Shown here: positions 1 to 64,000 of the stretch, one piece after another | Layout of the letters: each line of letters opens with the position of its first letter | How positions within the stretch are numbered: the first letter of the stretch is position 1 | Source of the DNA: Amoebophrya sp. A120 | Taxonomy: Eukaryota; Protista; Dinoflagellata | DNA length: 64,000 nt | Assembly (NCBI GenBank): GCA_905178155.1 | Contig: CAJINV010000001.1 | Coordinates: forward strand, 155,079 to 219,078 | Direction of reading: 5' to 3' | Notes under the pieces: generated by a model | What the model saw: only the letters and a program-made list of their open reading frames with translations | The model's database searches: none | What the model was told of the DNA's origin: nothing | Made by a program: the position numbers and the translations under genes

Positions 1-2340
1 TGCGCCCGAAAAGAGGCAGGCACAGCCCCCCGGCAGGCACGCCTGCGGTTATTGCGCACGTAGCCAGGCAAGCGGCCGGCCCCGCCCCGGCGGGCGGCCG
101 GCGCTACGTTGTCGCATGCGCCACCGGGCAGCGGATTCACGCCCCGGGGGCGCCGGTGCGCGTGTAGCTTGCTGCGAACCAAGAGAGGGCGCCCGGGCTT
201 CGGCGGTTGCTACCGACCCCCTGAACTTGGTTGGCGCGTTGCGCCGTTCGGGGCGCGTGCGGGGCATGCGCTCCGCGTACTCCACACTTGCGGCGGCCGG
301 CGGGCTCTTGGGGGCCCGGGCGCCGCTGGGGTTGGCGTCGGTTTGCCCAAACCCATAGACGGAAGGAACACCCGGCCCGGCCGCGCCAGTCCTTCGCCCC
401 CCCCGCCCGCGACCGACCTAGACCGGGGCCACAGTGTGCCGGCCGGCAACAGCCGCGCGGGCGTGGCGCCTCCCTGCGCACTGCTGAGCCCGGGCGGGGG
501 AGGCGTGTTATTGGGGCGCCGAAGCGATTCCGCCGCATCCGCCAGGCGCCAGCCGGCCGGGGCCGGCCTGTCTGGGGGCCTCCCGCCCTCTGATATGGGG
601 GCGCGCCTGCATGTTGGGCCCCGCCGGCCTGCCTGCGCGCCTGGAATACCGGGCGGCGCCGCCGCGGGTCTACTTCCTACGTGCCGGCGGCCCGATTGCC
701 ACCCGTCGTTCGTCTCGCCCTTCGCTCGCCCTGCGCCCCACCCTGTGGGCCGGGATTGGGCGATCTGTTTCGTCTCTATCTGGTCAGCCGGGGCCTGTGC
801 GTTTGCTGTTTTGCTTTTCCGACAAGCATACCGTGCGGTCCGACGTCGGACCGCATGGCACGCTCGACACCGTTTCGGGCGGGGCGAGCCATGTTGGGGC
901 GCCGGGCGATGTGGTTGGTGCACGGGCGGAACTGCGCCCCTGCGTGCGACGTAGGGGAGGGGACGTCGTGGGGGCTTAGTTACCCTCGGGGCCTGTTTGC
1001 TTGCTACGTGTGGGGCTGTCGGACGGTAAGCCGCTGCTGCGTGTGCCCAGCGTGCCAAATATAGCCTCCGTGGCGGAGGTGGTGAGGTCGGTGCCGCTGG
1101 CTGCCTTGCCCGCCCGCCGGCCGTTGCCCTGGCCAGCCACTGTGTCTTTTTTCTGGGCCCCCCGTGCCGCTTTTGGTATGGCCATGCCGCGTGGCTTGGC
1201 CGTCTTTTGGAAAGCATGGTAGTTCTTTGCCAAATTTTCAGAACCCCTGTCCGAAAGCTAGCCCTGGCGGTATGGGGCCGATCCGGGCGCCGCGGTGGAG
1301 CGCCCTGAAACCGAAGGCAAACCGGTCCCATGGCATGGGGATTGGCCTCGCGCGCTTGGCGCGCTTTTGCTTTTCTGTGTTTTTTCTTTGCGCGCCGGCA
1401 CCCTTTGCAAAGCTTCCGCCGCATAGAAACCGGCGAAAAGGCGGCGGCCGCTTTCGCGGCCGGCCAAATGCTCCGAACGGAGCCCCGGCCCTGTCGTGCG
1501 GCTTCGCTTTTCTGATTTGCCGCGAGTTTTTTGGGGCGCTCTTTTGCGCGCCCCAAATCGCCAGAACCCCACGCGGCCGGCGCCTCAGCGGGGTGCCCCT
1601 TTTCTTTGTCGGCCCTCCTGTGTCGTTAGTATTATCAGCCGGCGACCGATAGAACCCGGCGCCGGCGGTTCGTTGAAGTCAAACAAAGCCCAACAGGCTG
1701 GCGCGCTTTGATCTTCCTCATGTGGAAAAGCGCGAAACAGCAGCACACACCGCCGGCAGCTTTTGGCCGGTGGTTGCTTTGCATTAAGAAAGCTGCCAGG
1801 GTCGGGCCGTTTCGCGGTGGCGGCCCGCCGGCGGCGGGAGGCGCGGGCGGGCGCCGCGGTTCGCGGTGTTTGTGAGGCTTGGGCGCGCGCGTTTTTTGGC
1901 GAGGGCGCGTGCTGCCCGGTGCCCGGTTGCGTCGGGTTTAGGGTCTGGCGGACCGGCCCCCTTCCCTGCGTCGGTAGCCCTCCTCCTAGTCCGTTCCCGG
2001 GTAGGCCTTCCGGGCCTGGGGGGGGGCGGGTGGGTGCGATGGGCGGTCATGGCCTTTTTCTTTAGGGCGCCCGCGCCGGCAGCCGTTGGCTGGGTGCGGT
2101 CGGCGGGTGCCCGGCGCGCGCACGCTTCGGCGGGTTGAAAGGCGGTCGCTCGGGCTTCGCCGATCACCCGCGGGACAAGAGGAGGCGTCGGCGCCCAAGA
2201 CCTCGCAGGCGCCCCTGTTCTGTCGCTTGGAGTATCTTCGCTGCGTTTTTTCGTTCTGAGTCGCATTACCAAATCGTTTTCAATGCCCTGAAATCCTGAA
2301 AAGTCAAATGAAAAGTTTTGGAAAAGTTCGAATCGCCCGC
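1..2340. repeat. GC-rich interspersed repeat or non-autonomous element, truncated by the window start; partial second copy at ~37795-38480
   Basis: Collinear shared blocks with 37795-38480: GCGGAGGT(G/A)GTGAGGTC, CCCAT(G/A)GCATG(G/C)GGATTGGC, CAAATCGCCAGAA. Sharp switch to AT-rich DNA at ~2450. No credible protein. Confidence 0.6.
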
Positions 2341-3708
2341 CAATTAGCCGCTTTCCCTTGTAAAGCTCTGTGATCCTGGGGTGGAAGTTGGGGAAATGCC
2401 TAGGGGATCTTGATCGACTGACAGTGACAACATTCACATTGGACACCATAAACCTAGAATAGAAATAAAGTCCTCATATATAAATTCTCGACTTTCTATT
2501 TCTCAAATTGCATTCAGATGCAAAAATTTTTGAACTTTAAAAAATCCAAGAGAATATATATTCTCATATATTTTTCTGTGAATTCGTTTTTTTTCAAATT
2601 ATAGATATTCAATAATATATATCCTGAATCCGAATCCATGTTTTTTTTTTCTTTTCGATATATAATCCCGATCTTTAATTTTTCGGTATGATATCAAATT
2701 TTTGGAGTTCGGGAATAAGAACACAATATTATAAATTAAAAAAGAAATTTTCAAAGAAAATATATCAATGAATATTCTGTAGTATCTGTAGGATGGATAT
2801 ATCTGATCGGATTTCATGTTTCCCTTTCTTTTCGATTTTCCATGATTTAGGAATTTGGAAAATTACGAAAATTATGAAAAGATTCATTTTTTTTTCAGAT
2901 AATTTCCAAAAAATTTCGAAACATGATCTGAATACACCTCGAATTTCTTTTCCGATTTTTTTGGAAATTCTTCAAGAAAATAAAAATATCCATAATCCCA
3001 TCATTCCGACATCAATCCAGATGAGATTCTCCACTCCAAAAATTTTCAAGATCCTATTCTTCTTTTCTTTCTCGATTTGATCTCTCAATAAGATTCATTT
3101 CAATTATTGATAAAGAATTATTTCGACATTCATTCTTTACCAGAAATCGATTCCATATTTCCTAGATGATTCGAGGGAAAAAGAGATTAGAGAGAGATTC
3201 CTGGATATTATGATTTTTTCTTTCTTTTTCCTCCTTAAGATCAAACATCCATTTATGAGGGTCGATTGACCATAACCATTCAGCCCATTTAAACCATTCG
3301 CAAAAAATGAAAAGCAAAATCGTAGGGCCTTGCTCTCCGGGATCTTTTCCTGGGGGCAGGCTGGTTGCCAGTATAGACCTACTCCTCGGCGCTGCGGAGC
3401 CTGTCCTCCTCGTCTCCGAACTTCGGGGCGTGGTGTCGCGGCTTAGCGGCGGGCTCCGCGTCATGGCGCGGTAAAAGAAAAAAAATCGGCTTCGCAACTT
3501 CGCATGAATCAAATTCCGCGAGAGTTCGCAATATCGCATTCAAGAGGGAGCACAAACGTCTAGAGAGATTGTCTTCGATCGTGTGCCATTTCTGCCATGT
3601 GTCGTTTTTTCGAAAATATAATCGCCGCACTGTCAAGTCCGACTTGCGGGACATCTCAGAAATAGGATTTCACTTTGAAGGTTAGTGCAACTATAGACTG
3701 AGGCAAAG

Positions 3709-6700
3709 ATGACGAAGACAATCGCTGACGCCCTCAAGGACGACAAGTCCTTGCATATGTTGGGTGTGATTATGTTTGCGGCGACACTCCCTTATGCGGC
3801 TTTCGGTTCCGCGTTGTCGCTGTTGATCGGGGTGCAGATCGGGAGCATCTTTGTGCGAAGATTACGTGCGCGGAGCGTGGAAATGTTGAAGCGCTTCCAC
3901 TACGACCAGCTCGACGCGCTTGTAAAAGAGCATCCTGACGCTGTAGCCGTACTACGACTGGGCCACGATGGCACCCCACTGGGTGTCACGGTAAGCTCCG
4001 GGACGGCCGCTGCCGGGCGGGTTAACCATGCAGCTGAAGTTTTCATCATGACGTGCAAGGTCAATCTGCGGGCAATCGGATCCGGAGTGAGCAACCTGAT
4101 TCGCATCCCGGTAGACCTTGTTACGATGGCGCGCAAGGCTGCGGGCGACATCTTCCCACATCTACAGCAGCTGGTGGAAAGAATTGAGCAGCGAGTTTGC
4201 CGGGGCCCCAATTCTCGGACAGTTTTTTTGGTGTACAACGTCCAAGACAGCGGTGGCGCCGGGCGACGTATGCCACGGATCTTTCAGGCCTGGGCAGGCA
4301 TGGAGAAGTACCGCCTGTCTCCCTACACTGCTGCCACCACGCAGTTTTGCGGTCATCACTTCATACAGCTTGGGGTGATCGATGAAATTCATATGGCGGT
4401 GAAAAAACGCACACAAGCCTCATTTTCGGATTTGTCATGCATATAGTAGCACTTATTCAAAATGTATCCTGTTGAGGCTTGTGTGTGTTTTATCCACTGC
4501 AGATACCGCAAGCGGTTCCCGAAGAAAGACGAACTGAAAAAGTGGTCGACGTCGCAATACATATTCGCAAGAAAACTTGTTTACCACAAGGCCGACCTCA
4601 TGGAGGACGCGGAGCAATTTGTGGCCAAGCATTTTGCCCCGGACGGCACCGCCCCGGGGGACAGCGTCGGGGCTATCGGGAACAGCGACGCATTATTGGT
4701 CGAGGATGGGGTCGCGACTTTGTTCCACCTTTTCGGTAACGACATCCGGGTGAAGGGGCTCGGGGCCGACGACGCAGAACCACCCAGCGTTGCCACATTG
4801 GTGCGGTGGTCAGAAGACCGAAAAAAGGTGATAGCAGGAACCCAGAAGGATGCGTGCGCAGCATATGAAGCCGTTCTCTCCAAGATACATGTGGGCACCG
4901 AAACGCGCTGGTTGACGTTGGGGCGGTCAAGCGGCCTGATGGTTTTGCTGGACCTCCTCGGCGGCCGCCACCTGGTCAAGCAGAAGCAGGCCGGCTTTCG
5001 GAAAGGACTTGTCTCTGGTTGGGCAGGTGTAATCGACAGGGACATGGTCCTGGTCGCTCTGGTTTGTCGGCCAGCGGACGCGGCGATGGTCAGCTCGCTC
5101 GAGGCGCCGGGGCTGAAACCGGGCGAAACACTGCGGCAACGGGTTCAGGCGATTTGCGCGGTGGCCTGGCACGAAGTGCATCTCATCCTCGGCAAGCTCG
5201 GGGCGATCGGGGGTAAGGTTGACACGCAGAACGCCGCCGGAGGCGTGGCCCGGGTCGCAATGAGGATCTACCAGCGGCTGCTGCAGGTGGACCCGGATGG
5301 AATTTTGTTCCCGTTTTTGGACATCGTCAACGAGACGACGTTACGCCTTTGTGCAAGTGCCGCACTATTACGTACTGCAGCATTATGTCATGCAGGATAA
5401 GAAGCTGAGTTTGTATCCTTACCGCAGGTAGAGCGTCAGCTTTGTCATGCTGTTTAGCAGTTAGGGGTAGTGCGGTGCTTTTCCATGTAATACATGCGCC
5501 CCAGGGCGCTCGAGAAGTTCCGAAAGATGGAGCTGCAAAACGGGTGGGACAACCTTCAACTCCTGCCGGAGGCAACACTGGTCGACCTTGCCACTGCTTT
5601 GGCGGAGCTCTTCACCATAGGCACGAAGGAAGAAGAGTCGGGCCATGCCATCGCCAGCAAAAAAGTTGGTCTGCACAGCCACAGGCGGACCATCGAGGGC
5701 CTCAGCCAGGAGTGCCTGATACCACGCTACGCCAAAGAGCTCCAGAGCAAGGAGGTCGGCGCGCTTTTGACAAAACTAAAGAAAAAACGGGCGCCGAAGC
5801 GGGCCGGGCCCTATCAGCGGTTTTGCGGCGCATACATCCAGGAGGAGCTTGGAAAGGCGACGGCGAAAAGTCCAGAACTCTTGGGGAAGGAGCACGGCGA
5901 AGCCCGGCGCAAGCTGGCGCGCGAAGCGTTCTCCGCAGCAGCTGCGAAGTGGAAGGAGCAAAAACTGAAACGGGGCCCGCAGCCCGATCTGCAATGCCCC
6001 AAGCGGAGGAAAGTAGACGTGGGCTGCCCAGCAGGGGCCGGGGATGTGGAATTGCAGACTCCGGGCGGTGGCGAGGTGGCAGTGCGGGACGCAGGTTTTG
6101 AGACAATAGACATCCCGGGCATCGGTATGGTTTACCTGCAGGAGCCAACCGCGAATCAACCCCACACTCCGGCAGCGGAAGGCACTTCTGCCCGGGCGGC
6201 TGGTGAAGCGGGAGGGGCGGGGCGTGCAGTAGTCGACGTGGGGGCAACGGCCTCCGAGCTCCCGAAGCTGCCATTGTCCCTGGATGTGATGCGGGAGTAT
6301 TGGACCACCAGCGATGAACAAATAACGCAGGACAGGAAGATACACTGTGGAAAAGTATTGCTTTCGTGCAAGTGCATTATGGCAAGACAGATCGACGCTT
6401 GCATTCCGTATTTGTGTTGCAGATCCTGTTGGCCAGATTTCGTCTAAGCTGCGGCTTGAGTTGCAAGGAGGGGCATTCTTGAAAGGCGTGAAGCATTTGC
6501 ATTGCAAAAAGTTAGGCAGTAGCAACGCACCCCGCAACAGCTTATCTGGGCGTGGTGTGTGAGATGTGATATCCTGGCGCAGGATAGGGCCGTGAGCTGT
6601 CTTGCAAGAATGCAACTTGCATGAAGGCGATATTTTTCCACTGGATATTTTGCTGCGTGCACGGCGCCACCGTCCTGGGATGGCACACCCATCGAGACTG

Positions 6701-8091
6701 CGTTTTGGAAGTACAAACCGAAGCCGGTGCCGCCGATATCCAACCTGGAGAAGCGGGTCCTTTTTGCGGAGGATAAACAGGCGGTGTTTCATCTACGAGG
6801 AGTGTTGTATAGTGTCCCGAAGCCGCTTGACGGGCCCGCGATTAGTTCCTCTTCCGGCGGCAGCAGCAGTGCCGCGCCCCCTGTGCCAATCCGTATGTTT
6901 GCGGTGTGCACGCGAGAAGGACACGCTCGCCGCGTTTCGTGCCTTCCGATGCGGCTGTTTTCCCCGTCTACAGATGCAGCCGGCATCTACGCCGGCCTGC
7001 TTCCCGCCGAAGAGTGCATCCCCATATCGTTCAAGAGCATGTTCTCGCATTTCAAGCCCGGCACGCAAACTGCTTGGTATGGAAACCTGGTCTTCAACGT
7101 CGGCTACGGGTGCTTCCGGTTTGATTTCGACGGAGCGGAAAAGGTCGCGGACCTGCCACTAACGGAGGAGCAAATCGACGTGGAGCCCGAAACGGAAACC
7201 GAGGAAGAAGAGCCCGAAAGCGACGAAGAAATACAGGAGCTGCAGCGCTTGTTGTTGCAGCAGGAGAAGACGGTCCAGGCTTTGGCCGGCGAGGATATGG
7301 GTGGGAGACAAATCAAGAGGTCAGTCTACCAGTCAAAAAGCAGTGACGCAGCCAGCACTGCGGTGGCACCATTAAGCCTGGCGCAAAGTAGTGCGAGTGC
7401 GGCGGCGCGGCAGAATGTCCGCACGGGGCAGAACGTTGGCGGGGCGCGGCACCGGAACGAGCCGGGCTACCAGGAGCGAGCAGAGCAGATCCACGGGCAG
7501 CTCCTCGCGGCGCGGGCGACGTTGGATGATATTCCCCGGACCGAGCTCATCGAAGATGGCTACTCGGTCCGACTCAACGGGGGATTATGGCTGAGGGCCC
7601 ACACGAAAGCCGACGCCCCCGGCCACGAGCCGTGGATGCCAGTGGCCGGCCTGGTCTTCAACCACGTTGTCTGCAATGCGCCACACAGCACCCATCGGGC
7701 ACTGGGGTTGGCCCTCAGCCGGCAGTTCAACATACACAAGCACGGCGGAAAAGCCATCTGCTACCACCTCGCACTCTGTTGGGCGCGGGCCGCTGCGTAT
7801 GTGTGCAAGGTGGTGCCCGCCGCGGAGCTGTATCCGGAACTGCAGCAAATAGCCACCGTAGAAGACCGTGTGCGTGACATGATCGCGGAGGATGTTGAGT
7901 ACTTGGAAGTAGTAACGCGGCAACCGGACGAGGCAGAAAGACAGGAAGCCGCGGGGCGTGAGGCTGGGTTGACAAACGACGTCATCCAGCAACGCGCGAC
8001 CACCGCTCTGAAGCAAGACATAGTAGCGCCTCTATCCAAATTCTTGCGCAAAAAAATCGCTGAGCACTTCAAAACCGAAAATGACAAGTAG
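3709..8091 (+). CDS. Spliced DDE transposase (hAT-related RNase H fold) with a long C-terminal extension; exons correspond approximately to ORFs 3709-4391, 4506-5341, 5493-6340 and ~6727-8091
   Basis: Motifs in hAT order: LRLGHDGT (D1), VYNVQDSGG (D2), QFCGHH (CxxH), ETRWLTL (TRW), TIGTKEEESGHA (candidate E). The ORFs are separated by IR-bounded intron-like segments. The last exon could be a separate gene. Confidence 0.65.
4392..4505. mobile_element. Introner-like intron in the transposase gene
   Basis: IR AAAAAACGCACACAAGCCTCA...TGAGGCTTGTGTGTGTTTT, TAT...ATA ends, internal TTTGTCATGC. Removal gives in-frame EIH-RKRFP. Confidence 0.6.
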
Positions 8092-8299
8092 CCGAGCTCG
8101 AATGAGAGAACTTCTTGATGAACAATCACAGGCGCAGCCATGTCGTTTTGACTAAATTCGGACCATTTTTCGTTGTTGCAAAATTGCGTGCTTCGGGTCG
8201 TTTTTTCGATTTCGGCCGCACCGCGCGGCGAGAGAATATGTTGAGCGAGAAAAAAAACTGCGTCTTCCACCCCCCAAAAAAAAATATAGCGCAAAGCGC

Positions 8300-8632
8300 G
8301 CGCTGGCCATTCGGGCCATTCGAGCCATTCGCGCGGGCCGCCCGGGAGCGGCCGGCGCACCGTTCAGGGGCAATCCATTCGGCCCATTCGTGCGCGCGAA
8401 CGGCCCGAATGGGTTGAATGGGTCGAATGGATCTAACGGCCTGAATGGCTCGAGTTTTCGGTCCATTTAGGCCCGCCAGGTGGGCCGCTCGACCCATTCG
8501 CGCCCCGCGAATGGGTCGAATGGCTCGAATGGGTCGAATGGGTCGAATGGCTCGAGTGGATTTCCGGCCGTTTTTCGAATGGGTCGAATGGCCCGCGGCT
8601 GAACGGGCCCGCGGGCCGGCCGGGCCGGCCTA
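8300..8632. repeat. Internal array of 9-bp units (CGAATGGGT / CCATTCGAG) in both orientations, matching the TIR subunit
   Basis: e.g. CGAATGGGTCGAATGGCTCGAATGGGTCGAATGGGTCGAATGGCTCG at ~8508-8555; the same motif makes up both TIRs. Confidence 0.85.
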
Positions 8633-8879
8633 ATCCGAAGCCCCGGCCGTCTGGCCGGAAGCGCTGCGGCGGAGGGCCGGGCGCCTCTATGTGTGCGCCC
8701 CAAGCGGGTTTTATCTGGTGAGGGAGACGCCGTCTCGAAAAAATGATGAAGAGACAATTATTTTCACTTTTTGCAATTTTGAAGCGCTGTGCAATTTTTC
8801 TGTAAAATTTCAGATCCTAGAAAGACCCCGAAGTAGTCAACCCCTCTAGTACATCGCGAATTCGCCCCGAAGTCAGAAA

Positions 8880-11800
8880 ATGGATGCTGACGAGCTGGCC
8901 GCTGCGATCGCCGATGCCGACGCGAAGGAGGAGAAGAAAAAGCAAAAAAAACAAGAGCTCGACGAGGAGAACAGCGGCAAAAACATCTCCAAAGCCCTCC
9001 TCCGGCAGAACTTCACCGTCACCGACGGCAACATCGAACTGTATCGGAAGTTGCGCGGCCGCAGCGGGCGGCTGTCCAAACCGCAGTGGGAAACCTTTGC
9101 CCAGATGCCCCTCGCCGAGGACAATGTCACCCACGTCTTCGACGCGAGTGTTATCGCGCAGAAGCGGGTCCTGAAAACGGAAAAAGTCGTCGGGTTTCAG
9201 CGCAGAGAGCTGTTGAAGTTTCTGACCGACCAGTACAAAGCGCTGGCGGACCCAGAACTTGCCAAGCAGAACCTCTCCGGCGTATCCTGTGGAAAGTATC
9301 GGGTTCGCAAAAATGCACACTTTGCATGGAAGACGTTTCGAATAGTGTTGATTTTGCATGACAGATTTACAATTTCGCTTTTCCCTTGATTTGTAATGCA
9401 AGTATATACAAGCTCGATATTTTTGTGATGCATACACAAACAATACCGGCAACGCGGAGTTTCTCTCTCGCGATGGCGACCAGAACAGCAATTTGCGCCA
9501 CGGAGAAAACGCAACTGGCGAAGATGGCAGGGCGGCGAGCATGGTGCAGGACGACGTGGAGTCGGGTGAGGAAGTCGAGAGTAACGCTTCCTTGCGGATT
9601 AAGGAGGAACAGCAGTCCAACGAGGACGAGGAAATGCCTGCGTTCGACCAGCAGGATGACGGGCAGGAGTCCGCGGCAGGCGGAGATGATGACGCGGGCG
9701 CGGCCCGGAGCGATGCCATGTCGGACGGGGATTTTTCGGTGGAGGGGCACGTGCAGTCCACCTCGGAGAACCCGGGCAACCTGGACCTGGAGATCGAGGC
9801 CGGGGAACAGCATGCCAACCAGACCGGAGCGTCTTCTTCAAGCAGCGCATCCGCCTCTACGGGATCCTCCAGCAGCCGGACAGCAAACATCAGCAACATG
9901 AGCAACTTCGTCGCTACATCCGGCAACACCTCTGGCCAGACGAGCTCCACTGCTACCAAGTCTTCGCGTGCCGGGCCGCGTCGTGTAGTGCGGGAAGTTA
10001 TCAGCGCGGAAGCCACGGACATTGCGTGGACCGAGCAGTTGAAGGCTCGGGTTTCGCTGGGCGAGGCGGCGCTGATTAAAACCACGAATGATCTCAAGCT
10101 GACCGACATTACGCCGTTGTTTTATGTGCAGCGACACCTGGAATATTCAGCACCGCGCAATGTTTGTCATGCTAGTTTGCATGTGAGGAGTCTCCCCTTT
10201 GGGAGTGAGCACTATTTGTCATGCGAGCTTCTCCCCTCTGGGAATGAGCACTATTTGTCATGCTGAGCACTATTTGTCATGCGGGAATGAGCGCTATTTG
10301 TCATGGTCGATGGTGATGCATGAAAAACAAAGTGCATGACAAATTTTGCGCGTTGCTGAGGATGTCTAATTTTCTTGCGGACACGTTTCAATTCGAAGCT
10401 ACGACCAAAACCGGAGTCGCAGTGCTGAAGAAGATGGCCATGGCGTCCCTGGGTTATCAAGTGGGGAGTCCATATCTCCTCCGATTTGTAATGCAGCAGT
10501 GCGTCCGGTCAAAAGTTAACTTTTGAAAATGCGCACTGCAAATTATTGGAGATATGGGCTTTTGGATTGTATACGCTGAAGGCCTATGCATTGCAAAAAA
10601 AAGAGCTTGTGGTAATATTATCGCAGATCTTTTCGAGCGGCGAGATGTGACTTGTCATGCAAATTTTTCCCGGATACCAAATTTGTCATGCATGATTGTG
10701 ATTTACGACAAGCGTTTTTTTTTCCAATTGATAACGCAGCCCTGAAACAGCAGACCAGCCATCTCCGGGATTACGAAGGCGGCAAGTTTCTGTATTGGCT
10801 CGACCACAATGCCGAAGGATTCGATCCCACTGACCTGCCGCTTCCGCACGACTGGGTCTTCGTGTTGCCGCCCGGCATGGATAACGAGATGAAGGAAAAG
10901 GTCGACAACTACCGGGCGCGGGGAATCAAGGATGCCGCGCTGACGTTGATCGAGGGCGGAAAAGTCAAGAAGTTGAAGAAGATGGTGGCCGCCGCGTCGC
11001 ACCAAGAGCCGGTGGTGTATGAAATGCTGATGAAGGCGATTGCGTCTTCGGACGTGTGGCACGACTTCCACGACATGCAGATCACGGTGGAAATGATTTG
11101 CGCTTTGGTGAAGAAGGCGGGCGGCGAAATCAAGTACCACGACTGCTATCCGGACTACCTCATGAACGAATTCATCACGATCAAGTCGCAGGGCATGACC
11201 CCCGCCTCGATCGCCGAGCTGCACAAGAAGGTCCTGGGGCTGAATGCGACTACTGCCCCCTTCCTGCCGTTCAAGAAAACCACTCTCACGCTCCTGTGCG
11301 ACCTGCTTGAGGAATCCCGCCGGACCCTCTCCACCCTGGTCGACAAACTGCTGGGGGTGAGTGACTCTACACAGTTCCTGATCTACTACAGGTATATAAT
11401 GCTTCCTGTGATGTCGTTAGTAGAGTCTCTGCCTATTTCCTCTGCGGTGGTTTGTCGCGTGTGTTTTTGATATTCCGAATCGTTGTTTGCAATTTTAGCA
11501 TTACATCTGTCACTCCAGGCGGGCGACGACCCGGGCTGAGTTGATCCTCGCTGTCGAGACCTTCAGAAAGGATGCCCCGACCCACAGCATCCGCGCCCTG
11601 CGGCTGTTGCACTACCTGGGGATGGCCAGCGATTGTCCGGAAGACCTCGCGAAGGAGATCAAGAACACCGAAATGTCGGAGTTCGATGGCATCTTCAAAC
11701 TGGCCATGGCCCGCCAGATGGGTACGGATGTGACCAGCGCCCCGCTGCGCGTGAAGGAGGTGGTGAACCTCACGTACAAGACCCTGGAGTTGATGGCAGA

Positions 11801-12230
11801 GGACTCGCTGGTGGAGATGGGGAAGTTGTGCGAGTTGGTGCGGGACAACCTGCCGCAGTACATCCCGAAGGAGGACATCATCAAGGCCGGGGAGGCTGCG
11901 AAGTGGTGCACGGAGGAGCGGTTGCGCCAAAAACGAGAAGCAAAGGCGGAGGAGAAGAAGGAAAAGGCGTACGAAGGTACGGACTCGGTTCTGGCGGGAG
12001 GGGCGAGGAAGAACAAGAAGCAGGCGGAGGAGGATACTATGATGTTGGCGGACCGGCTGGAGGACGCGAAGAAAGCCCAGGCCGCTAAGCGGCAGCGGGA
12101 CCAGATGCAGAACTCCTCCTCCAGCAGCTCGGGGACGAACAACAACGGGTTGAAGTTTGCGAAAAAGGACCAGAACGTTTTCATGGACGAGCTCGAGGCC
12201 TTGTACCAGGACGATGACGACAGCGAGTAG
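8880..12230 (+). CDS. Spliced second gene of the transposon; unknown acidic/charged protein
   Basis: GC3-rich ORF segments 8880-9281, ~9470-10125, ~10735-11390 and ~11520-12230, separated by segments rich in the introner motif. Stop at 12230. No family recognised. Confidence 0.6.
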
Positions 12231-13615
12231 TCTGGCGGAACAGGTCAGCACAAGCCAACGACACTAGCAGCAGTACTACCAACAGTTAATAGCAGTGAAT
12301 TCATCCAGAAGAGCAGAACAACCATCCTTCAATAGTTTCAGCAGTCAGTCTCTGTGATCAGTACCGAAAAACAACCAGAAAATTGATCTTGCAACTTGCA
12401 GCAGCAGAAAAATCCTGATGATTAGTAGACAAACCTCCTCGCCACATCACTGCCGATCAAATTCGGTGAAAGAACTGCGCGAGCACCCGAGAACTTTGCC
12501 GCTTTGCCTACAATGCATTGCGTCGCCCCTTTACTAATTTTGAGTACGCAACAGCAACAGTCTTGAACAATGTAAGAAATTCCCGTCGAGTAATTTTCCA
12601 GTTTTGCCGAATAATGCAGCAGTGGCGCATCTCCTCGTGCGTACCCTGTGCAAAAGTGCCGCAGCTGGAGTGTTTGGGGGTTTGCATGACATATGCCACT
12701 CGTAGGGGAAATCAGCATTACAGACTCTATTTTGGTTTATGAAGGAGTTTGCATTGCGACTTCCAGCATTGCGGGCCTTTTGTCATGCATAGCATCCCAC
12801 GACGCGCTAATGTAAACGAAAAACAACGAACAAATGCATGGATACCGGATCGCAAGCCCTGCGCTACTGCCCTCCAGATACCCAGGGCTTGGACTCGACA
12901 CCAAACGAAAATGTTGAACTGGCCTCCGAGAACTACAGTCTTTTCTTCTTCCCCCCTCATCCTGACCACCCCACCCTTCGAGCAGGGCAGCAACTCGGGT
13001 CCGGAGCTGGCATCGTGGTCGCGCGTAGCGATCGTTGGTTCCTGGCAGGAGATCATTGAAAAAGGATGATGTGAACTACGTTTGTGGTTTTCTTCGTTTC
13101 TCAGTTATTCCCCAAATAGATGAACTGGTATTTGTAGAAAAAAAGCAACTGGTGCTTCCCTAAACCGAAGGAACTTTTTTCTGATTTCTTGGCAAGTTGC
13201 AAAAAAAAAGTAAAGCAAGTGAGTCGGAAACTGGGGCCCTGCAGGTTGCTCTTGTTGTGTTCGTGTTCTGTGCCTCGCACTAAGGGAATTGCACTCGTTT
13301 GCGTCATCTTTTTTTGCCTGCTTGCAGGACGGAGTCGAAAATGCCATAGGAGCGGAGGGCAGCACTGGCTGGCGTAGCTGGCATCTTGGGTTGCATGCGC
13401 GTGGGCCCTTTGACCCAGCCAAGCCTCGGGTCGTCGTTTCGCCACCATCGCGTCACGGGTTGGATTCACGGGAGTTGCGCGAGGCGTGGCGCACCAAATC
13501 CCAGGCGGAGATAATACGGAGCAACATTGCTGTCGGGCTACGTGGAGATGAATGGCCGAAACGTTCAGCAGTGCCACAACCGGGAACGCAGACGGTGGGC
13601 AAGCTGACCCCGGGA

Positions 13616-13630
13616 CCATTTTGGCTCAAG
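13616..13630 (+). other. Dinoflagellate spliced-leader motif (DinoSL nt 8-22, relict form)
   Basis: Exact CCATTTTGGCTCAAG, followed ~20 nt later by a T11 run. Confidence 0.7.
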
Positions 13631-14173
13631 TTGGTTTGCATGGAAAATATTTTTTTTTTTGTTCAATGGTCTAAATGGCTCGAATGGTTATGGTCAGTCT
13701 GACCCTCTTGAATCCATAGAAGATCTGATATTCTTGATCTCTGTCATCAATTGATTTGAAAAGATTTCGAATCAGGGGAAAAATAATGATGTTGATGTTG
13801 ATGATTCATTCTGATTTTTATTCGTAGAAATAAAAAGAAAAAGAGTGCCGCGTTGGTGTTTGTGATTGTGTGTGTCTGCCGTGAAATTCATTAATACAAA
13901 CATGACAAGATGATGATTATGAAGATCAGAAAATTGGTGTGAATGTAGTCGGAACATGGGGGACATGTGGAGGTGTTGTTTTGTGCGCATGGAGGCCAAG
14001 GCTCTGCTTCCCGGGCAGCCTCTGTGTCGCGCTTCTGCGCAGTACTCCGCCGATTGTCAAAAGAGTATGGATCTTGTCGTTGTGGTCCGCTTTGGTCCCG
14101 CGCTGCGGCCGCGGCCCGGCTGTGTTGTCTTGTGTGTTCCATAGCTATTTTGTCGTTGTTTTTTATTTTGATT

Positions 14174-17100
14174 TCAAGCGCTGCGCCTGCGCCGACGTGG
14201 ACGACCATCAGGATCAAGTGGACGACCATGATCATCAGTTGGTTGTTGTTTCAACTTTATGAATTGGTACCCCAGACCCGCCAACAAAATGCCAAATGCA
14301 ATGACAATTAGGTGGAGGTCCTGGATCCCCGTCAAAGGAGTGAGATAGTGTATAGACAATATGACTGTGAAAATGGTAATAAAAGCCATCAACATGAGGA
14401 AGGATCTTATTGGGTATGCGTATGCCGTTGCTGGAGCCCGACGTAAATTGTTCCATGTTCCTGCTGCGACCCAAGAAAAAAAGTTCCATGCTAGTCCTGG
14501 TGCTGGCGCTAAAAACGTGTGCCAACAGGAGGAAAACAAAGCAGAGCAACATGATGTGCACGCTGCGCAGCGGTCCTTCCTTGTGCTCGGTGTTACTACA
14601 GTTTCCGGGGGTCCCGGAGGGCCTCCCGATCCGGGGCGCAGCGCCCCGGAGTGTTGCTTGGGGAGTTCGGTAGGCAGCAACTTTGCATCTTCAGCAGACG
14701 CAGTGCCTGTCGCTCGTACCGGAGCACCGACAAGGCCGCGGCGGGCCGCTGGGGTCGTCCACCAACGCGCCGCTGTAGTTGCGGCTTGATATCTTCCAGG
14801 GCGGATTGTGCTGCCTTTCGGATTCGAGCGCGCTTCTCCATTTTCGTCCCCCGAGTCCAGAGTACTTGCATCTTCACTGTCGGCGGCCCTGCGTCGCTGC
14901 CCCTGCTGTTCCGTGACGGGTCGAGACGAGTACTCTTGGCGCTGCCAGAAGTAGTGGTCTTGGCGCATCTGAATGTGAGAGCTTGATGACTTCGCGCGAC
15001 CCAGGTTCTGCTTGGCCAGGATTTCAAAAAAGGACGCCCCCGCGCGTTTGTGCCCTGGCGACCGCGCAGTGAATTGTGGCACCGTCGGAACGCCTTGTGC
15101 CTTTTTCTCCTCTGCTGGATTCAGGTACCGTTTCCCCGATGGCAGTATGCAACTGCAAAAGCAAAGGCGCAAGTGGCATCGGCAGTATCTTCCAGTAAAT
15201 CTTATAATGTAAATGTATAGATATCTTTATCCAATCTGGATGATAAAGTTTCGCATCTGGCAGATACGAAACTTTTTTTAAACAGTAAGCACAAAGAAAG
15301 TTCACTCACGGCAGCGGCACGCTTAGAAGAGCGCATCATGCAATAACGATGAGAAACAGATGAGTGATGAATCGCAAAAGAGAATAGACATCTAGATGAT
15401 GTATGAAGATCAACATGGAAAACGAAAAAACTACTACGGCGTGCTTTATGTATTCATCTTGCACTTGGCACGGGCGCGGTGCTTCTTTTAAGGGGGATAT
15501 CTAAGACGCGGCCCCATTCCGCTTGCAGGACCGGGAGGACGTCGACGAAGCTCTGTACCAGGCGCCGATCCACACCGCCATCCTTAGTCTTCCGCGAGCG
15601 AGATGGGCCCGTCTTGTCCGCCTCATCTCTTCCGAACAGAAACTCTCCCGTGCGCCGAAAGGAATCGCCTACGCCGCCTGCGATCGGAGCGTGGTGTATT
15701 AACTCCGCCAAAGTTGTAGTTGTAGGAGCTGTACCGCCAGCGGCGTTTCTGTTTCGGCTTTGGTCCTCCTGCTCTTTCGCTTTCCTCCCGCTGACCGACA
15801 AAAAGCCTTGCACGAGCAAAAGCATCGCGACAATTACGCCGGCAAATTGAGCCTCCGGCGATGCTGCTATCCTGCTGGGAAAAAGAATCATACTCGTTGC
15901 TTGGCGTGCCAATTTTTCAATATCGCAGTGTTGCATGACACGGAGGCACTGGGCCCTCTTAGTTTAAGTCGCTCCGCACTAGCTCTTCGACTAGCGAAGC
16001 ATACAAAAAAGTCATTGCAAAGGCAAGCCGCGGACGGGCACGTGGAGAGCCGATGCATAAGGAAACACAAAGAAGGCAATTTCTAAACCTACCTGCGAGT
16101 AGAAGATAGTTTTGCATTCAATAGACGCCACCATCTCGGAAAATGATGAAGCTGGACCGGAAAGAACAGTGGCAGTGCGTGGGGTAGTTTTCGTCGGAGC
16201 CGCCTGGTTTAGTATTACATCTGCATCAGCGCGCTCTTTCTCATGGTTCTCATAGGGTTCTCGACGTGTCCTCGTCTGCTGCATCTGTTCCCGCCTGTTA
16301 CCCTGGAAGAACTGCAGGAGGCTCCCCTTTGGCGTTCTGTTCGCGATCGTTCTCGTTGTTCTCGGGATCTTCGTGTCGTGGCCGTCCTTTTCTTGTGTAG
16401 TTTCTGCCCCGAGATCGCGCGCCCTTCCCAGTGTTCCCAGGAGCCAGCCGGATAGAACGTCCACACTGGTAAAATGTTGCCAATCGATTCCCTGCACTAC
16501 GCGCTTGACAATGGGGAGCAACAATCGAGCCGGGGCTTGGTCTGGCGCGTCATTATCTTCCGCAGGCGCCCCAAACATCTCTCCAAACATGTCGAGCGTG
16601 TCGCTCACGCCGGACATTGCGCGCCTCGCCCGGCCGAAGTACGTGCCAGTGGTAGACGGAGCTGATTTTTTTCCGCCGCCTGTTCCCGTAAACAAGCCGA
16701 AGCCACGCACTTCGGGCATCAGGAGGAAACTATCCTGCATTGGAAACGCGAGCAGCTTGCTGTCCGTAGACAAAAGGTCGCGCTCCGTCAACCTAGGAAA
16801 GACGTCCAGCACCTGCAAACCATGGTAAAGCGGCGGAGCGCTATCCTGGGTACAAACGTTCCCGCTCCAACATCCTCAAGACGGGAAATCTGCTAAACAA
16901 ATCGCCTTCGCCGAGCTGTGGTTGTTGAGCATTACAAAAAATTTGGGCTAGCAGGGTAAGTAAGTAGTCTTGTTGAGGTAGTGTAACCACAACACATCAC
17001 AGATCTAGCATATATCGCTTAATATCATTTGAAGAGCATCACAAATCTGAAATAAAACACGACTAGAAATAAATGCTCCTCATTATGGAGCTGCGCATGA

Positions 17101-20100
17101 GAAACATGTTTTTTTAGGCATGAGGATTTTTTGCATGACAGTGTTGGGATGGGGACGTTTTTCACAGAATAAGCGAAGTCGGTTTCAAGTACTTTTTCGT
17201 CGGCGAAGGCCGCGAAGGTCGCCTGCAGAATCTGCTTCATCACCTATCATGATGAAAACCGCACCTGGCCCAGAACTGCTACTTGGCAGCATTTGCATTG
17301 CAAACCCGCCAAGAAAAACTAAGCACATTCCCGGACTTGCATGTATCAGCGCCGCGAATTCCCGCTGCACAAATATCCGCTGCAAAAAGGCCGAGCAACA
17401 GCGGCGTTCGTCATGTAGGAGACTAGATCAGGAAAACTCGTAATTGGTTCTTCCACGCATGGCATGCCATGCAACACAAAGATAAAGAAGAAGCACAAGC
17501 TCCTGCTTCCATTTGGAAACTTTGGGCCAAACACATTTCCCTCTTCATCTTCTGGGGAAGGTGGGGCGCTTTTCATTCCAATATCAACCCCTCAAGATAC
17601 CGCTTGGCCCGTTTCCCCAATTTCGCGCGAATTTCTCGCTCGGCGTCCCCGCGGTCCTTCGACGGAGATCCTTATAACCCTCTCACGCGGGACAACCTCT
17701 TCGGTGGTAATGATGAAGTAGGAGGCCCATGATGCAGATGCATATCATCAAGATCATCATCATGCAAAGACAAAGACAAAGACGAGTGCGCGCTGATTAT
17801 GATTTGGCACTTTCATATATATTTTTTTATAGAATGTAAACGTATATGTAAACTCATGCTGGAATATCGCCGATCTGAATGCCCTAATAGCATCTACGTG
17901 AAGTAACTTTGTGCTGGTTGCGAATGAACCAGTGTGGCTTCGCACGTTCTTCCACCTGCGGCTCATGCAAGACAATAAAGGCTCCGAAGATCAAAACACT
18001 CTCACAGTTGAGATATTTACGCGTGAGCGGGTTATAGTTGTCGCGCCGTGCTGGTCTGCCTTTTCTTCTTGCCCAAACCCGCCGGGAGAGAGGACGTTCT
18101 TGCCTTCTTGTAGTCATACTCCCGGAGCAGCGTCTTCGGAATATGCAGCCGACTGGACTGTAGGAAGCCGCGCAGCAGCCGGGCAAGGTTTTTCGCGGCG
18201 AAGTGCAAGAGGCGGTAAAACGCGTAGTCTTCCTCCAGTAGCACCCCCTGCAGGCGTTCTGTGGACACCGCTGCGCCGCTGCTTCTACCCGGAACGAGAG
18301 TTCGCGCAAAGCTCGCTCGGTCGTAGAAAACTCGGTAGACTCGGAGCTGTCCCCGCCGCTTTTTTTTTTCCCCTTTTTTTCGCACCAAGCCGGCGGGCGC
18401 GAACACGCGAAAGCCCCCGACACGCGCTGTGTCCAATAAATGGCTGCCGCTCGAAGTCGCACTGGCCGACGGCGTGGTCGCAGAGGCCGAGGCCTTAGCT
18501 TGTGGCCCAGCAGCAGGCGGAGCTTTCGCAACATGGGTGTGGCTTTCATCCTGCTGCCCCGGAGCCGCTAGCTTCGTAGCTCCCGGGGGGAGAAGTCGGA
18601 GAGTATCGGCGGCCAAGTCCTCTAGGAAGATACGCGGAGCGTACGCCTGTGGCCCACGAAGGCCAAGGAAGTTCTCCAGGGGGACCGCTTCCAAGGAGAT
18701 CCGAGCAACCTTCTTTCCGCGTGAAAAAAGGTCCTCCGGACTGGCGAAGGTTGGTTGCGGCTGTTTCTGCCCGCCATGATGATTCGCAGCTTTTTCCTCC
18801 GTGCCGACCACATGATAAGCCACCTGCGTCACCGCAAAAACAGATCCGGGGCTGAACATGAGCTGCGGACTCGCCGAATTAGTAGAGCTGCTGAAGACGG
18901 GGATTAGGAACGTCACCAGGTCACCGGCTTGCGGGAGTGGAAACAGGTATTGCAGGTTGATCTGAAACTGTTGCTGTTGCAGATGATTGGGATGTTTTAT
19001 TTCAGTCTTCCCTGGCGGAAGCTTCACGGCGACGGGTGAGGCGAAATGCACCGGCAGCGAAAGGTCTCGCCGTGTCGTCGATTTCTGATTCCGAACGTCG
19101 CCTTTTAGCACCTTGCCGACCTGCCCCTGCAGCGCAGTCTGCAGCGGACCTTGTAACTCCGCGAACAAGGGCGACGGCCCTTCGATCGGTGCCGGAGTGC
19201 TCCCACCAGCCGTTTGTTGACCACGGAATATGACCTGTACGAAAACGGCTGCGCCTTCGGGTCGCAGGAGACCGAGGTCGTTCCCTAGAAACCGATTGAC
19301 GTTCCCGGTGTCGGTACTCAAAGCCGCCGTCAGCCCGCCACTTTCGCCTCCTGCCGCCCCGTTGAGGGATTGGGTCAAGAGGCGCAGCGGCGCTTTGATC
19401 TCTTTGCTGGAAAGAAACTCTTTGGCGGATGATCCACCGCTCGCCATGCTGATCATCCCGCGCGTCACCTGTCGCAGCGCCACCGCCCCCAGACCGTTTG
19501 CAAAGAAGTCTACCCACGTCTCCGACGGTCTTCTTGCGCCCCTGCTCGAGGACAGCTGCTCTTCTTCCTCGGTGGTCGTTGCGACGTCCTGTTCGTCGTG
19601 CTTCCTTGTTCTATGGGGCGGAGAGAGCACCACAGCGCCCCCCTACACGATAGTATTTGTATGGAGTTTTTAATATTTTCACAGCAAGATGATGAAGACG
19701 AACAGCTGCAACAGCAACACTGCAGCTCCTTCGGCATAACTTTAACTACACACCTACACGTGGACCACTAGAGCGGTATATTATATCGCTTGTCCGCGTC
19801 GCCGCCGCGAGTCTTTTTATTAAATAAACAGTGGCGAACGACAAGGGAGGACATCGGACAAGGTGGAGTGGATTTGGAATGTTCTTCATGTTCTTGCGTG
19901 ATGTACTTACAAATGAGGGACAGGCGCTGGTGGAGCTGTGCACTCTCATACCTCACTCGCGGCCGGGCAGGGGACGACGAGGAGGATCGTCCTGCGGAAC
20001 GTGAACGACCTGCGCGGCCTGACATCAGCTGCAGCCAAGTCATTTTATTCTTGGCGTGTTCGCTAGGCCGAGAACGTCGGCTTGGAGCTGTCGTTTTGGC

Positions 20101-21699
20101 CGCGAAGTAGACGGAGGTGGTAGAGTTGTCCGCCGGTGCCCCCAACTCGTCGGCGTCGCGGCCCCGGAGGTGCCGACCACCGCGGCCATAGTAGTTCTGG
20201 ACGTGCTGGGGCTGCTGGGCGCTCTCCTCTTCGTAGTGGTTTCTGTCATCTGTACCACTGCCTACTTGCTCTTGCTCGTCCTGCGCAAAGAAGCTGCTGA
20301 GCTGAGAGATGCGGCCGTCAGGCAAGGTCTCCACGGAGAGAAAGTCAGGCCCGTTATTTCTTGGCCCCACCCGCGGTTCTTCTTTTTGTTTTTGATGTAC
20401 GTGATCCTGCTCTGCTCGCGTAGTTTGTGGTCCCGTCGCAACTGCACTTCTGGTGGTGCCAGTATCAAATGCAAATACGTCTGGGTCCTCTGGAAGGGTG
20501 CGAATCTGTGATGCAGCTAACTCTGGCCACCACAAAAATCTGTCTTGCGCGGCCCACAAAACCTGGTCTCTTTGTGCGACCCGGACTACGATTTCTCATG
20601 CCGCGGACAAGGCATGCCCACGCGCACCAGGTGATCGAAAAATCTCTGATGCTAGTAGGACCTGTATAATGCCAGACGCAGACCTTCTGTTTCATACAAA
20701 AACAGCAGAGCAAGAATTTGCACTCTTCCAGACGACCCAGAGGACATGTATGCAGTTGATAGGCAGCCTTTCTCGCTTCGTCACTACGTCGAGATGGCGT
20801 CGCTGACAGGTCCTGCGTATCTTCAACAGCTGCGCGCAGGTCAGGCTGATTGCTTTGAGGGGACAGTTCGTAATCATATCCACTGCGAATCGAGGATCGC
20901 TAATGCCAATCTTGCAATTGCATGACAGAAAATTATAAGGCTTGTTCTGTCCACCTGCATCTGAATGCTGACCAAAACATTGCAGCTCGTCTACTAGTGC
21001 TATTTGGAAAAATCTGTGTGTCAACATGCGATTTATTATTACAGATTGAAATTGATGATAAACAGAATCATAAGAGCGATGCTTCTTTTGCAAATCATAT
21101 TTCGTTGTGCAGATGCTTCTGCCGCCCCGCCTGCCGCTCGCTCACGCCGCCCGAGAAATCTATGAGTGTGCACAACTTCCGCTCCCCCTCATCTGGATAG
21201 CATCGATAACAATTTGAAGAATACACAGCAACCCAAGCTCTGGCATTTATTTGTTTCAAATATGCCGGCTTTGCATGTTGACAAACTCGAACAGGATTGT
21301 AGTGCTATTTGGGCTCCTCCCGGAGCCTGCTGTCACGCAAGCAATGCCAAGCGGCAAAGCGTGGACTTGCAATGCCAATGCAGCAAGTTGTACTTGATGT
21401 TGATTTTGCATGACAAATGGGGGGAAGAGCGAGGGGTTGCGCATGACTGTCATAAATAAAGCCTCACTTCTTGTTCTGCTAAAATTGTTCTCGCTCCTTT
21501 CATCATCTCCTGGCGTCGCAGCTGCGCTGGCGATCACGGTGGGGACGAGGCAACACGAGAGAAAACAGATCATGGCGCACCATGAAGCACGTGCTCGCTC
21601 CTGACGTTGTCGTGTCCGTACCACATTGAACTTGTTCAAGAAGCAAGGACGCCAGCAGCACAAGCTTGCCAAGGACACAGGCACCGTCTTATTCACCAT
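14174..21699 (-). CDS. Unknown protein, paralog A (hydrophobic N-terminus, two C-terminal hydrophobic segments), multi-exon
   Basis: Exons are collinear with paralog B, e.g. RPSETWVDFFANG, STERLQGVLLEEDYAFY, FPRLTERDL, LPVLQAEWGRVL, YLNPAEEKKAQ. Confidence 0.75.
15146..15499. mobile_element. Introner, specific to paralog A (direct repeat degraded)
   Basis: Splits GRVL/PSGKRY, which is contiguous in paralog B (GRVLSSGKQY). TAT...ATA ends. Confidence 0.6.
16842..17171. mobile_element. Introner, specific to paralog A
   Basis: DR AGCGC/AGCGA; empty site GGCGGAGCGAAGTCGG at ~30333 in B. Confidence 0.8.
17245..17583. mobile_element. Introner, specific to paralog A
   Basis: DR TCACC/TCAAC, IR ATGAAAACCGCACC / GGGGCGCTTTTCAT; empty site at ~30420 in B. 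Confidence 0.8.
17673..18036. mobile_element. Introner (TATAACCC end family), specific to paralog A
   Basis: IR TATAACCCTCTCACGCG...CGCGTGAGCGGGTTATA. Confidence 0.75.
19611..19951 (-). mobile_element. Introner-derived intron with GT-AG ends, paralog A
   Basis: Sense GTATGAGAGTGCACAGC...CCCCATAG (family C end); removal gives in-frame RV-RTRK. Confidence 0.6.
20463..20761. mobile_element. Introner family A (TATCAAATGCAAA..TCTGGGTCTGGAAG)
   Basis: Family A IR ends, DR GCCAG/GGCAG. Confidence 0.75.
20877..21099. mobile_element. Introner shared with paralog B (37080-37303)
   Basis: Same position, and shared internal blocks TCCA(C/T)CTGCATCTGAA..TGACCAA and AGAGCGATGCT. Confidence 0.7.
21161..21457. 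mobile_element. Introner family C (TATGAGTGTGCACAAC), specific to paralog A
   Basis: DR AAATC/AAAGC; splits SE/DFS, which is contiguous in B. Confidence 0.75.
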
Positions 21700-24693
21700 G
21701 GTACTCAACGAAGACTCATAGTAGTTCAAAAATCTATCATAATTTTTACTCCTGGCAAAAACATTTCCATCTTCTTCTGCTCGTCCATCGGTAGGCGACT
21801 GCTTTCAGGCTGGCTTACAAAAAGCAATGGAGAGAATGAGTTACGTCGTGTTGATGCAGCGTCTGTATTTTTTGCATTCCTATTCGGTATGATATGTATT
21901 GACATTCCAAATATTAATATGGCCGAGGACGACCGTTTTGCAAGTTCATTTCAAGCGGGTAGCGCGGGCTTGAACCCATATCAAGCGAAAAACTCAAGCC
22001 CCCCTAGCAGTGTCTCTTGCGCCGTTGCTTTCGGTAGACTTGCTTAATATGGGAGTCGAAGGACTTTAACTTTATGTTTATCTATTTTTCTAAAATTTGC
22101 GCACCATCACATAAACTTTTTTGCCTAAGCCTATTTGGAAGAAAGGAGAAAGGAAGCCAACTCTCGCAGGCGAGATCATATTACACACTAGGGAGTGTCG
22201 GAATATGCTGTTCCCGTTGCTGCCACAGCCACTCACTTGCCTGCCGCCATGCTGGTGCTGAATAACTACAAGGCGGCGCGGTGGGGTTGCGTTGGTCCTG
22301 GTGTTTCTTTCTAGGACCCCTCGCACCAGATCATGAAGCAATAGCAGCCGGCCTACAAACTGAATAAAATCCTAGTACAACTACACGCGGCGGCGCAACA
22401 TCTCCTTAGCCTGTTTCTCTTCATAGTGGTAGTGCAGAAGAACAAGTGCCGAGGAACTATTTCTATTCCTCCCTCGGCGACATGTACACGCGGCCACGCC
22501 GTGATGAGGAATTGTTCCCGAAATTCAACAAGAGCAGAAACTTACACTCGGATCGACACACCAATCGACGCAGCAATGTCTTGCTTTCATCTCGAAAAAA
22601 AAACAAGTTGTAACAGAGCGCGGCAATAGCTGCTAAAGCTAATTTATATTTACCGAAAGAAAAAATAAAAAATCAATCGCGTGGCGCTCGCTTCTTGAGG
22701 CGAGAGGCTGTTTTCTTGTTTGTTATCTTTGGCCTCGTGGCATCTGTAACCGGATGGTTACATGGGTTTGATGGGACTCAGAAGTTACAGCATCCGGTTG
22801 AAGGGCTTACTATTGATGTACTTAAAAACAGTAGATATGACGGCGATGAGAAAGCTATCCAAAAATAAAAGGCTTTATATTAATATTTATATAGTGACCT
22901 CAGCGACAGGCTCCTCTTCTTCAGGACGCCCTCCTTCCCCGCCACGGAAGAACGACGGTGCAAAAGCATCAGAGTAACAGTATTTGGGGCTCGCGCCGCA
23001 GTGCAGACACAGCGGCGCGGGGATCTGCACATAACAATAGAACAATAGCACTGCAGCAACTAGATCTCCTGGGAGCGGCTAGATAAAGAAGCTTGGCCGA
23101 AGGGAAGGCGCCTTCTTGGCGAGGGGTTTTGGCGGGAAGGGCAGCCGACGCACGAAAAAAACTTCAGTTGTCCTGCCAAGCAGCAAAAGGCAATGCAGCA
23201 AAGTGTGTAAGTACTTCAGGTATCCGATGCTCGCAAAAGCACGAACAAAAGACAAAGAGAAGAAAAACCCAAAAGAAAACTCGCTGGCGCAAACCGCCAG
23301 CAGCAGCCCAAAACTTAGAACGCTTGGCCCGGGCGGCGCCTGTAGTGCCAGAACGAGAAGCAGGGGCAGGGCCCAGCAATCGAGGCAGAAAATAAGCGCG
23401 CGCCCTCCAGGTTGTTCTCGTTGCATTCGGTGACAGGCGCGCCCCCTATCGGCTGGGGACTAGAAATCCCCAGCAGGTGCGACCGCCCTCTCTGTTTTCA
23501 CATCATTGCATCCACCCCCGCGCAGCTAGGGCCAGGGTGCCGCTCTTCGGGGTACATACGTTTCGGCTACCTGTAGCTGCGGTTTGTGGAGGTAGGGGTC
23601 ACGGTGGTCGCTTGGTACATACAACACAGCTGCAACCCTGTGAACCGCTGCGCACCTGCTGGCGCTATTTGTAAATCGCGCGCACCGCTGTAGTAGCAGG
23701 GCTCCGCCACGCCTTTTGCTTCCCAGTAGCAGGCACCCCTGCAGCAGCGCGCTTACTTGGTCCAGATCCTCTACCTTTTTTTACTACTTACATGCAAAGC
23801 TGATGAAAGAATATTTATGAAAGTAGGCGGCCGCCCCACCTGCCTTCACCGCCTGAACGCGACAGGCATTCCGGTGGTTGTTTCTGTGCCCCTCCCAACC
23901 CGCGCGAGATTGGTCGCTTTTTTGCTTCCGTCTTCGAGACGGCAGGCCGGTCGCGCGTGCAAGAAGAACAACAACACAGGCCTGCTTGCAAAGCAGACAA
24001 ACCACGTAGTGTTCTTGTATGAGCAGAAAGAAATGACTTTTGGGTCGCAATCTGTAGGCGGTTTTGGGACAAGACCTGTAGAGGTCGACCTCTAGAGGTG
24101 GACCTCTAGAGCTCACCCCTACAGGTTTTGCACCTCTAGAGGTCGCGGCCCTCCTTGGGCTCCAGGTTTTCCCACAGTAGTGTGGGGATTCGAAATAGAA
24201 AGGTAAGCGAAAAAAAGGCTACCTCTAGAGCTTGGGCCCTCCTTTGGCCCAGGTTTGAGCCAGGTCCGCGTCACAGTAGCACCGTGATTCGAAAAAAAAC
24301 GTCAATGGCCGTCCTTTGAGCCTTCTTGGTCCCAGGTTTTAGACGATTTGCTGCGAGTACTATAGTTCTTTTGGCTATGCAAGCACAGCCACAAGGGATG
24401 AAAAAAATAATTAATAAAATTCGTTGCTGTATTCCACACCGACATTACCTCCGCAAACATAAGAACATGAAGCAGCGAAGAATTAAGAGGAGAAGGAGAG
24501 GCGCGTCTTGTTTTGGAGACGTGCGCTCAACGCTTCTTCTTCTACCCTTACCGTCCAAAGCATCACAACCGCGCTACAACATGGGAAAGCAGCCCTAAGC
24601 GATAGTAGGTGCGATGGTGCTCGCTTATGACTATGATTTCAGTTTAATGCGGACCCCAAAAAGCTTGGTATTCGTCGTGTTGTGACCACTAAG

Positions 24694-27600
24694 TCAACGT
24701 GTAAAGTCATTTTTCACGACGGCACAGCCAAGAAGTAGACCCACGGGAATGGCGACAATGAGAACAATATGAAACGGTTGAATTTGAATAGGAGCGATGT
24801 GGATGTCCCCTTGCGCAGCTAGCCCTACTAACGCGACCAGAGTATCAATGGAAAACTGCAAAATGTTTCATACCTATAAAGTACTAGCTAGCACGGTCGG
24901 GCACTGTTATGAGCACCATGGCGATCATTCTTGGCATTTTTGGGCGTCCCCACAAGCACGGTCGGACCGTGCTAGAAAAGCACCCAGCCGCGTGCTAGTA
25001 GTGCCTATGTGGGCGAAAAAGTGAATATATATCCAAAAAATGGGCCGCATATTTTCCGGCTTCGAAATATGCGGCCCACTTTTCGGATATATATTCACTT
25101 TTTCGCCCACATAGGCACTACTAGCACGCGGCTGGCTGCTTTTCTAGCACGGTCCGACCGTGCTTGTGGGGACGCCACAAAATGCGAAGAATGACCGAAA
25201 TCGCGCTCATAACAGTGCCCGGCCGTGCTAGCTAGTACTTTATAGGTATGAAACTTTTCTACATTTTCCATCCCTAGACCAGAGCTGCGAGCGCAACAAG
25301 CATAAGAATGAAAACTATTTTGAATATGGAACCACACCCGGCGACCGAATCCAGAAACTTCAAGCACGATCGTGCTACAAAATTACATGGTCGCATTACG
25401 TGTTTGCAGCACTCCATTTTTCCCCGGGCCGCGGGGGAAGCACCTTCACCGCTTCCTGTGGGACTCCCGTTTCCGTTGACGACCGGTTGTGCCGCTTCGG
25501 CGGCTCCAGCAGGCACCGGTTCGCCGACGACCGGTTGCTGCCGCCGCGGCATCAAGCGAACCGCAGCACGGATTTTCGTCTTCCGCAAGTTCGACCAGGC
25601 GCTCGTCCGCGGCAACCAATTCCCGCTACCAGGTGTTGCCCCTTCTTCACCTTCTGCGGGGCGCGCGGGTGCCGGTTCGCCTCCAGAACCTGCATCGATG
25701 TGTTGCAAGGACGGCGAGTTCGACTGGGCGGGCCGCGGCGACTGATTTGTTTTTCTTTTTCCTCGCTGCGAGCGTCGGCTGCCGATATTTTTTCTATAGC
25801 GCCGGCTGTAGAACGGCGCTGAGCGTCGCTTGGTCCTCCTAGTGCTCTGGCCGCTTCGCGCTTCTTGTGCCGGAGGGTCGACCACTGAGGCAGTCGTGGC
25901 CGCCGTACTAGTTGCTGGAGTCTGTGGGTCGTTCGTCGGGGCGGGGCGCAACCTAGTCCTCAGATTTTTCAAGAGACTGATAGGGTTCAAGTTGATCCCG
26001 GGGCCAGCGGCGGGTTCATCGTATCCCGCAGAAAATAGCAGGTGGCAGGCCAGGGGCAGGGCATATTTGTATATGCAAAAATAAACACGTACATACACAG
26101 ATGAAAAATCTGTCATGCCTGTGCTCTTTAGGATACAACGCAGTACATATTTTCACTTTATTTTTGCATATTTATTTTTGCACTACAAATATGAACATGA
26201 TTATGACCTGCCTGCTTTTTTCTCTACTGGGATACTCCGGCTTCTTTTCTCTTCTGCTCCCGGTCGTTCGACCCGGCGTCGCTAGACCAAGACCACGAGG
26301 GAAAATTCATCCCCCCGCCGCTAGGTGTCATTCCTCGAGCGGGGCGCGCGGGTGCGATATGGACGCGTCACCAGGATCGAAATCGGCAACGTTGAAATAA
26401 TTTGTCATGCACAGATTGCCTGTATTGCAGAGCAGGCAAGAGATGAGGGCAACTGAAAGCCTGTTTGGGGTTAGCTAGAGAGAGAGCTGCTGAAGTAGCA
26501 CGACAAGAGATTTTTTCTTTCTCTCAACAGCGTGACAAACTGGATGTAGCTGATGCCGAAATTTGTCATGCGCCGCTTAGAAATTGGGCTTCCAACTGGT
26601 TGTATCGGTTTTAATTTTGTGCATCAAACTCAAATAAAAGCGGTTCAACTTTGTTGATTTCGATCCTGACGCTTCCATATGCGACGGGGCCATCGTTGTC
26701 TCTCCCCCAATAAGCGCTTTCTTCTTTTTTACTCTGTCCCCGGTTGCTGGACGAGAGTATGGGAGTCTCAAACGATACACTCTCAACTGCTACATGAATT
26801 TGTGTTCTTGCAAATATGCCAAAAGTCAAAGGACGTAGATTGAGATTGTGATTGCATCCCCAGCATTACAAATTCGGCACAGATCTTACTGCTGTTTACC
26901 CCTTCATCAAAAATTTGTCATGCGCAGCAGCTTCGGCGTGTCGTGGATCGATCTGGATCGGATGTTGATGTTAATTTTGCGTGACAAATCAATTCGTGTA
27001 GCAGTAACGTTTGAGAATGTAGCCACGTTTGAGAATCCCATAGAAGATGCGGGGCCGGAATTCGACCTCCCCCACGGAAGTTTACTCCACCACCCGTATG
27101 CGCTGGAAATACGTGTGGGCCTGGAAGGACGCGAACTTGTGATGGGCATTTCACAACGCCGCGCACAAATAATCCCTCGTCATGCATAGGCAACAAAAAA
27201 CACCCACAACTTCCTGTCACCAAAATGTAAATGGGGGATTTGTAGTCAACATGCGGACTAGAAGGCATTGCGGAACCTTCTCGGAATCTGTGATGCTGGG
27301 GCGTCCATGACGGAACTTGGCCTTCCTCTGTGTCATGCAAAAACAAACAGCATGACAAAAGTGCGCACCCTTCCAGACCCAGACATATTTGCAGTCGATA
27401 ACCCGCGGGCAGGTACTACCCCGTCTGCAGGGACCTCGGTTGCGATTGCAGCAGCAGCGCCACCAGGTCGTGGTCCTAGGTTGTGTGTAGCAAAAGTGGT
27501 CTCCCTGCCGTTCCTCGCTTGATGTGGTCCTCTCCTCGGCGGAGCACCGAAATAAGTATGGGCCGGCGTTTGATACCATTTTTGGACGAAGTACTTTCGT

Positions 27601-30600
27601 GATGGAGGCCGTCTTCCAGGTTTGTTGTTTTCCATGATCTCGGCCCGGTCGCCCTCGCCGCGAGCATCACGACCGCCTTGAGTCTGACCCCGCGGCAGCT
27701 TGCGCGCTGGCCGCGGCACAGTGGGTCGCGGCACGGGTGGCACGCTTTGCGCCTTTTTCTCCTCTGCCGGATTCAAGTACTGTTTCCCCGAAGATAAGAC
27801 GCGGCCCCACTCCGCTTGCAGAACCGGAAGGACGTCGAAGAAGCTCTGTACTAGACGCCGATCCACACCGCCATCCGTAGTCGTCCGCGACCGCGGAGAT
27901 CCCTGATCTTTCGCGAAGAGAAACTCTCCCACGCGGCGAAAGGAATCGCCTACGCCGCGCGCGATCGGGGCGCGGTGCATCAACTCCGCCAAAGTTGTAG
28001 TTGTAGCGGTTGTATGCACTGCAAATCCAGTATCGCACTCGTGGGAATATTAAATCGTAGGCATGCATTGCAAATGGAAATGCTATTCTGAAGAAAGTTT
28101 AAAAAGGTAAATCCACGTTACATTCTCATTTTTCACGCTGAGAAAATTTGTCCTGCGATTTACACTACGCACGATATTACTTTTGCAATGCATAAGATGC
28201 CGTCGACCCACCAGGTGCGTTTCTATTTCGGTTTTGGTCCTGCTCTTTCGCCTTCCTCCCATGCTTTGCAAAAGTGTCTGGGTCTGGAAGAATACAAACT
28301 TGTGATGCGCATTTCAGAACACAGAAAAATCCTCCATGCATAGTCAGCAAAAGCTGCCCACTTTCTGTCACCAAAGTGGGGGATTTGTGATGCGGATTCG
28401 GCAATGCGGAAGCTTCTGGAAACCTGTGGCGCTAGAGCTTCCATGCCAGACCTTCTGTGTTATGCAAAAACAGCATGACTCTTCCAGACCCAGACATTTT
28501 TGCAGTTGATACCTCCCGCTAAACGACAAAACGCCTTGGAAGAGCATAAACATGCCGATGAATACGCCAGAAAATTGAACCTCCGGCGATGCTGCTATTC
28601 TGCTGGGCAAAAGGATCACACTCGTTGGCGCACCAATTACGTTTATATATGGTTGCAGTACTGCATGACAAGGAAATCGGTCAATTTACATTTATTTTAT
28701 TATGTCGAGGTAGTCGGTCTTACGCACTAGTTCTTCGATTAGCAAAGCATACAAATAATTGCAAGAACTGGACATGGACGGGTTCCCCGCGTCGCGGGGA
28801 ACCGATGCATATTAATTAACGGAACACGAATGCAATTCCAATAAATATAAAAGTCCTACACCAACCGGAGAGGGAGAGCAGATACTTTTGCATTCAATAG
28901 AAGCCGCAATCTCGAAAAATGAAGCTGGAGCAGAAACGGCGCGTGGGGTTTTCGTTTTCGTCGGAGCCGCATGGGTCAATACTTCTACGTCAGCGCGCTG
29001 TACCGTGGGGTCGACGTGTCCTCGTCGGCTCTCGTGGGGTCCTCGACGTGTCCCCGTCTGTTGCTTCTGTTTTCGCCTGTTGGTGTTCCCCTGCAAGAAC
29101 TGCAAGAAGCTCCTTCTTGGCGTTCTGTGCGCAGCCGTTGTAGTTCTCGGGTCCTTCGTGTCGTGGCCGTCTATGGATGTGTCAGGATCGAAATCGGCAA
29201 AATCGAAAAATTTGTGATGCATAACATGTAGAGCACGACTGAAGGCCTGTATTGGGAAGCAGGCATATGAGACCGATTGTAAGCCTGTTTAGGGGTATGC
29301 AATGTGCTGCCCGAGTAGCATGACAGGAGGAGTCTTCTTTGCCCAAACAGCATGACAGACTGGATTGGGGTGCTCCCGAAATTTGTCATGCGCCAGTTGA
29401 AAACTGAGGCTCCAACTGACATCGATTCTGTGCATGACAAATTTTTCGATTTTGTCAATTTCGATTCTGACACTCCCATACCGTCCTTTTCTTGTGTAGT
29501 TTCTGCCCCGAGATCGCGCGCCCTGCCCAGTGTTTTCAGGAGCGAGCCCGAGAGAGCGTCCAAACTGGTAAAATGTTGCCAATCGATTCCCTGCATTTGT
29601 GCACCTCAAAAGTACCTGCACCATGATCGCAGCGCCAGAGAGCCTGCTGATACTGTGCCATTGATCACGCAGGTGCACTGCGCAATAAATTTAAATCTAC
29701 CTTGCGGGACGATTTATTAGCAGCAAAGTTGTAGTAGTGTCAGTGGCTGAAACTGAATATGAGAAACTGCAAGAGCATTACAATTACTAGCACTGGCAAG
29801 AAGCAAAGTACACGGTGAAGCTGTAGTTGAAGAAGTGCACTATAATTGTCAAATCGAATGTGAGTTTGTCACTCATGCGATGTTGCTGGTAGAGAATGCG
29901 AGAGCGACTGCGACTGAGGAGATGTGCATGAATGTAGTAAGGTGAAAATGTTGGGTCGTGAACAAGTGCGATAGTACTTTTGCACAGGATAGCACTGCGC
30001 GCTTGAGATTGGGGAGCAACAACCGAGCCGGGGCTTGGTCTGGTGCGGCGTCATCTTCAGGCGTCCCGAGCATCTCACCAAACATGTCCAGGGTGTCGCT
30101 CACGCGGGACATTGCGCGCTTCGCCCGTCCAAAGTACTTCTTGATAGTGGACGGAACCGATTGCTTTCCTCCGCCCCCGCCCTCCGCAAACACCCCAGAG
30201 GTGCCCCGCACTTTGGGCATCAAGAGGAAACTGTCCTGCATTGGAAACATGAGCAGTTTGCTGTCGGTAGACGAAAGGTCGCGCTCCGTCAACCTGGGAA
30301 AGACGCTCAGCACCTCCGCACCACGGTAAAGAGGCGGAGCGAAGTCGGTTCGCTGTATCTTCCGCGCTACGTCCTTTTCGTCGGCGAACGCCGCGAAGGT
30401 CGCCTGCAGAATCTGCTTTATCAACGCCTCAAGATACCGCTTGGCCCGCTTCCCCAGCGTCGCGCGAATGTAGTCTCGCTTGGCGTCCTCGCGGTCCGCC
30501 TTGATCGACGAAGATTGTCGCGCCGAGGTGGAGGTTCTTGTTCCCTTCTTGTTGTAGTCATACCCGCGAAGCAGCGCCTTCGGAATATGCAACCGACTGG

Positions 30601-33600
30601 ACTGGAGGAAGCCGCGCAGCAACCGGGCAATTTTTTTCGTTGCGAAGTGCAGGAGGAGGTAAAACGCGTAGTCTTCCTCCAGTAGCACCCCCTGGAGGCG
30701 TTCTGTGGACACCGCTGCGCCGCTGCTACGTGAAACGAGAGTTCGCGCAAAGCGTGCCCGGTCGTAGAAAACCCGGTAGACTCGGAGCTACCCCCGTAGT
30801 ACCCGTTATCGTCAAGAAAAATACCCCCTGTCCATACTTAAATAATACTAAGCGAAAATCAAAATATGCGCTGTTGATTTGTGTCCACTACACATCGACC
30901 ACGTCTTGCAAGAAGGCAACTTCGGCTCGCCGCCGCATTCTAATGAATTCTGGATTCCGTAGCCGTTTGACCACCTTTATGGCAGCCGTGTGTCAACATC
31001 ATGCGACACAGCTACTTATGGTTGTACGTGAATTACATGATCTGCCGGCGTCAGGGATTTATTATTGTGTACACAAATTCGGCATCCCGAGTTTCGGTTT
31101 TGATTGTAGTGCTAGTGGGGAGCAGGTGGTTTTTTCATTTTGTTGATTTTGATGCCCGCTGTTTTATTTTTTTCCCGGTTTGCGCCGAGCCGGACGCCGT
31201 GAACACGCGGAAGCCCCCAACTCGCGCGCGCGAAGAACTGCCGCTCGAAGTCGCGGCTATGGCGTTCTCAACCGTTACATTTTCAACTGTTCTTACATGG
31301 GTTTGTGATGCAAGAATGGCGAAAGAAGTCAAAGCAAGGAGGTTGCACCTGTAGCATTACGAATTCCGCACAGATTTAGGTGCTGTTTAGACTTGTTAAA
31401 ATTTACCATGCGAAGTAGCTTCGCCTTGTGGTCGCGAGTGTTGATGTTCGTTTTGCATTACAAGTCATTGTATAACAGCTGAGAATGTAACAGTTGAGAA
31501 CGCCATAGCGGTGGCCGACGCTTTGGAGGCTTGTGAAGGTTCGGCAGCCTTCGGCGCATGGGCGTAATTTTGATCCTGCAGCTGCCCCGGGGCAACTGGC
31601 TGCGCAGTCCCTGGGGGGAGAAGCCGGAGAGTATCGGCGGCCAAGTCCTCTAGGAAGATATGGATGCGTCAGGAATGAAATCGACAAAGTTGAAATGATT
31701 TGTCATGCATAAAATGCAGACCACAAAGCGCCTGTCTTGCAGGGTAGGCAAGTGAGGCAGATCGTAAGCCTGTTGGGGGGTAGACACTGGATTGGTAAAG
31801 TAGCACGACAAAAGGCGCCCTCCTTACCCAAACAGCATGACAAACGGGATTTCGGCTTTACCCAAATTCATCATGCACCACTCGCAAACTGGGTATCCAT
31901 TTTATGCATGGGAGATTATTTCAACTTTGACGATTTCAATCCTGGCACTCCCATAGACGATACGCGGGGCGTACGCCTGTGGCCCGCGAAGGCCAAGAAA
32001 ATACTCCAGAGGGACCGCTTCTAAAGAAATCCGGGCAGCCTTCTTGTTATTCTTATTTCCGCGTGAAAAAATGTCCTCTGGACTGGCGAAGGTTTGTTGT
32101 TGCTGCTGTTTCCGCCCGCCATGATCATGATTCGCAGCTTTTTTATCCGTGGTATCAGCCACGTGGTAAGTCAGCTGCGTCACCGCAAAAACAGCGCCGG
32201 GGCTGAACATGGGCGGTGGGCTCGCCGAGGTAATATATCCCACAGAAGAAGTGAAAGGGAGGCAGCACCACATAAATTAAAATTTGCAATGCAAAAACAC
32301 AAAATAAATCTCTCGTCGCGCGTGCTGTCCTAATAAGCAGCATGCTATACCATCGCCCATGACAGATTTATTTTGTGCGATTTGCGTCACGAAGATCAAT
32401 CATGATCTGCCGGTCTTTTTCTGTGGGATACGGTAGAGCTGCTGAAGACGGGGATTAGGAACGCCACCAGGTCACCGGCTTGCGGGAGTGTGTGGCGTTC
32501 TCAACTGTTACATTCTCAATTGTTACATGAATTTGTGATGCAAGAATTGCAAAAGTGAAAGGGGGGAGGTTGCACCTCTAGCATTACAAGTTCTGCACAG
32601 ATTTAGGTGCTATTTAGCCTTTCAAAAATTTGCCATGCGAAGTAGCTTCACCTTGTGGATGTTGATGTTCCTTTTGCATCACAAATCATGTAACAGCTGA
32701 GAATGTAACGTTTGAGAGTCCCATAAAGTGGAAACAGGTATTGCAAGTTGATCTGAAACTGCTGCTGTCGCAGGTGCTGATCACGATCGTTTTTACCTAT
32801 TTTTTGAGAAGTCTTCTGCGGCGGCAGCTTGACGGTAACGGGTGAGGCGAAATGCACCGGCAGCGACAGCTTCCTCGGCGACGATTTCTGAAGATTCCAA
32901 ATGTCGCTTATGGGATTCTCAAACGATACTCTCTCAACTGTTACATGATCTGTCATGCAGAATGCTGATCAGGATCAGCATCCACATGATCAGGCTACTT
33001 CACATGACAAATTTGTGAAGCAGGGCTAATGAAAATCTGTCGTGCCAAATTTGTAATGCGAGAGGTTCAAGCCCCCTTCTCTCACGACTTCACTGTTTCT
33101 ATTCTTGCAAGAACAGCTAAGAGTGTAACGTTTGAGAACGCCATATCGCTCTTGAACACCTTGCCGACCTGTCCCTGTAGCGCTGTCTGCAGCGGACCTT
33201 GTAACTCCGCGAACAACGGCGGGCCTTCGATCGGTGCCCCGGCCGTTTTATGCATTGCAAAAGTAATATCGCACTCGTATAAATGCATGACAAATTCCCT
33301 CAGCATGAGAAATAAAGATTGTAGTGCGGATTTACCTTGAGAAAAAAATTTGTAACGCATGATTGCAATACGAGTACGATACTTTTGCACAGGATACGTT
33401 TGATGTTGACCACGGAATATGACCTGTACGAAAACAGCTGTGCCTTCGGGTCGCAGCAGGCCGAGGTCGTTCCCTAGAAACCGGTTCACGTTCCCGGTGT
33501 CGGTACTCAAAGCCGCCATCAGCCCGCCACTTTCGCCTCCTGCCGACCTGGTGAGGGATTTGGTCAAGAGGCGCAGCGGCGCCTTGATCTCTCTGCTAGA

Positions 33601-36600
33601 AAGAAATTCTTTGGCGGAGGATCCACGACCGCTTGCCACGTTGAACATGCCGCGCGTCACCTGTCGCAGCGCCACTGCCCCCATACCGTTTGCAAAGAAA
33701 TCTACCCACGTCTCCGACGGCCTTGCGTTCTTCTTCTTCTCACCTCCTCGTCGGGAAGTAAAGCCAGCATGTTCTTTGGAGCGCGCACGACCTGACATCA
33801 GCTGCAGCCAGGTCATTTTTTCGCCGCCTTTGGTGAAAATAGTTTTAAAGACTATAGACAGATAAGGACTTGACTCAAAAGCTGTAGGGAAGAGTTGCGA
33901 AAACCTTAAACAGGCTCTAAAGTTGCGGCTCAACCTGCAGCAAACCTGGAGCAAACCCCTAGGGCTTTTCAAAATGGCGCTGCTTGCTACTCGCGAAAGC
34001 GCACGCTATTCGGCCCAAAAGATGGGGGTCGACCCGTAGGGAACAAGAAAAAATCACGAAAAGCGCGACACTTTGGAAGCGCTGAACCTGCATGCTATTA
34101 CGACAAAGCCTGGAGCTTTTCTGGGACTCGAGCTCTAGAGCTTTTCACATACTTGCGCTTTTATTTTTCGAAAGCGCATGCTGCTGTGGAAATATTTCCG
34201 ACAAATTCTGCGACTTGAGCTGTAGGGGTTCAGCGCGATGAACGACAAAGAAACCCCTGGGCGCTGCAAAAATAGCCCGAGCCCTACACGCAGCGACGGC
34301 CCCCGCGCTCAGAAGAGAAGCCCTGCAGCGAGCGCCCTGCAAGCAAGCATGCCTGGAGATCGGCCTGCAATGCCCCAAGCAGTCCTCTGCGCCCTCGGCT
34401 GCACACCTTCCCTGTAACCAACGCCCCGAGCCCGGGCCATTCACTACGCGGCCCCTGCGGAGAGGGGGGCCGCCTCGGCGCCTACTTCGACGCCTATTTC
34501 TACGCCTACCCCTGCGCCTACGCCTACCCCTGCGCCTACCCCTACGGCAACCCCTACGGCTACCCCTACCCTACGGCTACCCCTACCCTACGGCTACCCC
34601 TACGGCCACCCCTACGGCTACGGCTACCCCTACCCCTACCCCTACCCCTACCCCTACCCCTACCCCTACCCCTACCCCTACCCCTACCCCTACCACGTCC
34701 CTGCCCCTACTACGCCGACCCCTACCTCTACGCCTACTGCTACGCCTACTGCTACGCCTACTTCTGCGCCTACTTCTACGCCTGTGGCAGGGGGCGCTAT
34801 TTTTTTCAGCAAAGCCTCCCCCGTCGCCACATATGATTTTACGGCGCTCCATAGGCATACAAGCTTGCACACGCACAACAGATCTGTGCGCGCGTAGAGC
34901 GAGGCGCCGCCTAGAACTCAGCTAGCTCCTACGCAGAACGAAGGCAGGAGAAAGGTGGCCGCAGGAGCAGCCGCGCGCGGCCATGGATTCAGTCCTTGGC
35001 GATGTGGCCTCAAGGTACGTGACACGCAAGCCCCCGCCGCGGCTTTGGTGTATGCGTATGGGCAGGCGCTTCAGGATAAATCAGCGACGGTCTCAGGATA
35101 AATCGATGACGCTCTGACTAGCTTTGGAAGCAAGGGCCCCACGCGGGCGGCCGATACAGGATAGGCTGGCACCTTGTTCGGCGCCTTTGAATTTATTCCC
35201 GGCCAGGCTGTGACGCAAGCCTCCGCTTCGGCCGGATTCGCGATGTCGCTGCTCGCGACGTAACTCCTGAAAATCTGCGAACTTGCGCAAACGAAAAGCG
35301 GGGGCGGGCTTGGGGGGCCCCCTTTCATGAGGATACCAACGGGGGGTCGGTAGCCCTGCGAGAAGGCCTTAAAGGGGGGGCCTGGAGGACCTCGGAGGCA
35401 CCCCAACCCAAGGGGATTTCGGCTTGCAGCCCAGGAGGGCGCTCTGTTGGTCTCCGTGCAAAACAGTCGGGGCGAAGAAACGCCGCGTGGGACCAAGGGC
35501 CGGAAGAGCGCCGCGGCCGGCCGCGGCATCAATGAATGTCATCGGCAAGACCGCGCACGGCTTTGAGAGAGTTATTCTATCAAAGGCCACGCGTGGGCGC
35601 CTGTTTCGCCTGTTGGGGCGTGGGCCTATTGTTGGCTCCAGTTCGCAGCGCCTGTGGCTTTGGGTTGGCCGCGTATAATTGCTGTCATTTTAAACGAACC
35701 GGCAGCACTGCAGGGGCTGTCTGTTGGACATCTACGCCGGCCATGACCGACGAGCGCACGCAAAGCCGTGACGCAATGCGCCACCAATCCTGCCTTCAGA
35801 CTACCGAGCCCAGAATACCGCGGCAGGCGCTGTTGCTACGCGGTCGATTTCCACCGCCCACGAGGTATCTCCTATCTTATCTAGCGACGTCGACGGGTGA
35901 GCCATATGTAGCCGAAAACAGAGCAAAGCTTTTTGAAAAAAAGCGCTTCCCATGCATTGCCCTAGCGCCTACCCCTGCGCCTACGTACCCCTGCGCCTAC
36001 GCCCGCCCCTACGGCTACCCCTACGGCCAGGCCTACCCCTACGCCTACCCCTACCCCGACCCCTACCCCTACTACGCGCGCCCCTACCTCTACGCCTACT
36101 TCTACGCCTACATACTTCCACCCCTACTACGCCTACCCCTACTTTTACGCCTACTTCTACACCTACTTCTGCGCCTACTTCTACGCCTACTTCTACGCCT
36201 ACTTCTACGCCTACGCCTACTTCTACACCTACCTCTACGCCTACCCCGCCGCCTATTTCTGCGTCTAATTCTACGCCTACTCCTGCGCCTATTTCTACGC
36301 CTGCGCCTATTGCTGCGCCCTCAGCTACGCCTACTGGCCAGCTGCGTTCGCGGGCAACCGGGCCCCCAGTAGTCGGCGCGGCCCACTAATCCCCCCGCCC
36401 GCTCCTCGGGCGACGCCGGAGGCATTTTGATGGCGCCCCCGCGCCGCTTTGATTGAGTTTATTTGTTAAGGGCACACAGCGGAAGGCAGTGCCTATGAAT
36501 TGCAGTCGCTTTCGGTCTTCTTTGGGCCGGTTTTTTGCTTCATTGATTCAAGCCGCCGACCGCATGGGGACCAGGGGCGGAGCCCGTGCAGGTCTCGCAG

Positions 36601-37634
36601 GCTCCATCCTCGGCGACTTCCATGCACTAGATATCGACAGACCCTACAAAACCTACAAGCCTTCGAGTCAGCTCATCTATGTGTCTATAGTGCCTCAATT
36701 ATGAAGAAGTTGCCGCGCCGTTGTGCCAACACGGCGGCGCGAGTGCAACATATGATCACTGGGACGAGCAGCCGTCGTTTTTGCCGCCAAGTAGACGGAG
36801 CTGGTGGAGTTGTCCGCCGGTGCGGGTGCCCCCAACTCCTCGTCGACGTCGCGGCCCCCGAGGTGCTGACCGCGGCCATAGTAGTTCTTGATGTGCTGTG
36901 CGACGTTCTCCTCTTCCTCGTAGTGGTTTCGCTCATCTGTACTACTGCCTCCTTGCTCGTCATGCTCATCCTGCGCAAAGGAGCTGCTGAGCTGAGAGAT
37001 GCCGCCGTCAGGCAAAGTCTCCAGGGAGAGAAAGTCAGGTTGAAGTTTGTTTGTTCTTGTTGGCCTTGGCCCTTCATCATATCCACTGCAAAGAAAGCAT
37101 CGCAATCTTACTTTTACTTTATCAGCGGCAGTTTTGCATGACAGAACAGATAGGGGTCGTTCATGTGATGATGTCCATCTGCATCTGAACAATGGTGACC
37201 AAGACAAATCAAGTGCGCTGCTCTTCTTCTAGTTCTATGTATATAGGAAAATTCTGTCATGCGAAGATTTGATCGAAGAGCGATGCTTTTATTGCAGTGC
37301 ATATTTTATTACCCAGTAGATGTTTCTCCCCCGCATGCCGCTCGCTCTCGCCGCTCGAGAAGTCCTCACTTCTGCTAGATCTAAAACCTTTCTCGCCTAC
37401 TTCCCTTTCATCATCTGCACTAGTTTGTTCCGTCGCAGCTATGCTGCCGACCACGGTAGGAACCTCCACTCGCAACCGCAAATAGCAGGGCGAGAGAAAC
37501 CAGATGGCGCCCAATAAAGCACATGTTGCTCGCTGAAGCTGACGTTGTCGCCGTATCACTTTCAACTGCTTTGGCGGTGGACGACGCCAGCATAATATGC
37601 TGGAGAAGGACGCAGCCACCGTCTTGCTCAGCAT
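24694..37634 (-). CDS. Unknown protein, paralog B; many introners plus two larger transposon insertions
   Basis: Collinear with paralog A. At the junctions checked, the frame is restored by removing the IR/DR elements. The last exon ends ...IQPFHIVLIVAIPVGLLLGCAVVKNDFTR* (stop 24694-24696). Could be a pseudogene if the large inserts are not spliced. Confidence 0.65.
24843..25276. mobile_element. 434-bp hAT-type foldback MITE with 8-bp TSD
   Basis: Near-perfect ~210-bp arms. TSD GACCAGAG at 24835-24842 and 25277-25284. The right end reads TAGGGATGGAAAA, resembling the Ac terminus. Confidence 0.9.
26022..26234. mobile_element. Introner family D (TATCCCACAGAAAA)
   Basis: IR TATCCCGCAGAAAATAGCAGG...CCTGCTTTTTTCTCTACTGGGATA. 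Confidence 0.7.
26358..26679. mobile_element. Introner family F (TATGGAYGYGTCAGGATCGAAATCG)
   Basis: Perfect DR TGCGA; siblings at 29172 and 31659. Confidence 0.8.
26758..27042. mobile_element. Introner family E (TATGGGA.TCTCAAACG)
   Basis: IR TATGGGAGTCTCAAACG...CGTTTGAGAATCCCATA. Confidence 0.75.
27097..27400. mobile_element. Introner family A
   Basis: Right end TTCCAGACCCAGACATATTTGCAGTCGATA; interior similar to 28260-28511. Confidence 0.7.
28013..28194. mobile_element. Introner family B (TATGCACTGCAAAAGTA..TCGCACTCGT), specific to paralog B
   Basis: Family B IR ends; absent at ~15730 in A. Confidence 0.75.
28260..28511. mobile_element. Introner family A, specific to paralog B
   Basis: Perfect DR CCTCC; empty site TTCGCTTTCCTCCCGCTGACCG at ~15776-15797 in A. 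Confidence 0.85.
29172..29480. mobile_element. Introner family F, specific to paralog B
   Basis: Perfect DR CCGTC; empty site GTGGCCGTCCTTTTC at ~16378 in A. Confidence 0.85.
29598..29991. mobile_element. Introner family B-like, specific to paralog B
   Basis: DR GCATT/GCACT; empty site CCCTGCACTACGCGC in A. Confidence 0.75.
31258..31507. mobile_element. Introner family E, specific to paralog B
   Basis: DR GCGGC/GCGGT, IR TATGGCGTTCTCAAC...GTTGAGAACGCCATA. Confidence 0.85.
31659..31955. mobile_element. Introner family F, specific to paralog B
   Basis: DR GAAGA/GACGA; empty site CTAGGAAGATACGCGG in A (~18622). Confidence 0.8.
32236..32430. mobile_element. Introner family D, specific to paralog B
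   Basis: IR TATCCCACAGAAGAAG...CTTTTTCTGTGGGATA. Confidence 0.75.
32491..32725. mobile_element. Introner family E, specific to paralog B
   Basis: DR GAGTG/AAGTG; close sibling of 31258-31507. Confidence 0.8.
32909..33145. mobile_element. Introner family E, specific to paralog B
   Basis: Perfect DR TCGCT. Confidence 0.8.
33249..33396. mobile_element. Introner family B, specific to paralog B
   Basis: Perfect DR CGTTT; absent at ~19210 in A. Confidence 0.85.
34480..34790. repeat. Hexamer array (CCCCTA / CGCCTA / CTTCTA)n
   Basis: Visible directly; pure (CCCCTA)n at ~34627-34692. Confidence 0.95.
35960..36335. repeat. Second hexamer array, same orientation as the first
   Basis: (CCTACG / CCTACC / CTTCTA)n visible directly. 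Confidence 0.95.
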
Positions 37635-38718
37635 GGTAGTCAAGGCTCGTTCATCAACATCAGGCATTGATTTCTACTACTGACGAAAACTGCATCTTCT
37701 CTTGTGCTCGTCGGTGGGCAAAGGCTTCGAAGCTGCAAGGAAGCAACAAGAACGAAGCAGAGAAGTATCGTGATATAATTATTTCCGCTATAAGTGCCAA
37801 TAGTAGCCGCGTCCGCGGAGGTAGTGAGGTCATGGCGGTCTTTTTGTCTTCACGCCAAAAAAGGACGCAAATTCTCTGCCCACCATGCCCTCGTGAGTAA
37901 TGTTATGCACGATGGCACGGCGGTCGCTAAAAATCTCAATCCAGAGGCGGCCTCCATTTGGTTTCGAATCGAAAAACCTTCCCCGCATGCTATGGCCCCG
38001 CCAGGGCCCGCGCCAGGGTCGGCCCCTTGGGAGCCCCAAATCGGGCCCATAGCATGCGGATTGGCTTTTTGCTTTTGGCGGACTTTGTTTTTTTTGTTTT
38101 TTTTTGTCAAAATGACGCATCTTCTGGCCTTCAGTCCGCCTCTGGAATGGCGGACTTTGAAGGCGTCTTTTGCGGGGCCCGAATGTGGGGCAAAATGAGG
38201 CCCATATCATGCGGATTCGCTGTTTTTTTCGGAGTGCTGCTTTTTGGGCGCCCATTTTTGGGCGCCGCAAATCGCCAGAAACTAAGGCGGTGGGCGCCTC
38301 AGAAGGGCGCCCCTTTTGCCGGCTCCCCTGCGTCGTTTTATCAAGCGGGAATCGATAGAATCCGCTCGGGCTTTTTTGCCGCAAACGCCCCGGCCGCTTG
38401 ATATTTGAAAATATTTTATGTTCAAAAACACCTCCGGCCGCTTACAAACTGCCGGTCGTTTTGCATAAGAGGTGGCAAAAAGATCGCTAGATTAGAACGT
38501 TCGTGACCTCACTACATATAACCTTACATATTTTTAGAAATTCAAATTTTTCATGCCTACGGACTTGGGCCAACATCAAATACAAAGGACAAACTCAATT
38601 CATTGTGTGATGACATCAAGAACTACAACATGCACGCATACTCATACATTGAAGATGGCCAAGCCCGTTCTGCCGCATCTCTCCTCGCACTCTCGCTTCA
38701 TCCCGGCGTGGACCTTAG

Positions 38719-40016
38719 TTAGGGGTTGAAAGAATTAAGGTTTTGATCAAGGTTTTGAGTTGCGATTTTTCATTTTTTTTCTCTTCGCTCTGAATGGAAA
38801 AGGAAAGCGCAGACCATCCAGCCGAAAAAGCTCGCTGCGCCGATGTCAACATCTCGGCCGGTATCCAGACCAGCAAAAGCCGGGCAAAATGGAGGCCGCG
38901 CGCTTGCTGCTTCCAGCCTCTCCCCCGGGTGAATACGATGAAGCCGCGGCGGCATTTTTTTCGACTTCTGCTGACCTGGACTGCTGGCCAAGATATTAGC
39001 CTCGGCACCTCCCCAGAAGAACCCCTGACGCATGCCACCCGCCGCGAGGTATTTCGGGCGCCGGGCTGCTGGCCCGGCTTCTCCGCCCCCAGATCTCATC
39101 CTGCGGTGGCGCGTAGCGGGGTCCGGGGGAAGAGGCTGAGCAGCTGCGGGCTTGCCCGGCTGGAGGTTTGGCCGGATCCCGGTTGCCGCCGAGGCGGCAA
39201 GTTCTCGGCTAGGCCTTTTCATGACAAAAGCGCACCAAAATGGAAGCAGGCTCTGACTTTTTCCGGGAGCTTTCCCCAGCCTAACGCTTACGCCTTTGCC
39301 CTTGCCCTGGCCCCCCCCTTTCGGCCGAACTTGGTGGCCTAAACTGGGCCGACACGGGCGCCCATATCTTGGCCTGGCGGCCTGCCTTTTCCTGCGAGTT
39401 CCCTGGAGCAAATGGCAGGGCGCCCGGCTTCTCTGCCCCCGCATCTCGTTCCGCAATCTTGCGGGACGCCGTCCGGAGACAAAGGTAGAGCACCTTCCTG
39501 GCCAACCACAGAGATGCTTGCCCCTGTAGTGGCTGCCGCCAAAGCGGCAAGGTTTTGGTCAGGGTTTTGCTCCGAAAAGGCTCACCACAATCGAAGCAAA
39601 GACTTATTTTTTTCGGGAGCTTCCCCCGGGCTAATAAAATAAGTCTTTGCTTTCGCTTTGCCCTCCTTTTTGTGGCTGAAAGTGTGGGGCTGTTCTGGGC
39701 CGGTATGTTCGCCCACATCGTGCCCAGACAACCTACCCGGCCCTGCAAGTTACTTGGAGCATATGGCAGGGCGCCCGTCTTTTCTGCCTCCGGATCTCGC
39801 TCCGCAATCTTGCGCGGCGACGTGCGGAGGGAGAGGTAGATCACCTTCATGGCCAGCCACGGAGATGCTTGGCTCTGAGGTGTCCGCCGTCGACCTCATC
39901 TTCAAACCAAAGCCTTATTTTATTAGGTCGCGTTCCAGACAAAAAAAAATTAAGGCTTAGGTTTGGAGATGAGGTCGACAACCCAACCTCAAAGATCGCC
40001 CTCTCTTTTTGCGGTC
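38719..40016. mobile_element. 1.3-kb insertion flanked by an exact 31-bp direct repeat, with an internal ~350-bp tandem duplication
   Basis: CACTCTCGCTTCATCCCGGCGTGGACCTTAG at 38688-38718 and 40017-40047; 39230-39530 resembles 39590-39870. Confidence 0.8.
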
Positions 40017-41825
40017 CACTCTCGCTTCATCCCGGCGTGGACCTTAGCGTCACAATTCTCAACTTTTCCTCGTGGACCTAAATTTGCGCACTATCACCCA
40101 CGCGCTACTCTTTTTCTTTGAAATTCAACCAACACCAGGCGAGATGCACGGTAGGGCGTCGGCAATATCCTTTTCCTTCCACATAATTGCTTCTCATCGT
40201 GCTTCATAGATAAGAGTAAGACACGAGAGAGTTGATGTTGGATATCGTGCGCCGTATGAGGCAGATGGCACTTGCAGTTCAACATTGTCGCTCTTCCACA
40301 GAAAAATAAAGAACACATGCCCGCTGGGCGAAGCACACCTGGCGGGGCCACCCTTCGCAGCGCCGGCCGTAGTTCCGCTATGATCGTGGCCGACGGGGAC
40401 GGCGTGTTTTTAGTGCTTTGCTCTACCTACTACTTTTTTTTACCTAGTAGGGCTTATTTTGCTTTCCGATCGATTTGCTGTTGGCTGGCTTCAGCACTCC
40501 AGGAAAAAAGTTCCGCGCCATCAACAACTTCGGCTTTTTTGATCAGAAGGCGCTTTTGCAGCATAATTCTTAATAGCCAAGCAATCAAATCGTTGCACAA
40601 AGGGCAAGAAGAGCTGGCGCTTGCTGAGCTGTACTGCCTTAAACCTTTCGGGTGACACTTTTTCGTAGAGGAATTGTTTCTACTTCCAAGAATATTGTAC
40701 GGATTTCTACATCAATATGGTGTGTCTGTCCCTTACAAGAACTTTTTTTTGGTTACACGAGGTAGCAGATTTTTCACCCTTGCGGCCTTCGCTGGTACTA
40801 ATATCCGCATTGATATACAACTACGTGGTGGATTCGTTTACTTAATCATGCAAAAACAAAACTGAAAGTATTAAAATTGTTGTTGTTCATGATGTTCTCC
40901 TGTTGTTATTTTTTATGAAGACGCAATTTCAAATCAATATCAATACTTCTAAAGTTGGAGACTATAATTTCATCATCAAAACTTGGTCTGACTGCAGTTC
41001 CGATTCTAGGAAAGAACGAAGTAACGAACTCGTCCCACTAGGAAAACAGATTCGAACTCAATGTCAATAGTGTACTAGATTCCGCACGAAAAATAAACAG
41101 ATTCAAACTCAATAGTTTTAGTTTCGTTGTAGTAATGGTACATAATTAGAAGATAGAGATACTCAGAGACAGTTACAAAACCCACATCAACAAGCTGGAT
41201 GTGGAACAAGCTCAATAAAGAACTCAGTACCTTTCTAAAGTAGATTCTCACTTTCGATATATCCGTTTACGTAGAGGTAGATCATGATCATCGATGACTT
41301 GAATAGGGCAATGACAATAGTTAGTGGTATGCATAGATGAAGAGGCATAAAAAAGACCTACACTTCTATTTTTTCTTTGAAACACTCACACAAAACAAAC
41401 CAGACGAAAACAAGCTACAGCATTGTCCTCTGCCTCCGACCGCAGACAATTGTTGTTGTTCGTGTTCCTGTATCGGACGAAAAGGAAAAAGCTCCTGCTT
41501 CATTCACTATGGCGATTGGTTCTGCAGTAGACCGCGCATCATGACAAGTTTGCTTTCTATCCTCGCGGCATGAAAGAGAAAATGTGCTATGCAGCGTGCT
41601 TCTGCTTCCTGAAAAGGGAGCGGGTAACCTTTGCTGTGAATTTCGTACCCCACTCTAAGAGTCTCTTAGTAGTTTGAGTTTCTTACTCACGACTTACAGA
41701 GAAGAACGTGTGCGTGAAGCAGCTTGTTTTCGTTTTTCTCGGGATACAATCCCAATCGTCCGGGTTGAAAAGCTTCACATCCCCCCCCCGTTCTTATCGG
41801 CACTTGGTCGTGCACGACCAGCTTC

Positions 41826-44800
41826 TCACGGTGCTGCCATCTCGACGCCTTCGCCTTCTGCAGCGACCTCGCCGGCAAGCTCCTTCATTTCCGCTTTGTC
41901 CGGCATAATCATCCCCTTCACGGCATCGAGCAAGCCCTATCAGAGTGCACAACCGCGTGGTCCCAACCGCCTCTCAACTCATTTACATTTGTACTACTGC
42001 ATGAACAACAACATCAGAAGGGTCAGCAAGAGACAGAAAGAATGCAGCTTTTCTTTCATGAAAAACTTTCACAGGATTGTAGTGGTCTTTGGGCTCCTCC
42101 TCGCTCCTGCCAGAATCTGTGATGCTGACATTTCCAAGGGGTTGCAAAAAAACAAAGTGGAAATTTGCTTTGGTATTTTGCATGATGAAGACAAATGAGG
42201 GGGAGGGGGCCGACGAGTTGTGCAGCACTTTCATAAGCCCAAGAACGCCGGCGCGAACACGAAGCCGGCGAGCCCGGATTTGACCACCACCAGAATCACC
42301 ATCGCCGGGTAGATTTCGAAGGCGAGCGAGGTCGAGAAAATCAACAGCACCAGCTGCTGGACCGCGGTCGAGAGGAAGGCGGTGAAGACCGTCAACCCCA
42401 TGTCCTGCACCGCGGTCTCCGTGCGCGCGAGACCCCCACCCGAGGTGGTTCGCGAGTATGCAAAGGCGTGCACAATGTGGATGCTGTACTCGATCTCGAA
42501 ACCCAGGGCCATGATGATGACCGCAAACACGATCACATCCAGCTTCACGTCGAAGGCAGACAGCAGCCCCACGATCTGCACGTTGACCACGAGCATGAGG
42601 ACCCCAATCATCAGACCGTAGTAGGGGTGCAGGAAAAGCATCATCATAATCGTCACGGCCAGGGTGACCACGAACAAGTACTCGGTGAGCTTGTCCAGCA
42701 TCTCGTCATCCCTCTCGCTGTTTTCGAAAAACGACGAAACCACGAACGAATCGGACTCGCTGCCCCACAAGTCGGGTCTGGCGGACCGCGCGTTGTCGAT
42801 GATCGCCTTGATCCGCTTCATGGCGTCGGTCCGCTTCTTCGGATCCAGGGGCGCGCGGCACGCAATGCGCACGGTGGACGAGGTCATGCCCTCGATCATG
42901 CGCCCGTTCCCGTTCGCTGGCGCCTGCATGGCCCACACAATGTTGCGCCCCTGCTCGCGGCCCCAGTAGCTGACGTGCGGCTTGGTAATGTCGGGTTTCT
43001 GCTGCACGTGGGTAGGGGACATTATGAACTGTAACAGTATCGTACTCGTCGTAAGTTCAGATAGAAGTATTGCAACACAAATTAGCTTAGCATGACAAAT
43101 GGAATTTCTCATGCTGGTTTAGCTTGAAAAAGACACTTGTCTTGCATGACTGCAATTAGTACGAGTACGATACTTTTGCAGAGGATAGGCATGTGGGAGG
43201 TGCAGCACGCGTCCTGATTCACGTCCTCGTACCAGGCATGCATGTACTCGTAGAACATCTGCGGATTGTCTTCCCAGTACGCGGTGCGCTTCTCGTAGTG
43301 GGATTGGGTGAAGGCCGGGCAGCTCTGCTTCTCGGTTGAGAAGGTGTTGTGCAGGTTGTACTTTTCATCCTTCAAGGCCCGCATGGTAAAGATCAGCCAG
43401 TTAGGCACCGGGGAGACGGTGACGTTGTTGGCGATGTGCGCGAGAAGCGCGTTCATGTCCGCGAACTGACTGATGTCGGACTGTATGCATTGCAAAAGTG
43501 TCCGGGTCTGGAAACTTGTGATGCAAGGAAGGGAGTAGTGAGCTCACTGTAATGCGCTGCAAAGCATGACAATTTTTTTTCATGGTTCTGAGTTGCGTAT
43601 TCCGCATGAGAAGCTGCGTTTTTGCATGACAGGGAGAAGGAGCTCTTCGCGGCCACGCAATACAGAGCTCAGAGTCATGCCAGGCTAGCATGACAAATCT
43701 CGCAATCTCCCAGACCCAGACATTTTTGCATTTGATAGACTGCGGGCTGACGGGGTCCATCGAGTACAGCAGTTGGTACTGGTCCAGGGCGTTGGCCGGG
43801 GCGGTCGCGGAGAAGCCCCCATTGTACACCTCCGCTAGTTCGTAGCCCCCGCCCCCGACCATCGCCAGCTCCGGGAACCCGAGCCCAACCGCCTGCAGTT
43901 TGGCCGCGGTGTCGGTGGTGTTCACGCCCTGGGCGGTGAGGTATGAGTGTGCGCAACTCCGTGCTCTCCTCCTCATTTGTATTCTACTTATTTCCATTTG
44001 CATGAACAGCAATACAGACCTCAGCAGATATGAAGCCTGTGCATGACAAGTTCAGGCACCGTTTGTAGAAGTTGTACAACTGCTTGAGCTTTGCATTTGC
44101 TCCCCGGAACAATTTGTCATGCAAGCAGTGCCACAAGGGAGCAGTTGCAGTGCAGCTGGGTTCGGAGATCTGCATGACAAATGAGGCGGAGGGAAAGTTG
44201 TTGTGCACTCTCGTATGAGGAGCCCGTTCAGGTACGCGTCGTTGATACCGGTGAAGCGGAAGCTGTTCCGCCCCCGTTTGCTGGTGCCGGTGAAGTATCA
44301 AATGCAAATATCGATCTGGGTCTGGGAGATCATGAGATTTGTCATGCTGATATGTTGGCATGACCCTTAACTCTGTATTGCGTGGCCACAAACAGCCTCC
44401 GTAGCCGTCATGCAAAAACGCAGGTTCTCAAGCGGGATACGCAACTCAGAAGCACGGATGAAAAACTTGTCATGCTTGGCAGCACGTCGCAGTGTGCTCA
44501 CTATAATTCCCTTCCTTGCATCACAAGTTTCCCGACCCAGACATATTTGCACTGGATATGAAGAGCGTGTTCGTCGGACCCGCGGCGCCGTTCAGCAGCG
44601 CGATGTTCTGGGCCGGGTTGGCGATGAAGGGGAGGCGCTTGTTCCCCGTGTTCATGATCAGGTTCATGGGGCAGACCTTGCAACCCAAGTGCGTCGCCGC
44701 GGACAGCGGCTCCGACGCGAGGAAGTTTCCGTACAGCCCCTTGTGGTGCACCTCAAACTCCTCCAGCCAGGAGAACACGCCCGGGACCCCCACCGGATTG

Positions 44801-47800
44801 CTGATCGGGTCGTTCTTGATCTGGTTCATCACGCCCAGAAAGTAGTCCCGATTCGCCTGCTGGTGGTATTTGCCCAGGTGCGAGGGCGGCATGTAGACGG
44901 TGATGAAATCCGAGTAGCCGCCCATGTCCTCCAGATGGTCCAAGAACTTCCGGGCCTTGGATTCCTTGTCCAGATAGTCCTTGCCGTTAAACTCGACCTT
45001 GACGTCCTCAAACATCACGGCGCCCACGCACAGCAGCGCGATCTCGACGCAGATCACAAACGCGATGCAGATTTTGTTGCTCACAATCTTACTGAACATG
45101 GCGTCTCCGGAGGTTGTGGTTAGCAATTTTCCCATGTTCTGCTGCACCTGCTTGTCCGTCCAGTTGCTAGCTGTGGTCGTCTATGCACTGCAAAAGTACT
45201 ATCGCACTCGTACACGACATCGCAATCACGCATTGCAAGTCCCTTACTTTCTCGAGGTAGATCCGCATTACAAATTCCGCTTCTCATGCTGAGGTAATTT
45301 GTCGTGCGATTTTTACTACGTACGATACTTTTGCACACACGATATCGTCCCCGTCTCTTCGGACCGCAAATGCTCTCCGCCGTACTTCTCTGCGAGGACG
45401 AACCCCCCGAGGAAAACGGTGAACAAGGTGATGTAAAGGCCGATCATGCCCAGCGCCGTGTGCCAGCAGAAGTGGCGCAACGCCAACACCTCGACGATGG
45501 ACCCGAAACAGTAGCCGACGAAGATCGCGAGGCAGGAGAGCAGGATCGACCGATGCGCGTACCCGACGGCCTGCTCCATGCGCTCTTCGAACTTCAGCTT
45601 GGGTGTGAGTCGGTCGTAGGCGCGGACCAGAATAATGTCGTAGTCCACCACGATGGCGAGCAGCAGGTGAATGGCGAGCGGTGACATCACGGTCAGGGCA
45701 AGTACGCCGTCGTCCTCCCCGTCCTTGTCCACATCCCCTCCCATCGCGTATCAAGTGCAAAAGTGTCTGGGTCTGGAAGTCTTCCATGCATATTTTACAT
45801 AACCCATGACGCCTGTAATGCATGGCCTAGCATCACAGATTTCTAAAGGGCCTTCTGATGCGTATTCCGCATGAGAAACGCCCACTCCGCGTCGCACAAA
45901 CTGAAGAACTCCTCTTGCTGGTCATGCAATACAGATTTTTTTTACCTTCTAAAGACAGCATCACAAGTTGCAACCTTCCAGACCCAGACATTTTTGCATT
46001 CGATATCGCGTCCCACATTTCGATCGCGCCGATGCCCCAGGAGAACAGCACCGCCAGGATGGGCTGGATCACGACCAGCGCGGCGACCGCGGTGCGGGCG
46101 GGCTTCAGGCCGTTCGGGCCGCCTTCCGCCGAGTAGCGGATGCCGATCGCGCAGATGAGAAAAAAGATCATCAGGAAGAACGTCCCCACCAGGTTGCCGA
46201 TCTCGTTTGTGATCACGCGGACGATCTCCATCGCCAGCCACTTGCTGTGGAAAATGAAAACATCGATGCCCCTGTCGTACAAAGCCTTCCACTGGGACTT
46301 GCTCGGCGGGTCGTCGTCCTTCTCGATGCCGTAGTTGTCCTTGTACTCCTCAATGATTTCATCCACCCACTCCTCCCGGTCCTCCAGGGACAGTGCGTTG
46401 CGGTTCGACACCCGCCGCCACTCGTATGACAGTGCACAACTCCCCCTCCGCTTCCCCTCATTTGTATGGCATGAACGGCAATACAAGCGCCAGCGAGAAT
46501 GCAGGTTTTGCATGACAAAATGAAAATTGCACCGGATTGTAGTGCTATTAATTTGGGCTGCTAGAGCTTGTCATGCAAACAGTGCTAAGAGGCACAGCCT
46601 GATGAATTGGGCACTTTGCATGACAAATGAAGGGGACGAGGGGGAGTTCTTGTGCACATTCATAACTCGTTCCGGTTCAGTTCGCACTCCGAGCGCAGGT
46701 GGTATCACACAGAAAAAAGCTGGCAGGTCATATTTGTGATGCAAAAATAAACTGACAAAAAGATTTGTATTGCATATCGTTAATAGCATGCTATGAGGCC
46801 GCCCATCATGGCAGATTTTTTTGTGTATTTATTTTTGCATTACAAATATGCTCTGCCCGCTTTTTTCTGTGGGATAGGCGGACCAGGGTGAGGAAGGTTT
46901 CGCAATTGGAGATGCGGTACGGCGCGAACTTGCGGTCGGAAGCCAGGTAGGCGAGGCAGCCCTGACACTTGGTCGGGAAGGTGGCCACGGCGGCCCGGCC
47001 GCCCAGCACCGTGGCGGCGTTGGTGGCGTCCTTGGTCGCGTCGCGCCACGTGTGCACCGCCGGGTTGGCGCACGAGTCCGCGTGGTCGGTGCAGGTCTGC
47101 GGGCACATTTCCGCGGTCATCTTGTTCAAAAATTCCGGCTTGATAGTGCAGCCCCCCACGTCCGCGGCGCACTTGCACGCCTTCTCCGGGACGCCGTCGC
47201 AGCCCACGGTTTGCACGGCCGAGTTGAAAGCGATCCGCTCCGAGGTGTCCACGCAGGAATGGCACCCGGGGGTGAGTTTTCCGGCCCCGGCGGCGTTGAT
47301 GGCGCTCACCGGGTTGCCGGTGGCAAGGTACACGGCCCCGGCGGCCAGGTCGTAGCGGTTGTTCAGTAAGTCCAGGTAGGTTTGCAGCTTGGTGTGCTGG
47401 CACCCGATGGCCAGGCAGCTCTGGCGGCACTCCTCCTCCGCGGTGGTGTTGGCCCCCGCCCCGTAGGCGCACTTGGTCTGCAGCGCGGCGTCGCCGCCGT
47501 AGGTGCTGCACTGGGTCTGGTCCTGCTGCCCGACCATGAAGGCCGGCTCCAGCTGCGCACAGAAACCGGGCGCGAGGCTCTCGCAGCGCGCCTTGCACGC
47601 GTTGCCCACCTCGTCGCACTTCGAGTAGGACCGCATCAGGCACATGGCGGCGGTCACGTCCGCGCAGCTGTTCACCGTGCTGGGCTTCCCGATAATGGCC
47701 GCGAGGGCAGTTTCGTCGTCGGTGCAGTTGCATCAAATGTAAAAATGTCTGGGTCTGGAAGATTGCCAGGTTTGTCATGCACATTTTGCATAACTCCTGA

Positions 47801-50071
47801 TGTCTGTGATGCATGCCCTGGCATGACAGATTTTGTGAGGGGTTCCTCATGCCTACACCGCATGACAAATGCTCTTTCCGTGTAGCAAAACTTGGACTCT
47901 CTCTGCTGCTCATGCAATACAGATTTTTTTAGGATCCAAAATCAGCATGACAAGTTGGATTCTTCCAGACCCAGACATTTTTACAATTGATAAGTTGCCG
48001 TACGAGTAGGTCGTCAACTTTCGCAATATCGAACAAAAAAGTGTTAACGTTAACGGTTTTCTTTTCATTTCTTAGATGGCAGTTATGCATTACAAATTTT
48101 GCCTTCCATGCATGTTACGCAATACAAATTTGGGCACCTTTTCTGATGCGTTACTGCATCACAAATTCCGTTATACGTTAACGCTTTTTCTTGTGATACG
48201 CAACGCCGCCCGTTCCTCCTCGTCGAGTTCGTCCACCTCCTGCAGCATGCGCTGGCGGCCGCCGCGGGCTTGCAACATGGCTTTGATCGGCTGCACCGGG
48301 CAGGTGGTCGAGGTGTAGCCCGCCGCTGCATCCGGGGCTGTGCAGTCCGCTTGGACGGACGCGTCGCGGATGTCCTCGTGTACGACCTTCATCAGCAGAG
48401 AGCCCATGTATCCGCTCATGAAGGTGCGAACGGGAAAATTGGAAAGCGCGAGCCGGGTGGGGCCGTCCCAAACGCCCACCAGCGGCGCGGCGGTGTAATT
48501 CAGCATGGCGCCGAAGTGCCGCGGGTCGTTCGTGGAGCAGGACAGCTCGCCCAGAAGTGGATTGGCCAAACCGATCGTGGACAGCCAGCTGTCGGTGGCA
48601 CACCAATATTGGTGGTCCATCTGGTCCGAAGGCACCCCTTCCTGGGTCGTCGACTGGAGACAGGCAGCTTGACTGGTCACCTGGCCGTCCGCCTCAGTGA
48701 CTAAGTCCATGCATCCGGACAACGGATCCGCACGGCAGTAGGGAATGGTGCGGACCTAAGAAGGTAGGGGAGGCAATAAAGCTGGTTGGATATCATAATC
48801 ATTTATCATTTCTTTTCCTCGTTCAGCGTTCGGGCTCGTCGCCTCGTCCTTTATTACCATCCATAATGATGGGTCGTCGAGAAAACAAGCAAGTAAAAAT
48901 GTGGTGCGAACTAAATTGTCTATTTCAAGTACGTACTTACCCCGTAGGCTGCGGTCATTCTTGCAGTGTTGCAAACGTCCGCTGCAGCAACGGTGCCGGC
49001 ATCCGCGCACTGGCACCCGCGCTTCAGCGCAGAGCTCACGTAGACACTGCCGGAGTACTTGCACACCGGGTGGATGTGTTCTCCCTTGTAGGTGCCGCAA
49101 GCGGCCCGGTGCCACTGCGAGGTGGTCTTGTAGTCCATCTTCGTGTTGAAGGGGCAGAAGTCGGGCCGCCACGCGTTGCCCTTTTTGGTCCTCCGGGTCT
49201 GCACGTACTGCTCAAAGTTCCAGAGTTCCTGCAACGCGGGGGTCTCGCACAGCCCGGCGTTGGTGCCCGTGGGCTTGTTGCGCATCCGGAACAGGAAGGC
49301 GAACGCGTCGCCGTCGGACTTCCCGGTTTTGAGATTTTTCTTCAGGCACTGCGTTTCGTAGTCTTTCACGCCGTAATCGCGCCCCTTCCACGTGTCGTCC
49401 CCGATGGCTTCTTTATACGAGATCCGGCCCCCGGTGATTTGCTGCTTGATCGTGTCGTACTTCTTGCTGGTGTCCGACTCGCTGGGCGAAAACACATCGT
49501 AATCGCCGCGAAAGACGAAGCCCTTGCCGATCTGCGTGGGGCCGCGCTGGCCGTCGCCGAGCGCGATGAAGAAGGGGATCGCGAAGAGCAGCGGGATAAG
49601 ACACCCCAGCGAGATGCAAAGCACCGGAAACTGCACCGCCATGCGCCCGTAGGCGCGGCCGACTTTCAGCGCGGCGCTGTCAATCGCCGCGCCGACCAGG
49701 GACAGGGGGTCGTCCGCCACCTCGGGTGGAGCGGGCATTTCGCCCATTACTTGCTCCTTTTCGGGTGCTACTGGTTCCGCCATCTTGTTGCTGTTGGCTT
49801 CCTCTAGTTGAACGTTTACAACCTCGACACCACCAGCACCAGTCGGGCCACTTGCTTCGCCTTCAGCACTTCCTTCTGCACCAGGTGTAGGACCTCCTTC
49901 TTGGTTCCCCGCTTGTGGATCTTGTTCTTGATTCACCTGTTCTTCTTGCCCGGAACTGTTATTTTCGTCTTGGTTTTGCCCGCCTGGGGCAGCTTGGGGC
50001 GATTCTGGTGCCAATGCGTCAGAAGTCAAACCTGCTCCTTGAAGCTCTTGGTCGGTAGTTGCGGAAGACAT
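41826..50071 (-). CDS. Patched/NPC1-like (RND, sterol-sensing domain) membrane protein, 13 exons
   Basis: Two hydrophobic TM bundles with the motifs LAIVVDYDIILV and ALGFEIEYSIHIVHAF..VQDMGLTVFTAFLST, separated by large luminal loops. The junctions checked rejoin in frame (SHM-SPTH, PQS-DISQ, TLF-TGTS, AYG-VRTI). Confidence 0.85.
41938..42235. mobile_element. Introner family C
   Basis: Perfect DR AGCCC. Confidence 0.85.
43023..43187. mobile_element. Introner family B
   Basis: DR GACAT/GGCAT; IR AGTATCGTACTCGT / ACGAGTACGATACT. Confidence 0.85.
43484..43737. mobile_element. Introner family A
   Basis: Perfect DR GACTG. Confidence 0.9.
43942..44215. mobile_element. Introner family C
   Basis: Perfect DR TGAGG. 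Confidence 0.85.
44296..44558. mobile_element. Introner family A, inverted relative to 43484-43737
   Basis: Perfect DR TGAAG; interior is the reverse complement of the 43484 copy. Confidence 0.9.
45182..45344. mobile_element. Introner family B
   Basis: Perfect DR TCGTC. Confidence 0.85.
45749..46005. mobile_element. Introner family A
   Basis: Perfect DR TCGCG, ~30-bp IR. Confidence 0.9.
46425..46664. mobile_element. Introner family C
   Basis: Perfect DR ACTCG. Confidence 0.85.
46703..46876. mobile_element. Introner family D
   Basis: DR GGTGG/GGCGG. Confidence 0.85.
47731..47992. mobile_element. Introner family A
   Basis: Perfect DR AGTTG. Confidence 0.9.
48027..48198. mobile_element. Introner (TATC..ACAAAAAAG.GTTAACGT ends)
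   Basis: Perfect DR CGCAA. Confidence 0.85.
48756..48940 (-). other. Canonical GT-AG intron
   Basis: GTAAGT...TTCTTAG, no IR, in-frame join AYG-VRTIPY. Confidence 0.85.
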
Positions 50072-50625
50072 TTAAGTCAGAGAAGTCCTGCACATCCTGG
50101 GTGCAAGACAAAAATGAGGGTTTTGATTTTTGAATATTGATTTTTGATTTGATTACACAAAGAAAATAAATTCGTGTTGCCACACACGAAAACACAAAAA
50201 GAAAAACTTGAACGATACTTCACTTGGATCTTCCAAAAGGTAACATCAACTTCTTGTCCGGTTAGGTGAGGGGGCAATACTTAGTGGAGGGGAGCTACTA
50301 GTGGCTGGTGGAGGTCGTCGTCGACGTCGTGCAGCTACTTACTTAATATACTTACTGCTAGTAGTGCTAGGGGACGAGAGAACGGGGAATGGGTGGGTGA
50401 TAGACGAAGAACGGTTGTACTTCCTTGAATTGGGGTTGGGTAGCTTTTTATTTTTCGTATTGTTACTAGCCTCTTGACGCGGGCGTCCAGGACGCCCGCT
50501 GGGCTAGTAGATTTAAAAATAATTCTAAAGGTGGTTATGTGTTTAGAAGGTTTGGCGTGGGGTCGAGTAGAATGCGGCTAGAAGGTTGAAAAATATATAT
50601 AACGCTGCCTGTCCCGAGGAAGATC

Positions 50626-50819
50626 GTTGCCGCGCCTGCGCTTGCCCTAGCGGCCTCGCCGCTTTAACGCCTTTTGCGGTCCGGCGTCCAGGACACCGGC
50701 CCGCCGTCAGCCCTTTAGCCGCGTTGCCGCGCCTGCGCTTGCCCTAGCGGCATCGCCGCTTTAACGCCTTTTGCGGTCCGGCGTCCAGGACGCCGGCCCG
50801 CCGTCAGCCCTTTAGCCGC
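50626..50819. repeat. 97-bp tandem duplication
   Basis: 50626-50722 and 50723-50819 are nearly identical. Confidence 0.9.
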
Positions 50820-51019
50820 ACGCGGCAAGCAAAGCGAAGGGGGCCGGTTGCGAAGCTTATTCTGGGGCGGCTTCGGCGGCCGGCGCAAAGAAAGCCCCCG
50901 CCCCTGGATGGGGATGAGACTCACGCTTCCGGGGGCTTGTTCGCGCGGTTTTGCCTCGCGCCCCCCCGCCCATGCCATGCACCAGAAGCCGAGAGGCAAA
51001 AGCGTGCCCGGCCGAAACG

Positions 51020-53629
51020 AAAGAGGTGGCAAAAGGTGACTGCCTGGAAGCTCTTGGCCATCACTCTTGCTCGGTTGCCCGACCGGAAAGTGATGAGCAA
51101 AAGTGATGGCCATGGAGCACTTGGCAAATACTTTTGCGCGACCCGACCCGAAAGCGGTGGCCGCGGAGCTCTTGGCCAACACTTTTGCCCGCGCGGGAAG
51201 AAAGAAAGTGGCTGAGTGATGGCCGAAAATGACGGCCAGGGAGCTCTTGGCCATCACTTTCGCCCGACCGTGCCGGAAGGCGATGGCCAAAAGCGATGGC
51301 CCGCGCAGGGAGCTCTTGGCCACCACTTTTGCCCGCCCGGAACGAAAGTGATGGCCAACGAGCGAAAGTCGATGGCTGGCCACGGAGCTCTCGGCCATCA
51401 TTTTTGCCCGACCGGAAATGGATGAGCAGGGAGCTCATGGTCATCATTTTTGCCCGACCGGAAAGCGATGGCCGGAAGTGATGGCCGAGGACTTTCGCAT
51501 GCCCGGGCGAAAAGCGGTGGCAGCGGAACTACTGGCCAACACTTTTGCCCGACAGGAAAGGAAGCGCTGGGCAAAAGTAATGGCCAAGGAAAGAGCCCTT
51601 GGCCACCACTTTTGCCCATCCGGAAAGTGATGGGCAAAAGTTAAAGCGATGGCCAAGGAGTTGTCGCCATTGTTTTTCTTTGCCCGGCCGAAAAGTGATG
51701 GCCAGGGAGCTTCTGGCCATCACTTTTGCCCGACCGGAAAGCGATGGCAAAAAGTGGTGGCCGCGGAGTTCTTGGCCACCACCCTTGCCCGACCGGAAAG
51801 CGATAGCCACAATCGCTTTCGCTCGAGCGAAACAAAAGCGATGGCCGCGAGGCTCTTGGCCAGCCATCACCTTTGCCCGGCCGAGAGGCGATCGATGGCC
51901 ACTTTGACGGCCAGGGAGCTCTTGGCCATCATGTGTGCCCGGCCGAAAGGCGACGCCCGAGGAGTTCTTCGCCATCAATTTTGCCAGGCCGGAAAGCGAT
52001 GGGTGGCCAGGGAGCTCTTGGCCATCCCTTTTGCCCGACAGGAAAGCGATTGCCAGCCAAAAGTGATCGGAGGCCAGGGAGGTCTTGGCCATTACTTTGG
52101 CCCGAGCGAAAAGTGGCCACTTTTGCCCGAACGGAAAGCGATGCATGCCCCAGCAGCTCCTGGCCATCATTTTCGCCCGACTCCTGGCCACCACTTTTGC
52201 CCGGCCGGAAAGTGATGGCCAAAAGTTTCACTTTTGCCCGACCGGAGGTGGTGGCCAAGGAGCCCGTCGCCGCCCGTCACTTTTGCCAGCCCAGCCCGGC
52301 CGGGCAAGGTACGGAGCTTTTGGCCATCACTTTTGGCCGCCCGGAAACTGGTGGCAAAAAATGATCGCCGCGGAGTTCTTGGCCACCATTTTTGCCCGCC
52401 CCGGCCGGAAAGCGATGGCCAAAAGTTATTGCCAAGGAGCCCCGGGCCATCACTTTTGTCCGTCCCGAAAGTGCTCTTGGCCTCCACTTTGTTTTGCTCG
52501 GCGGGCCCACCGGAAAGTGGGGGCCAAGCTCTTGGCCACCACTTTTGCCCGGGCGGCCGGAAAGTGATGGCCAAAAGTTAGTTTCAACTTTGCTCGACCG
52601 GAGGTGATGGCCAAGGAGCCCTTCGCCGTCACTTTTGCCCCGCCCGGCTGGGCTAGGAGCTTCTGACCATCGCTTTTGCCCGCCCGGAAAGTGGTGGCCA
52701 AACGTGATCGCTGCGAAGTTCTTGGCCACAACTTTTGCTCGGCCGGAAAATGATGGCCGGGGAGCTCTTGTCCATCACTTTTGCCCGGGCGAAAAGCGAT
52801 GGCCAAAAGTGATGGCCAAGCAGCTCTCGGCCACCACTTTTGCCCGATCGGAAAGTGATGGCCAAGGAGCTTTCGCCCCTCACTTTTGCCCGACCGGAAG
52901 CAAAGCGATGGCCGCCAAAAGTAGTGGCCGAGGAGCTGCTGTTGGGTGGCCATCACCTTGCTCGCCCGGGCGGAAGGTCATGGATGGCCAAGGAACTCCT
53001 GGCCGCCATTTTTGCCGGGGGGGACAGGAAGTAACGTTTGCTCGACCGGAAAGCGATGGCCAGGGGGCTCCTGGCCCTCACTCTTGCCCGGCCGGAAGGT
53101 GATGGCCAAGCAACCAAGGAGCTCGCAGCCCTCACTTTTGCCCGAAAGAAAAGTGGCGGCCAAGGGGCTCCTGGCCGCGCCGTCACTTTTGGTTGCCCGA
53201 AGGGAAATTGATGGCCAAGGGGCTCCCTGCCGTTACTTTTGCCCGACCGGAGAGTGATGTCCAAAAGCGGCGCCCATCCAAGGAGCTCTTCTTGGCCACC
53301 AATTTTGCCTGAGCGAGCGAAAATTGATGGCCATGGAACTCTTGGCCAGCCATCACATTTGCCCGATCGGGAAGTGATGGCCCAGGGGAGGCTTTTGGCC
53401 ATCGCTTTGGCCCGGCGGGCCGGAAAATGGTGGCCCAGGAGGAGCGCCTGCCTATTACTTTTGCTGGACCCGACCGGCAAAGTGATGGCCAAAAATGATG
53501 GTCAAGGGGCTCGCGGCCGTCACTTTTGCGCCGCCCGTCCGCGAAGTGATGGCCAAGGACCCCTGGGCCATCGCTTTGCCCGGCGACCGGAAACGATGGC
53601 CCACCCAGGAGGCGCTCTTGGCCACCACT
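51020..53629. repeat. Degenerate minisatellite of ~40-60-bp hairpin units
   Basis: Recurrent GAGCTCTTGGCCAYCACTTTTGCCCGACCGGAAAGTGATGGCC. Confidence 0.95.
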
Positions 53630-55036
53630 TAGACGAAGAACGGTTGTACTTCCTTGAATTGGGGTTGGGTAGCTTTTTATTTTTCGTATTGTTATGCTAT
53701 ACTGTTACTGTACTACAATCAACGAAGGGACGAACGTTCCCAACACTTGCTGATTGATATTTTGGACCGGTGCCTGTGATAAGACACTTCTGCTGGATTC
53801 CTCGATATCGATAAAGGTATAAGCTGTAGCTGATCTAACTATCGTTCCATAACGATAGAAGTAGAAGGCCACTGAAGAGTAGAGTCCACTACTAGTAGAG
53901 ACGGAAAATTATATTACGACTATTGTACAGGTGCAGTCTGCACGAAGCAGACTTGGAAAATAAGAGGAAAATGTAATATTATACACGCTACTACGCATCC
54001 ACCTGGGAGCGATAGTAGGGGAAAATCGGCCTGTTCGAAGCGATTTGCGATAAGAAGTGATGGCTTTCTCAGTTGGAGACGAGACACGAAGGGTCATCTT
54101 CGACATAATATCAACACCAGCATCTTCTGCGACCGCTTCTTGTACTATCTATTTGCTACGAGACCACGAGCACAGCTAGACTGCATTCCTCTCAACGACA
54201 GGCCGCGATTTTTCGATGTACTGTCGACCGAGTGCCTGTGCCCACGAATTTTCATACCTACGATATCGAGCTTGCTTCGTACTTTTCTTTTCTGTCAAGT
54301 TCAGCGACAGGCGAAGGCGATGGGAAGTTGCGTTTTATTGTTGCATAAGCTGCTTAAAAGCTCTTTTATGTTTATCCGAAACTTGATGTCCGAAAGAACC
54401 GAAAGCTGAAATTTCCGTCAGACTGGGTACCGCGCTCTATTGGCGTGCGCGTGGACATACAAAGGCAGCCGAGTAAAATCTTGTGACCGTGAGACGCTTG
54501 TTTCTGTTCTCGATTCGATTCACAGCTTCAGGCTGTAGAACACAACTAGGGGACCACAACTAAGCTGGAAGCCCGCAAGAGCTATCACGACCAGTTCTCG
54601 TCGTGTGTGATACGAGTACGAGTTGAACTGATGTAGATTACTACTTTAACTTTTACGCTGCTACTATCTTTTCAGAACTGCACTGCTTGTTTCAAGAGCA
54701 CAAGCAAAGTGATTCTCGTCCAGTGAGAAGTTTGGCTGAGTTCTAAACGACTTCTACCAGTTGCAAAATTTAGTGTACGTTCACGTAACTCCCGAATATG
54801 AGCTGTCTACTATGCGCAACATGGCTCGCTATCGCTATGTTTGTTTTTTCCTCGGTGTCAACAACATCTTTATGTGTGGCGCAACATCAGCGCAAGACCA
54901 AGTTCGAAGGGATCGTGTCACCATTGTAGTAGATGCAACTGGAACTGTACCAGGAGATTTGTGTAAGTATAGCACGAGCAGCTCCAGACATCAAGTTGCA
55001 AACTGTATTCCACCGTGTAGGAAACATGTTCGACGT

Positions 55037-58000
55037 TCAGATGTAGATTTGCGCGGCCCGGTCTGCCAGTGCGGCAACGGCGCTCGTCGTGCGGCCTTCG
55101 TCTTGTTCTTGAGCTGATTTCATTCTGTTCAACCGTTCCATTTCGGCGAGCGCTGCAGCCTTTACCGTGGTCCGCGCGTTGCGCTCTTTGCCCATAACAA
55201 CGGCTTCTTTCTGCGAGATCCAGCGGTGCAGTTCTTCGTGGTGTGCTGGTTCTTCTTTGCCAACCTGATGGCTGGTGGTGTACGAGCCGCCCTTGATGAT
55301 GTCGCCTGCAAGAACTTGTTTCGGGATGCGAAAGTGGTCACCGGCCTCGGCGACGATCCGAGCCTTCCACTCGTCGGACCATTCGTTGTTGCCCACACCA
55401 CTTCATTCAGTGCAAAAGTACTACCGCACTCGTTCTCGTAGTAATTGCAGGCGTGCATCTGCATGACTTGACAAAGCTCGCTTCGTAGGTCAATGAGCAA
55501 TACAGACTCCATTTTTCTAGGTGAAAAATCTTGCAATGCAATTTCTACCAATACGATAGTTTTTCTATGCATAAACTGCCCTGAACCACGTCCGCCACTG
55601 GGCCCCCCATGTCGCTGCCGCCGTGATCGTGCCCCGCCTGCGCGGGAAGCACCTGATGTACCAGTAATACCGTATGATTGTCATGATCATGAATGACTGT
55701 ATTGGACACAGTGCCATTCTCCTTCTTTTCAACATCGATGATACTGATAGGCTCTCTTCATCAGCACGGACACGGTTTGTTCCATGTACAGTACTATCGT
55801 TCCCGCTCCTAGGCTTTTTATGCAGACTACTACAAAACTGAAATTGAAGAGAAGACCTCACCATAAAACAATGAAAACACAAAGTACTACATGGCGATAC
55901 ACATACGTTACCTTCACCCCGTCCCTGTAGGTGACCGTCAAGTAGACCCAGAGTTTTCATGCAAGAAAAAAAACTTTTGTGGCGGTAGTCCCATGTATAT
56001 CGAATAAATTTCTCATGCGCCACTATCTTTAGTGTGTATGGTTGTCCCTGATGAGAAGAGTAAGAGACCACTCTGATTGACTATTTCATCCTGCGTGGCC
56101 ATACGCGTCAGCGTGACTGTGTTGCATGTTCCGCTTTAAAAATATGCATATGGCTCTTATTCAGATTAAAAACGATCGTCTACAAAGTTTCTCCTGGATA
56201 GTTCCTGCCAGCGCTTTACCGTCATCATCGTCATGCCCGTGGACTCCGCGGACAGAAACGCACTCCGCGCGTTTCTATTTTTCATGCCCAGCGCCTGCTT
56301 CTCGATGATCCTTTGCAGTTCGAAGTGGGCGGCCTCCAGCGTTTGGACCTCCTTCGACACGATGGGCGCCAGAATGTCCCACTGTGCGAAAATATGCTCT
56401 GCAAAAGTATCACATTCGTTTTCGTACTAATTGCACATGATAAATCTTGTTTTATCTTACCCGAAGCTGCACCTGCATTTGCAAATTCTAATTCCATCTT
56501 TCTTTCTGAAAAACTTGGTTGTAAAAATGCAACTTATACGAGTACGATGCAATATGCTTTTGCAATTCATAGTACACCCGGTTGGCGACCAGCTGGTTGA
56601 GCCAGAACAGGCTGGTGAAGGAAAAAGTGTTAATATCCGACGAGGACGGGGTATCCAATGCAGCTTGTCCTGTACTACTAGTTGTTTCCTCGTCAGCAAC
56701 ATCCTCTTCAAAGCACCGGTCCTCGGTTCTGGCCAACACGCGCCGTTTCTGCTCCTCGAAAGTCAATTCTTCGCTTATTTCATCTTCCAGGACCGGTTCG
56801 AGTGTCATTTTATCTCCTCCTTTCTTCGCATTCGCAGTTGTCGGGAGCAAAATGCTGGCGGTAGTTCTTTTCGAGGAAAGTGCGTTTTTAATATTTTGTG
56901 ATGCCGCCACGCCAGTGGCTGTTTTCGATGTCCTCGTGCACGGTTTCTTCTTGTTCCTATTTGTATTTCCTCCTTCACTTTCCCCGCCCGACAGCCCCGG
57001 GTTTTCCAGCGCTTTTGGCACGGTTGCGAATGCGTAAAACGGGATGTGCACGGAAAACCGCGTGTCGTCAACGCCAAACCAGAAAACCCCGCCGACCTCG
57101 TTCGGCAGCCAGTGCCGCATTTCCGCGACAAAGTGCCACGCGGTTTGCTGCGTCCCGATAGACCGCTCGTTGGCGTAGGATTCGCCGGAGTAGTATGAAG
57201 ATGAATAAAAGCCTCCCTTGCTCCCTATAACCGAAACAAACTGCTGAATTTGCATAAGTACACAGCTCTGTAGTTTTGCAGTCACGGATTGCAGCCAGAT
57301 GGTGCAGATCGTTGGCCTGTCTCAGGGTCAGGGCATGTGCGTCTTCTAGTTGTATATTTAGAATAGCACATGCCTGCGCCAGCCTGTTCTGTACTTAGCT
57401 GGTGCACCAGCTGCAGCATGAGTAGAAGTAGTAGTAGAAAAAGAAATCGCTGGCATTATAACGATTTGCGGCGACAAATGAAACGTGGTTGCAACAGTTT
57501 TTCTTTTCAAAATTGTATACAAGAAGGAGGTACGCTTTTTCCTCAGGAGATACGTAAGACCAGGACAACGGCCGATCGCGGTAGTTTGCGCGCCATGGGC
57601 CCATACCGACGTCAGAATTCATCTTCAGAGCGGAATCCTCGAAGCTGTTTCGCATTCCAAGCATCAGGTCCTTGGCGGCGAGCTGTAAAATGGATTGGAA
57701 TCGGAAGACCATGACTCGGTGACGCCGGACTTCTGGTTGTTCTGCCCTTAATTCATTGCATTCTAATTTCACGTGTTGCCTAGGCCTACTTACAACTTTT
57801 TGCACAGCATCATTCCACCTTCAATACCTTCTTTTTCACCGGGACGGAGAGCGGCATGCGCGTAGTCGCGCTCGTGATGTTTGCACCGAGCACGTACTTC
57901 TCATACTTCTTTTCGAAATCCGGAATGCTTGTCACCCGGCTGAAGAAGGACCAAACCCGTGCGTCCGACCAGCGGGCGCCAGTGAAGCTGATGGGATCGT

Positions 58001-59784
58001 ATGCCTGGGCCCAGTTGAACGGCTCTCCCTTGGACGGGTCATACAGGCCGACCTGGATTTTTGTTTTTCATTCTTCTTCTTGTACAGCTTATTTTAGGAA
58101 AAGATTAGCCTGAAGAAAAAGATGATAATGATATAAGAAACGGAAAATTCTCAGGTGTACTACAGCTACAGTGCATAAACCTTCACCTTGGAAAAGTATC
58201 TATGAGTATCCTCGAAAGAACAAGCCAAAGTCGCCACAATGTGGACTCAACTTGTTTCCAACTTGATGCACTATTTTTTTACCTTTGTCGCGAAACTTTC
58301 CACATCGGGCGCGGCCCGGCAGTTTGCAGTGTCCTTGACGTCAAAGGTCGTGATTCGTGCCTGGTTCGCGTGCCCAGCCACATGCCCGTCGGGGACCTTC
58401 ACCGCCACCCAGACGGCCCCCTTTTCGTACTTGCCCTTCCCGTATGAGAGAGCACAAAATGCTCTCCCCCTCCTCTGGAACATGAAGGCGAGGCCAGTGT
58501 TTCTGGCCTCACCTTGACAGAGGCAGTACCACAGATCATGTAGTGCCTTTATTCGCATGACATAAGTAAGTAGACATACTATCCGTTTCTGCATGACAAA
58601 TAAGGGGGAGACAAAGTAGTGGCTCACTCTCATATCCCGATCATTTCCAGAATCCACACCTCCGTCGGGTCGGCCAGCGTGAAAGACTCTTATCAAATGC
58701 AAAAGTGTCTGGGTCTGGAGATTTGTGATGCTAAAACAACCGCACCGACACTGCCATTGTCCAGCATAGCTTTGGAGGCAAGCCTCCGCAGGCTCTGGAG
58801 ATTTGTGATGCAAGTCAGGGAACTACAGTGCGCACACTGTAATGCACTGCCAAGTATGACAGGTTTTTCCGTGGTTCTGAGTTGCGTATTCCGCATGAGA
58901 AACTGCGTTTTTGCATGACAGGCAAGAGGTGCTCTTTGCGGCCACGCAATACAGAGCTCAGAGTCATGCCCGACTAGCATGACAAACCCACACTCTTCCA
59001 GACCCAGACATTTTTGCAGTTGATAACTCCCCCTCGGAAGCATATCCTTTTTTCTCAACCAAGGCCGGCATGATCTGGAGGGCCTCCTGCACGGTCTTCG
59101 CCCGCTGCAACGTCGTCCAGATCAAGTTCCCGTAGTCCATCACTTATGCACTGCAAAAGTATCGCATTCGTAGTAAAAGTGATTGCAGTCATGCATCGTT
59201 TTCATTAAGGGCATGGGCAATCCGCATTTCAAGTTAAGTGCATTTCTCACCACGCCAAGCAAATTTAATATTTTTGTGCTTGTGATGCTATTACTACCTA
59301 CGTACTAGTACGATACTGTTGCAATTCATATCACGGCCCCGGGCTGGCCCTGCGTCAAAATCGGTACGCCGCCAAAGGTGGTTTCGCCAATCGTGAGCTG
59401 GTACTCGTTCATGTTACCCACCACGTCGTACGTGGCGGTCGGCTCGGGGATTTCTCCCAGATACATCCCGGAATCCCAGTCGTAGATTTTCTTCACCGTC
59501 CCCGCGGGGATGTTTTCCCGCTTTTTGTACCGGCCCAGCGAGCCGTACAGGCCGGCACTGTCGGCGGCGTAGGAATACAGCGTCGCTCCGTCGGTACTCG
59601 CGCCTGGTGTGACAATCAGGTTCGTGCAAGCGTCGGTAAAAGTAGTTCCGGCTTGGAATATCAACAGTAGGTGGAGCAGACTTCTCAAGGCTGCTACAGC
59701 CGCTGCGCCACTGGTCGTGGTCGACGCTGCACCAGAGCCGGCTCCGCAACTACATGCTGAAATCTGGTGACCGCGAACGCGCAT
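55037..59784 (-). CDS. Peptidase family C69 (dipeptidase A / secernin-like Ntn hydrolase) with signal peptide, multi-exon; 3' end approximate
   Basis: Hydrophobic leader, then CTNLIVTPGASTDGATLYSYAADS (nucleophile Cys), VVGNMNEYQLTIGETTFGG, DYGNLIWTTLQRAKT, GES-FTLADPTEVWILEMIG, GHANQARI, NERSIGTQQTAW, GGVFWFGVDD. Confidence 0.88.
56393..56571. mobile_element. Introner family B
   Basis: TATGCTCTGCAAAAG...CTTTTGCAATTCATA; removal joins NRVY to AQWDILAP. Confidence 0.7.
58443..58634. mobile_element. Introner family C
   Basis: Perfect DR TCCCG; removal joins EMIG-KGKY. Confidence 0.85.
58691..59025. mobile_element. Introner family A
   Basis: DR ACTCT/ACTCC; removal joins GES-FTL. Confidence 0.9.
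59145..59330. mobile_element. Introner family B
   Basis: DR TCACT/TCACG; removal joins PGAV-MDYG. Confidence 0.85.
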
Positions 59785-60454
59785 CTTATTGATTTTTGTG
59801 TTTCTCCGCTTGTTTGTTGTACGTTCCGTTTGAGCCAGTCGCAGTCAAAGAGAAGTAGGTATCAAGATAAACTAAGTGCTTGTAAGTGCTCCAGCTTCTC
59901 TGGCATTCCGAGAAAGAAAATCAACAGCCAACAGCAAAACATTGGTCATTGATGTGTTCGACGTAGCCGTACCAGAAAAGCACGAGGAGCAGAGAAAAGA
60001 CATCGTGTTTTGAGTCATTCCATTCTAAGCGGCACAACTCCAACGGAAAAGAACAGGAAAACGATGGCTCCCTTGTCTTCGAATCGCTGTTGTATCTTCT
60101 CCAGATTCATTTTTCTGTTTGATGATGCAGATAGTGCAGTTTAAAGAACGACCAAGCTCCACGTTTGCGTTTCGTACTTCTTAGCAGGTCACCACACGAC
60201 AAAGTACAGATTTGCATACCAGGAAAAGAGCAGGCACTACAACATATCTACTAGGTCGACTAGCTTAATATTTTACAGTTCCAAAGTGGATGAGCAGACC
60301 CGGCGCAATGCGTGCGCCCCCCAAGGGGACCACTGATGCAAGGAAGTTCTTCTTCCACCGTCCGTCTGTCTCCGTTCTAGTTCTTTACTTTTTTGTTTCC
60401 TAGAATATTAACACGACCACACACAGCACTGGTGACAACTGCACAACATTATAT

Positions 60455-63400
60455 TCAATTCCACGCGAGCACTTCCTCTCGGAAGTTGGTCCTCACCCGG
60501 GCGATTGCCGCCTCGATGTCGCCGTAGGAGTAAGTTATCCAGTTCGTCGCGTTGTCGCTTTTTCTCGCCAAGCGAAAGTCAAAGCCTAAAGGATTTGGAT
60601 TTATTTCTATTTCAGCATTACATTCTTGTGTGGCCCTTGAAGTCGTGGACCACGTAGCAGGTGAAGTTCCCTTTCCCAACAGCATCCGCCGCAGGTGTCC
60701 CGCCTCCCAGTCTCCCAGCTGGAAATCCGGTGGCATCATGATGGACTGATTCTTCCCGTTTGCGATGCAGTGCAAGGTCGGGAACAACCTGGCGTGGCGC
60801 ACCAGACTCCAGGCCACGCCCGCGGGCATGTAGCGCTGGTTTACCCACGCAACTTCGCCGGAAACGTTATCGGACTCGTAGCTGCCTCCGTAAAACTTGT
60901 GCCCCGCCTTGCTGGTGCCGAACAGGTCCCGGAGCGCGTAGAAGCAGTTGCGCTGCTCCGCCGGGGGCTGGCGGTGGTGGAAAAACTTTTTGAAAAATTC
61001 GCCTGGGACGTCCATGTGGTCGCCCTCGGCGAAGACCGCGAGGACTTCGACCCGAATGAAGGTGTCTGCATCGATCTGGTACAGGCCAGATTTCTTGTCC
61101 ACGGCTGCATAGAGGAAATCCCGGAACCCGCTCAGCGTGTTGCAGATCGACTTCTCCAGATCCAGCTTCAGCACGACTTTCAGGGACCTTCGCTTCCACG
61201 CGCAATGGTGTCTGCGATTGTATTTCCGGAAGTGGTAGTTGACGTGCTCGAATTGCACCCAGTGCGGATCAACATCTGCACAGAAGGCTTGGTCTTCATC
61301 CTCCGTTTGCTGTTCTTCTTCTCCGTCCGTAGTTCTTGTTGGTGTTCTTGAATCGTCCTCGTCGTGTTCATCTTGTATCAATGGTTCGAGGTTTTCCATT
61401 GTTAGCTCCTCATCCTGTTCAACATCACCCGATGTCGTTTGGTGGTTGGACGAGGAGGATTTGTAGTTCTTTCTCGTCCCGCGACCACTCTTCCTTACGT
61501 AGAAGAGCCGCCCCCACTGGACCACACGACCCGCTCTTGCTCTATTTTTTCTTGAAGATGCCCTGAGTACAGGTGGTGCATCACCTACATTGCTGTCGTC
61601 CAAAATGGTGGAAGAAGTGGTTTTCAAATGCGAGGGTCGTTGTGCAGGACGATCGTCGTGCTCATGCCGCCGCGGGTCTGTCCTCTCTACTGCGCCAGGA
61701 TTATGCATAGCATCGTCATTCCCGGTCGTTTTACTATTCTCCGCCTCCTCGTCGAGTTCTGCTAGCACATCCCGTTTCTTTTTTCGCATATGCAAAGCAA
61801 ATATGTTCTCCGGTTCTGGAAACTTGTAATGCTGGATTGGGAATAAGAAATGCTCTGTGGTGCACATCGAAGCATGAGAAGTACAGCAGTGTCTGCGCTG
61901 CTTAGTGTTGCGCTTTCCGCATGACAAACTGCACTTTTGCATGACAAACAAAAGGGTCTCTTCTTAACACGCATCGCAAACTCAAACTCTTCAGTCATGC
62001 CAGACACGCATGACAGACCTTGCATTATCCTTCCAGACATCCAGGGTGGATATCTGCATTCGATATCGCAGGTAGTTCCGCAGCACTTCGTCCAGGGATT
62101 TTTTCACAGTCCAGGCGAGACCGTACCCCTCGGTTCGGGGGGAAAATGCGTTTCGTAAAGCAGAGTTCGCCTGCTCCAACACGTGATACACCTCGTAGAG
62201 CCCAGAATTGTCTTTGAAGTCGTTCTATGCAGTGAAAAAAAAATATTTCCGGGTCGGACAAAATTCTGCAGCTCTTGGTTTATTTCCAGAACCAGATCTT
62301 CATGCAAGGTATATTACATGACAATCTTCTGCAGCTGCAGTTTGTTTTCCAGACCCAGACGCATTTATTTCATTTGCATTTCATACATTCATCACTGCAG
62401 TCAGCGGCCAAGCGTCCTCCTTGTGATCATCCTCGTCGCCGTCATCAGTGGTTTTACTAGTACCACGATCATTTCCAAGACCTCCAGTCTTTTGCGCTGA
62501 CCAGAGCGCGAGCAGATACAGCGTTAACTTGTCTTGCAGCCCCGGATTGTGCACGACCGCGCTGTCTGAACTGTAAATATGTCTGGGTCTGGAAGGTTGC
62601 GAACTTGTGATGCATAGATACTTAGATCACACAAAAATCTGTCATGCTTGGACAGCAAATAAAGGAGCTCTTTGTCCTGTCGCCGAAACGAGGCGTTTGT
62701 CATGCGGATTAGGCATTGGGAAACCGTATCCAAACCTGTAATGCTAGGCCTTGCATGGCGCACCTTCTGTGTCAAGCAGACACAGCATCACAAACCTCAG
62801 CAATCTTCCAGACCCAGACATTTTTGCATTTGATACGCTGCGAGCGATGTGGATCGCATTCGCCAGTGCCATTTCGACGGAAAGCGTGTCGAAGCCCTGT
62901 TTGGCGGCAAGTAGTATCGCAAGAAAAAACTGCTTTACTGTAAACTTGGGATACATAGAACGGAACGCAAGTGTGTTTGTCTTGCTACACATGCAACGCA
63001 TTGGATTTTCCCTTAGGAAGCACGCATGCCAAGTTTTCTTTGTCATGTGTAACAAACTTGTGACGCAGATCTTGCAAAATCATCACAGTGAAACAGTTTT
63101 TTTGTGGGATAAGTAGCGAGAAGTAGCCAATATTGGCCCCCGCATCGAGAAACAGTGTGTCGCTGTGAAAGGAAAAAAGTGTGTATACAGAGTAACTCTA
63201 CAACTTTTGGACGAAAAGGATTATGCAACTGTGTTTGGCATATGACACCTGTCATGCGCAGATAGTACAACGTGCGAACACGTAAATTAGTATATGAAAT
63301 AAGGAACGGCGCTGATGTTGCACCATGTCTAACATGACGAGCATGAAAAGAGTAAACTGTAAACATGGATTCTCTGCATCACAGGGAATTGTAGTACACG

Positions 63401-63913
63401 ACTGTACACAGGTTTTTTCTCTTGATAGTCCTCGGGATGTGCGTACTGCTGGAGCAGATTTTTGATCAAGAAACTTCCCTGCTGCTCCCACTCCCCGGCA
63501 AAGAGGGCGCAAGAAGAAATGAGCCGGTCACGCTGGACAAAGTCGCTGTAGGTCGCAATCCGAAAATCGTGCACTGTGTCCGCCACCAACTCGGCGGCAC
63601 GGAAGCTCGGATGCGCGGTGGTCGCAGATGACGCAGGAGCGCGAGCTGAGGGGCGTGGAGCTGCGGCAGTCGTTTTTGTGTTCCCGTCGGCGCTCGAGGG
63701 TTCGTCAGCAGTTGCAATTATATGCAGTAAAAAACAAGGCGGCACAGGTGTAGAAGCTTTTATTGTCCTCAGAGGTCTTGGCGCGACAGACTCAGCATCA
63801 GCTGCAACAGCCCTACCACAAAAAGAAAGAACACGCCGGCCCGGGAACATGTAAAATATATATAGACCCGGGAAAGGTAGAAATTGCCCGAAAGTACTGA
63901 AATCGTGAAGCAC
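60455..63913 (-). CDS. Unknown multi-exon protein; 5' end uncertain
   Basis: Long GC3-rich last exon 60455-61788. Upstream exons are separated by family A introners (~61789-62065, ~62226-62385, ~62565-62835). Confidence 0.6.
61789..62065. mobile_element. Introner family A-like
   Basis: Perfect DR TCGCA. Confidence 0.8.
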
Positions 63914-63929
63914 TTTATCACTCCCCGCG

Positions 63930-64000
63930 TACCCTTACCCGAAACCACTCCAGCGATACCCTTACCCGAAACCACTCCAGGGTTTCCCGGTTTCCCGGTT
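63930..64000. repeat. Short tandem repeats at the window edge
   Basis: ACCCTTACCCGAAACCACTCCAG twice, then (GGTTTCCC)n. Confidence 0.7.

What the first reader, a model, noticed from the sequence alone, without database searches (positions are those of the whole stretch)
13609..13660. Dinoflagellate spliced-leader motif inside the transposon end, pointing outward
Seen: exact CCATTTTGGCTCAAG at 13616-13630, then ~20 nt, a T11 run and the right TIR. Known: DinoSL is DCCGTAGCCATTTTGGCTCAAG; this 15-mer is the usual relict left by retroposed mRNAs and contains the Sm site, and SL RNA genes are short and end in oligo-T. Chance expectation for an exact 15-mer in 128 kb (both strands) is about 1e-4 under uniform base composition. 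It precedes no ORF and is not followed by the GT donor. Inference: a captured SL relic, or an SL-RNA-like small RNA or decoy carried by the transposon.
Basis: partly seen in the sequence, partly recalled or inferred. Interest (0 to 1): 0.75.

Follow-up and report, generated by a model that had tools for sequence, protein, structure and literature searches.

The report
Spliced-leader relic riding a transposon end
A 15-letter piece of the leader that dinoflagellates splice onto their messenger RNAs sits just inside the end of a 10.5-kb jumping gene and is shared with two other copies of that end, most likely as a functionless leftover of an RNA once copied back into DNA, an ordinary kind of relic in an unusual place.

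Summary
The 15-mer is real (13616-13630, +; 18 of 21 letters match the full leader; chance 1-3.5e-4 per window). It lies 20 nt inside the right inverted repeat of a 10,459-bp two-gene DNA transposon (3253-13711, 6-bp duplication ATCCAT) whose proteins have relatives in Amoebophrya. Two other copies of this end exist in the genome: one keeps the 15-mer exactly, one has a T>C change. So the motif predates their spread, but it is no better conserved than its neighbours (1 change, 2.0 expected, P=0.36). It lacks the GT donor and folds no better than shuffles. The T11 run mirrors an A-rich run at the left end, so it belongs to the inverted repeat. The motif points at a gene block on the opposite strand. 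Leader copies that head no gene are published for Amoebophrya (about 0.04 per 64 kb), over 100 times chance. Verdict: a leader-derived passenger; a small-RNA, decoy or promoter role is unsupported, but the RNA data could not test it. This scan earlier noted leader copies in LINEs of this genome and in LTRs and a transposon of other genomes.

The parts
13616..13630 (+). [quoted passage not shown]
   Evidence: leader sequence as printed in PMC6616646 and PMC5585692
13631..13649 (+). 19-nt spacer between the motif and the inverted repeat; starts TTGGT (no GT donor), holds a TTGCATG word that is enriched in the window; 3 changes among the copies
13650..13711 (.). Right terminal inverted repeat, beginning with T11; terminus at 13711
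   Evidence: (I13); a sister copy leaves the alignment behind 13711
3253..3313 (.). Left terminal inverted repeat, ending in an A-rich run that mirrors T11
   Evidence: alignment score 72, best of 2000 shuffles 37
3247..3252 (.). Target-site duplication ATCCAT, left copy
13712..13717 (.). Target-site duplication ATCCAT, right copy (a 5-bp reading TCCAT with the end at 13712 fits the letters but not the sister's exit point)
13294..13711 (.). About 420 bp of right end shared, at roughly 90% identity, with two other genomic copies that have other flanks
3709..8091 (+). Gene 1, intron-split, predicted DDE transposase with a CxxH motif (HDGT, QDSGG, CGHH, EESxH); superfamily not assigned
   Evidence: homologues at 45-50% over exon 1, motifs kept; no Pfam, PDB or fold match
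8880..12230 (+). Gene 2, intron-split, no known family; follows gene 1 in Amoebophrya AT5.2 gene models too
8300..8620 (.). Internal cluster of the 9-nt unit (CCATTCG core) that also builds both inverted repeats; likely transposase-binding sites
   Evidence: function inferred
13328..13702 (+). 124-codon open frame after a pyrimidine tract and CAG (13307-13327); reads the motif as PFWLK; coding status unresolved

Best explanation
The motif is most likely a DNA copy of the host spliced leader that entered the right end of this transposon family once, before the three copies seen here spread, and likely rides along without a function. Shown: the exact 15-mer, its place 20 nt inside the right inverted repeat of an element with a 6-bp target duplication, and its presence in two sister ends. 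Inferred: a leader-capped RNA was reverse-transcribed by a host retroelement and its 5' end was joined in near the terminus (direct insertion later trimmed, or filler taken up during gap repair); whatever followed the leader was lost or never copied; the relic survives because the terminal few hundred bases are what every derivative of a cut-and-paste element keeps.
For: Chance 1-3.5e-4 per window against at least 56 sites holding the leader 3' end in 87.7 Mb of A. ceratii, about 0.04 per 64 kb (53 full-length and 3 exact 15-mers listed); none of the 53 was tied to a gene model. Host is Amoebophrya-like: named homologues are from AT5.2 and A25, and Amoebophrya trans-splices DinoSL from a single leader gene per genome. 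2 of 2 sister ends carry the motif, one exact and one with 13621 T>C. Changes in the 15-mer 1 against 2.0 expected from 13600-13681, P=0.36. No donor: TTGGT where the leader RNA probe in PMC3101222 implies GTACA. Folding z 0.06, 0.46, 0.25. T11 is in the inverted repeat. The first 9 frames of 200 codons or more to the right are all on the minus strand (10 of 13 up to 35 kb), so there is no gene for the motif to lead here.
Against: No cargo, poly(A) tail or clear insertion duplication follows the motif, so the retro-insertion itself is not shown. Three copies give almost no power: zero changes would also have been compatible with neutrality, and the one change is in the copy whose terminus is worn. 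That change gives ATTCTGG, which is the Perkinsus L-type candidate Sm site, so it need not be inactivating. Start of motif to T-run is 41 nt from the inferred leader start, within the size of dinoflagellate leader RNAs (56 nt or less). The three letters before the 15-mer (GGA for TAG) differ in a row, odd for simple decay. The base rate comes from another Amoebophrya species.
Confidence: 0.72

Rival explanations
1. The relic has been co-opted as an outward-facing cis element: its TTTG core acts as a basal promoter, or its final AG as a trans-splice acceptor, so that the element end gives leader-headed transcripts into flanking DNA wherever it lands.
For: Orientation is outward; it lies in the stretch kept by all three copies; TTT(T/G) of leader relics is proposed as a core promoter in Symbiodinium (PMC5585692, passages); earlier scan notes describe leader copies built into LTRs in other genomes (unchecked).
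Against: No excess conservation; sister B has lost TTTT/TTTG; the flanking block here is on the opposite strand; nothing similar at the left end (mirror score reached by 119 of 2000 shuffles).
Confidence: 0.11
2. The element encodes a roughly 45-nt leader-like small RNA, ended by the T-run, that binds Sm proteins or the cap machinery as a decoy.
For: Holds the exon-located candidate Sm site AUUUUGG; leader RNAs end in poly-T tracts and are short (PMC3101222); the T-run is kept in both sisters.
Against: No GT/GC donor, which PMC6616646 uses to call leader-like loci pseudogenes; similar donor-less leader-like loci in Perkinsus gave no RNA by RACE or blot; no Rfam match that reaches a gathering score (9 weak matches, none a leader RNA); ordinary folding; T-run explained as inverted repeat.
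Confidence: 0.07
3. The match is chance, helped by the element's own 9-nt unit, which shares CCATT and GGCTC with the leader, or by coding in the 124-codon frame.
For: The unit CCATTCG occurs 17 of 18 times inside the element; GGACCATTTT also occurs at 8160; sister B's change moves toward the unit consensus; in the open frame all 10 third-position differences are silent, no stops appear, and both sisters have a 3-nt in-frame insertion. About 229 windows of this genome were read, giving 0.02-0.08 chance hits.
Against: The site scores 3.8 bits on a profile of 24 units whose lowest score is 7.3; 182 of 127,974 window positions score as high; unit-based probability 3.6e-7 in all. Silent share 10 of 24, P=0.11, with radical replacements; no homologue of the frame. 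Published real leader copies outnumber chance over 100-fold.
Confidence: 0.08

Closest known systems
Relict and orphan DinoSL copies from mRNA recycling (PMC3229502, PMC5585692, PMC6482013, passages; Slamovits and Keeling 2008 known only as cited there)
   Same: Same 15-mer, the usual relic form cut after leader position 7; genomic; no donor; A. ceratii lists exact orphan 15-mers and 53 full-length orphans.
   Different: No gene or retro-copied body follows; it sits in the subterminal part of a cut-and-paste DNA transposon and is multiplied with it.
Donor-less leader-like pseudogenes (Fugacium, PMC6616646; Perkinsus, PMC3101222; passages)
   Same: Leader sequence without a GT/GC donor.
   Different: Single, not tandem; Fugacium loci are transcribed, here expression is untested; whether the 19 nt after the motif resemble the Amoebophrya leader-gene intron could not be checked (Fig. 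S6 of PMC7789003 is a picture).
Pack-MULE / Pack-TIR capture of host sequence (PMC8277862, abstract only)
   Same: Host-derived sequence inside a TIR element, copied with it.
   Different: The captured piece is about 15-21 nt and of likely RNA origin; the source locus and junctions are not identified.
Dada transposons (PMC3706591, passages)
   Same: DDE transposase with a C/DxxH motif, 6-bp duplication, about 10 kb, and a short subterminal word shared with a small-RNA gene.
   Different: This element has 60-bp inverted repeats (Dada has none), is not inserted in a small-RNA gene here, has the word at one end only, and has a second gene.

Membership tests
DinoSL relic | Match to the leader 3' end beyond chance in genomic DNA | tested here: met
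   15 of 15, 18 of 21
DinoSL relic | Host uses DinoSL trans-splicing | tested here: inconclusive
   Host assigned to Amoebophrya by named homologues; trans-splicing taken from PMC7789003, not seen in reads here
DinoSL retrogene | Coding sequence or retro-copied body with poly(A) and target duplication after the relic | tested here: not met
   19 nt then the inverted repeat; only a 20-codon ATG frame, ATG lost in sister C
SL RNA gene | Full 22-nt exon | tested here: not met
   GGA in place of TAG
SL RNA gene | GT/GC donor right after AAG | tested here: not met
   TTGGT; definition
SL RNA gene | Candidate Sm site in the exon and a 3' T-tract at small-RNA distance | tested here: met
   ATTTTGG at 13618-13624; T11 at 13650; but the T-tract is part of the inverted repeat
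SL RNA gene | Capped small transcript | not testable with these tools
   Only contigs of presumed RNA runs and raw reads that did not lay at all
TIR (cut-and-paste) DNA transposon | Inverted repeats, target duplication, other insertions with different flanks | tested here: met
MuDR/hAT/P/Kolobok/Dada-type DDE transposase | D, D, C/DxxH, E motifs in order | tested here: inconclusive
   Motifs kept in 6 of 6 (first three) and 5 of 5 (E) rows that cover them; no profile or fold match, model pLDDT 41
Dada | No terminal inverted repeats; insertion inside a small-RNA gene | tested here: not met
   Inverted repeats present; flanks AT-rich (27% and 33% GC); no RNA family at the right junction; left junction not scanned

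The most novel reading that the evidence does not exclude
This Amoebophrya transposon family has built the host's spliced leader into its right end as a portable, outward-facing cassette (basal promoter plus trans-splice signal, or a 45-nt leader-mimic RNA ended by the T-run of the inverted repeat), so each jump plants a ready-made mRNA 5' end in the genome or titrates the host's trans-splicing factors.
Probability: 0.15. Interest if true: 0.72.

Novelty: new member of a known kind. Interest (0 to 1): 0.27.

Why it matters
As a passenger it adds a small point: DNA transposons, not only retroposition, can multiply leader relics, which inflates counts of 'retrogene' marks in dinoflagellate genomes. 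If it proved functional it would be a DNA transposon using the host's trans-splicing signal in cis, and three allelic loci (exact, exact, one-letter variant) would give a natural test of the disputed ideas that AUUUUGG is the Sm site and that TTTG is the dinoflagellate core promoter. The element itself, a two-gene 6-bp-duplication family without a Pfam match, is relevant because PMC7789003 reported no transposase in one Amoebophrya genome.

Tried and rejected
No whole genome was held, so no genome-wide count. RNA: no listed holder is on record as RNA. Raw RNA runs X8 and X9 laid 0 reads on 11400-14400, including the neighbouring stretch, so they are no test. Contigs of presumed-RNA runs X3 (11400-14400), X5 and X6 (13500-13800) had nothing over the motif; X3 had one contig from 14053 on; contigs cannot show small RNAs and a filter drops records, so this is not counted for or against. 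DNA ends of distant relatives were not obtained: metagenome scans with P0010 and alignment A2 and a viral-contig scan for motif plus flank found nothing. Element-unit origin of the 15-mer: rejected numerically. Third gene over the motif: not supported. Mirror counterpart at the left end: not significant. 'Split leader' idea (TCGTAG at 3320-3325 near the left end as the missing 5' part): CGTAG occurs 126 times in the window, rejected. CTGACCC at 13604 and 13699 as an insertion duplication: both sisters have G at 13607, inconclusive. Structure: single-exon model pLDDT 36, aligned model 41, no fold match; Atlas search unavailable. Bacterial promoter/terminator scan uninformative. No homologue for the right-hand neighbour frame, so its orientation rests on strand bias of long frames. 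Paper searches for a leader inside a DNA-transposon end (listings only) showed no such title or abstract; subscription journals and Repbase are not covered.

Full report
Observation. The 15-mer CCATTTTGGCTCAAG is at 13616-13630 on the plus strand. It is the only match in the window with up to 3 mismatches, 0 of 100 shuffles hold it, and Markov models of the window expect 1.1e-4 to 3.5e-4 copies (orders 0-3). No other leader suffix of 8 nt or more is present. Over 13610-13630 the match to the 21-nt leader is 18 of 21; the next best in the window is 15 of 21. The three extra matches are weak evidence alone (P=0.20).

The element. Inverted arms at 3264-3313 and 13650-13699 extend to 3253 and 13711 and are flanked by ATCCAT on both sides; a sister copy leaves the alignment exactly behind 13711, which favours a 6-bp over a 5-bp duplication. 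The arms align with score 72 against a best shuffle of 37, and the alignment includes the T11 run against the left A-rich run, so the run needs no terminator role. Inside are two intron-split plus-strand genes. Exon 1 of gene 1 has four clear relatives among 1.84 billion representatives (E 1e-60 to 4e-29; four further hits are weak multi-stretch matches); three are named from Amoebophrya AT5.2 and A25 and one is an unnamed JGI protein whose cluster holds an AT5.2 model. Two AT5.2 gene models cover gene 1 and gene 2 in the same order. Motifs HDGT, DSGG, CxxH and EESxH are kept in all rows that cover them, the pattern that PMC3706591 gives for MuDR, hAT, P, Kolobok, Dada and IS256 (passages). 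No Pfam, PDB or fold match was found and the models are poor, so 'transposase' is a prediction and no superfamily is assigned. Earlier notes label this genome Amoebophrya A120; I tested only the genus.

Contigs of DNA run X1 (possibly the window's source) lie at single depth (41) over gene 2 but at about three times that from 13294 to the end. At higher resolution, in X1 and X2 (one sample), two other contigs cross the motif. Copy C (142 nt, 11 other letters) has no difference in 13608-13641, so it keeps the exact 15-mer, and continues into a different flank behind 13711. Copy B (12 other letters, 1 gap) has 13613 G>C and 13621 T>C and a worn terminus. The contig of the window's own version of 13571-13681 was not among those laid, probably through the tool's filter. 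Neither sister matches gene 2 at 80% or better, so they are likely internally deleted or diverged derivatives. The motif is therefore ancestral to 3 of 3 ends. Counting the 11 listed events in 13600-13681, the 15-mer has 1 against 2.0 expected (P=0.36), the 21-mer 2 against 2.8: neither constraint nor decay can be claimed. B's change gives ATTCTGG, equal to the Perkinsus L-type candidate Sm site and also closer to the element's own CCATTC unit.

Is it a leader RNA gene or mimic? Leader RNA genes have GT or GC after AAG (PMC6616646); the probe in PMC3101222 implies GTACA. Here TTGGT follows. PMC7789003 reports one complete leader gene per Amoebophrya genome; its alignment is a figure I could not see. 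Rfam gave 9 sub-threshold matches in 12200-14200, none a leader RNA. Folding of the candidate RNA is ordinary (z 0.06 to 0.46). The RNA data could not test expression (see Tried and rejected).

Does it lead anything? An ATG 10 nt downstream opens 20 codons through the inverted repeat and is lost in copy C (13642 G>T). To the right of the element the first 9 frames of 200 codons or more are on the minus strand, so the motif points against the local gene block. A 124-codon frame after a strong acceptor at 13327 runs through the motif; sisters keep it open up to 13642 with 10 of 24 listed differences silent (expected 28%, P=0.11; 18 differences were not shown), and it has no relatives. I leave it unresolved.

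Chance versus relic. I tested whether the element's own repeat unit could spell the motif: the site scores 3.8 bits against 7.3-19.3 for the 24 training units, and the summed probability is 3.6e-7, so this does not rescue chance. PMC6482013 found 53 full-length leader motifs, none tied to a gene model, in 87.7 Mb of A. ceratii, and its Table S3D lists 3 exact 15-mers (part 6 of 17 of the file read). That is about 0.04 per 64 kb, over 100 times chance. So the motif is very probably leader-derived, and equally it is an ordinary thing to meet in such a genome. Earlier notes describe leader-headed LINEs and retroposons in this genome (unchecked), which would supply the reverse transcriptase and candidate donors.

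Mechanism. Most likely a leader-capped RNA was reverse-transcribed and its 5' end joined into the right subterminal region of an ancestral element; the rest was trimmed or never copied; transposition then copied the relic with the end. The entry step is inferred, not shown. Rivals are an outward promoter or acceptor (PMC5585692 proposes TTT(T/G) of relics as core promoter), a decoy RNA, and chance.

Novelty. Leader relics, orphan leader copies and donor-less leader pseudogenes are published. Four searches (listings only) showed no paper on a leader inside a DNA-transposon end, but this scan has noted leader copies in LTRs and before the genes of a dinoflagellate transposon in other genomes. 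Papers seen: PMC6482013 (passages, supplement part), PMC7789003 (passages, supplement legends), PMC3229502, PMC3101222, PMC6616646, PMC3706591, PMC5585692 (passages), PMC8277862 (abstract and outline). Zhang et al. 2007 and 2009 were not held. Verdict: real, leader-derived, probably inert; new member of a known kind; interest 0.27.

Noticed in passing
window 3253-13711: A full-length two-gene TIR element with a 6-bp duplication and a predicted DDE/CxxH transposase with no Pfam match; both genes have relatives in the same order in Amoebophrya AT5.2. Possibly an unnamed family; its interior is single-copy in the DNA contigs over the part laid (11400-13290).
   Followed up: partly
window 8300-8620: Between the two genes lies a cluster of 18 copies of the 9-nt unit found in both inverted repeats, first facing one way then the other, like an internal pair of transposon ends or a binding array at the gene 2 promoter.
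   Followed up: partly
window 13307-13702: Strong acceptor followed by a 124-codon open frame; the stretch shared with the sister copies starts 13 nt before this acceptor, and both sisters carry an extra Asp codon (GAT in one, GAC in the other).
   Followed up: partly
window 10140-10360 and 12683-12800: Introner-like inserts with TGCATGAC/TTGTCATGCA ends inside the element, one in gene 2 with an internal 39-nt tandem repeat, one multi-copy in the 3' region.
   Followed up: no
window 1-2200 and 2450-3252: A 65-73% GC block abuts an 800-bp 27% GC block; the element is inserted in the AT-rich block, at the end of a long minus-strand gene block.
   Followed up: no
window 16012-19642 and 29873-34005: Two diverged copies (88-93% in places) of the same minus-strand gene, about 13-14 kb apart.
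   Followed up: no
window 51000-53570: Satellite-like array of a 46-59-nt unit (GGCCA...CACTTTTGCCCG) in both orientations.
   Followed up: no
window 24848-25271: Near-perfect 207-nt inverted repeat with a 10-nt loop (91% complementary).
   Followed up: no
window 34460-34800 and 35960-36320: Two arrays of 6/12/18-nt CTACCC-type repeats, probably Pro/Thr/Ala-rich coding repeats.
   Followed up: no

What the first reader, a model, noticed from the sequence alone, without database searches (positions are those of the whole stretch)
14174..37634. Tandem paralogs with almost non-overlapping intron sets: filled and empty sites side by side
Seen: alignable exons, with about 6 introners unique to A (15146, 16842, 17245, 17673, 19611, 21161) and at least 10 unique to B (28013, 28260, 29172, 29598, 31258, 31659, 32236, 32491, 32909, 33249). 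At the sites compared, the other paralog shows one copy of the 5-bp DR. Inference: the DR is a true 5-bp target-site duplication and these introns were gained by DNA transposition after the duplication.
Basis: partly seen in the sequence, partly recalled or inferred. Interest (0 to 1): 0.8.

Follow-up and report, generated by a model that had tools for sequence, protein, structure and literature searches.

The report
Gene twins with swapped transposon introns
Two side-by-side copies of one gene in the marine parasite Amoebophrya A120 share only 2 introns, while 7 are private to one copy and 12 to the other; these are an already published kind of jumping-DNA intron, most of the second copy's set likely arrived after the duplication, and a few of the first copy's set look old enough that they were likely lost from the twin instead.

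Summary
Observation confirmed and extended. Minus-strand paralogs A (14174-21699, identical to a public 1560-aa Amoebophrya A120 protein) and B (24694-37634, one internal TAG) are at dS 0.36. Over the alignable part they share 2 introns; 7 are A-only, 12 B-only. All are published A120 introners (TAT...ATA inverted ends). Transcript-type contigs skip 9 of 9 predicted A introns, at one register: 1 base before the 5' TAT, 4 after the 3' ATA. The scan noted this register before on other DNA of this genome. The flanking repeat is exactly 5 bp, and the empty sites hold one copy, so target-site duplication is supported. Gain after duplication is well supported for B (repeats 45/55 intact; 8 of 11 have closer relatives elsewhere than the shared introns have to each other). 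It is not shown for A (18/35, as decayed as the shared introns; 0 of 7). An empty site cannot tell gain from precise loss. Two B junctions that follow the hairpin stem rather than TAT hint at how the cut is placed. A third paralog, whose DNA I could not get, would polarise the sites. Known class; useful test case.

The parts
14174..21699 (-). Gene A, 10 exons, 1560 aa, no known domain
   Evidence: Spliced model equals P0001 letter for letter; Pfam 0 hits
24694..37634 (-). Gene B, 20 exons, 1686-codon frame with one internal TAG; likely recent pseudogene, still transcribed and spliced
   Evidence: Model contains P0003 and P0004 letter for letter; 5' exon and intron 37076 are my model only
30788..30790 (-). 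In-frame TAG at codon 671 of B; A and paralog C have Gln
   Evidence: no difference listed in RNA-type or DNA-type contigs covering it
15142..15500 (-). A-only intron, repeat 1/5, clean empty site in B at 27793; candidate loss from B
   Evidence: Joint with no ambiguity in 4 of 4 runs
15864..16124 (-). Shared intron (homologous to B 28595-28900), repeat 3/5
   Evidence: Joint in 3 of 4 runs; alignment
16838..17172 (-). A-only intron, repeat 4/5, empty site in B at 30338
   Evidence: Joint in 2 of 4 runs
17241..17584 (-). A-only intron, repeat 4/5, empty site in B at 30421
   Evidence: Joint in 2 of 4 runs
17669..18037 (-). A-only intron, repeat 2/5; B site at 30514 equals the spliced junction; candidate loss from B
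   Evidence: Joint in 3 of 4 runs
19608..19951 (-). A-only intron, repeat 1/5, site not alignable
   Evidence: Joint with no ambiguity in 2 of 4 runs
20459..20762 (-).
   Evidence: Joint in 2 of 4 runs
20873..21100 (-). Shared intron (homologous to B 37076-37304), repeat 2/5
   Evidence: Joint with no ambiguity in 3 of 4 runs
21157..21455 (-). A-only intron, repeat 2/5, 3-base indel at the B site
   Evidence: Joint in 3 of 4 runs
24838..25276 (-). B 3' intron: long palindrome flanked by an 8-bp repeat, removed as element+5 in the public model
   Evidence: no RNA laid here
26018..26235 (-). B 3' intron, repeat 3/5
   Evidence: Public model P0004
26354..26680 (-). B 3' intron, repeat 5/5, family of 29168 and 31655
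26754..27043 (-). B 3' intron, repeat 2/5, family of 31254/32487/32905
27093..27401 (-). B 3' intron, repeat 5/5
   Evidence: Loose end of X1 contig jumps to 27091
28009..28195 (-). B-only intron, repeat 3/5
   Evidence: Contig piece ends at 28008, 141-base arithmetic; P0004
28256..28512 (-). B-only intron, repeat 5/5, empty site in A at 15784; the only GT..AG intron of 28
28595..28900 (-). Shared intron, B copy; 3' cut shifted 3 bases, following the stem
   Evidence: 141 observed against 138 by the TAT rule; extra Ala in P0004
29168..29481 (-). B-only intron, repeat 5/5, empty site in A at 16382
   Evidence: P0004
29594..29992 (-). B-only intron, repeat 4/5, empty site in A at 16494
   Evidence: P0004
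30803..31146 (-).
   Evidence: 251 observed against 242 by the TAT rule; P0003
31254..31508 (-). B-only intron, repeat 4/5, 81% identical to 32487
31655..31956 (-). B-only intron, repeat 4/5
32232..32431 (-). B-only intron, repeat 2/5; junction pinned to the 1+4 register
   Evidence: 8 of 8 differences of an X4 contig laid on A equal B spliced at this register
32487..32726 (-). B-only intron, repeat 4/5
32905..33146 (-). B-only intron, repeat 5/5, same family as 32487 in the opposite orientation
33245..33397 (-). B-only intron, repeat 5/5, same family as 28009 in the opposite orientation
33834..36702 (-). B-only 2.9-kb intron with decayed inverted ends and internal tandem repeats; exact junction from the public model only
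   Evidence: Contigs run on past 33833; P0003; only low-complexity or unremarkable ORFs by eye
37076..37304 (-). Shared intron, B copy, repeat 2/5; junction inferred from A
   Evidence: no RNA laid, not covered by a public model

Best explanation
A and B are tandem gene duplicates of Amoebophrya A120 whose introns are short inverted-repeat elements flanked by a 5-bp repeat and removed from the RNA together with one repeat copy; most B-only introns were likely inserted by DNA transposition after the duplication, while the A-only set is likely older, part early gains and part (best candidates 15142 and 17669) introns that predate the duplication and were precisely lost from B. Steps: (1) shown: paralogy, 2 shared homologous introns, 19 private ones, splicing in A, 5-bp repeat, single copy at empty sites. 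(2) Inferred: a transposase acting in trans makes a 5-bp staggered cut and duplicates the target. (3) Shown for 10 junctions: the cut falls 1 base before the 5' TAT and 4 bases after the 3' ATA, so element+5 is removed and the protein is unchanged. (4) Inferred: the cut is measured from the terminal hairpin, probably by a relaxed spliceosome. (5) Inferred: loss by recombination with spliced cDNA. (6) Inferred: B is decaying (one nonsense codon), which may have eased its loading with young elements.
For: Splicing: 9 of 9 predicted joints in A, one register common to all, 3 pinned exactly; the prediction was noted in the same turn, before the output was seen; A model equals P0001. DNA-type contigs of X5 run through B introns that RNA-type contigs skip. 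Repeat length exactly 5; in 38 other candidates picked without using the repeat, positions 1-5 match in 20-26 of 38 against 4-10 outside, and nine elements of the neighbouring gene match 43 of 45. Same family in both orientations within B. B young: repeats 45/55; 8 of 11 have a non-homologous relative in the window scoring 0.30-0.61 against 0.22-0.26 for the shared pairs; summed DNA contig depth over most B elements is hundreds to thousands of times exon depth (not a copy number). A old: 18/35; binomial p=0.0008 against the most generous post-duplication mismatch rate of 0.23; A is not the faster lineage at protein level (35 against 48 unique changes, p=0.15); the intronic repeat bases of the shared introns are identical between A and B (10 of 10), so these positions are not hypervariable. 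Loss-only needs about 30-60 ancestral introns in 3.7 kb against a genome mean of 1.42 per kb (PMC7789003, section 10).
Against: No outgroup DNA, so no site is polarised directly. The loss claim rests on two clean sites: 9 mismatches of 20 at the four clean A sites gives only p=0.025 at rate 0.23 and p=0.11 at 0.30. Three A-only introns (16838, 17241, 20459) have 4/5 repeats and fit post-duplication gain. B 32232 (2/5) and 28009 (3/5) are decayed too, and 3 of 11 B elements have no close relative in the window. Many best relatives of B elements are other B elements, so one of each pair could be an old donor. The RNA runs are contigs from one sample and one study, and their RNA status is a guess by the tool; B joints were not seen directly because the DNA run filled the table (15 of 109 shown, none a splice joint). 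The public gene models probably rest on related RNA data and are not independent. The best ungapped stem is in the predicted register in 17 of 22 introns, not all, and the 2.9-kb intron's deeper stem lies 3 bases off its modelled junction.
Confidence: 0.55

Rival explanations
1. All 19 private introns were gained after the duplication; A simply received its elements early and their repeats decayed fast.
For: All empty sites fit it; 3 of 7 A-only repeats are 4/5; intron gain outweighs loss in this lineage by the argument of PMC7789003 section 16; only two clean sites drive the loss signal.
Against: 17 of 35 mismatches exceed the post-duplication ceiling (p=0.0008 at 0.23); likelihood ratio 15-69 in favour of an older age for sites with 3-4 mismatches under a simple model; no A-only element has a close relative; it does not explain why A has no young element.
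Confidence: 0.3
2. B was largely wiped clean by conversion with its own spliced cDNA, then recolonised; most or all A-only introns are ancestral.
For: A-only and shared introns look the same age; three A-only sites lie within 152 coding bases inside one 810-base B exon; retro-transposed transcripts are mentioned for dinoflagellates in PMC7789003.
Against: Two shared introns survive between the supposedly lost ones, so at least two or three separate tracts are needed; three A-only repeats are nearly intact.
Confidence: 0.12
3. Pure differential loss from an ancestor that carried both sets.
For: Single-copy empty sites are compatible with it.
Against: Needs about 30-60 ancestral introns; 8 of 11 B elements are closer to unrelated sites than the shared pairs are to each other.
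Confidence: 0.03
4. The elements spread through RNA (reverse splicing into transcripts), not as DNA transposons, and the repeat is a by-product.
For: No transposase in the elements; PMC7789003 reports no putative transposase in A120.
Against: Members of one family sit in both orientations in the same gene and are spliced; a fixed 5-bp duplication with symmetric ends is the DNA-transposon signature; PMC12130899 attributes A120 introners to TIR DNA transposons among others.
Confidence: 0.05

Closest known systems
Introner elements of Amoebophrya sp. A120 (Farhat et al. 2021, PMC7789003; read: abstract, sections 10, 11, 12, 16, passages, supplement legends only)
   Same: Inverted ends beginning TAT + 7 bases + A run, 3-5-bp direct repeats (5 bp in the legend of Fig. 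S19), non-canonical splice sites, repeated families, about 240 bases; same organism by protein identity.
   Different: That paper calls the splice sites variable relative to the hairpin, says gain cannot be told from loss, and compares only distant strains. Here: filled and empty sites at dS 0.36, one fixed register, an age split between paralogs. Figures S19-S23 were not visible and may already show the register.
Introners as non-autonomous TIR DNA transposons (Gozashti et al. 2022 PMC9860276 and 2025 PMC12130899; Polarella classes, bioRxiv 2020.10.14.339549; review PMC11282704; passages read)
   Same: TIR plus target-site duplication, insertion neutral at mRNA level, tens of introns in one A120 gene.
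   Different: Those families carry or recruit GT/GC/GA and AG sites; here 1 of 28 introns is GT..AG. Both Gozashti screens filter out paralogous introns, so this comparison was not their method. Dataset S2 of the 2025 paper (TSD calls) was not read.
Nonconventional introns of Euglena (PMC12501133, passages read)
   Same: No GT-AG; paired motifs at a fixed spacing from each cut; repeats hide the junction and non-slidable cases reveal it.
   Different: Motif CAG...CTG with spacers 3 and 5-6 and a purine starting the next exon, against TAT...ATA with spacers 1 and 4; unrelated lineage; tested by knock-in there, untested here.

Membership tests
A120 introner element (Farhat 2021) | Terminal inverted repeats able to pair | tested here: met
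   End duplexes of -7.6 to -41.9 kcal/mol in 22 of 22; best ungapped stem at the predicted register in 17 of 22
A120 introner element (Farhat 2021) | End motif TAT + 7 bases + A run | tested here: met
   Of 44 ends: T 42, A 42, T 44 at positions 1-3; A in 26, 26, 37, 31 at positions 11-14; ends were chosen by this motif, so partly circular
A120 introner element (Farhat 2021) | 3-5-bp direct repeat at the borders | tested here: met
   63 of 90 matches confined to 5 positions; decayed to 3/5 or less in 6 of 18
A120 introner element (Farhat 2021) | Member of a repeated family | tested here: inconclusive
   Met for 8-9 of 11 B-only and 2-3 of 7 A-only within the window; no genome held for a full search
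A120 introner element (Farhat 2021) | Removed from RNA at non-canonical sites | tested here: met
   9 of 9 A joints, none GT..AG
MITE / non-autonomous TIR DNA transposon | Target-site duplication of fixed length, single copy at the empty site | tested here: met
   12 clean sites, 54 of 60 bases; one 3' element has an 8-bp repeat
MITE / non-autonomous TIR DNA transposon | Insertion in either orientation | tested here: met
   32487 against 32905 and 28009 against 33245
MITE / non-autonomous TIR DNA transposon | Cognate autonomous transposase with matching ends | not testable with these tools
   No genome held
Canonical U2 intron | GT/GC...AG ends | tested here: not met
   1 of 28 introns is GT..AG
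Canonical U2 intron | Spliceosome-dependent, lariat with branch point | not testable with these tools
   Needs lariat sequencing or inhibition
Euglena nonconventional intron | N3-CAG ... CTG-N5-6 | purine | tested here: not met
   Ends read N-TAT ... ATA-N4

The most novel reading that the evidence does not exclude
A120 introns turn over in both directions within one gene family: about one intron fixed per 50 neutral substitutions in B, with precise loss of older introners alongside, and the cut is placed by a hairpin ruler (1 base 5', 4 bases 3' of the stem) that ignores the boundary sequence. Its 5-base total would make only 5-bp (or 5+3-bp) duplicating elements tolerable. Two natural mutants in B, where the cut moved with the stem by 3 and 9 bases, and an 8-bp-repeat element that leaves one extra codon would be the first direct evidence for such a ruler.
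Probability: 0.3. Interest if true: 0.75.

Novelty: new member of a known kind. Interest (0 to 1): 0.5.

Why it matters
The paper that described these introns could not tell gain from loss or place the cut. A paralog pair at dS 0.36 gives true empty sites, a first local rate of intron gain, and a warning that some differences may be losses. With a third paralog on record, gain versus loss is one genomic alignment away from a test. The shifted junctions give specific, testable predictions for how an intron without GT-AG is recognised.

Tried and rejected
Whole genome: none held, so no genome-wide family counts and no DNA of paralog C. Outgroup search: word-index searches found only A120 proteins; the full HMMER scan gave three A120 proteins and one weak hit at E 6e-4; the metagenome scan with P0002 gave 69 pattern matches and no relative. 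Laying the DNA-type run with the RNA-type runs swamped the joint table for B. Protein function: Pfam 0 hits for 7 exon pieces and 4 proteins; atlas best score 0.79, chance level. An automatic repeat search picked inner inverted repeats and was replaced by the TAT...ATA reading. I first read the ATG at 20043/33817 as a second gene; rejected, since A is one open frame and contigs cross it. My first right end for the 2.9-kb intron (36751) was replaced by the public model's 36702. TAG read as Gln, as in Amoebophrya sp. ex K. veneficum (PMC12005148, passages): unlikely, 1 TAG against 181 CAA/CAG codons in A and B, and that paper speaks of other Amoebophrya as having a canonical code. The neighbouring gene looked Patched-like from memory; Pfam gave 0 of 3 pieces, so it is left unnamed. 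Literature searches found no paralog-based filled/empty analysis for Amoebophrya; subscription papers, the published Roy et al. 2023 text and figure images were not seen.
Full report
Identity and layout. The region holds two minus-strand paralogs whose exons align block by block. My spliced model of A (14174-21699, 9 introns) equals P0001, a 1560-aa unnamed protein of Amoebophrya sp. A120, letter for letter. It contains the public models P0003 and P0004 exactly, which together span 18 of the 19 introns; eight junction positions were taken from or adjusted to those models. A third paralog C (P0002, 1468 aa) lies outside the window on a contig of the same length and is the outgroup (A-B 83%, A-C 72%, B-C 70% over 744 columns). 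No homologue outside A120 and no domain was found. Divergence over 1008 codons: dS 0.36 (0.31-0.42), dN 0.137; dN/dS about 0.41 before and 0.35 after the TAG, so B's break is recent.

Observation. All 16 listed elements exist. The alignable part has 2 shared, 7 A-only and 12 B-only introns; B has 5 more in its non-alignable 3' part. The shared pairs are homologous in sequence (82% over aligned columns, scores 168 and 107 against shuffled maxima of -40 and -33), so the duplication was of genomic DNA and those two predate it.

Splicing. From contig pieces on B I inferred that the RNA keeps four bases of the upstream repeat and one of the downstream one, and noted predicted A junctions in the turn of the A lay, before seeing it. 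The lay listed 9 joints, all 9 predicted; three have no ambiguity, and one register is common to all. An X4 contig of B laid on A differs at 8 places, all 8 as expected for B spliced at this register at 32232. DNA-type contigs of X5 run through several B introns. Limits: one sample, one study, contigs only, RNA status guessed by the tool. Only 1 of 28 introns is GT..AG. Earlier unreviewed notes of this scan report the same register on other DNA of this genome; I looked them up after deriving it, and they are not independent support.

How the cut is placed (inferred). The best ungapped stem pairs intron base 2 with the fifth from last in 17 of 22 introns. Two B junctions depart from the TAT rule: 28595 by 3 bases and 30803 by 9, as contig lengths (141 not 138; 251 not 242) and public models both indicate. 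In both, an end carries a small insertion and the cut sits at or within one base of the stem register, not the TAT register. The palindrome at 24843-25276 has an 8-bp repeat but is removed as element+5 in the public model, leaving an extra codon; no RNA was laid there. Against: A's copy of the 28595 intron keeps the TAT register with a weak stem, and the 2.9-kb intron does not follow its deeper stem. A relaxed spliceosome is the likeliest agent because PMC7789003 found nearly all its proteins and no U1; this is untested.

Target-site duplication. Left and right flanks match at exactly five positions (63 of 90; permutation maximum 45). An independent set picked without the repeat shows the same five positions, and nine elements of the neighbouring gene match 43 of 45, so repeats are perfect at birth (the set of 38 includes false candidates). 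At 12 clean sites of 18 the twin holds one copy. Family members occur in both orientations in B, which favours DNA transposition over reverse splicing.

Gain or loss. B-only elements look young: 45 of 55 repeat bases intact; 8 of 11 are closer to a non-homologous element of this window than the shared pairs are to each other; RNA-type run X1 laid 91 records at 99% or more on B against 9 on A (thresholds 95 and 96). A-only elements look as old as the shared ones: 18 of 35, 0 of 7. The ceiling for post-duplication mismatch is about 0.17-0.23 per base; 17 of 35 exceeds it (p 2e-5 to 8e-4), while the four clean sites alone give p 0.003-0.025. At 17669 B's site equals the spliced junction, with three changes all in the intronic copy; at 15142 four of five intronic bases differ. 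Loss alone would need some 30-60 ancestral introns. Best reading: B gained about 9-12 introns after the duplication (about 18 per kb per unit of synonymous divergence if 12; one pair chosen for being striking), A gained perhaps 3-5 early, and B lost one to four. B's density (3.75 per kb) is above the genome mean of 1.42 (Poisson p 2e-4), A's (1.9) is not.

Comparison and verdict. These are members of the published A120 introner class (PMC7789003; PMC12130899 notes tens of introns per gene). They work like Euglena nonconventional introns in using spaced paired ends but fail that family's motif. My searches found no paralog-based filled/empty test for Amoebophrya; supplementary figure images and Dataset S2 were not seen and may hold the repeat length and register. 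Observation confirmed, interpretation partly supported, class known, interest 0.5.

Noticed in passing
window 26354-33146: Two introner families cluster inside gene B (26754, 31254, 32487, 32905; 26354, 29168, 31655) and had no match elsewhere in the window; pairs also occur in the neighbouring gene (43484/44296, 45749/47731). Possibly local hopping.
   Followed up: partly
window 30788-30790: Single in-frame TAG in B at a conserved Gln, with purifying selection on both sides; recent nonsense change most likely, read-through not excluded.
   Followed up: partly
window 24843-25276: A 434-base near-perfect palindrome with an 8-bp flanking repeat is an intron in the public model of B and leaves one extra codon.
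   Followed up: partly
window 33834-36702: 2.9-kb intron with decayed inverted ends and two blocks of CCCTAC-type tandem repeats (34468-34784, 35960-36336).
   Followed up: partly
window 42200-48200: Minus-strand gene with hydrophobic segments and nine young elements (repeats 43 of 45); Pfam found nothing in 3 pieces.
   Followed up: partly
introns of A and B: An internal motif GCAT[GCT]ACA occurs 36 times in 10.7 kb of introns and never in 9.7 kb of exons, across unrelated families and on both strands; possible transposase or splicing-factor site.
   Followed up: no
window 51000-53600: Dense low-complexity repeat array with many internal matches; not read.
   Followed up: no
window 8300-8620: Cluster of short GC-rich repeats between two plus-strand genes.
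   Followed up: no

What the first reader, a model, noticed from the sequence alone, without database searches (positions are those of the whole stretch)
41938..48198. 11 of 12 introns in an intact gene are IR/DR elements, leaving 34-80-bp micro-exons
Seen: 11 elements with TAT (or CAT)...ATA-type ends and 5-bp DRs (9 perfect), alongside one ordinary GTAAGT..AG intron. Exons of 34 bp (47993-48026), 38 bp (46665-46702) and 80 bp stay open. Known: such introner elements have been described in Amoebophrya; to my knowledge their excision mechanism is unresolved. Inference: two splicing logics act on one pre-mRNA, or the elements are removed at DNA level like ciliate IESs.
Basis: partly seen in the sequence, partly recalled or inferred. 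Interest (0 to 1): 0.75.

Follow-up and report, generated by a model that had tools for sequence, protein, structure and literature searches.

The report
Transposon introns cut at fixed offsets
Twelve small hairpin-ended transposon copies in one gene of the marine parasite Amoebophrya stay in the DNA but are missing from likely messenger-RNA contigs; this kind of intron is already published, and the cut likely falls 1 base before and 4 bases after each element, likely made by an altered spliceosome.

Summary
Observation confirmed and extended. The minus-strand gene has 11 TAT...ATA-type elements with 5-bp direct repeats (9 perfect) and one GT-AG intron. A 12th element, without a repeat, lies in the 3' UTR. 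Removing each element plus one repeat copy gives 1827 aa, identical to an annotated Amoebophrya A120 protein. Likely-RNA contigs fit this model, and a likely-DNA run keeps the elements. These are the published A120 introners (PMC7789003), which already include genes that mix both intron types, so the class is known. Ciliate-style DNA excision is not supported, though other life stages were not tested. The added detail is the cut position: 1 nt before TAT and 4 nt after ATA in transcript sense. One junction fixes it exactly and two fit it. Paralogue empty sites fit a cut after 1 or 2 nt (13 and 14 of 15 positions). A planned plus-strand test gave no data. The paper's Table S4 and Fig. S23 legend may already imply the offset, and this scan found it on at least 8 other stretches. 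The machine is untested; I favour a relaxed spliceosome (about 0.6).

The parts
41826..50071 (-). Coding span of a 1827-aa sterol-sensing-domain (Patched/NPC1-like) membrane protein gene, 13 coding exons
   Evidence: Model is identical to annotated protein P0001; Pfam PF12349 E=3e-9 and PF02460
41471..41746 (-).
   Evidence: Joint 41466->41748, skip 281 = element + 5, no ambiguity, in runs X3 and X6
41938..42235 (-). E1 introner, perfect 5-bp repeat
   Evidence: Joint listed, skip 303
43023..43187 (-). E2 introner, repeat with one mismatch; limits the cut to shift 0 or 1
   Evidence: Joint listed, skip 170, ambiguity 1; P0001 residue 1532
43484..43737 (-). E3 introner; same family as E5 in opposite orientation
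   Evidence: Joint listed, skip 259; orientation
43942..44215 (-). E4 introner (TAT...GTA on +)
   Evidence: Joint listed, skip 279
44216..44295 (-). 80-bp exon with both repeat copies (75 nt in mRNA)
   Evidence: Side length 75 at both joints
44296..44558 (-). E5 introner
   Evidence: Joint listed, skip 268
45182..45344 (-). E6 introner; same family as E2 in opposite orientation
   Evidence: Removal inferred with E7 from contig piece lengths and from P0001 identity
45749..46005 (-). E7 introner
   Evidence: As E6
46425..46664 (-). E8 introner
   Evidence: Removal inferred with E9 from contig piece lengths and P0001
46665..46702 (-). 38-bp micro-exon (33 nt in mRNA)
   Evidence: Record gap of 32 nt plus 1 slid letter in X3 record 9
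46703..46876 (-). E9 introner, repeat with one mismatch; limits the cut to shift 2 or less
   Evidence: Piece 46876-47725 has 0 other letters; P0001 residue 855
47731..47992 (-). E10 introner (CAT...ATA on +)
   Evidence: Removal inferred with E11 from contig piece lengths and P0001
47993..48026 (-). 34-bp micro-exon (29 nt in mRNA)
   Evidence: Record gap of 29 nt in X3 record 9
48027..48198 (-). E11 introner
   Evidence: As E10
48756..48940 (-). Canonical GT-AG intron, 185 bp
   Evidence: 185 letters skipped between two pieces of X3 record 9, kept in X1 record 8

Best explanation
These are small non-autonomous transposon copies that stay in the DNA and are missing, with exactly 5 flanking bases, from likely mRNA contigs; the cut likely falls 1 base before TAT and 4 bases after ATA in transcript sense and is likely made on the pre-mRNA by the cell's own spliceosome with relaxed end rules. 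Step 1 (shown): insertion duplicates 5 bp of target. Step 2 (shown for 6 joints, inferred from lengths for 6): element plus 5 nt is absent from the transcript, restoring the pre-insertion frame. Step 3 (shown at one junction, compatible at two, inferred in general): the intron is N-UAY...RUA-NNNN, so U is fixed at +2 as in GU while +1 and the 3' dinucleotide are free. Step 4 (predicted): the terminal inverted repeats pair, closing at +2 with -5, and hold the two ends at a fixed distance; this would let exons of 29-33 nt survive, because each intron is defined by its own hairpin. Step 5 (inferred, untested): U2/U5/U6 catalyse the cut, with the hairpin standing in for U1 and AG recognition.
For: 5-bp target duplication: 100 of 119 two-ended copies of one family in another assembly have a perfect 5-bp repeat, against 10 or fewer for any other length from 2 to 9. 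In 12 of 12 filled/empty paralogue sites kept, the empty site holds a single 5-mer. Removal: one 5926-nt contig (X3, depth 805) fits the 13-exon model; 6 element joints are listed, each element + 5, in both X3 and X6. The model equals P0001, and orthologues are gap-free at 10 of 11 and 9 of 11 element junctions. Cut position: E12 exact, E2 shift 0-1, E9 shift 2 or less. Paralogue tally: 13 of 15 informative positions fit shift 1, 9 of 15 fit the mirror shift 4. All 9 predominant A120 non-canonical motifs in the paper's Table S4 have T at +2. The repeat is not needed: E12 matches at 1 of 5 positions. Folding: 13-23 end-to-end pairs in 12 of 12 introns, and the +2/-5 pair in 8 of 12. Machinery: the paper reports 83 of 89 spliceosomal proteins and U2, U4, U5, U6 in A120, with U1 snRNA not detected. 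Among its 9 predominant motifs, 3 start GT and 3 end AG.
Against: Nothing here tests the spliceosome. In 67 copies with a strand call, AG at the predicted 3' end occurs in only 3, no more than chance; GT at the 5' end occurs in 24, which codon-position bias can explain. Only 1 junction fixes the offset exactly; 9 of 12 cannot locate it. The paralogue tally fits shift 2 slightly better (14 of 15), 2 of 9 informative sites conflict with shift 1, and one dropped site (28013) also read against it. The paper calls splice sites variable relative to the hairpin. In 4 of 12 folds the +2/-5 pair is absent. RNA support is contigs from 2 samples of 1 study, marked 'RNA?' by the tool. Euglena introns with a similar spacer code are argued to use other machinery.
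Confidence: 0.57

Rival explanations
1. Same RNA-level removal at the same offset, but by a second, non-spliceosomal machine (structure-guided endonuclease plus ligase, or direct circularisation), as proposed for euglenid nonconventional introns.
For: The 3' dinucleotide is free (16 of 16 types among 67 copies). Paired ends at fixed spacers resemble the Euglena code of 3 nt and 5-6 nt. U1 snRNA was not detected. The elements work in both orientations (32 sense, 35 antisense).
Against: U is fixed at +2 as in GU. GT- and -AG hybrids are among the commonest published motifs, whereas hybrids are rare in Euglena. The paper finds the same repeat layout in 15% of A120 canonical introns. Tunicate non-canonical introns are spliceosomal (review passage).
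Confidence: 0.27
2. RNA-level removal is real, but the cut position is variable or differs from 1+4 (for example anywhere inside the repeat, or 2+3).
For: Nine of 12 junctions cannot locate the cut. Paralogue sites fit shift 2 at 14 of 15 positions. The paper's Fig. 3 legend calls the sites variable.
Against: E12 has a single unambiguous joint at shift 1 in two samples, and E2 excludes shift 2. T at +2 in 9 of 9 published motifs.
Confidence: 0.1
3. The elements are excised from DNA in a somatic or stage-specific genome, like ciliate IESs.
For: TA-type paired ends and flanking repeats look IES-like (recalled). Missing from mRNA is also expected after DNA excision. Contigs drop rare variants, and only one likely-DNA run was laid.
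Against: Run X1 (keeps the GT-AG intron, so likely DNA) has depth 0 at all 6 listed precise joints and spans E12, E1 and E4 whole; it may be the source of the window. Nine sites exclude the mirror cut and 1 fits only shifts 3-5, while elements sit 32:35 in either orientation; a cutter oriented by the element should mirror about half (p about 0.01, my arithmetic). A search for Amoebophrya with programmed DNA elimination listed no paper naming Amoebophrya.
Confidence: 0.03
4. The skips are reverse-transcriptase template switches across hairpins between direct repeats, a known source of false non-canonical joints (PMC2923612, search listing only).
For: Hairpin plus direct repeat is the layout that favours this artefact, and all RNA evidence is cDNA-derived.
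Against: E12 has no usable repeat yet loses element + 5 exactly. All 11 coding elements must go to make the protein, which is collinear with orthologues. The fully skipped form is one contig at depth 805.
Confidence: 0.02

Closest known systems
Introner elements among the non-canonical introns of Amoebophrya sp. A120 (Farhat et al. 2021, PMC7789003; read: abstract, sections 10-12, 16, 20, passages, supplement parts 2-3 of 5; figures not visible)
   Same: TAT-starting inverted repeats, 5-bp direct repeats, no GT-AG ends, repeated families, genes mixing both intron types. The host protein is identical to an A120 annotation.
   Different: No difference in kind. The main text calls the cut variable relative to the hairpin; here it fits one offset. 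The Fig. S23 legend ('1-5' nucleotides) and Table S4 may already imply that offset.
Introners in Gozashti et al. 2025 (PMC12130899; passages)
   Same: A120 introners giving 'tens of introns in a single gene'; terminal-inverted-repeat transposon origin.
   Different: The passages read deal with origin and mobility, not with how the elements are removed.
Euglenid nonconventional introns (Nomura et al. 2025, PMC12501133; abstract, sections 8 and 12)
   Same: Paired ends, fixed spacers between cut and stem, coexistence with GT-AG introns, proposed MITE origin, unknown machinery.
   Different: Spacers of 3 and 5-6 nt with CDG...CH'G and a purine at the next exon start; here 1 and 4 nt with TAT...ATA, and a purine in 6 of 12.
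Fritillaria non-canonical introns and Micromonas/Aureococcus introners (review PMC11282704; passages)
   Same: MITE-derived introns removed by a spliceosome, with the target duplication shaping the ends.
   Different: Those keep specific or canonical end dinucleotides; here only U at +2 is fixed.
Ciliate internal eliminated sequences (recalled; reviews seen only as search listings)
   Same: Short transposon-derived inserts in coding DNA that must be removed precisely.
   Different: IESs leave the somatic DNA; these stay in the DNA run tested, and the cut follows transcript direction.

Membership tests
Amoebophrya A120 introner elements | Non-canonical intron supported by RNA | tested here: met
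   6 joints listed and 6 inferred from piece lengths; no equivalent placement gives GT..AG on the transcribed strand for any of the 11 coding elements
Amoebophrya A120 introner elements | Inverted repeat of 8-20 nt joining the two ends | tested here: met
   13-23 end-to-end pairs in 12 of 12 folds; arms up to 65 nt
Amoebophrya A120 introner elements | Direct repeat of 3-5 nt over the boundaries | tested here: met
   9 perfect, 2 with one mismatch; E12 has lost it
Amoebophrya A120 introner elements | End motif TAT, seven variable bases, then at least three A | tested here: met
   Read by eye: at one or both ends in 9 of 12 (E10 counted with CAT); E1, E4 and E8 have the triplet but not the A run
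Amoebophrya A120 introner elements | Repeated family without internal transposase | tested here: met
   Families within the window; 119 copies of one family in loci L001-L138; 163-298 bp is too short for a transposase
Non-autonomous TIR DNA transposon (MITE) | Target-site duplication shown by an empty site | tested here: met
   12 of 14 filled/empty paralogue pairs kept, each empty site with one 5-mer
Non-autonomous TIR DNA transposon (MITE) | Cognate transposase in the genome | not tested
   No genome held; the paper reports none in A120; unchecked scan notes propose hAT-like candidates
U2-type spliceosomal intron | GT...AG ends | tested here: not met
   only U at +2 is kept under the 1+4 cut
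U2-type spliceosomal intron | Lariat formation and dependence on U2/U5/U6 | not testable with these tools
   Needs lariat mapping or inhibition
Euglenid nonconventional intron | Fixed spacers between cut sites and a terminal stem | tested here: inconclusive
   Alike in kind, but 1 and 4 nt rather than 3 and 5-6; exact at one junction only
Euglenid nonconventional intron | CDG...CH'G motif and purine at the downstream exon start | tested here: not met
   Ends are TAT...ATA; purine in 6 of 12 and 40 of 67
Euglenid nonconventional intron | Release as circular RNA | not testable with these tools
   Only contigs of this strain were available
Ciliate IES | Precise excision from somatic DNA | tested here: inconclusive
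   No excision joint in run X1 at 6 of 6 listed joints; one run, contigs only, other stages untested
Ciliate IES | One boundary TA left behind (Paramecium type; recalled) | tested here: not met
   Both TA-containing ends are removed with the element

The most novel reading that the evidence does not exclude
Amoebophrya runs a second, non-spliceosomal splicing machine that measures 1 nt and 4 nt from a TAT/ATA stem, ignores the boundary bases and the direct repeat, and removes most of its introns. It would have arisen independently of the Euglena N3...N5 code and would make almost any 5-bp-duplicating transposon insertion harmless.
Probability: 0.25. Interest if true: 0.85.

Novelty: already known. 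Interest (0 to 1): 0.4.

Why it matters
The elements and mixed genes are published, and this protein is already annotated, so the gene itself is an ordinary example. What matters is the open question of how about 65% of this organism's introns are removed without GT-AG. A fixed 1+4 offset that does not need the direct repeat would turn 'variable, unknown borders' into a simple code. It says where to look for a branch point or circle junction, allows correct annotation, and gives a direct comparison with the Euglena spacer code. It also explains why element + 5 nt restores the frame at any insertion site, and so why these transposons could spread through exons.

Tried and rejected
Plus-strand test of the offset, predicted in advance (note): four runs laid 0 contigs on 3600-13400, and one exon of that region had no database protein. 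The test gave no result either way, and the blank is no proof that the genes are silent. Gene at 60455-63700 (P0006): of 5 elements only one was informative (shift 3 or less, annotation only); one mismatch is synonymous, and one boundary I had set wrongly proved to have a perfect repeat. Codon-phase bias (8:3:0 here, 37:14:16 in other loci) was rejected as evidence for the offset: the favoured frame is also the one in which the 5-bp target is centred on a codon, so a symmetric insertion preference could give it. The eight copies with 1-2 repeat mismatches that were translated under each cut were not decisive. No AG enrichment at predicted 3' ends. Frame-preserving GT-AG or GC-AG sites exist near all 11 elements but do not match the listed joints. 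Boundary slips of mine, corrected on the way: E6 end, canonical acceptor (11 to 17), sites 15146 and 16842 (49 and 52 to 56). Without site 15146 the tally is 10 of 12 for shift 1 and 11 of 12 for shift 2. Sites 28013 and 33249 were dropped for flank matches under 7 of 10. Roy et al. 2023 is not held. No whole genome is held.
Full report
Observation. The region holds a minus-strand gene (ATG at 50071, stop ending at 41826). Two random exon 5-mers match with p = 0.0014. Removing each element plus one repeat copy, and the GT-AG intron 48756-48940, gives an open frame of 1827 aa. Removing the elements alone gives 566 aa, and keeping any one element truncates the protein. No placement of a precise excision gives GT..AG on the transcribed strand.

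Identity. The model is identical to database protein P0001, labelled Amoebophrya sp. A120. It carries a sterol-sensing/Patched domain. Two orthologues (68% and 58% identical) have no gap within 2 residues at 10 of 11 and 9 of 11 element junctions; the background rate of nearby gaps is 13%. Farhat et al. 2021 (PMC7789003) describe exactly such elements: inverted repeats starting with TAT, direct repeats of 3-5 nt, 65% non-canonical introns in A120, and genes holding both intron types. Gozashti et al. 2025 note tens of introner-derived introns in single A120 genes (passages). The class is therefore published.

RNA. Four of 14 listed runs were laid on the gene. In X3 one 5926-nt contig at depth 805 follows the exon model. 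Six element joints are listed (E12, E1-E5), each skipping element + 5 nt, and the same six appear in X6, a second sample of the same study. The joints of E6-E11 are not listed because the tables were cut; they are supported in pairs by the record lengths between listed pieces (398 + 1, 32 + 1 and 29 nt, as the model predicts) and by the identity with P0001. The tool only guesses that X3 and X6 are RNA; the X3 contig also lacks the GT-AG intron, which supports that guess. The contigs revealed a twelfth element, E12 (41471-41746), in the 3' UTR about 80 nt past the stop codon.

DNA. Run X1 keeps the GT-AG intron and so is likely DNA. It has depth 0 at all six precise joints and spans E12, E1 and E4 whole at depth 20-30. 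It may be the run behind the window, contigs drop rare variants, and no other life stage was examined. IES-like excision is therefore unsupported rather than excluded.

Origin. Both ends were found for 119 copies, and 23 matches had no mate. Of the 119, 100 have a perfect 5-bp repeat; no other length from 2 to 9 exceeds 10. Two paralogous minus-strand regions of the window (about 14000-21600 and 25200-33900) carry elements at different places. At 12 of 14 such sites kept, the empty copy holds a single 5-mer. The repeats are target-site duplications, with no clear base preference in 100 copies.

Where the cut falls. Shift k means that k nt of the left repeat are kept on the + strand. With perfect repeats the cut cannot be placed (9 of 12). 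E12 has flanks matching at 1 of 5 positions and a single joint with no ambiguity: 4 nt left and 1 nt right of the element are removed with it (shift 1). In transcript sense the intron starts 1 nt before TAT and ends 4 nt after ATA. E2 allows shift 0 or 1, and E9 allows shift 2 or less. At paralogue sites with mismatched repeats, the copy matching the empty site fits shift 1 at 13 of 15 positions, shift 2 at 14, shift 0 at 9 and the mirror shift 4 at 9; 7 of 9 sites fit shift 1 fully. The two dropped sites and my boundary corrections are listed under Tried and rejected. This tally assumes the intronic copy drifts faster, and it cannot separate shift 1 from 2; the RNA joints do. Nine sites exclude the mirror cut and one fits only shifts 3-5. 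Copies of one family sit 32 sense and 35 antisense to their genes (strand calls for 67 of 100 copies, method right on strand in 16 of 16 known cases). A cutter oriented by the element should mirror about half the sites, so the cut appears to follow the transcript. All informative sites are in minus-strand genes; my advance test on plus-strand genes returned no data.

Mechanism. Under this cut the intron reads N-UAY...RUA-NNNN. U at +2 is fixed, and +1 and the last two bases are free: all 16 end dinucleotides occur among 67 copies. All 9 predominant A120 motifs in the paper's Table S4 have T at +2, which fits. The folded introns pair end to end in 12 of 12 cases and close at +2 with -5 in 8 of 12 (no shuffle control run). 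E12 shows the repeat is not needed for removal, which also argues against RT template switching. I favour a relaxed U2-type spliceosome: U at +2, published U2/U4/U5/U6 and 83 of 89 proteins with U1 snRNA not detected, GT- and -AG hybrids among the commonest motifs, and the tunicate precedent. This step is inference only. AG is not enriched at predicted 3' ends in my sample (3 of 67), and Euglena has a similar spacer code that its authors assign to other factors. The micro-exons need no special device if each intron is defined by its own hairpin (inference).

Novelty. Five full-text searches on Amoebophrya introns, splicing, transposases and branch points listed no paper that states a 1+4 offset or tests the mechanism; I read only the papers cited, in the parts named. 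The main text of PMC7789003 calls the cut variable, but its Fig. S23 legend places A120 inverted repeats '1-5' nucleotides from the splice sites, which may be this offset. Its figures, supplement parts 1, 4 and 5 and Roy et al. 2023 were not seen and may bear on this. I noted the offset, before looking at earlier scan notes; at least 8 of them report a fixed offset on other stretches of this genome, two naming 1 and 4 in the lines shown. They are unchecked AI notes and are not counted as support.

Verdict. Real, precisely removed and already known as a class. The fixed offset is a modest, testable addition: likely true (about 0.8) but exactly shown here at only one junction. Interest 0.4.

Noticed in passing
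window 41938-48198 and loci L001-L138: Insertions favour one codon frame: 8:3:0 in this gene (p = 0.012) and 37:14:16 in 67 other copies (p = 0.0007), although target base composition is flat. It equals phase 0 under the 1+4 cut. Unexplained.
   Followed up: partly
window 41471-48198: An internal motif GCAT(G/C/T)ACAA occurs in 10 of 12 elements, in either orientation, and 0 times in 3937 nt of exon; a possible transposase-binding or splicing signal.
   Followed up: partly
window 41467-41747: The 3' UTR intron ends about 80 nt past the stop codon, yet the spliced contig is deep (805-1310 in X3); of interest for nonsense-mediated decay in this lineage.
   Followed up: no
window 14000-21600 and 25200-33900: Two paralogous minus-strand regions, 70-98% alike in blocks, with mostly different element insertions; no Pfam match for the two ORFs tested.
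   Followed up: partly
window 3700-8090 and 8881-12230: Two plus-strand genes with old elements whose repeats have decayed; no RNA contigs laid, no Pfam match for 4 exons, no database protein for one exon.
   Followed up: partly
window 50401-50465 and 53630-53694: A 65-bp direct repeat (read by eye) brackets about 3.2 kb of a GC-rich array of short direct and inverted units just upstream of the gene; it looks like an insertion with a long duplication.
   Followed up: no
window 24861-25258: A near-perfect palindrome of about 400 bp between genes.
   Followed up: no
run X12 laid on window 47732-47992: In raw RNA reads under the same species label, over 100 reads carry an end of the E10 family, and 64 of them run on into one foreign flank; an abundant RNA seems to keep an element end.
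   Followed up: no
window 60455-63700: A neighbouring minus-strand gene (P0006, 947 aa) has 5 more elements, including two that start TCT and TGT instead of TAT on the + strand.
   Followed up: partly

What the first reader, a model, noticed from the sequence alone, without database searches (positions are those of the whole stretch)
43484..44558. The same introner in opposite orientations in one gene, implying orientation-independent splicing
Seen: the interior of 44296-44558 is the reverse complement of 43484-43737 (GGCCACGCAATACAGAG vs CTCTGTATTGCGTGGCC; TCTGAGTTGCGTAT vs ATACGCAACTCAGA). Both have perfect DRs and both must be removed to keep the ORF. Known: spliceosomal signals (5' site, branch point, 3' site) are directional. 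Inference: recognition relies on the symmetric terminal stem and symmetric motifs, pointing to a structure-guided, possibly non-spliceosomal excision system.
Basis: partly seen in the sequence, partly recalled or inferred. Interest (0 to 1): 0.88.

Follow-up and report, generated by a model that had tools for sequence, protein, structure and literature searches.

The report
Amoebophrya introners spliced in both orientations
Two copies of an already published mini-transposon intron lie back-to-front in one gene of the plankton parasite Amoebophrya and both are missing to the base from its likely transcript assemblies, probably because the two ends of the element carry the same signal, which a direction-aware and likely loosened spliceosome would read either way round.

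Summary
Observation confirmed. 43484-43737 and 44296-44558 are one family in opposite orientation (215 of 252 aligned columns identical). Both have perfect 5-bp direct repeats and both must go to give a 1827-aa sterol-sensing-domain protein. A database holds that exact protein, labelled Amoebophrya sp. A120. Presumed RNA contigs skip both; a DNA-like run does not. These are the published A120 introners. Both orientations are common: in 175 strand-called relatives the rarer orientation makes up 66, and neighbouring same-family pairs are 31 same to 35 opposite. The inference is only partly supported. Excision is directional: all 19 RNA junctions fit one cut, one base before the 5' TAT and four after the 3' ATA. 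The scan found this rule before on other pieces of this genome. Direct repeats are dispensable, there is no G-U over A-C excess in the stems (295:309), and either-orientation introners with ordinary splice sites are published for Polarella. Symmetry of the transposon ends explains the result without a non-spliceosomal system. A modified spliceosome (0.55) is favoured over a structure-guided nuclease-ligase (0.3); neither is shown. My searches found no paper on orientation or register for these introns.

The parts
43484..43737 (.). Introner E1 (TAT...ATA, 254 nt, terminal inverted repeats of about 45 nt), family A, the commoner orientation relative to the host
43480..43738 (-). Inferred intron for E1 at the -1/+4 register (259 nt). 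Length shown by RNA contigs; position inside the perfect repeat inferred from other junctions
43479..43483 (.). 5-bp target-site duplication, left copy (E1)
43738..43742 (.). 5-bp target-site duplication, right copy (E1)
44296..44558 (.). Introner E2 (263 nt), same family, opposite orientation
44292..44559 (-). Inferred intron for E2 at the -1/+4 register (268 nt)
44291..44295 (.). 5-bp target-site duplication, left copy (E2)
44559..44563 (.). 5-bp target-site duplication, right copy (E2)
41748..50071 (-). Host gene from the start codon (50071) to the end of the listed RNA contig: 1827-aa sterol-sensing/Patched-type membrane protein with 11 coding introners and one GT-AG intron (48756-48940)
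43023..43187 (.). Introner of a second family; its mismatched repeat restricts the cut to offsets -1 or 0; opposite in orientation to 45182-45344
45182..45344 (.). Second-family introner in the same gene, opposite orientation to 43023-43187, also skipped in RNA contigs
41471..41746 (.). 3'-UTR introner with decayed repeats (1 of 5). Alone pins the -1/+4 cut; starts GT but is cut one base after a nearby AG
   Evidence: (loose end and contig start)
55404..55573 (.). Introner with decayed repeats in a peptidase C69 gene; excludes offset 0
56393..56571 (.). Introner with decayed repeats; allows only offsets -1 or 0
57194..57552 (.). Introner with weak terminal repeats; excludes offset 0
58691..59025 (.). 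Family A copy in E1-like orientation, skipped in RNA contigs
62565..62835 (.). Family A copy in E2-like orientation, skipped in an RNA contig of depth 3.4
45749..46005 (.). Family A copy in E1-like orientation in the host gene, skipped
47731..47992 (.). Family A copy in E1-like orientation in the host gene; removal follows from contig coordinates (its joint row was not listed)
   Evidence: (table 8)

Best explanation
These are non-autonomous inverted-repeat transposons with 5-bp target duplications that occur in both orientations in genes and are absent from presumed RNA contigs either way; they are likely removed by a modified U2-type spliceosome that reads the same terminal sequence at whichever end comes first. 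Steps: (1) Insertion by a DNA transposase, largely blind to gene direction and target sequence. Anatomy and orientation counts are shown; the enzyme is inferred and not found. (2) Both ends begin TAT-N4-TGCAAA-like on their own strand, so each orientation gives a transcript reading N-UAU...AUA-NNNN (shown). (3) The cut is directional: one base before the 5' TAT and four bases after the 3' ATA. This removes exactly one repeat's worth of sequence and restores the mRNA (shown for 19 junctions, all in minus-strand genes). (4) Intron positions +2 U and +3 A match the same positions of the four RNA-confirmed GT-AG donors here, while +1 and the 3' dinucleotide are free. I infer a spliceosome that has dropped the G(+1) and AG requirements and places the 3' cut at a fixed distance from the element end. 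The end-to-end hairpin may help bring the ends together, but it is not shown to be under selection as RNA.
For: Both orientations removed in presumed RNA contigs: family A 4 versus 2 copies, second family 1 versus 2 confidently oriented copies. Single register -1 across 18 listed joints and pinned alone by a 3'-UTR copy that bypasses an AG. At that register 0 of 19 junctions are GT-AG and first and last bases vary freely; the target duplication shows no G or AG bias in transcript orientation. Terminal TA is broken at the transcript 5' end in 3 of 214 and at the 3' end in 12 of 214 (p 0.035). Five such 3' changes break the pair with +3 A, one of them in an RNA-spliced copy. No G-U excess over A-C in stems: 295 versus 309 in 187 elements. 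Weak end duplexes in spliced copies 41471, 55958, 57194 (z -1.8, -1.1, -2.3). The published genome study reports 83 of 89 spliceosomal proteins and U2, U4, U5, U6 in A120, with U1 snRNA not found. Precedents: Fritillaria TIR-derived non-canonical introns need the U2 spliceosome; Polarella TIR introners work in either orientation.
Against: No lariat, branch point or snRNP dependence was or could be tested. A spliceosome cutting with neither G(+1) nor any conserved 3' dinucleotide has no precedent that I found; Fritillaria keeps specific end dinucleotides. My branch-point candidate, an internal GCAT-N-AC motif 40-50 nt from each end, is not enriched in sense near the 3' end (113 versus 129 mirror copies of 214), nor in 66 noisily predicted GT-AG introns. 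Both E1 and E2 fold into strong end-to-end stems (z -3.7 and -4.0), as do most spliced copies. Seven of the 12 3'-end changes are A-to-G and would keep a U-G pair, which fits a structure model equally well. The per-position polarity tests are not significant alone (p 0.07, 0.22, 0.25).
Confidence: 0.55

Rival explanations
1. A non-spliceosomal, structure-guided endonuclease plus ligase recognises the end-to-end stem and cuts it with a 1-nt 5' and 4-nt 3' overhang.
For: No conserved terminal dinucleotides at the register; an AG one base from the 3' cut is ignored; strong predicted stems in both orientations; U1 snRNA not found in A120; euglenid TIR introns are released as circles by an unknown route; no branch-point motif found.
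Against: No G-U over A-C excess and no better end duplex in the transcribed strand (96 versus 91, p 0.71). Spliced copies with weak stems or an unpaired +3/-6 position use the same register. The terminal three pairs of E1 have predicted pairing probability 0.03-0.04. Orientation independence is also found in introners with ordinary splice sites. No candidate enzyme was looked for.
Confidence: 0.3
2. A hybrid: a dedicated RNA-binding factor, perhaps derived from the transposase, binds the symmetric subterminal motif or stem and hands the ends to the spliceosome's catalytic core in place of U1 and U2AF.
For: A GCAT-N-AC motif lies 40-50 nt from both ends in many elements of unrelated families (87 of 214 at the 3' end, 97 of 214 mirrored at the 5' end). 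The genome paper proposes a novel protein subunit.
Against: The motif is strand-symmetric (361 sense, 394 antisense), as a DNA-binding site of the transposase would be; 55 of 214 elements lack a sense copy within 120 nt of the 3' end.
Confidence: 0.08
3. The joints are reverse-transcriptase template-switch artefacts across a hairpin flanked by direct repeats, or reflect excision at the DNA level.
For: Hairpin plus direct repeat is the recalled recipe for such artefacts. The runs are only guessed to be RNA and are contigs, not reads. One contig of depth 3 reads from exon into element 61789-62065 and no joint was listed for it.
Against: Copies with decayed repeats (1 to 3 of 5) are skipped at the same register. 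All 11 removals are needed for the ORF, and homologues P0002 and P0003 run through both sites without an insertion. The same contig also lacks GT-AG introns. The DNA-like run X7 shows none of the listed exon-exon joints and has contigs crossing exon-element borders.
Confidence: 0.04
4. Self-splicing ribozyme introns.
For: The invariant A at position -7 (0 changes in 203) recalls the bulged A of group II introns (recalled).
Against: No Rfam match in 41000-64000. Interiors of 8 unrelated families and both strands are spliced alike, so there is no common catalytic core.
Confidence: 0.03

Closest known systems
Introner elements of Amoebophrya sp. A120 (Farhat et al. 2021, PMC7789003; read: abstract, passages, sections 10-12, 16, 36, text search of the supplement)
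   Same: 8-20 nt or longer inverted repeats starting TAT + 7 nt + AAA, 3-5 nt direct repeats, about 240 nt, repeated families, non-GT-AG ends, hairpin. The database protein P0001 with this label equals my reconstruction.
   Different: Nothing in kind: these are members. The paper's text does not treat element orientation (the 2 of 4 main-text and 2 of 3 supplement uses of the word that were shown concern genes; 'strand' 0) and leaves the splice position relative to the hairpin variable or unknown.
Introner-like elements of Polarella glacialis (classes 2, 3, 6, 7, 8, 10) and Aureococcus (bioRxiv 10.1101/2020.10.14.339549, passages; the Aureococcus paper itself was not held)
   Same: Transposons with target duplications that create introns in either orientation.
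   Different: They carry or recruit ordinary GT/GC/GA and AG sites, so they need particular target sequences and show an orientation bias. Here the target sequence is free and no canonical dinucleotide is used.
Non-canonical introners of Fritillaria borealis (bioRxiv 10.1101/2025.08.15.670264, Introduction and passages; PMC11282704 section 6)
   Same: TIR transposon ends serve as non-GT-AG splice sites; the U2 spliceosome removes them.
   Different: Fixed end dinucleotides (mostly AG-AC, AG-AT) and U1 conserved. Here both cuts fall in the variable target duplication and U1 was not found.
Nonconventional introns of euglenids (PMC11282704, passages and section 6)
   Same: TIR stem joining the ends, cuts offset asymmetrically from the stem, TSD-like repeats, mechanism unknown.
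   Different: CAG/CTG at +4..6/-8..-6 and a pyrimidine|purine junction bias, released as circles. Here TAT/ATA at +2..4/-7..-5, free junction bases, product unknown.

Membership tests
Amoebophrya A120 introner elements | Terminal inverted repeat starting TAT, 7 looser bases, then at least three A | tested here: met
   All four ends of E1 and E2 against the description
Amoebophrya A120 introner elements | 3-5 nt direct repeat at the exon-intron boundary | tested here: met
   Perfect 5-bp repeats; 134 of 157 family A copies with both flanks
Amoebophrya A120 introner elements | RNA-supported removal without GT-AG | tested here: met
   the runs are presumed RNA
Amoebophrya A120 introner elements | Repeated family with hairpin-forming ends | tested here: met
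   158 unique family A copies; folds z -3.7 and -4.0
Amoebophrya A120 introner elements | Host gene belongs to that organism | tested here: met
   P0001, 1827 aa, source label Amoebophrya sp. A120, 0 differences from the reconstruction
MITE / non-autonomous TIR DNA transposon | TIRs, fixed-length target duplication, short and non-coding | tested here: met
MITE / non-autonomous TIR DNA transposon | Autonomous partner with matching ends and a transposase | not tested
   No whole genome held; 20 window ORFs gave no transposase hit in Pfam
U2-type spliceosomal intron | GT/GC-AG termini | tested here: not met
   0 of 19 at the inferred register; none in any register for E1 or E2
U2-type spliceosomal intron | Directional branch point near the 3' end | tested here: inconclusive
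   Candidate motif not polarised; invariant A at -7 (0 of 203 changed, p 0.25 against its partner)
U2-type spliceosomal intron | Lariat intermediate and snRNP dependence | not testable with these tools
   Only contigs were informative; the raw-read run gave 5 reads
Polarella/Aureococcus either-orientation introners | Intron creation in both orientations | tested here: met
Polarella/Aureococcus either-orientation introners | Canonical splice site carried by the element or recruited from a biased target duplication | tested here: not met
   Flat target composition; G first in 62 of 214 versus 61 mirror; AG last in 10 versus 8 mirror
Euglenid nonconventional introns | CAG/CTG pairing at +4..6/-8..-6 and pyrimidine|purine junctions | tested here: not met
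   TAT/ATA at +2..4/-7..-5; first base A 6, T 5, C 5, G 3 of 19
Euglenid nonconventional introns | Release as full-length circular RNA without lariat | not testable with these tools
   Needs RNA experiments
Group I / group II self-splicing introns | Conserved catalytic core matching Rfam models | tested here: not met
   0 matches in 41000-64000

The most novel reading that the evidence does not exclude
Amoebophrya runs a second, dedicated splicing machine, non-spliceosomal or U1- and U2AF-free, that reads transposon ends as a ruler (-1/+4). It erases any insertion at any site, in either orientation, from the mRNA without a trace, which makes this transposon superfamily invisible to the proteome.
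Probability: 0.3. Interest if true: 0.85.

Novelty: already known. Interest (0 to 1): 0.45.

Why it matters
How Amoebophrya removes the more than 60% of its introns that lack GT-AG is an open question in print. Orientation independence together with a fixed directional cut, a free target sequence and dispensable direct repeats narrows the signal to the terminal few bases. It gives exact junctions for lariat, circle and end-chemistry assays. It also explains why these transposons can spread through exons: any site and either direction restores the message exactly, a freedom that Polarella-type introners lack. The elements themselves are published; the orientation data are an addition to a known system.

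Tried and rejected
No whole genome was held, so genome-wide counts were replaced by 138 metagenome loci found with a family A end motif. These are capped, selected by that motif, not RNA-tested, and not shown to be the same species (element copies up to 94% alike, no exon overlap with the window among the longest hits). Splicing efficiency by orientation cannot be measured from contigs. Branch-point idea for the GCAT-N-AC motif: not supported; the prediction of GT-AG introns is noisy and I give it little weight. G-U versus A-C test for RNA-level selection on the stem: negative. A homologue search for a plus-strand gene, meant to read the register on the other strand, found nothing, so all RNA-checked junctions lie in minus-strand genes. 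An element-intrinsic register (-1 in one orientation, -4 in the other) is disfavoured but not excluded: 5 of 5 junctions able to tell exclude -4 (chance 1 in 32), and E1 and E2 themselves cannot tell. The protein atlas was unavailable for the 6625-8088 ORF. The Aureococcus paper was not held. Supplementary figures S14-S25 of PMC7789003 (snRNA alignments, repeat positions) and bioRxiv supplements could not be seen and may bear on register and orientation. A scripted check of the empty site in the paralogous gene copy was left out, so that point rests on reading by eye.

Full report
Observation. The two elements are real and related in opposite orientation. 43484-43737 aligns to the reverse complement of 44296-44558 with 215 of 252 columns identical (score 319 versus 27 in the same orientation). 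The interiors alone score 183, against at most 3 in 500 shuffles. Interiors are not palindromic, so orientation has a meaning. Each element begins TAT, ends ATA and has a perfect 5-bp direct repeat.

Host gene. The gene lies on the minus strand from 50071. Removing 11 such elements with one repeat copy each, plus one GT-AG intron, gives 1827 aa; retaining any one element, or both copies of any repeat, truncates the ORF. A database protein of 1827 aa, P0001, labelled by its source Amoebophrya sp. A120, is identical to the reconstruction when the transcript-5' repeat copy is kept. It carries sterol-sensing and Patched domains. Homologues P0002 and P0003 align through both insertion sites without extra residues.

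RNA evidence. Of 11 runs offered I laid five. In X1 one 5926-nt contig, and in X4 one 4500-nt contig, skip 259 nt at E1 and 268 nt at E2. X7, which looks like DNA (even exon depth of 20-30, contigs crossing exon-element borders), shows none of these joints; raw-read run X9 gave 5 reads and no information. X1 and X4 are only guessed to be RNA, but the X1 contig also lacks the GT-AG intron, and X1 has no cover over most of 54044-58515. In 53700-64000 nine more element joints were listed. One family A copy, 61789-62065, had no listed joint and a depth-3 contig reads into it; one joint row was not shown. By profile scores, RNA-skipped family A copies are four in the E1 orientation (43484, 45749, 47731, 58691) and two in the E2 orientation (44296, 62565). 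A second family has 43023 against 45182 and 55404.

Orientation among relatives. No genome was held. A family-end pattern found 138 metagenome loci (capped, species identity not shown). They and the window hold 158 unique family A copies, 134 of 157 with a perfect 5-bp duplication. A wider scan gave 268 unique locus elements. Eight families of three or more were kept and 32 singletons or pairs dropped; orientation was consistent on 6106 of 6106 edges in family A. Host strand was called with a codon model, which was right for 17 of 18 window segments and 12 of 12 at margin 10 or more (seeded from window genes, so not fully independent). Among 175 strand-called of 242 locus family members the counts were 58:36, 14:10, 7:10, 2:11, 5:6, 4:6, 2:2 and 0:2; the rarer orientation totals 66. 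Family A (p 0.03, motif-selected sample; 24:19 with junction-level calls) and one small family (p 0.02) lean to one side, neither after correction for eight tests. A test free of the codon model agrees: same-family neighbours in one locus are 31 same and 35 opposite, in an organism whose genes are reported to lie 98.5% in co-oriented blocks. So a strong bias with an unspliced minority is not seen. These locus copies are not RNA-tested and some may lie outside exons.

The cut is directional. With perfect repeats the junction can slide, but mismatched repeats fix it. Across 18 listed joints the only offset allowed by all is -1: two exclude -2 and below, two exclude 0 and above. A 3'-UTR copy at 41471-41746, with 1 of 5 repeat identity and no reading frame to preserve, allows only -1; it starts GT yet is cut one base after an adjacent AG (from the loose end). 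The intron therefore reads N-TAT...ATA-NNNN. At this register 0 of 19 junctions are GT-AG and the end bases vary freely. The target duplication has no G or AG bias in 214 oriented copies. Direct repeats are a by-product of insertion, not a signal: seven RNA-skipped copies besides 41471 have 3 or 4 of 5 identity. A plus-strand gene with four elements, three with strongly decayed repeats, gives one 840-aa ORF under the same rule (frame only). I reached this register before consulting earlier scan notes, which report the same rule on other pieces of this genome (unchecked AI notes, not independent support).

Sequence or structure? Both elements fold end to end (z -3.7 and -4.0), as any TIR element must in either orientation. 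If the stem were selected as RNA, G-U pairs should exceed A-C pairs in the transcribed strand. They do not (295 versus 309 in 187 elements; end-duplex energy favours sense in 96 and antisense in 91). Three spliced copies have weak end duplexes. The terminal TA is broken less often at the transcript 5' end than at the 3' end (3 versus 12 of 214, p 0.035). In family-assigned copies, 7 of the 12 3' changes would keep a U-G pair and 5 would not, and the A at -7 never changes in 203 (single positions not significant). This leans towards directional sequence reading of U+2, A+3 and perhaps A-7, but weakly. U+2 and A+3 also stand in the four RNA-confirmed GT-AG donors. A shared internal motif 40-50 nt from each end is strand-symmetric and not enriched where a branch point would be; it is more likely a transposase site (inference).

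What is known. The anatomy matches the A120 introners of Farhat et al. (PMC7789003; abstract, passages, sections 10-12, 16, 36 and a text search of the supplement). They report hairpins, non-canonical ends, most spliceosomal parts present, U1 snRNA not found, and an unknown mechanism. A U1-70K homologue is reported for A25 (PMC12787238, passage). Introners that work in either orientation with ordinary splice sites are described for Polarella and Aureococcus (10.1101/2020.10.14.339549, passages), and one survey pipeline allows for opposite-orientation copies (PMC9860276, passages). Fritillaria shows that TIR-derived non-GT-AG introns can be spliceosomal (10.1101/2025.08.15.670264, Introduction). 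Euglenid introns show the possible non-spliceosomal alternative (PMC11282704, section 6). PMC12130899 (passages) lists A120 introner origins and does not treat their orientation. Eight literature searches found no paper on orientation, register or lariats for Amoebophrya introners; subscription journals and supplementary figures were not visible.

Verdict. The elements belong to a published system. Orientation independence follows from TIR symmetry and does not by itself point away from the spliceosome. The unusual part is the combination of any site, either orientation, no canonical dinucleotide and a fixed -1/+4 cut. Modified spliceosome 0.55, structure-guided nuclease-ligase 0.3, hybrid factor 0.08, artefact or DNA excision 0.04, ribozyme 0.03. 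Novelty: already known, with an added property. Interest 0.45.

Noticed in passing
window 3264-3313 and 13650-13699: 50-nt inverted arms 10.3 kb apart (I13) enclose plus-strand genes without Pfam hits, next to AT-rich DNA and 9-nt tandem repeats; possibly a large mobile element. One gene (8880-12230) reconstructs to 840 aa; my trial reconstruction of the other (from 3709) stopped at 308 aa.
   Followed up: partly
window about 14800-21500 and 27400-37400: Two diverged copies of one minus-strand gene region carry introners at mostly different positions. By eye the copy near 16370-16400 lacks the element at 29172-29480 and has a single copy of its 5-bp repeat, i.e. an empty site.
   Followed up: partly
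window 26758-27042, 31258-31507, 32491-32725 versus 32909-33145: A third family shows opposite orientations within one region; not RNA-tested.
   Followed up: partly
window 58691-59025: This 335-nt copy appears to have a duplicated left end (a second end-like segment near 58791-58869 pairs with E2's end, I2) yet is skipped as one unit.
   Followed up: no
window 24848-25271: 207-nt inverted repeat, 91% complementary, with a 10-nt loop (I1); possibly a foldback element.
   Followed up: no
window 51000-53600 and 34460-34800, 35970-36330: A degenerate tandem array of about 46-60-nt units, and two low-complexity hexamer-like arrays.
   Followed up: no
window about 54650-59800: Minus-strand peptidase C69 gene with introners and GT-AG introns, covered in X4 but hardly in X1 and X2.
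   Followed up: partly
all element families, window and loci: TIR positions 4-7 often differ between the two ends of one element (pairing 36-78%) while positions 1-3 and 11-13 pair in 95-99%, so the terminal stem is interrupted just inside the TAT.
   Followed up: partly

What the first reader, a model, noticed from the sequence alone, without database searches (positions are those of the whole stretch)
43023..47992. A shared internal motif, GCATGACAAA (variants GCATCACAAA, GCATTACAAA), across unrelated introner families
Seen: families A-F have different IRs and interiors, yet most copies carry one to several TTTGT(C/G/A)ATGC or GCAT(G/C/T)ACAA sites in both orientations (e.g. ~43090, 43508, 43563, 43624, 43688, 44041, 44114, 44172, 46510, 46618, 47771). 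By eye it is absent from the exons and from the canonical intron 48756-48940. All families also share TAT...ATA termini and 5-bp DRs. Inference: a common trans-acting factor (transposase or dedicated splicing/excision protein) reads this motif, making it a candidate cis-code of the system.
Basis: partly seen in the sequence, partly recalled or inferred. Interest (0 to 1): 0.82.

Follow-up and report, generated by a model that had tools for sequence, protein, structure and literature searches.

The report
Helix-phased binding sites in transposon introns
The transposon-like introns here, of a kind already published for the plankton parasite Amoebophrya, each carry about five copies of one 10-base motif spaced in step with the DNA helix (every 10.4-10.5 bases) even in families that share almost no other sequence; this is likely a docking array for the still-unidentified protein that moves them, and it would give a bait to catch that protein.

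Summary
The motif is real: 54 hits against 0.47 expected. Its full form is GCAWBACARA. It sits in TAT...ATA elements with 5-bp target duplications, a class already published for Amoebophrya A120; RNA-like contigs lack them precisely. With 477 more copies from another public assembly, density is 10.7/kb in elements against 0.04 in exons, 0.42 in GT-AG-like introns and 0.45 between genes. New here: the sites are helically phased. Ten of 11 largely unalignable lineages hold a direct pair 31-32 bp apart (1.7 expected). The fitted period is 10.5 bp (CI 10.4-10.6), which is B-DNA, not an 11-bp RNA duplex. Elements insert in both orientations equally, and paired sites do not covary. The core is conserved (0.2-0.4 of the interior change rate). 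Best reading: a double-stranded-DNA protein array used for mobilisation, probably the transposase. Neither protein nor binding was found. Selection after insertion, and so a role in splicing, is not excluded: the GC pair and two paralog pairs hint at it. My paper searches found neither motif nor phasing.

The parts
43023..43187 (.). Element, family A; flanking repeats GACAT/GGCAT; 4 motif sites (43072+, 43090+, 43105-, 43136-)
   Evidence: joint 43017/43188 in contigs of X3 and X6, depth 0 in X1
43484..43737 (.). Element, family B; repeat GACTG; 7 sites, with direct pairs 31 bp apart (43515-/43546-, 43657+/43688+)
   Evidence: joint 43478/43738
43942..44215 (.). Element, C-like ends; repeat TGAGG; 4 sites, pair 44009+/44041+ 32 bp apart
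   Evidence: joint 43936/44216
44296..44558 (.). Element, family B; repeat TGAAG; 5 sites
   Evidence: joint 44290/44559
45182..45344 (.). Element, family A; repeat TCGTC; 2 sites
   Evidence: joint 45176/45345
45749..46005 (.). Element, family B; repeat TCGCG; 5 sites, pair 45926+/45958+ 32 bp apart
   Evidence: joint 45742/46005
46425..46664 (.). Element, family C; repeat ACTCG; 5 sites, pair 46478+/46510+ 32 bp apart
   Evidence: joint 46419/46665
46703..46876 (.). Element, family D; repeats GGTGG/GGCGG; 3 sites centred 37 and 68 from the left end and 37 from the right end
   Evidence: transcript-like piece starts at 46876
47731..47992 (.). Element, family B (left end CAT); repeat AGTTG; 6 sites, pairs 47771-/47803- (32 bp) and 47914+/47945+ (31 bp)
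   Evidence: transcript-like piece ends at 47725
48027..48198 (.).
   Evidence: transcript-like piece starts at 48199
48756..48940 (-). Canonical GT-AG intron of the same gene; no motif site even with one mismatch (negative control)
42236..50071 (-). Host gene: removing the 10 elements (each plus one repeat copy) and the canonical intron gives 1,792 codons without a stop; Patched/sterol-sensing-domain protein
   Evidence: Pfam PF12349 E 2e-11 on one exon
56393..56571 (.). Decayed family-A element with no motif site left (0 at up to one mismatch), apparently still removed from RNA
   Evidence: an X6 contig piece starts exactly at 56572 with 188 other letters before it, but the joint row itself was not among the 15 shown

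Best explanation
These elements are short inverted-repeat insertions with 5-bp target duplications that are missing, to the base, from transcript-like contigs, and they carry a median of five GCAWBACARA sites spaced in step with the B-DNA helix, which likely form a one-sided docking array for the protein that mobilises them, most likely the DNA-binding domain of a shared transposase. Shown: enrichment, phasing (period 10.4-10.5, direct pairs at 31-32 bp, first site mostly 37-40 or 45-54 bp from an end), strand independence and conservation. Inferred: that a protein binds; that it is the transposase or its helper; that the array helps bring the two ends of a 110-320 bp element together; that one enzyme serves all families; that the enzyme is integrase-like (from the 5-bp duplication and a published A120 family with the same ends). 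On this reading splicing depends on the terminal hairpin and end bases, not on the motif.
For: Density 10.65/kb in elements, 0.04 in exons next to elements, 0.42 in 44 GT-AG-like introns, 0.45 in 65 long non-coding stretches; 511 of 524 element segments have a site. Ten of 11 lineages have a direct pair at 31-32 bp; null mean 1.66; 0 of 5,000 simulations reach it, and 0 of 3,000 when any spacing is allowed; phasing persists without the 31-32 pairs (p 0.0034). A joint geometric fit gives period 10.5 (CI 10.4-10.6), score 0.57 against 0.06 at 11.0. It repeats in 35 window copies, in the 10 copies of this gene and in 30 unclustered copies, with the same 4-5 bp offset for inverted pairs. Elements lie 174 times in one orientation and 176 in the other relative to predicted transcription. 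Core loss is alike on both strands (183/5199 against 157/5412, p 0.08), whereas end bases 1 and 3 differ by strand (1 against 11 and 10 against 1 of 373; nominal p 0.006, 0.011, of 20 positions). Core change is 0.2 of the interior rate on internal branches and 0.42 on terminal ones. The terminal core rate (0.033) is close to the post-insertion clock from the target duplications (0.03-0.04). 22 copies in non-coding flanks keep the motif as well as 373 exonic ones. Five of 433 exonic copies have no site left. A/B/U3-type tips resemble a degenerate site in phase with the inner ones (post hoc). [quoted passage not shown]
Against: No binding was measured and no transposase was found: 0 of 231 ORFs scanned (of 741 listed) hit a transposase or integrase family. 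Core/interior stays at 0.32-0.48 even in the 30 closest copy pairs, and the G-C pair changes at about a third of the duplication clock, so selection after insertion is not excluded. In the only two informative paralog pairs the core differs at 1 of 29 positions against 49 of 235 (p 0.02, sites chosen for being intact). With about five sites per copy, redundancy could hide a splicing need. There is a small antisense excess (674 against 770 sites, p 0.012, counts not independent). PMC7789003 found no putative transposase in A120 and argued against general transposase mobilisation. Most copies come from one other assembly, picked by a family-B end pattern; their gene models are mine and not checked against RNA.
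Confidence: 0.62

Rival explanations
1. A host or domesticated DNA-binding protein coats the elements on DNA and is still needed after insertion, for example to mark them for co-transcriptional removal or to organise their chromatin.
For: Same phasing and strand independence. The core/interior ratio does not approach 1 in the closest pairs (0.38, CI 0.25-0.54). Motif C2 changes in 18 of 1,812 cases, against about 3% for the duplication clock. Intact sites in two old paralog pairs.
Against: Element 56393-56571 has no site and seems removed. Old orphan TAT-like introns have fewer sites (4.4-6.9/kb against 13; 8 of 24 have none). The rise in core change with insertion age does not differ from the interior's (0.010 against 0.015, low power). 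Non-coding-flanked copies keep it equally.
Confidence: 0.22
2. The motif is an RNA signal: a site for a splicing protein (RBFOX-like UGCAUG, recalled), a variant snRNA, or conserved rungs of the intron hairpin.
For: In predicted folds of 120 copies 78% of motif bases pair against 60% of other interior bases, 39% with another site. Slight antisense excess. U1 snRNA was not detected in A25 or A120.
Against: TGCATG is 330 sense against 343 antisense; insertion is orientation-blind. Degenerate positions of facing sites do not covary (1 of 21 tests nominal, p 0.006), and some face each other as mismatches in nearly all copies (8% and 0% complementary). Score at 11 bp per turn is 0.03-0.15 against 0.27-0.57 at 10.5.
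Confidence: 0.07
3. The phased motif is a nucleosome- or chromatin-wrapping signal, not a site for a sequence-specific mobiliser.
For: Period near 10.3-10.5 with A/T-rich tails on one face.
Against: High base specificity with fixed distance to the ends; near absence from other non-coding DNA; elements as short as 109 bp carry it.
Confidence: 0.06
4. Common descent alone: all families come from one ancestor and the motif is an unselected relic.
For: Shared TAT ends and a few weak cross-family links.
Against: The sequence between sites is unalignable while motif and spacing persist; context-matched core change is 387 against 886 expected. Shared ancestry is possible, but lack of selection is not.
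Confidence: 0.03

Closest known systems
Introner elements of Amoebophrya sp. A120 (Farhat et al. 2021, PMC7789003: outline, passages, sections 11 and 16, supplement term search; Gozashti et al. 2025, PMC12130899: passages, supplement file 8 rows 1-40 of 58)
   Same: TAT start, seven variable bases, A run; inverted and short direct repeats; about 240 nt; many families; removed from RNA without GT-AG.
   Different: The parts read describe only the ends. No internal shared motif or spacing rule is mentioned; 'gcatg' has 0 hits in the Farhat supplement text (figures not visible).
Subterminal repeats of hAT elements, e.g. Hermes AAGT sites bound by BED domains (PMC10368747, passages)
   Same: Many short sites inside the ends, both orientations, quasi-palindromic, read on duplex DNA by the transposase.
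   Different: Hermes uses a 4-bp site and an 8-bp target. Here a 10-bp site tiles the whole element in helical phase and is shared by unalignable families; binding is untested.
Ginger2/TDD integrase-like DNA transposons (PMC2836005, passages)
   Same: TDD-4 and TDD-5 make 5-bp duplications; a published A120 family with TA/TA ends is filed near Ginger in a supplement.
   Different: Ginger ends are TGTNR, these are TATS; no transposase was found here; 'subterminal' has 0 hits in that paper.
Multi-site ends of Mu and Tn7, CACTA TnpA and Harbinger Myb-like sites (recalled, no call)
   Same: Arrays of protein sites that help synapse the ends; 5-bp duplications in Mu and Tn7.
   Different: Recalled analogy only; different termini and no homology tested.

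Membership tests
Amoebophrya A120-type introner elements | Inverted repeat starts TAT, seven variable bases, then at least three A | tested here: met
   End matrix from 394 confident copies plus window seeds; families C, E and F keep TATG but lack the A run
Amoebophrya A120-type introner elements | 3-5 nt direct repeat at the exon boundaries | tested here: met
   296 of 387 perfect and 67 with one mismatch at 5 bp
Amoebophrya A120-type introner elements | Removed from RNA, without GT-AG | tested here: met
   7 joints in X3 and X6 (RNA status is the tool's guess), depth 0 in X1; reading frame of 1,792 codons restored. The second lay, on 3501-13000, returned nothing
Amoebophrya A120-type introner elements | Host organism is Amoebophrya A120 | not tested
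   Inferred from anatomy; earlier notes of the scan say so; no marker gene checked
Ginger2/TDD | 4-5 bp target duplication | tested here: met
Ginger2/TDD | TGTNR termini | tested here: not met
   Termini are TAT(C/G)
Ginger2/TDD | Integrase-like DDE transposase | tested here: inconclusive
   0 of 231 ORFs; only about 0.67 Mb was held
hAT-type subterminal repeat system | Several short internal sites in both orientations | tested here: met
hAT-type subterminal repeat system | 8-bp target site | tested here: not met
   5 bp here; 8 bp for Hermes
hAT-type subterminal repeat system | Sites bound by the transposase's DNA-binding domain | not testable with these tools
   Needs the protein and a binding assay
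Single-stranded RNA splicing element (RBFOX-like; motif recalled) | Bias to, and conservation on, the transcribed strand | tested here: not met
ApiAP2 TGCATGCA-type promoter motif (search listing only; otherwise recalled) | Enriched in intergenic or upstream DNA | tested here: not met
   0.45/kb between genes against 10.65/kb in elements

The most novel reading that the evidence does not exclude
A protein array bound to DNA on one helical face both mobilises these elements and marks them for removal from the nascent RNA: intron definition templated by a transposon-derived DNA code, which would explain how about 2,000 families with no shared splice dinucleotides are removed in either orientation in a cell where U1 snRNA was not found.
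Probability: 0.13. Interest if true: 0.92.

Novelty: new variant of a known kind. Interest (0 to 1): 0.62.

Why it matters
Most A120 introns are non-canonical, and neither their mobiliser nor their splicing route is known. A single phased site shared by unalignable families says that one DNA-binding protein probably serves them all. It supplies a defined bait with a built-in control (shift a pair by half a turn), and a signature for finding the autonomous element. It also separates two codes in one element: strand-dependent end bases (likely splicing) and a strand-blind internal array (likely DNA).

Tried and rejected
Element length in helical steps, as in ciliate eliminated sequences: not significant (52 lengths, R 0.29, p 0.37). 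Hairpin covariation: none. Which repeat copy is kept, by codon model: 32 against 34, no signal; three informative RNA pieces keep the upstream copy at repeat positions 2-4, compatible with but not proving the fixed cut that earlier notes propose. Lay on the + strand genes: no reads. Autonomous element: ten long calls gave no convincing ORF (L018:505-1608 read and its ORFs scanned). Viral contigs: 0 hits for the family-B end; 49 for a paired motif, at most 9 sites per 6 kb, taken as chance without a formal test. Three shared-site pairs among the loci were identical or nearly so and uninformative. Ranking copies by their own interior rate suggested neutral decay but is biased; the unbiased split did not, and I follow the latter. 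Unconstrained EM drifted to a symmetric TG-N5-CA form. The one paper holding GCATGACA with Amoebophrya has it in a primer. No whole genome was held and the protein atlas gave no answer, so the two orphan genes at 3697-12227 stay unexplained.
Full report
Observation. GCATBACAAA occurs 54 times in the window against 0.47 in shuffles and tops the 10-mer enrichment list. 45 of 54 hits lie in 48 curated elements, eight in element-like remnants and one in an exon; in the host gene the broad motif has 38 hits in 2,224 element bases, one in 5,742 exon bases and none in the GT-AG intron.

The elements. They begin TAT(C/G), end in the complement, carry roughly 30-45 bp imperfect inverted repeats and a 5-bp flanking duplication. 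Contigs of runs X3 and X6 (RNA by the tool's guess) skip each of seven elements plus five bases; run X1 shows depth 0 for those joints (7 of the 15 joint rows shown). Removing ten elements and one canonical intron gives 1,792 codons without a stop, with a sterol-sensing domain. This matches the A120 introners of PMC7789003 (outline, passages, sections 11 and 16 read). The element class is therefore known. The species is inferred from anatomy.

More copies. I dropped nine loci, trimmed the overlaps of seven more and kept 602 kb. Window elements match these loci at 75-89%, and no window gene matched. Two finders (0 and 3 false calls in reversed sequence at the thresholds used for the loci) gave 512 distinct elements, 35 from the window. 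Of those under 450 bp, 16 subfamilies of four or more copies were aligned; with motifs and tips masked they form 11 groups. Strand and region labels come from my coding model, which agrees with the RNA-supported gene but overcalls coding in intergenic DNA.

Distribution. The consensus is GCAWBACARA. Strict density is 10.65/kb in elements, 0.04 in adjacent exons, 0.42 in 44 GT-AG-like introns and 0.45 in 65 long non-coding stretches. The median copy has five sites at up to one mismatch (433 copies).

Spacing, the main new result. Ten of 11 lineages hold a direct pair 31-32 bp apart (null mean 1.66, maximum 7 in 5,000; 0 of 3,000 with any spacing allowed). Phasing persists without those pairs (p 0.0034) and among inverted pairs (p 0.0008). 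The first site lies 37-40 or 45-54 bp from 31 of 32 consensus ends. A joint fit that requires direct pairs in phase and opposite offsets for the two kinds of inverted pair gives 10.5 bp (CI 10.4-10.6), score 0.57 against 0.06 at 11.0. The 35 window copies, the ten copies in this gene and 30 unclustered copies give 10.35-10.5 with the same offset (p 0.001 or less). That all sites face one side of B-DNA is inference from helix geometry.

DNA or RNA. Elements lie 174 times one way and 176 the other relative to predicted transcription (ambiguous copies set aside); TGCATG is 330 against 343; all sites show a small antisense excess, 674 against 770. End bases 1 and 3 change differently at the 5' and 3' ends of the intron (1 against 11, 10 against 1 of 373; nominal only among 20 positions), while the motif core does not (p 0.08). 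Facing sites do not covary (1 of 21 tests nominal). Motif bases do pair more often in predicted folds (78% against 60%), as expected of inverted copies.

Selection. Core change is 0.007 against 0.035 on internal branches and 0.034 against 0.079 on terminal ones (421 copies in 11 subfamilies of eight or more); context-matched, 387 against 886. When selection acts is unresolved. For mobility only: the target-duplication clock (about 3% at codon positions 1-2, 5.8% at position 3) is close to the core's terminal rate; duplication mismatch scales with neighbour distance, so sparse sampling can explain a constant ratio; non-coding-flanked copies behave alike; five of 433 exonic copies have no site, and one of them seems spliced. 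For continued selection: the ratio stays 0.32-0.48 in 209 disjoint pairs, the G-C pair is kept two to three times better than the clock, and two window paralog pairs keep their sites (1 of 29 against 49 of 235).

Mechanism. Most likely (0.62) the sites dock the mobilising protein along one face of a short element and help join its ends, as subterminal repeats do for Hermes (PMC10368747, passages). The 5-bp duplication and the published label of A120 family 38 (PMC12130899, passages and supplement file 8, rows 1-40 of 58) point to an integrase-like enzyme, but the ends fail the Ginger TGTNR rule (PMC2836005, passages) and no transposase was found in 231 of 741 ORFs. It works like a subterminal-repeat system; it is not filed as hAT or Ginger. 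The main rival (0.22) is a host or domesticated protein with a role after insertion.

Novelty. Searches, passages of PMC11282704 and of bioRxiv 10.1101/2020.10.14.339549, and the Farhat supplement text showed no such motif or spacing. Figures, two unsearched supplement files of PMC12130899, bioRxiv supplements and subscription papers (such as the journal version of Roy et al. 2023) were not seen and could hold it. The Paramecium and ApiAP2 papers were seen as search listings only. Verdict: a new, testable cis-code on a known element class; interest 0.62.

Noticed in passing
window 3264-3313 and 13650-13699: A 50-nt inverted repeat (78%) brackets 10.3 kb holding two + strand orphan genes and a central inverted-repeat cluster (8301-8597). 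No motif near its ends, no Pfam hit, no homologue for one exon. Possibly another large mobile unit.
   Followed up: partly
window 15500-20350 against 27800-33700 and 36770-37040: Paralogous genes at 68-91% identity that differ by element presence; empty sites show one copy of the 5-bp repeat (read by eye at 16842 and 17245).
   Followed up: partly
window 10143-10345: Element with a local tandem amplification of a motif-bearing unit (four strict minus-strand copies at 10163-10282).
   Followed up: no
family consensuses: One central site in several families is extended to about CTAAACAGCA..ACAA or takes the form GCATGAGAAA; it may be a second site class.
   Followed up: no
L018:505-1608: 1.1-kb E-like element with near-perfect ends, motif sites only on the left and a repeat-rich filler; no Pfam hit.
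   Followed up: partly
window 50990-53630: Array of a short palindrome-rich repeat (GATGGCCA/AAAAGTGATGG units), variable among contigs of X1 and X3.
   Followed up: no
window 24908-25211: Near-perfect 300-bp palindrome beginning TATG in non-coding DNA; excluded from the element set.
   Followed up: no
window 34490-34790 and 35960-36330: CTACCC/CTACGC simple-repeat tracts.
   Followed up: no
window 47732-47992: Raw RNA reads of run X11 match only this family-B element, with flanks from another locus: a shared family, unspliced there.
   Followed up: no
window 55040-59844: Peptidase C69 gene on the - strand split by several elements.
   Followed up: no
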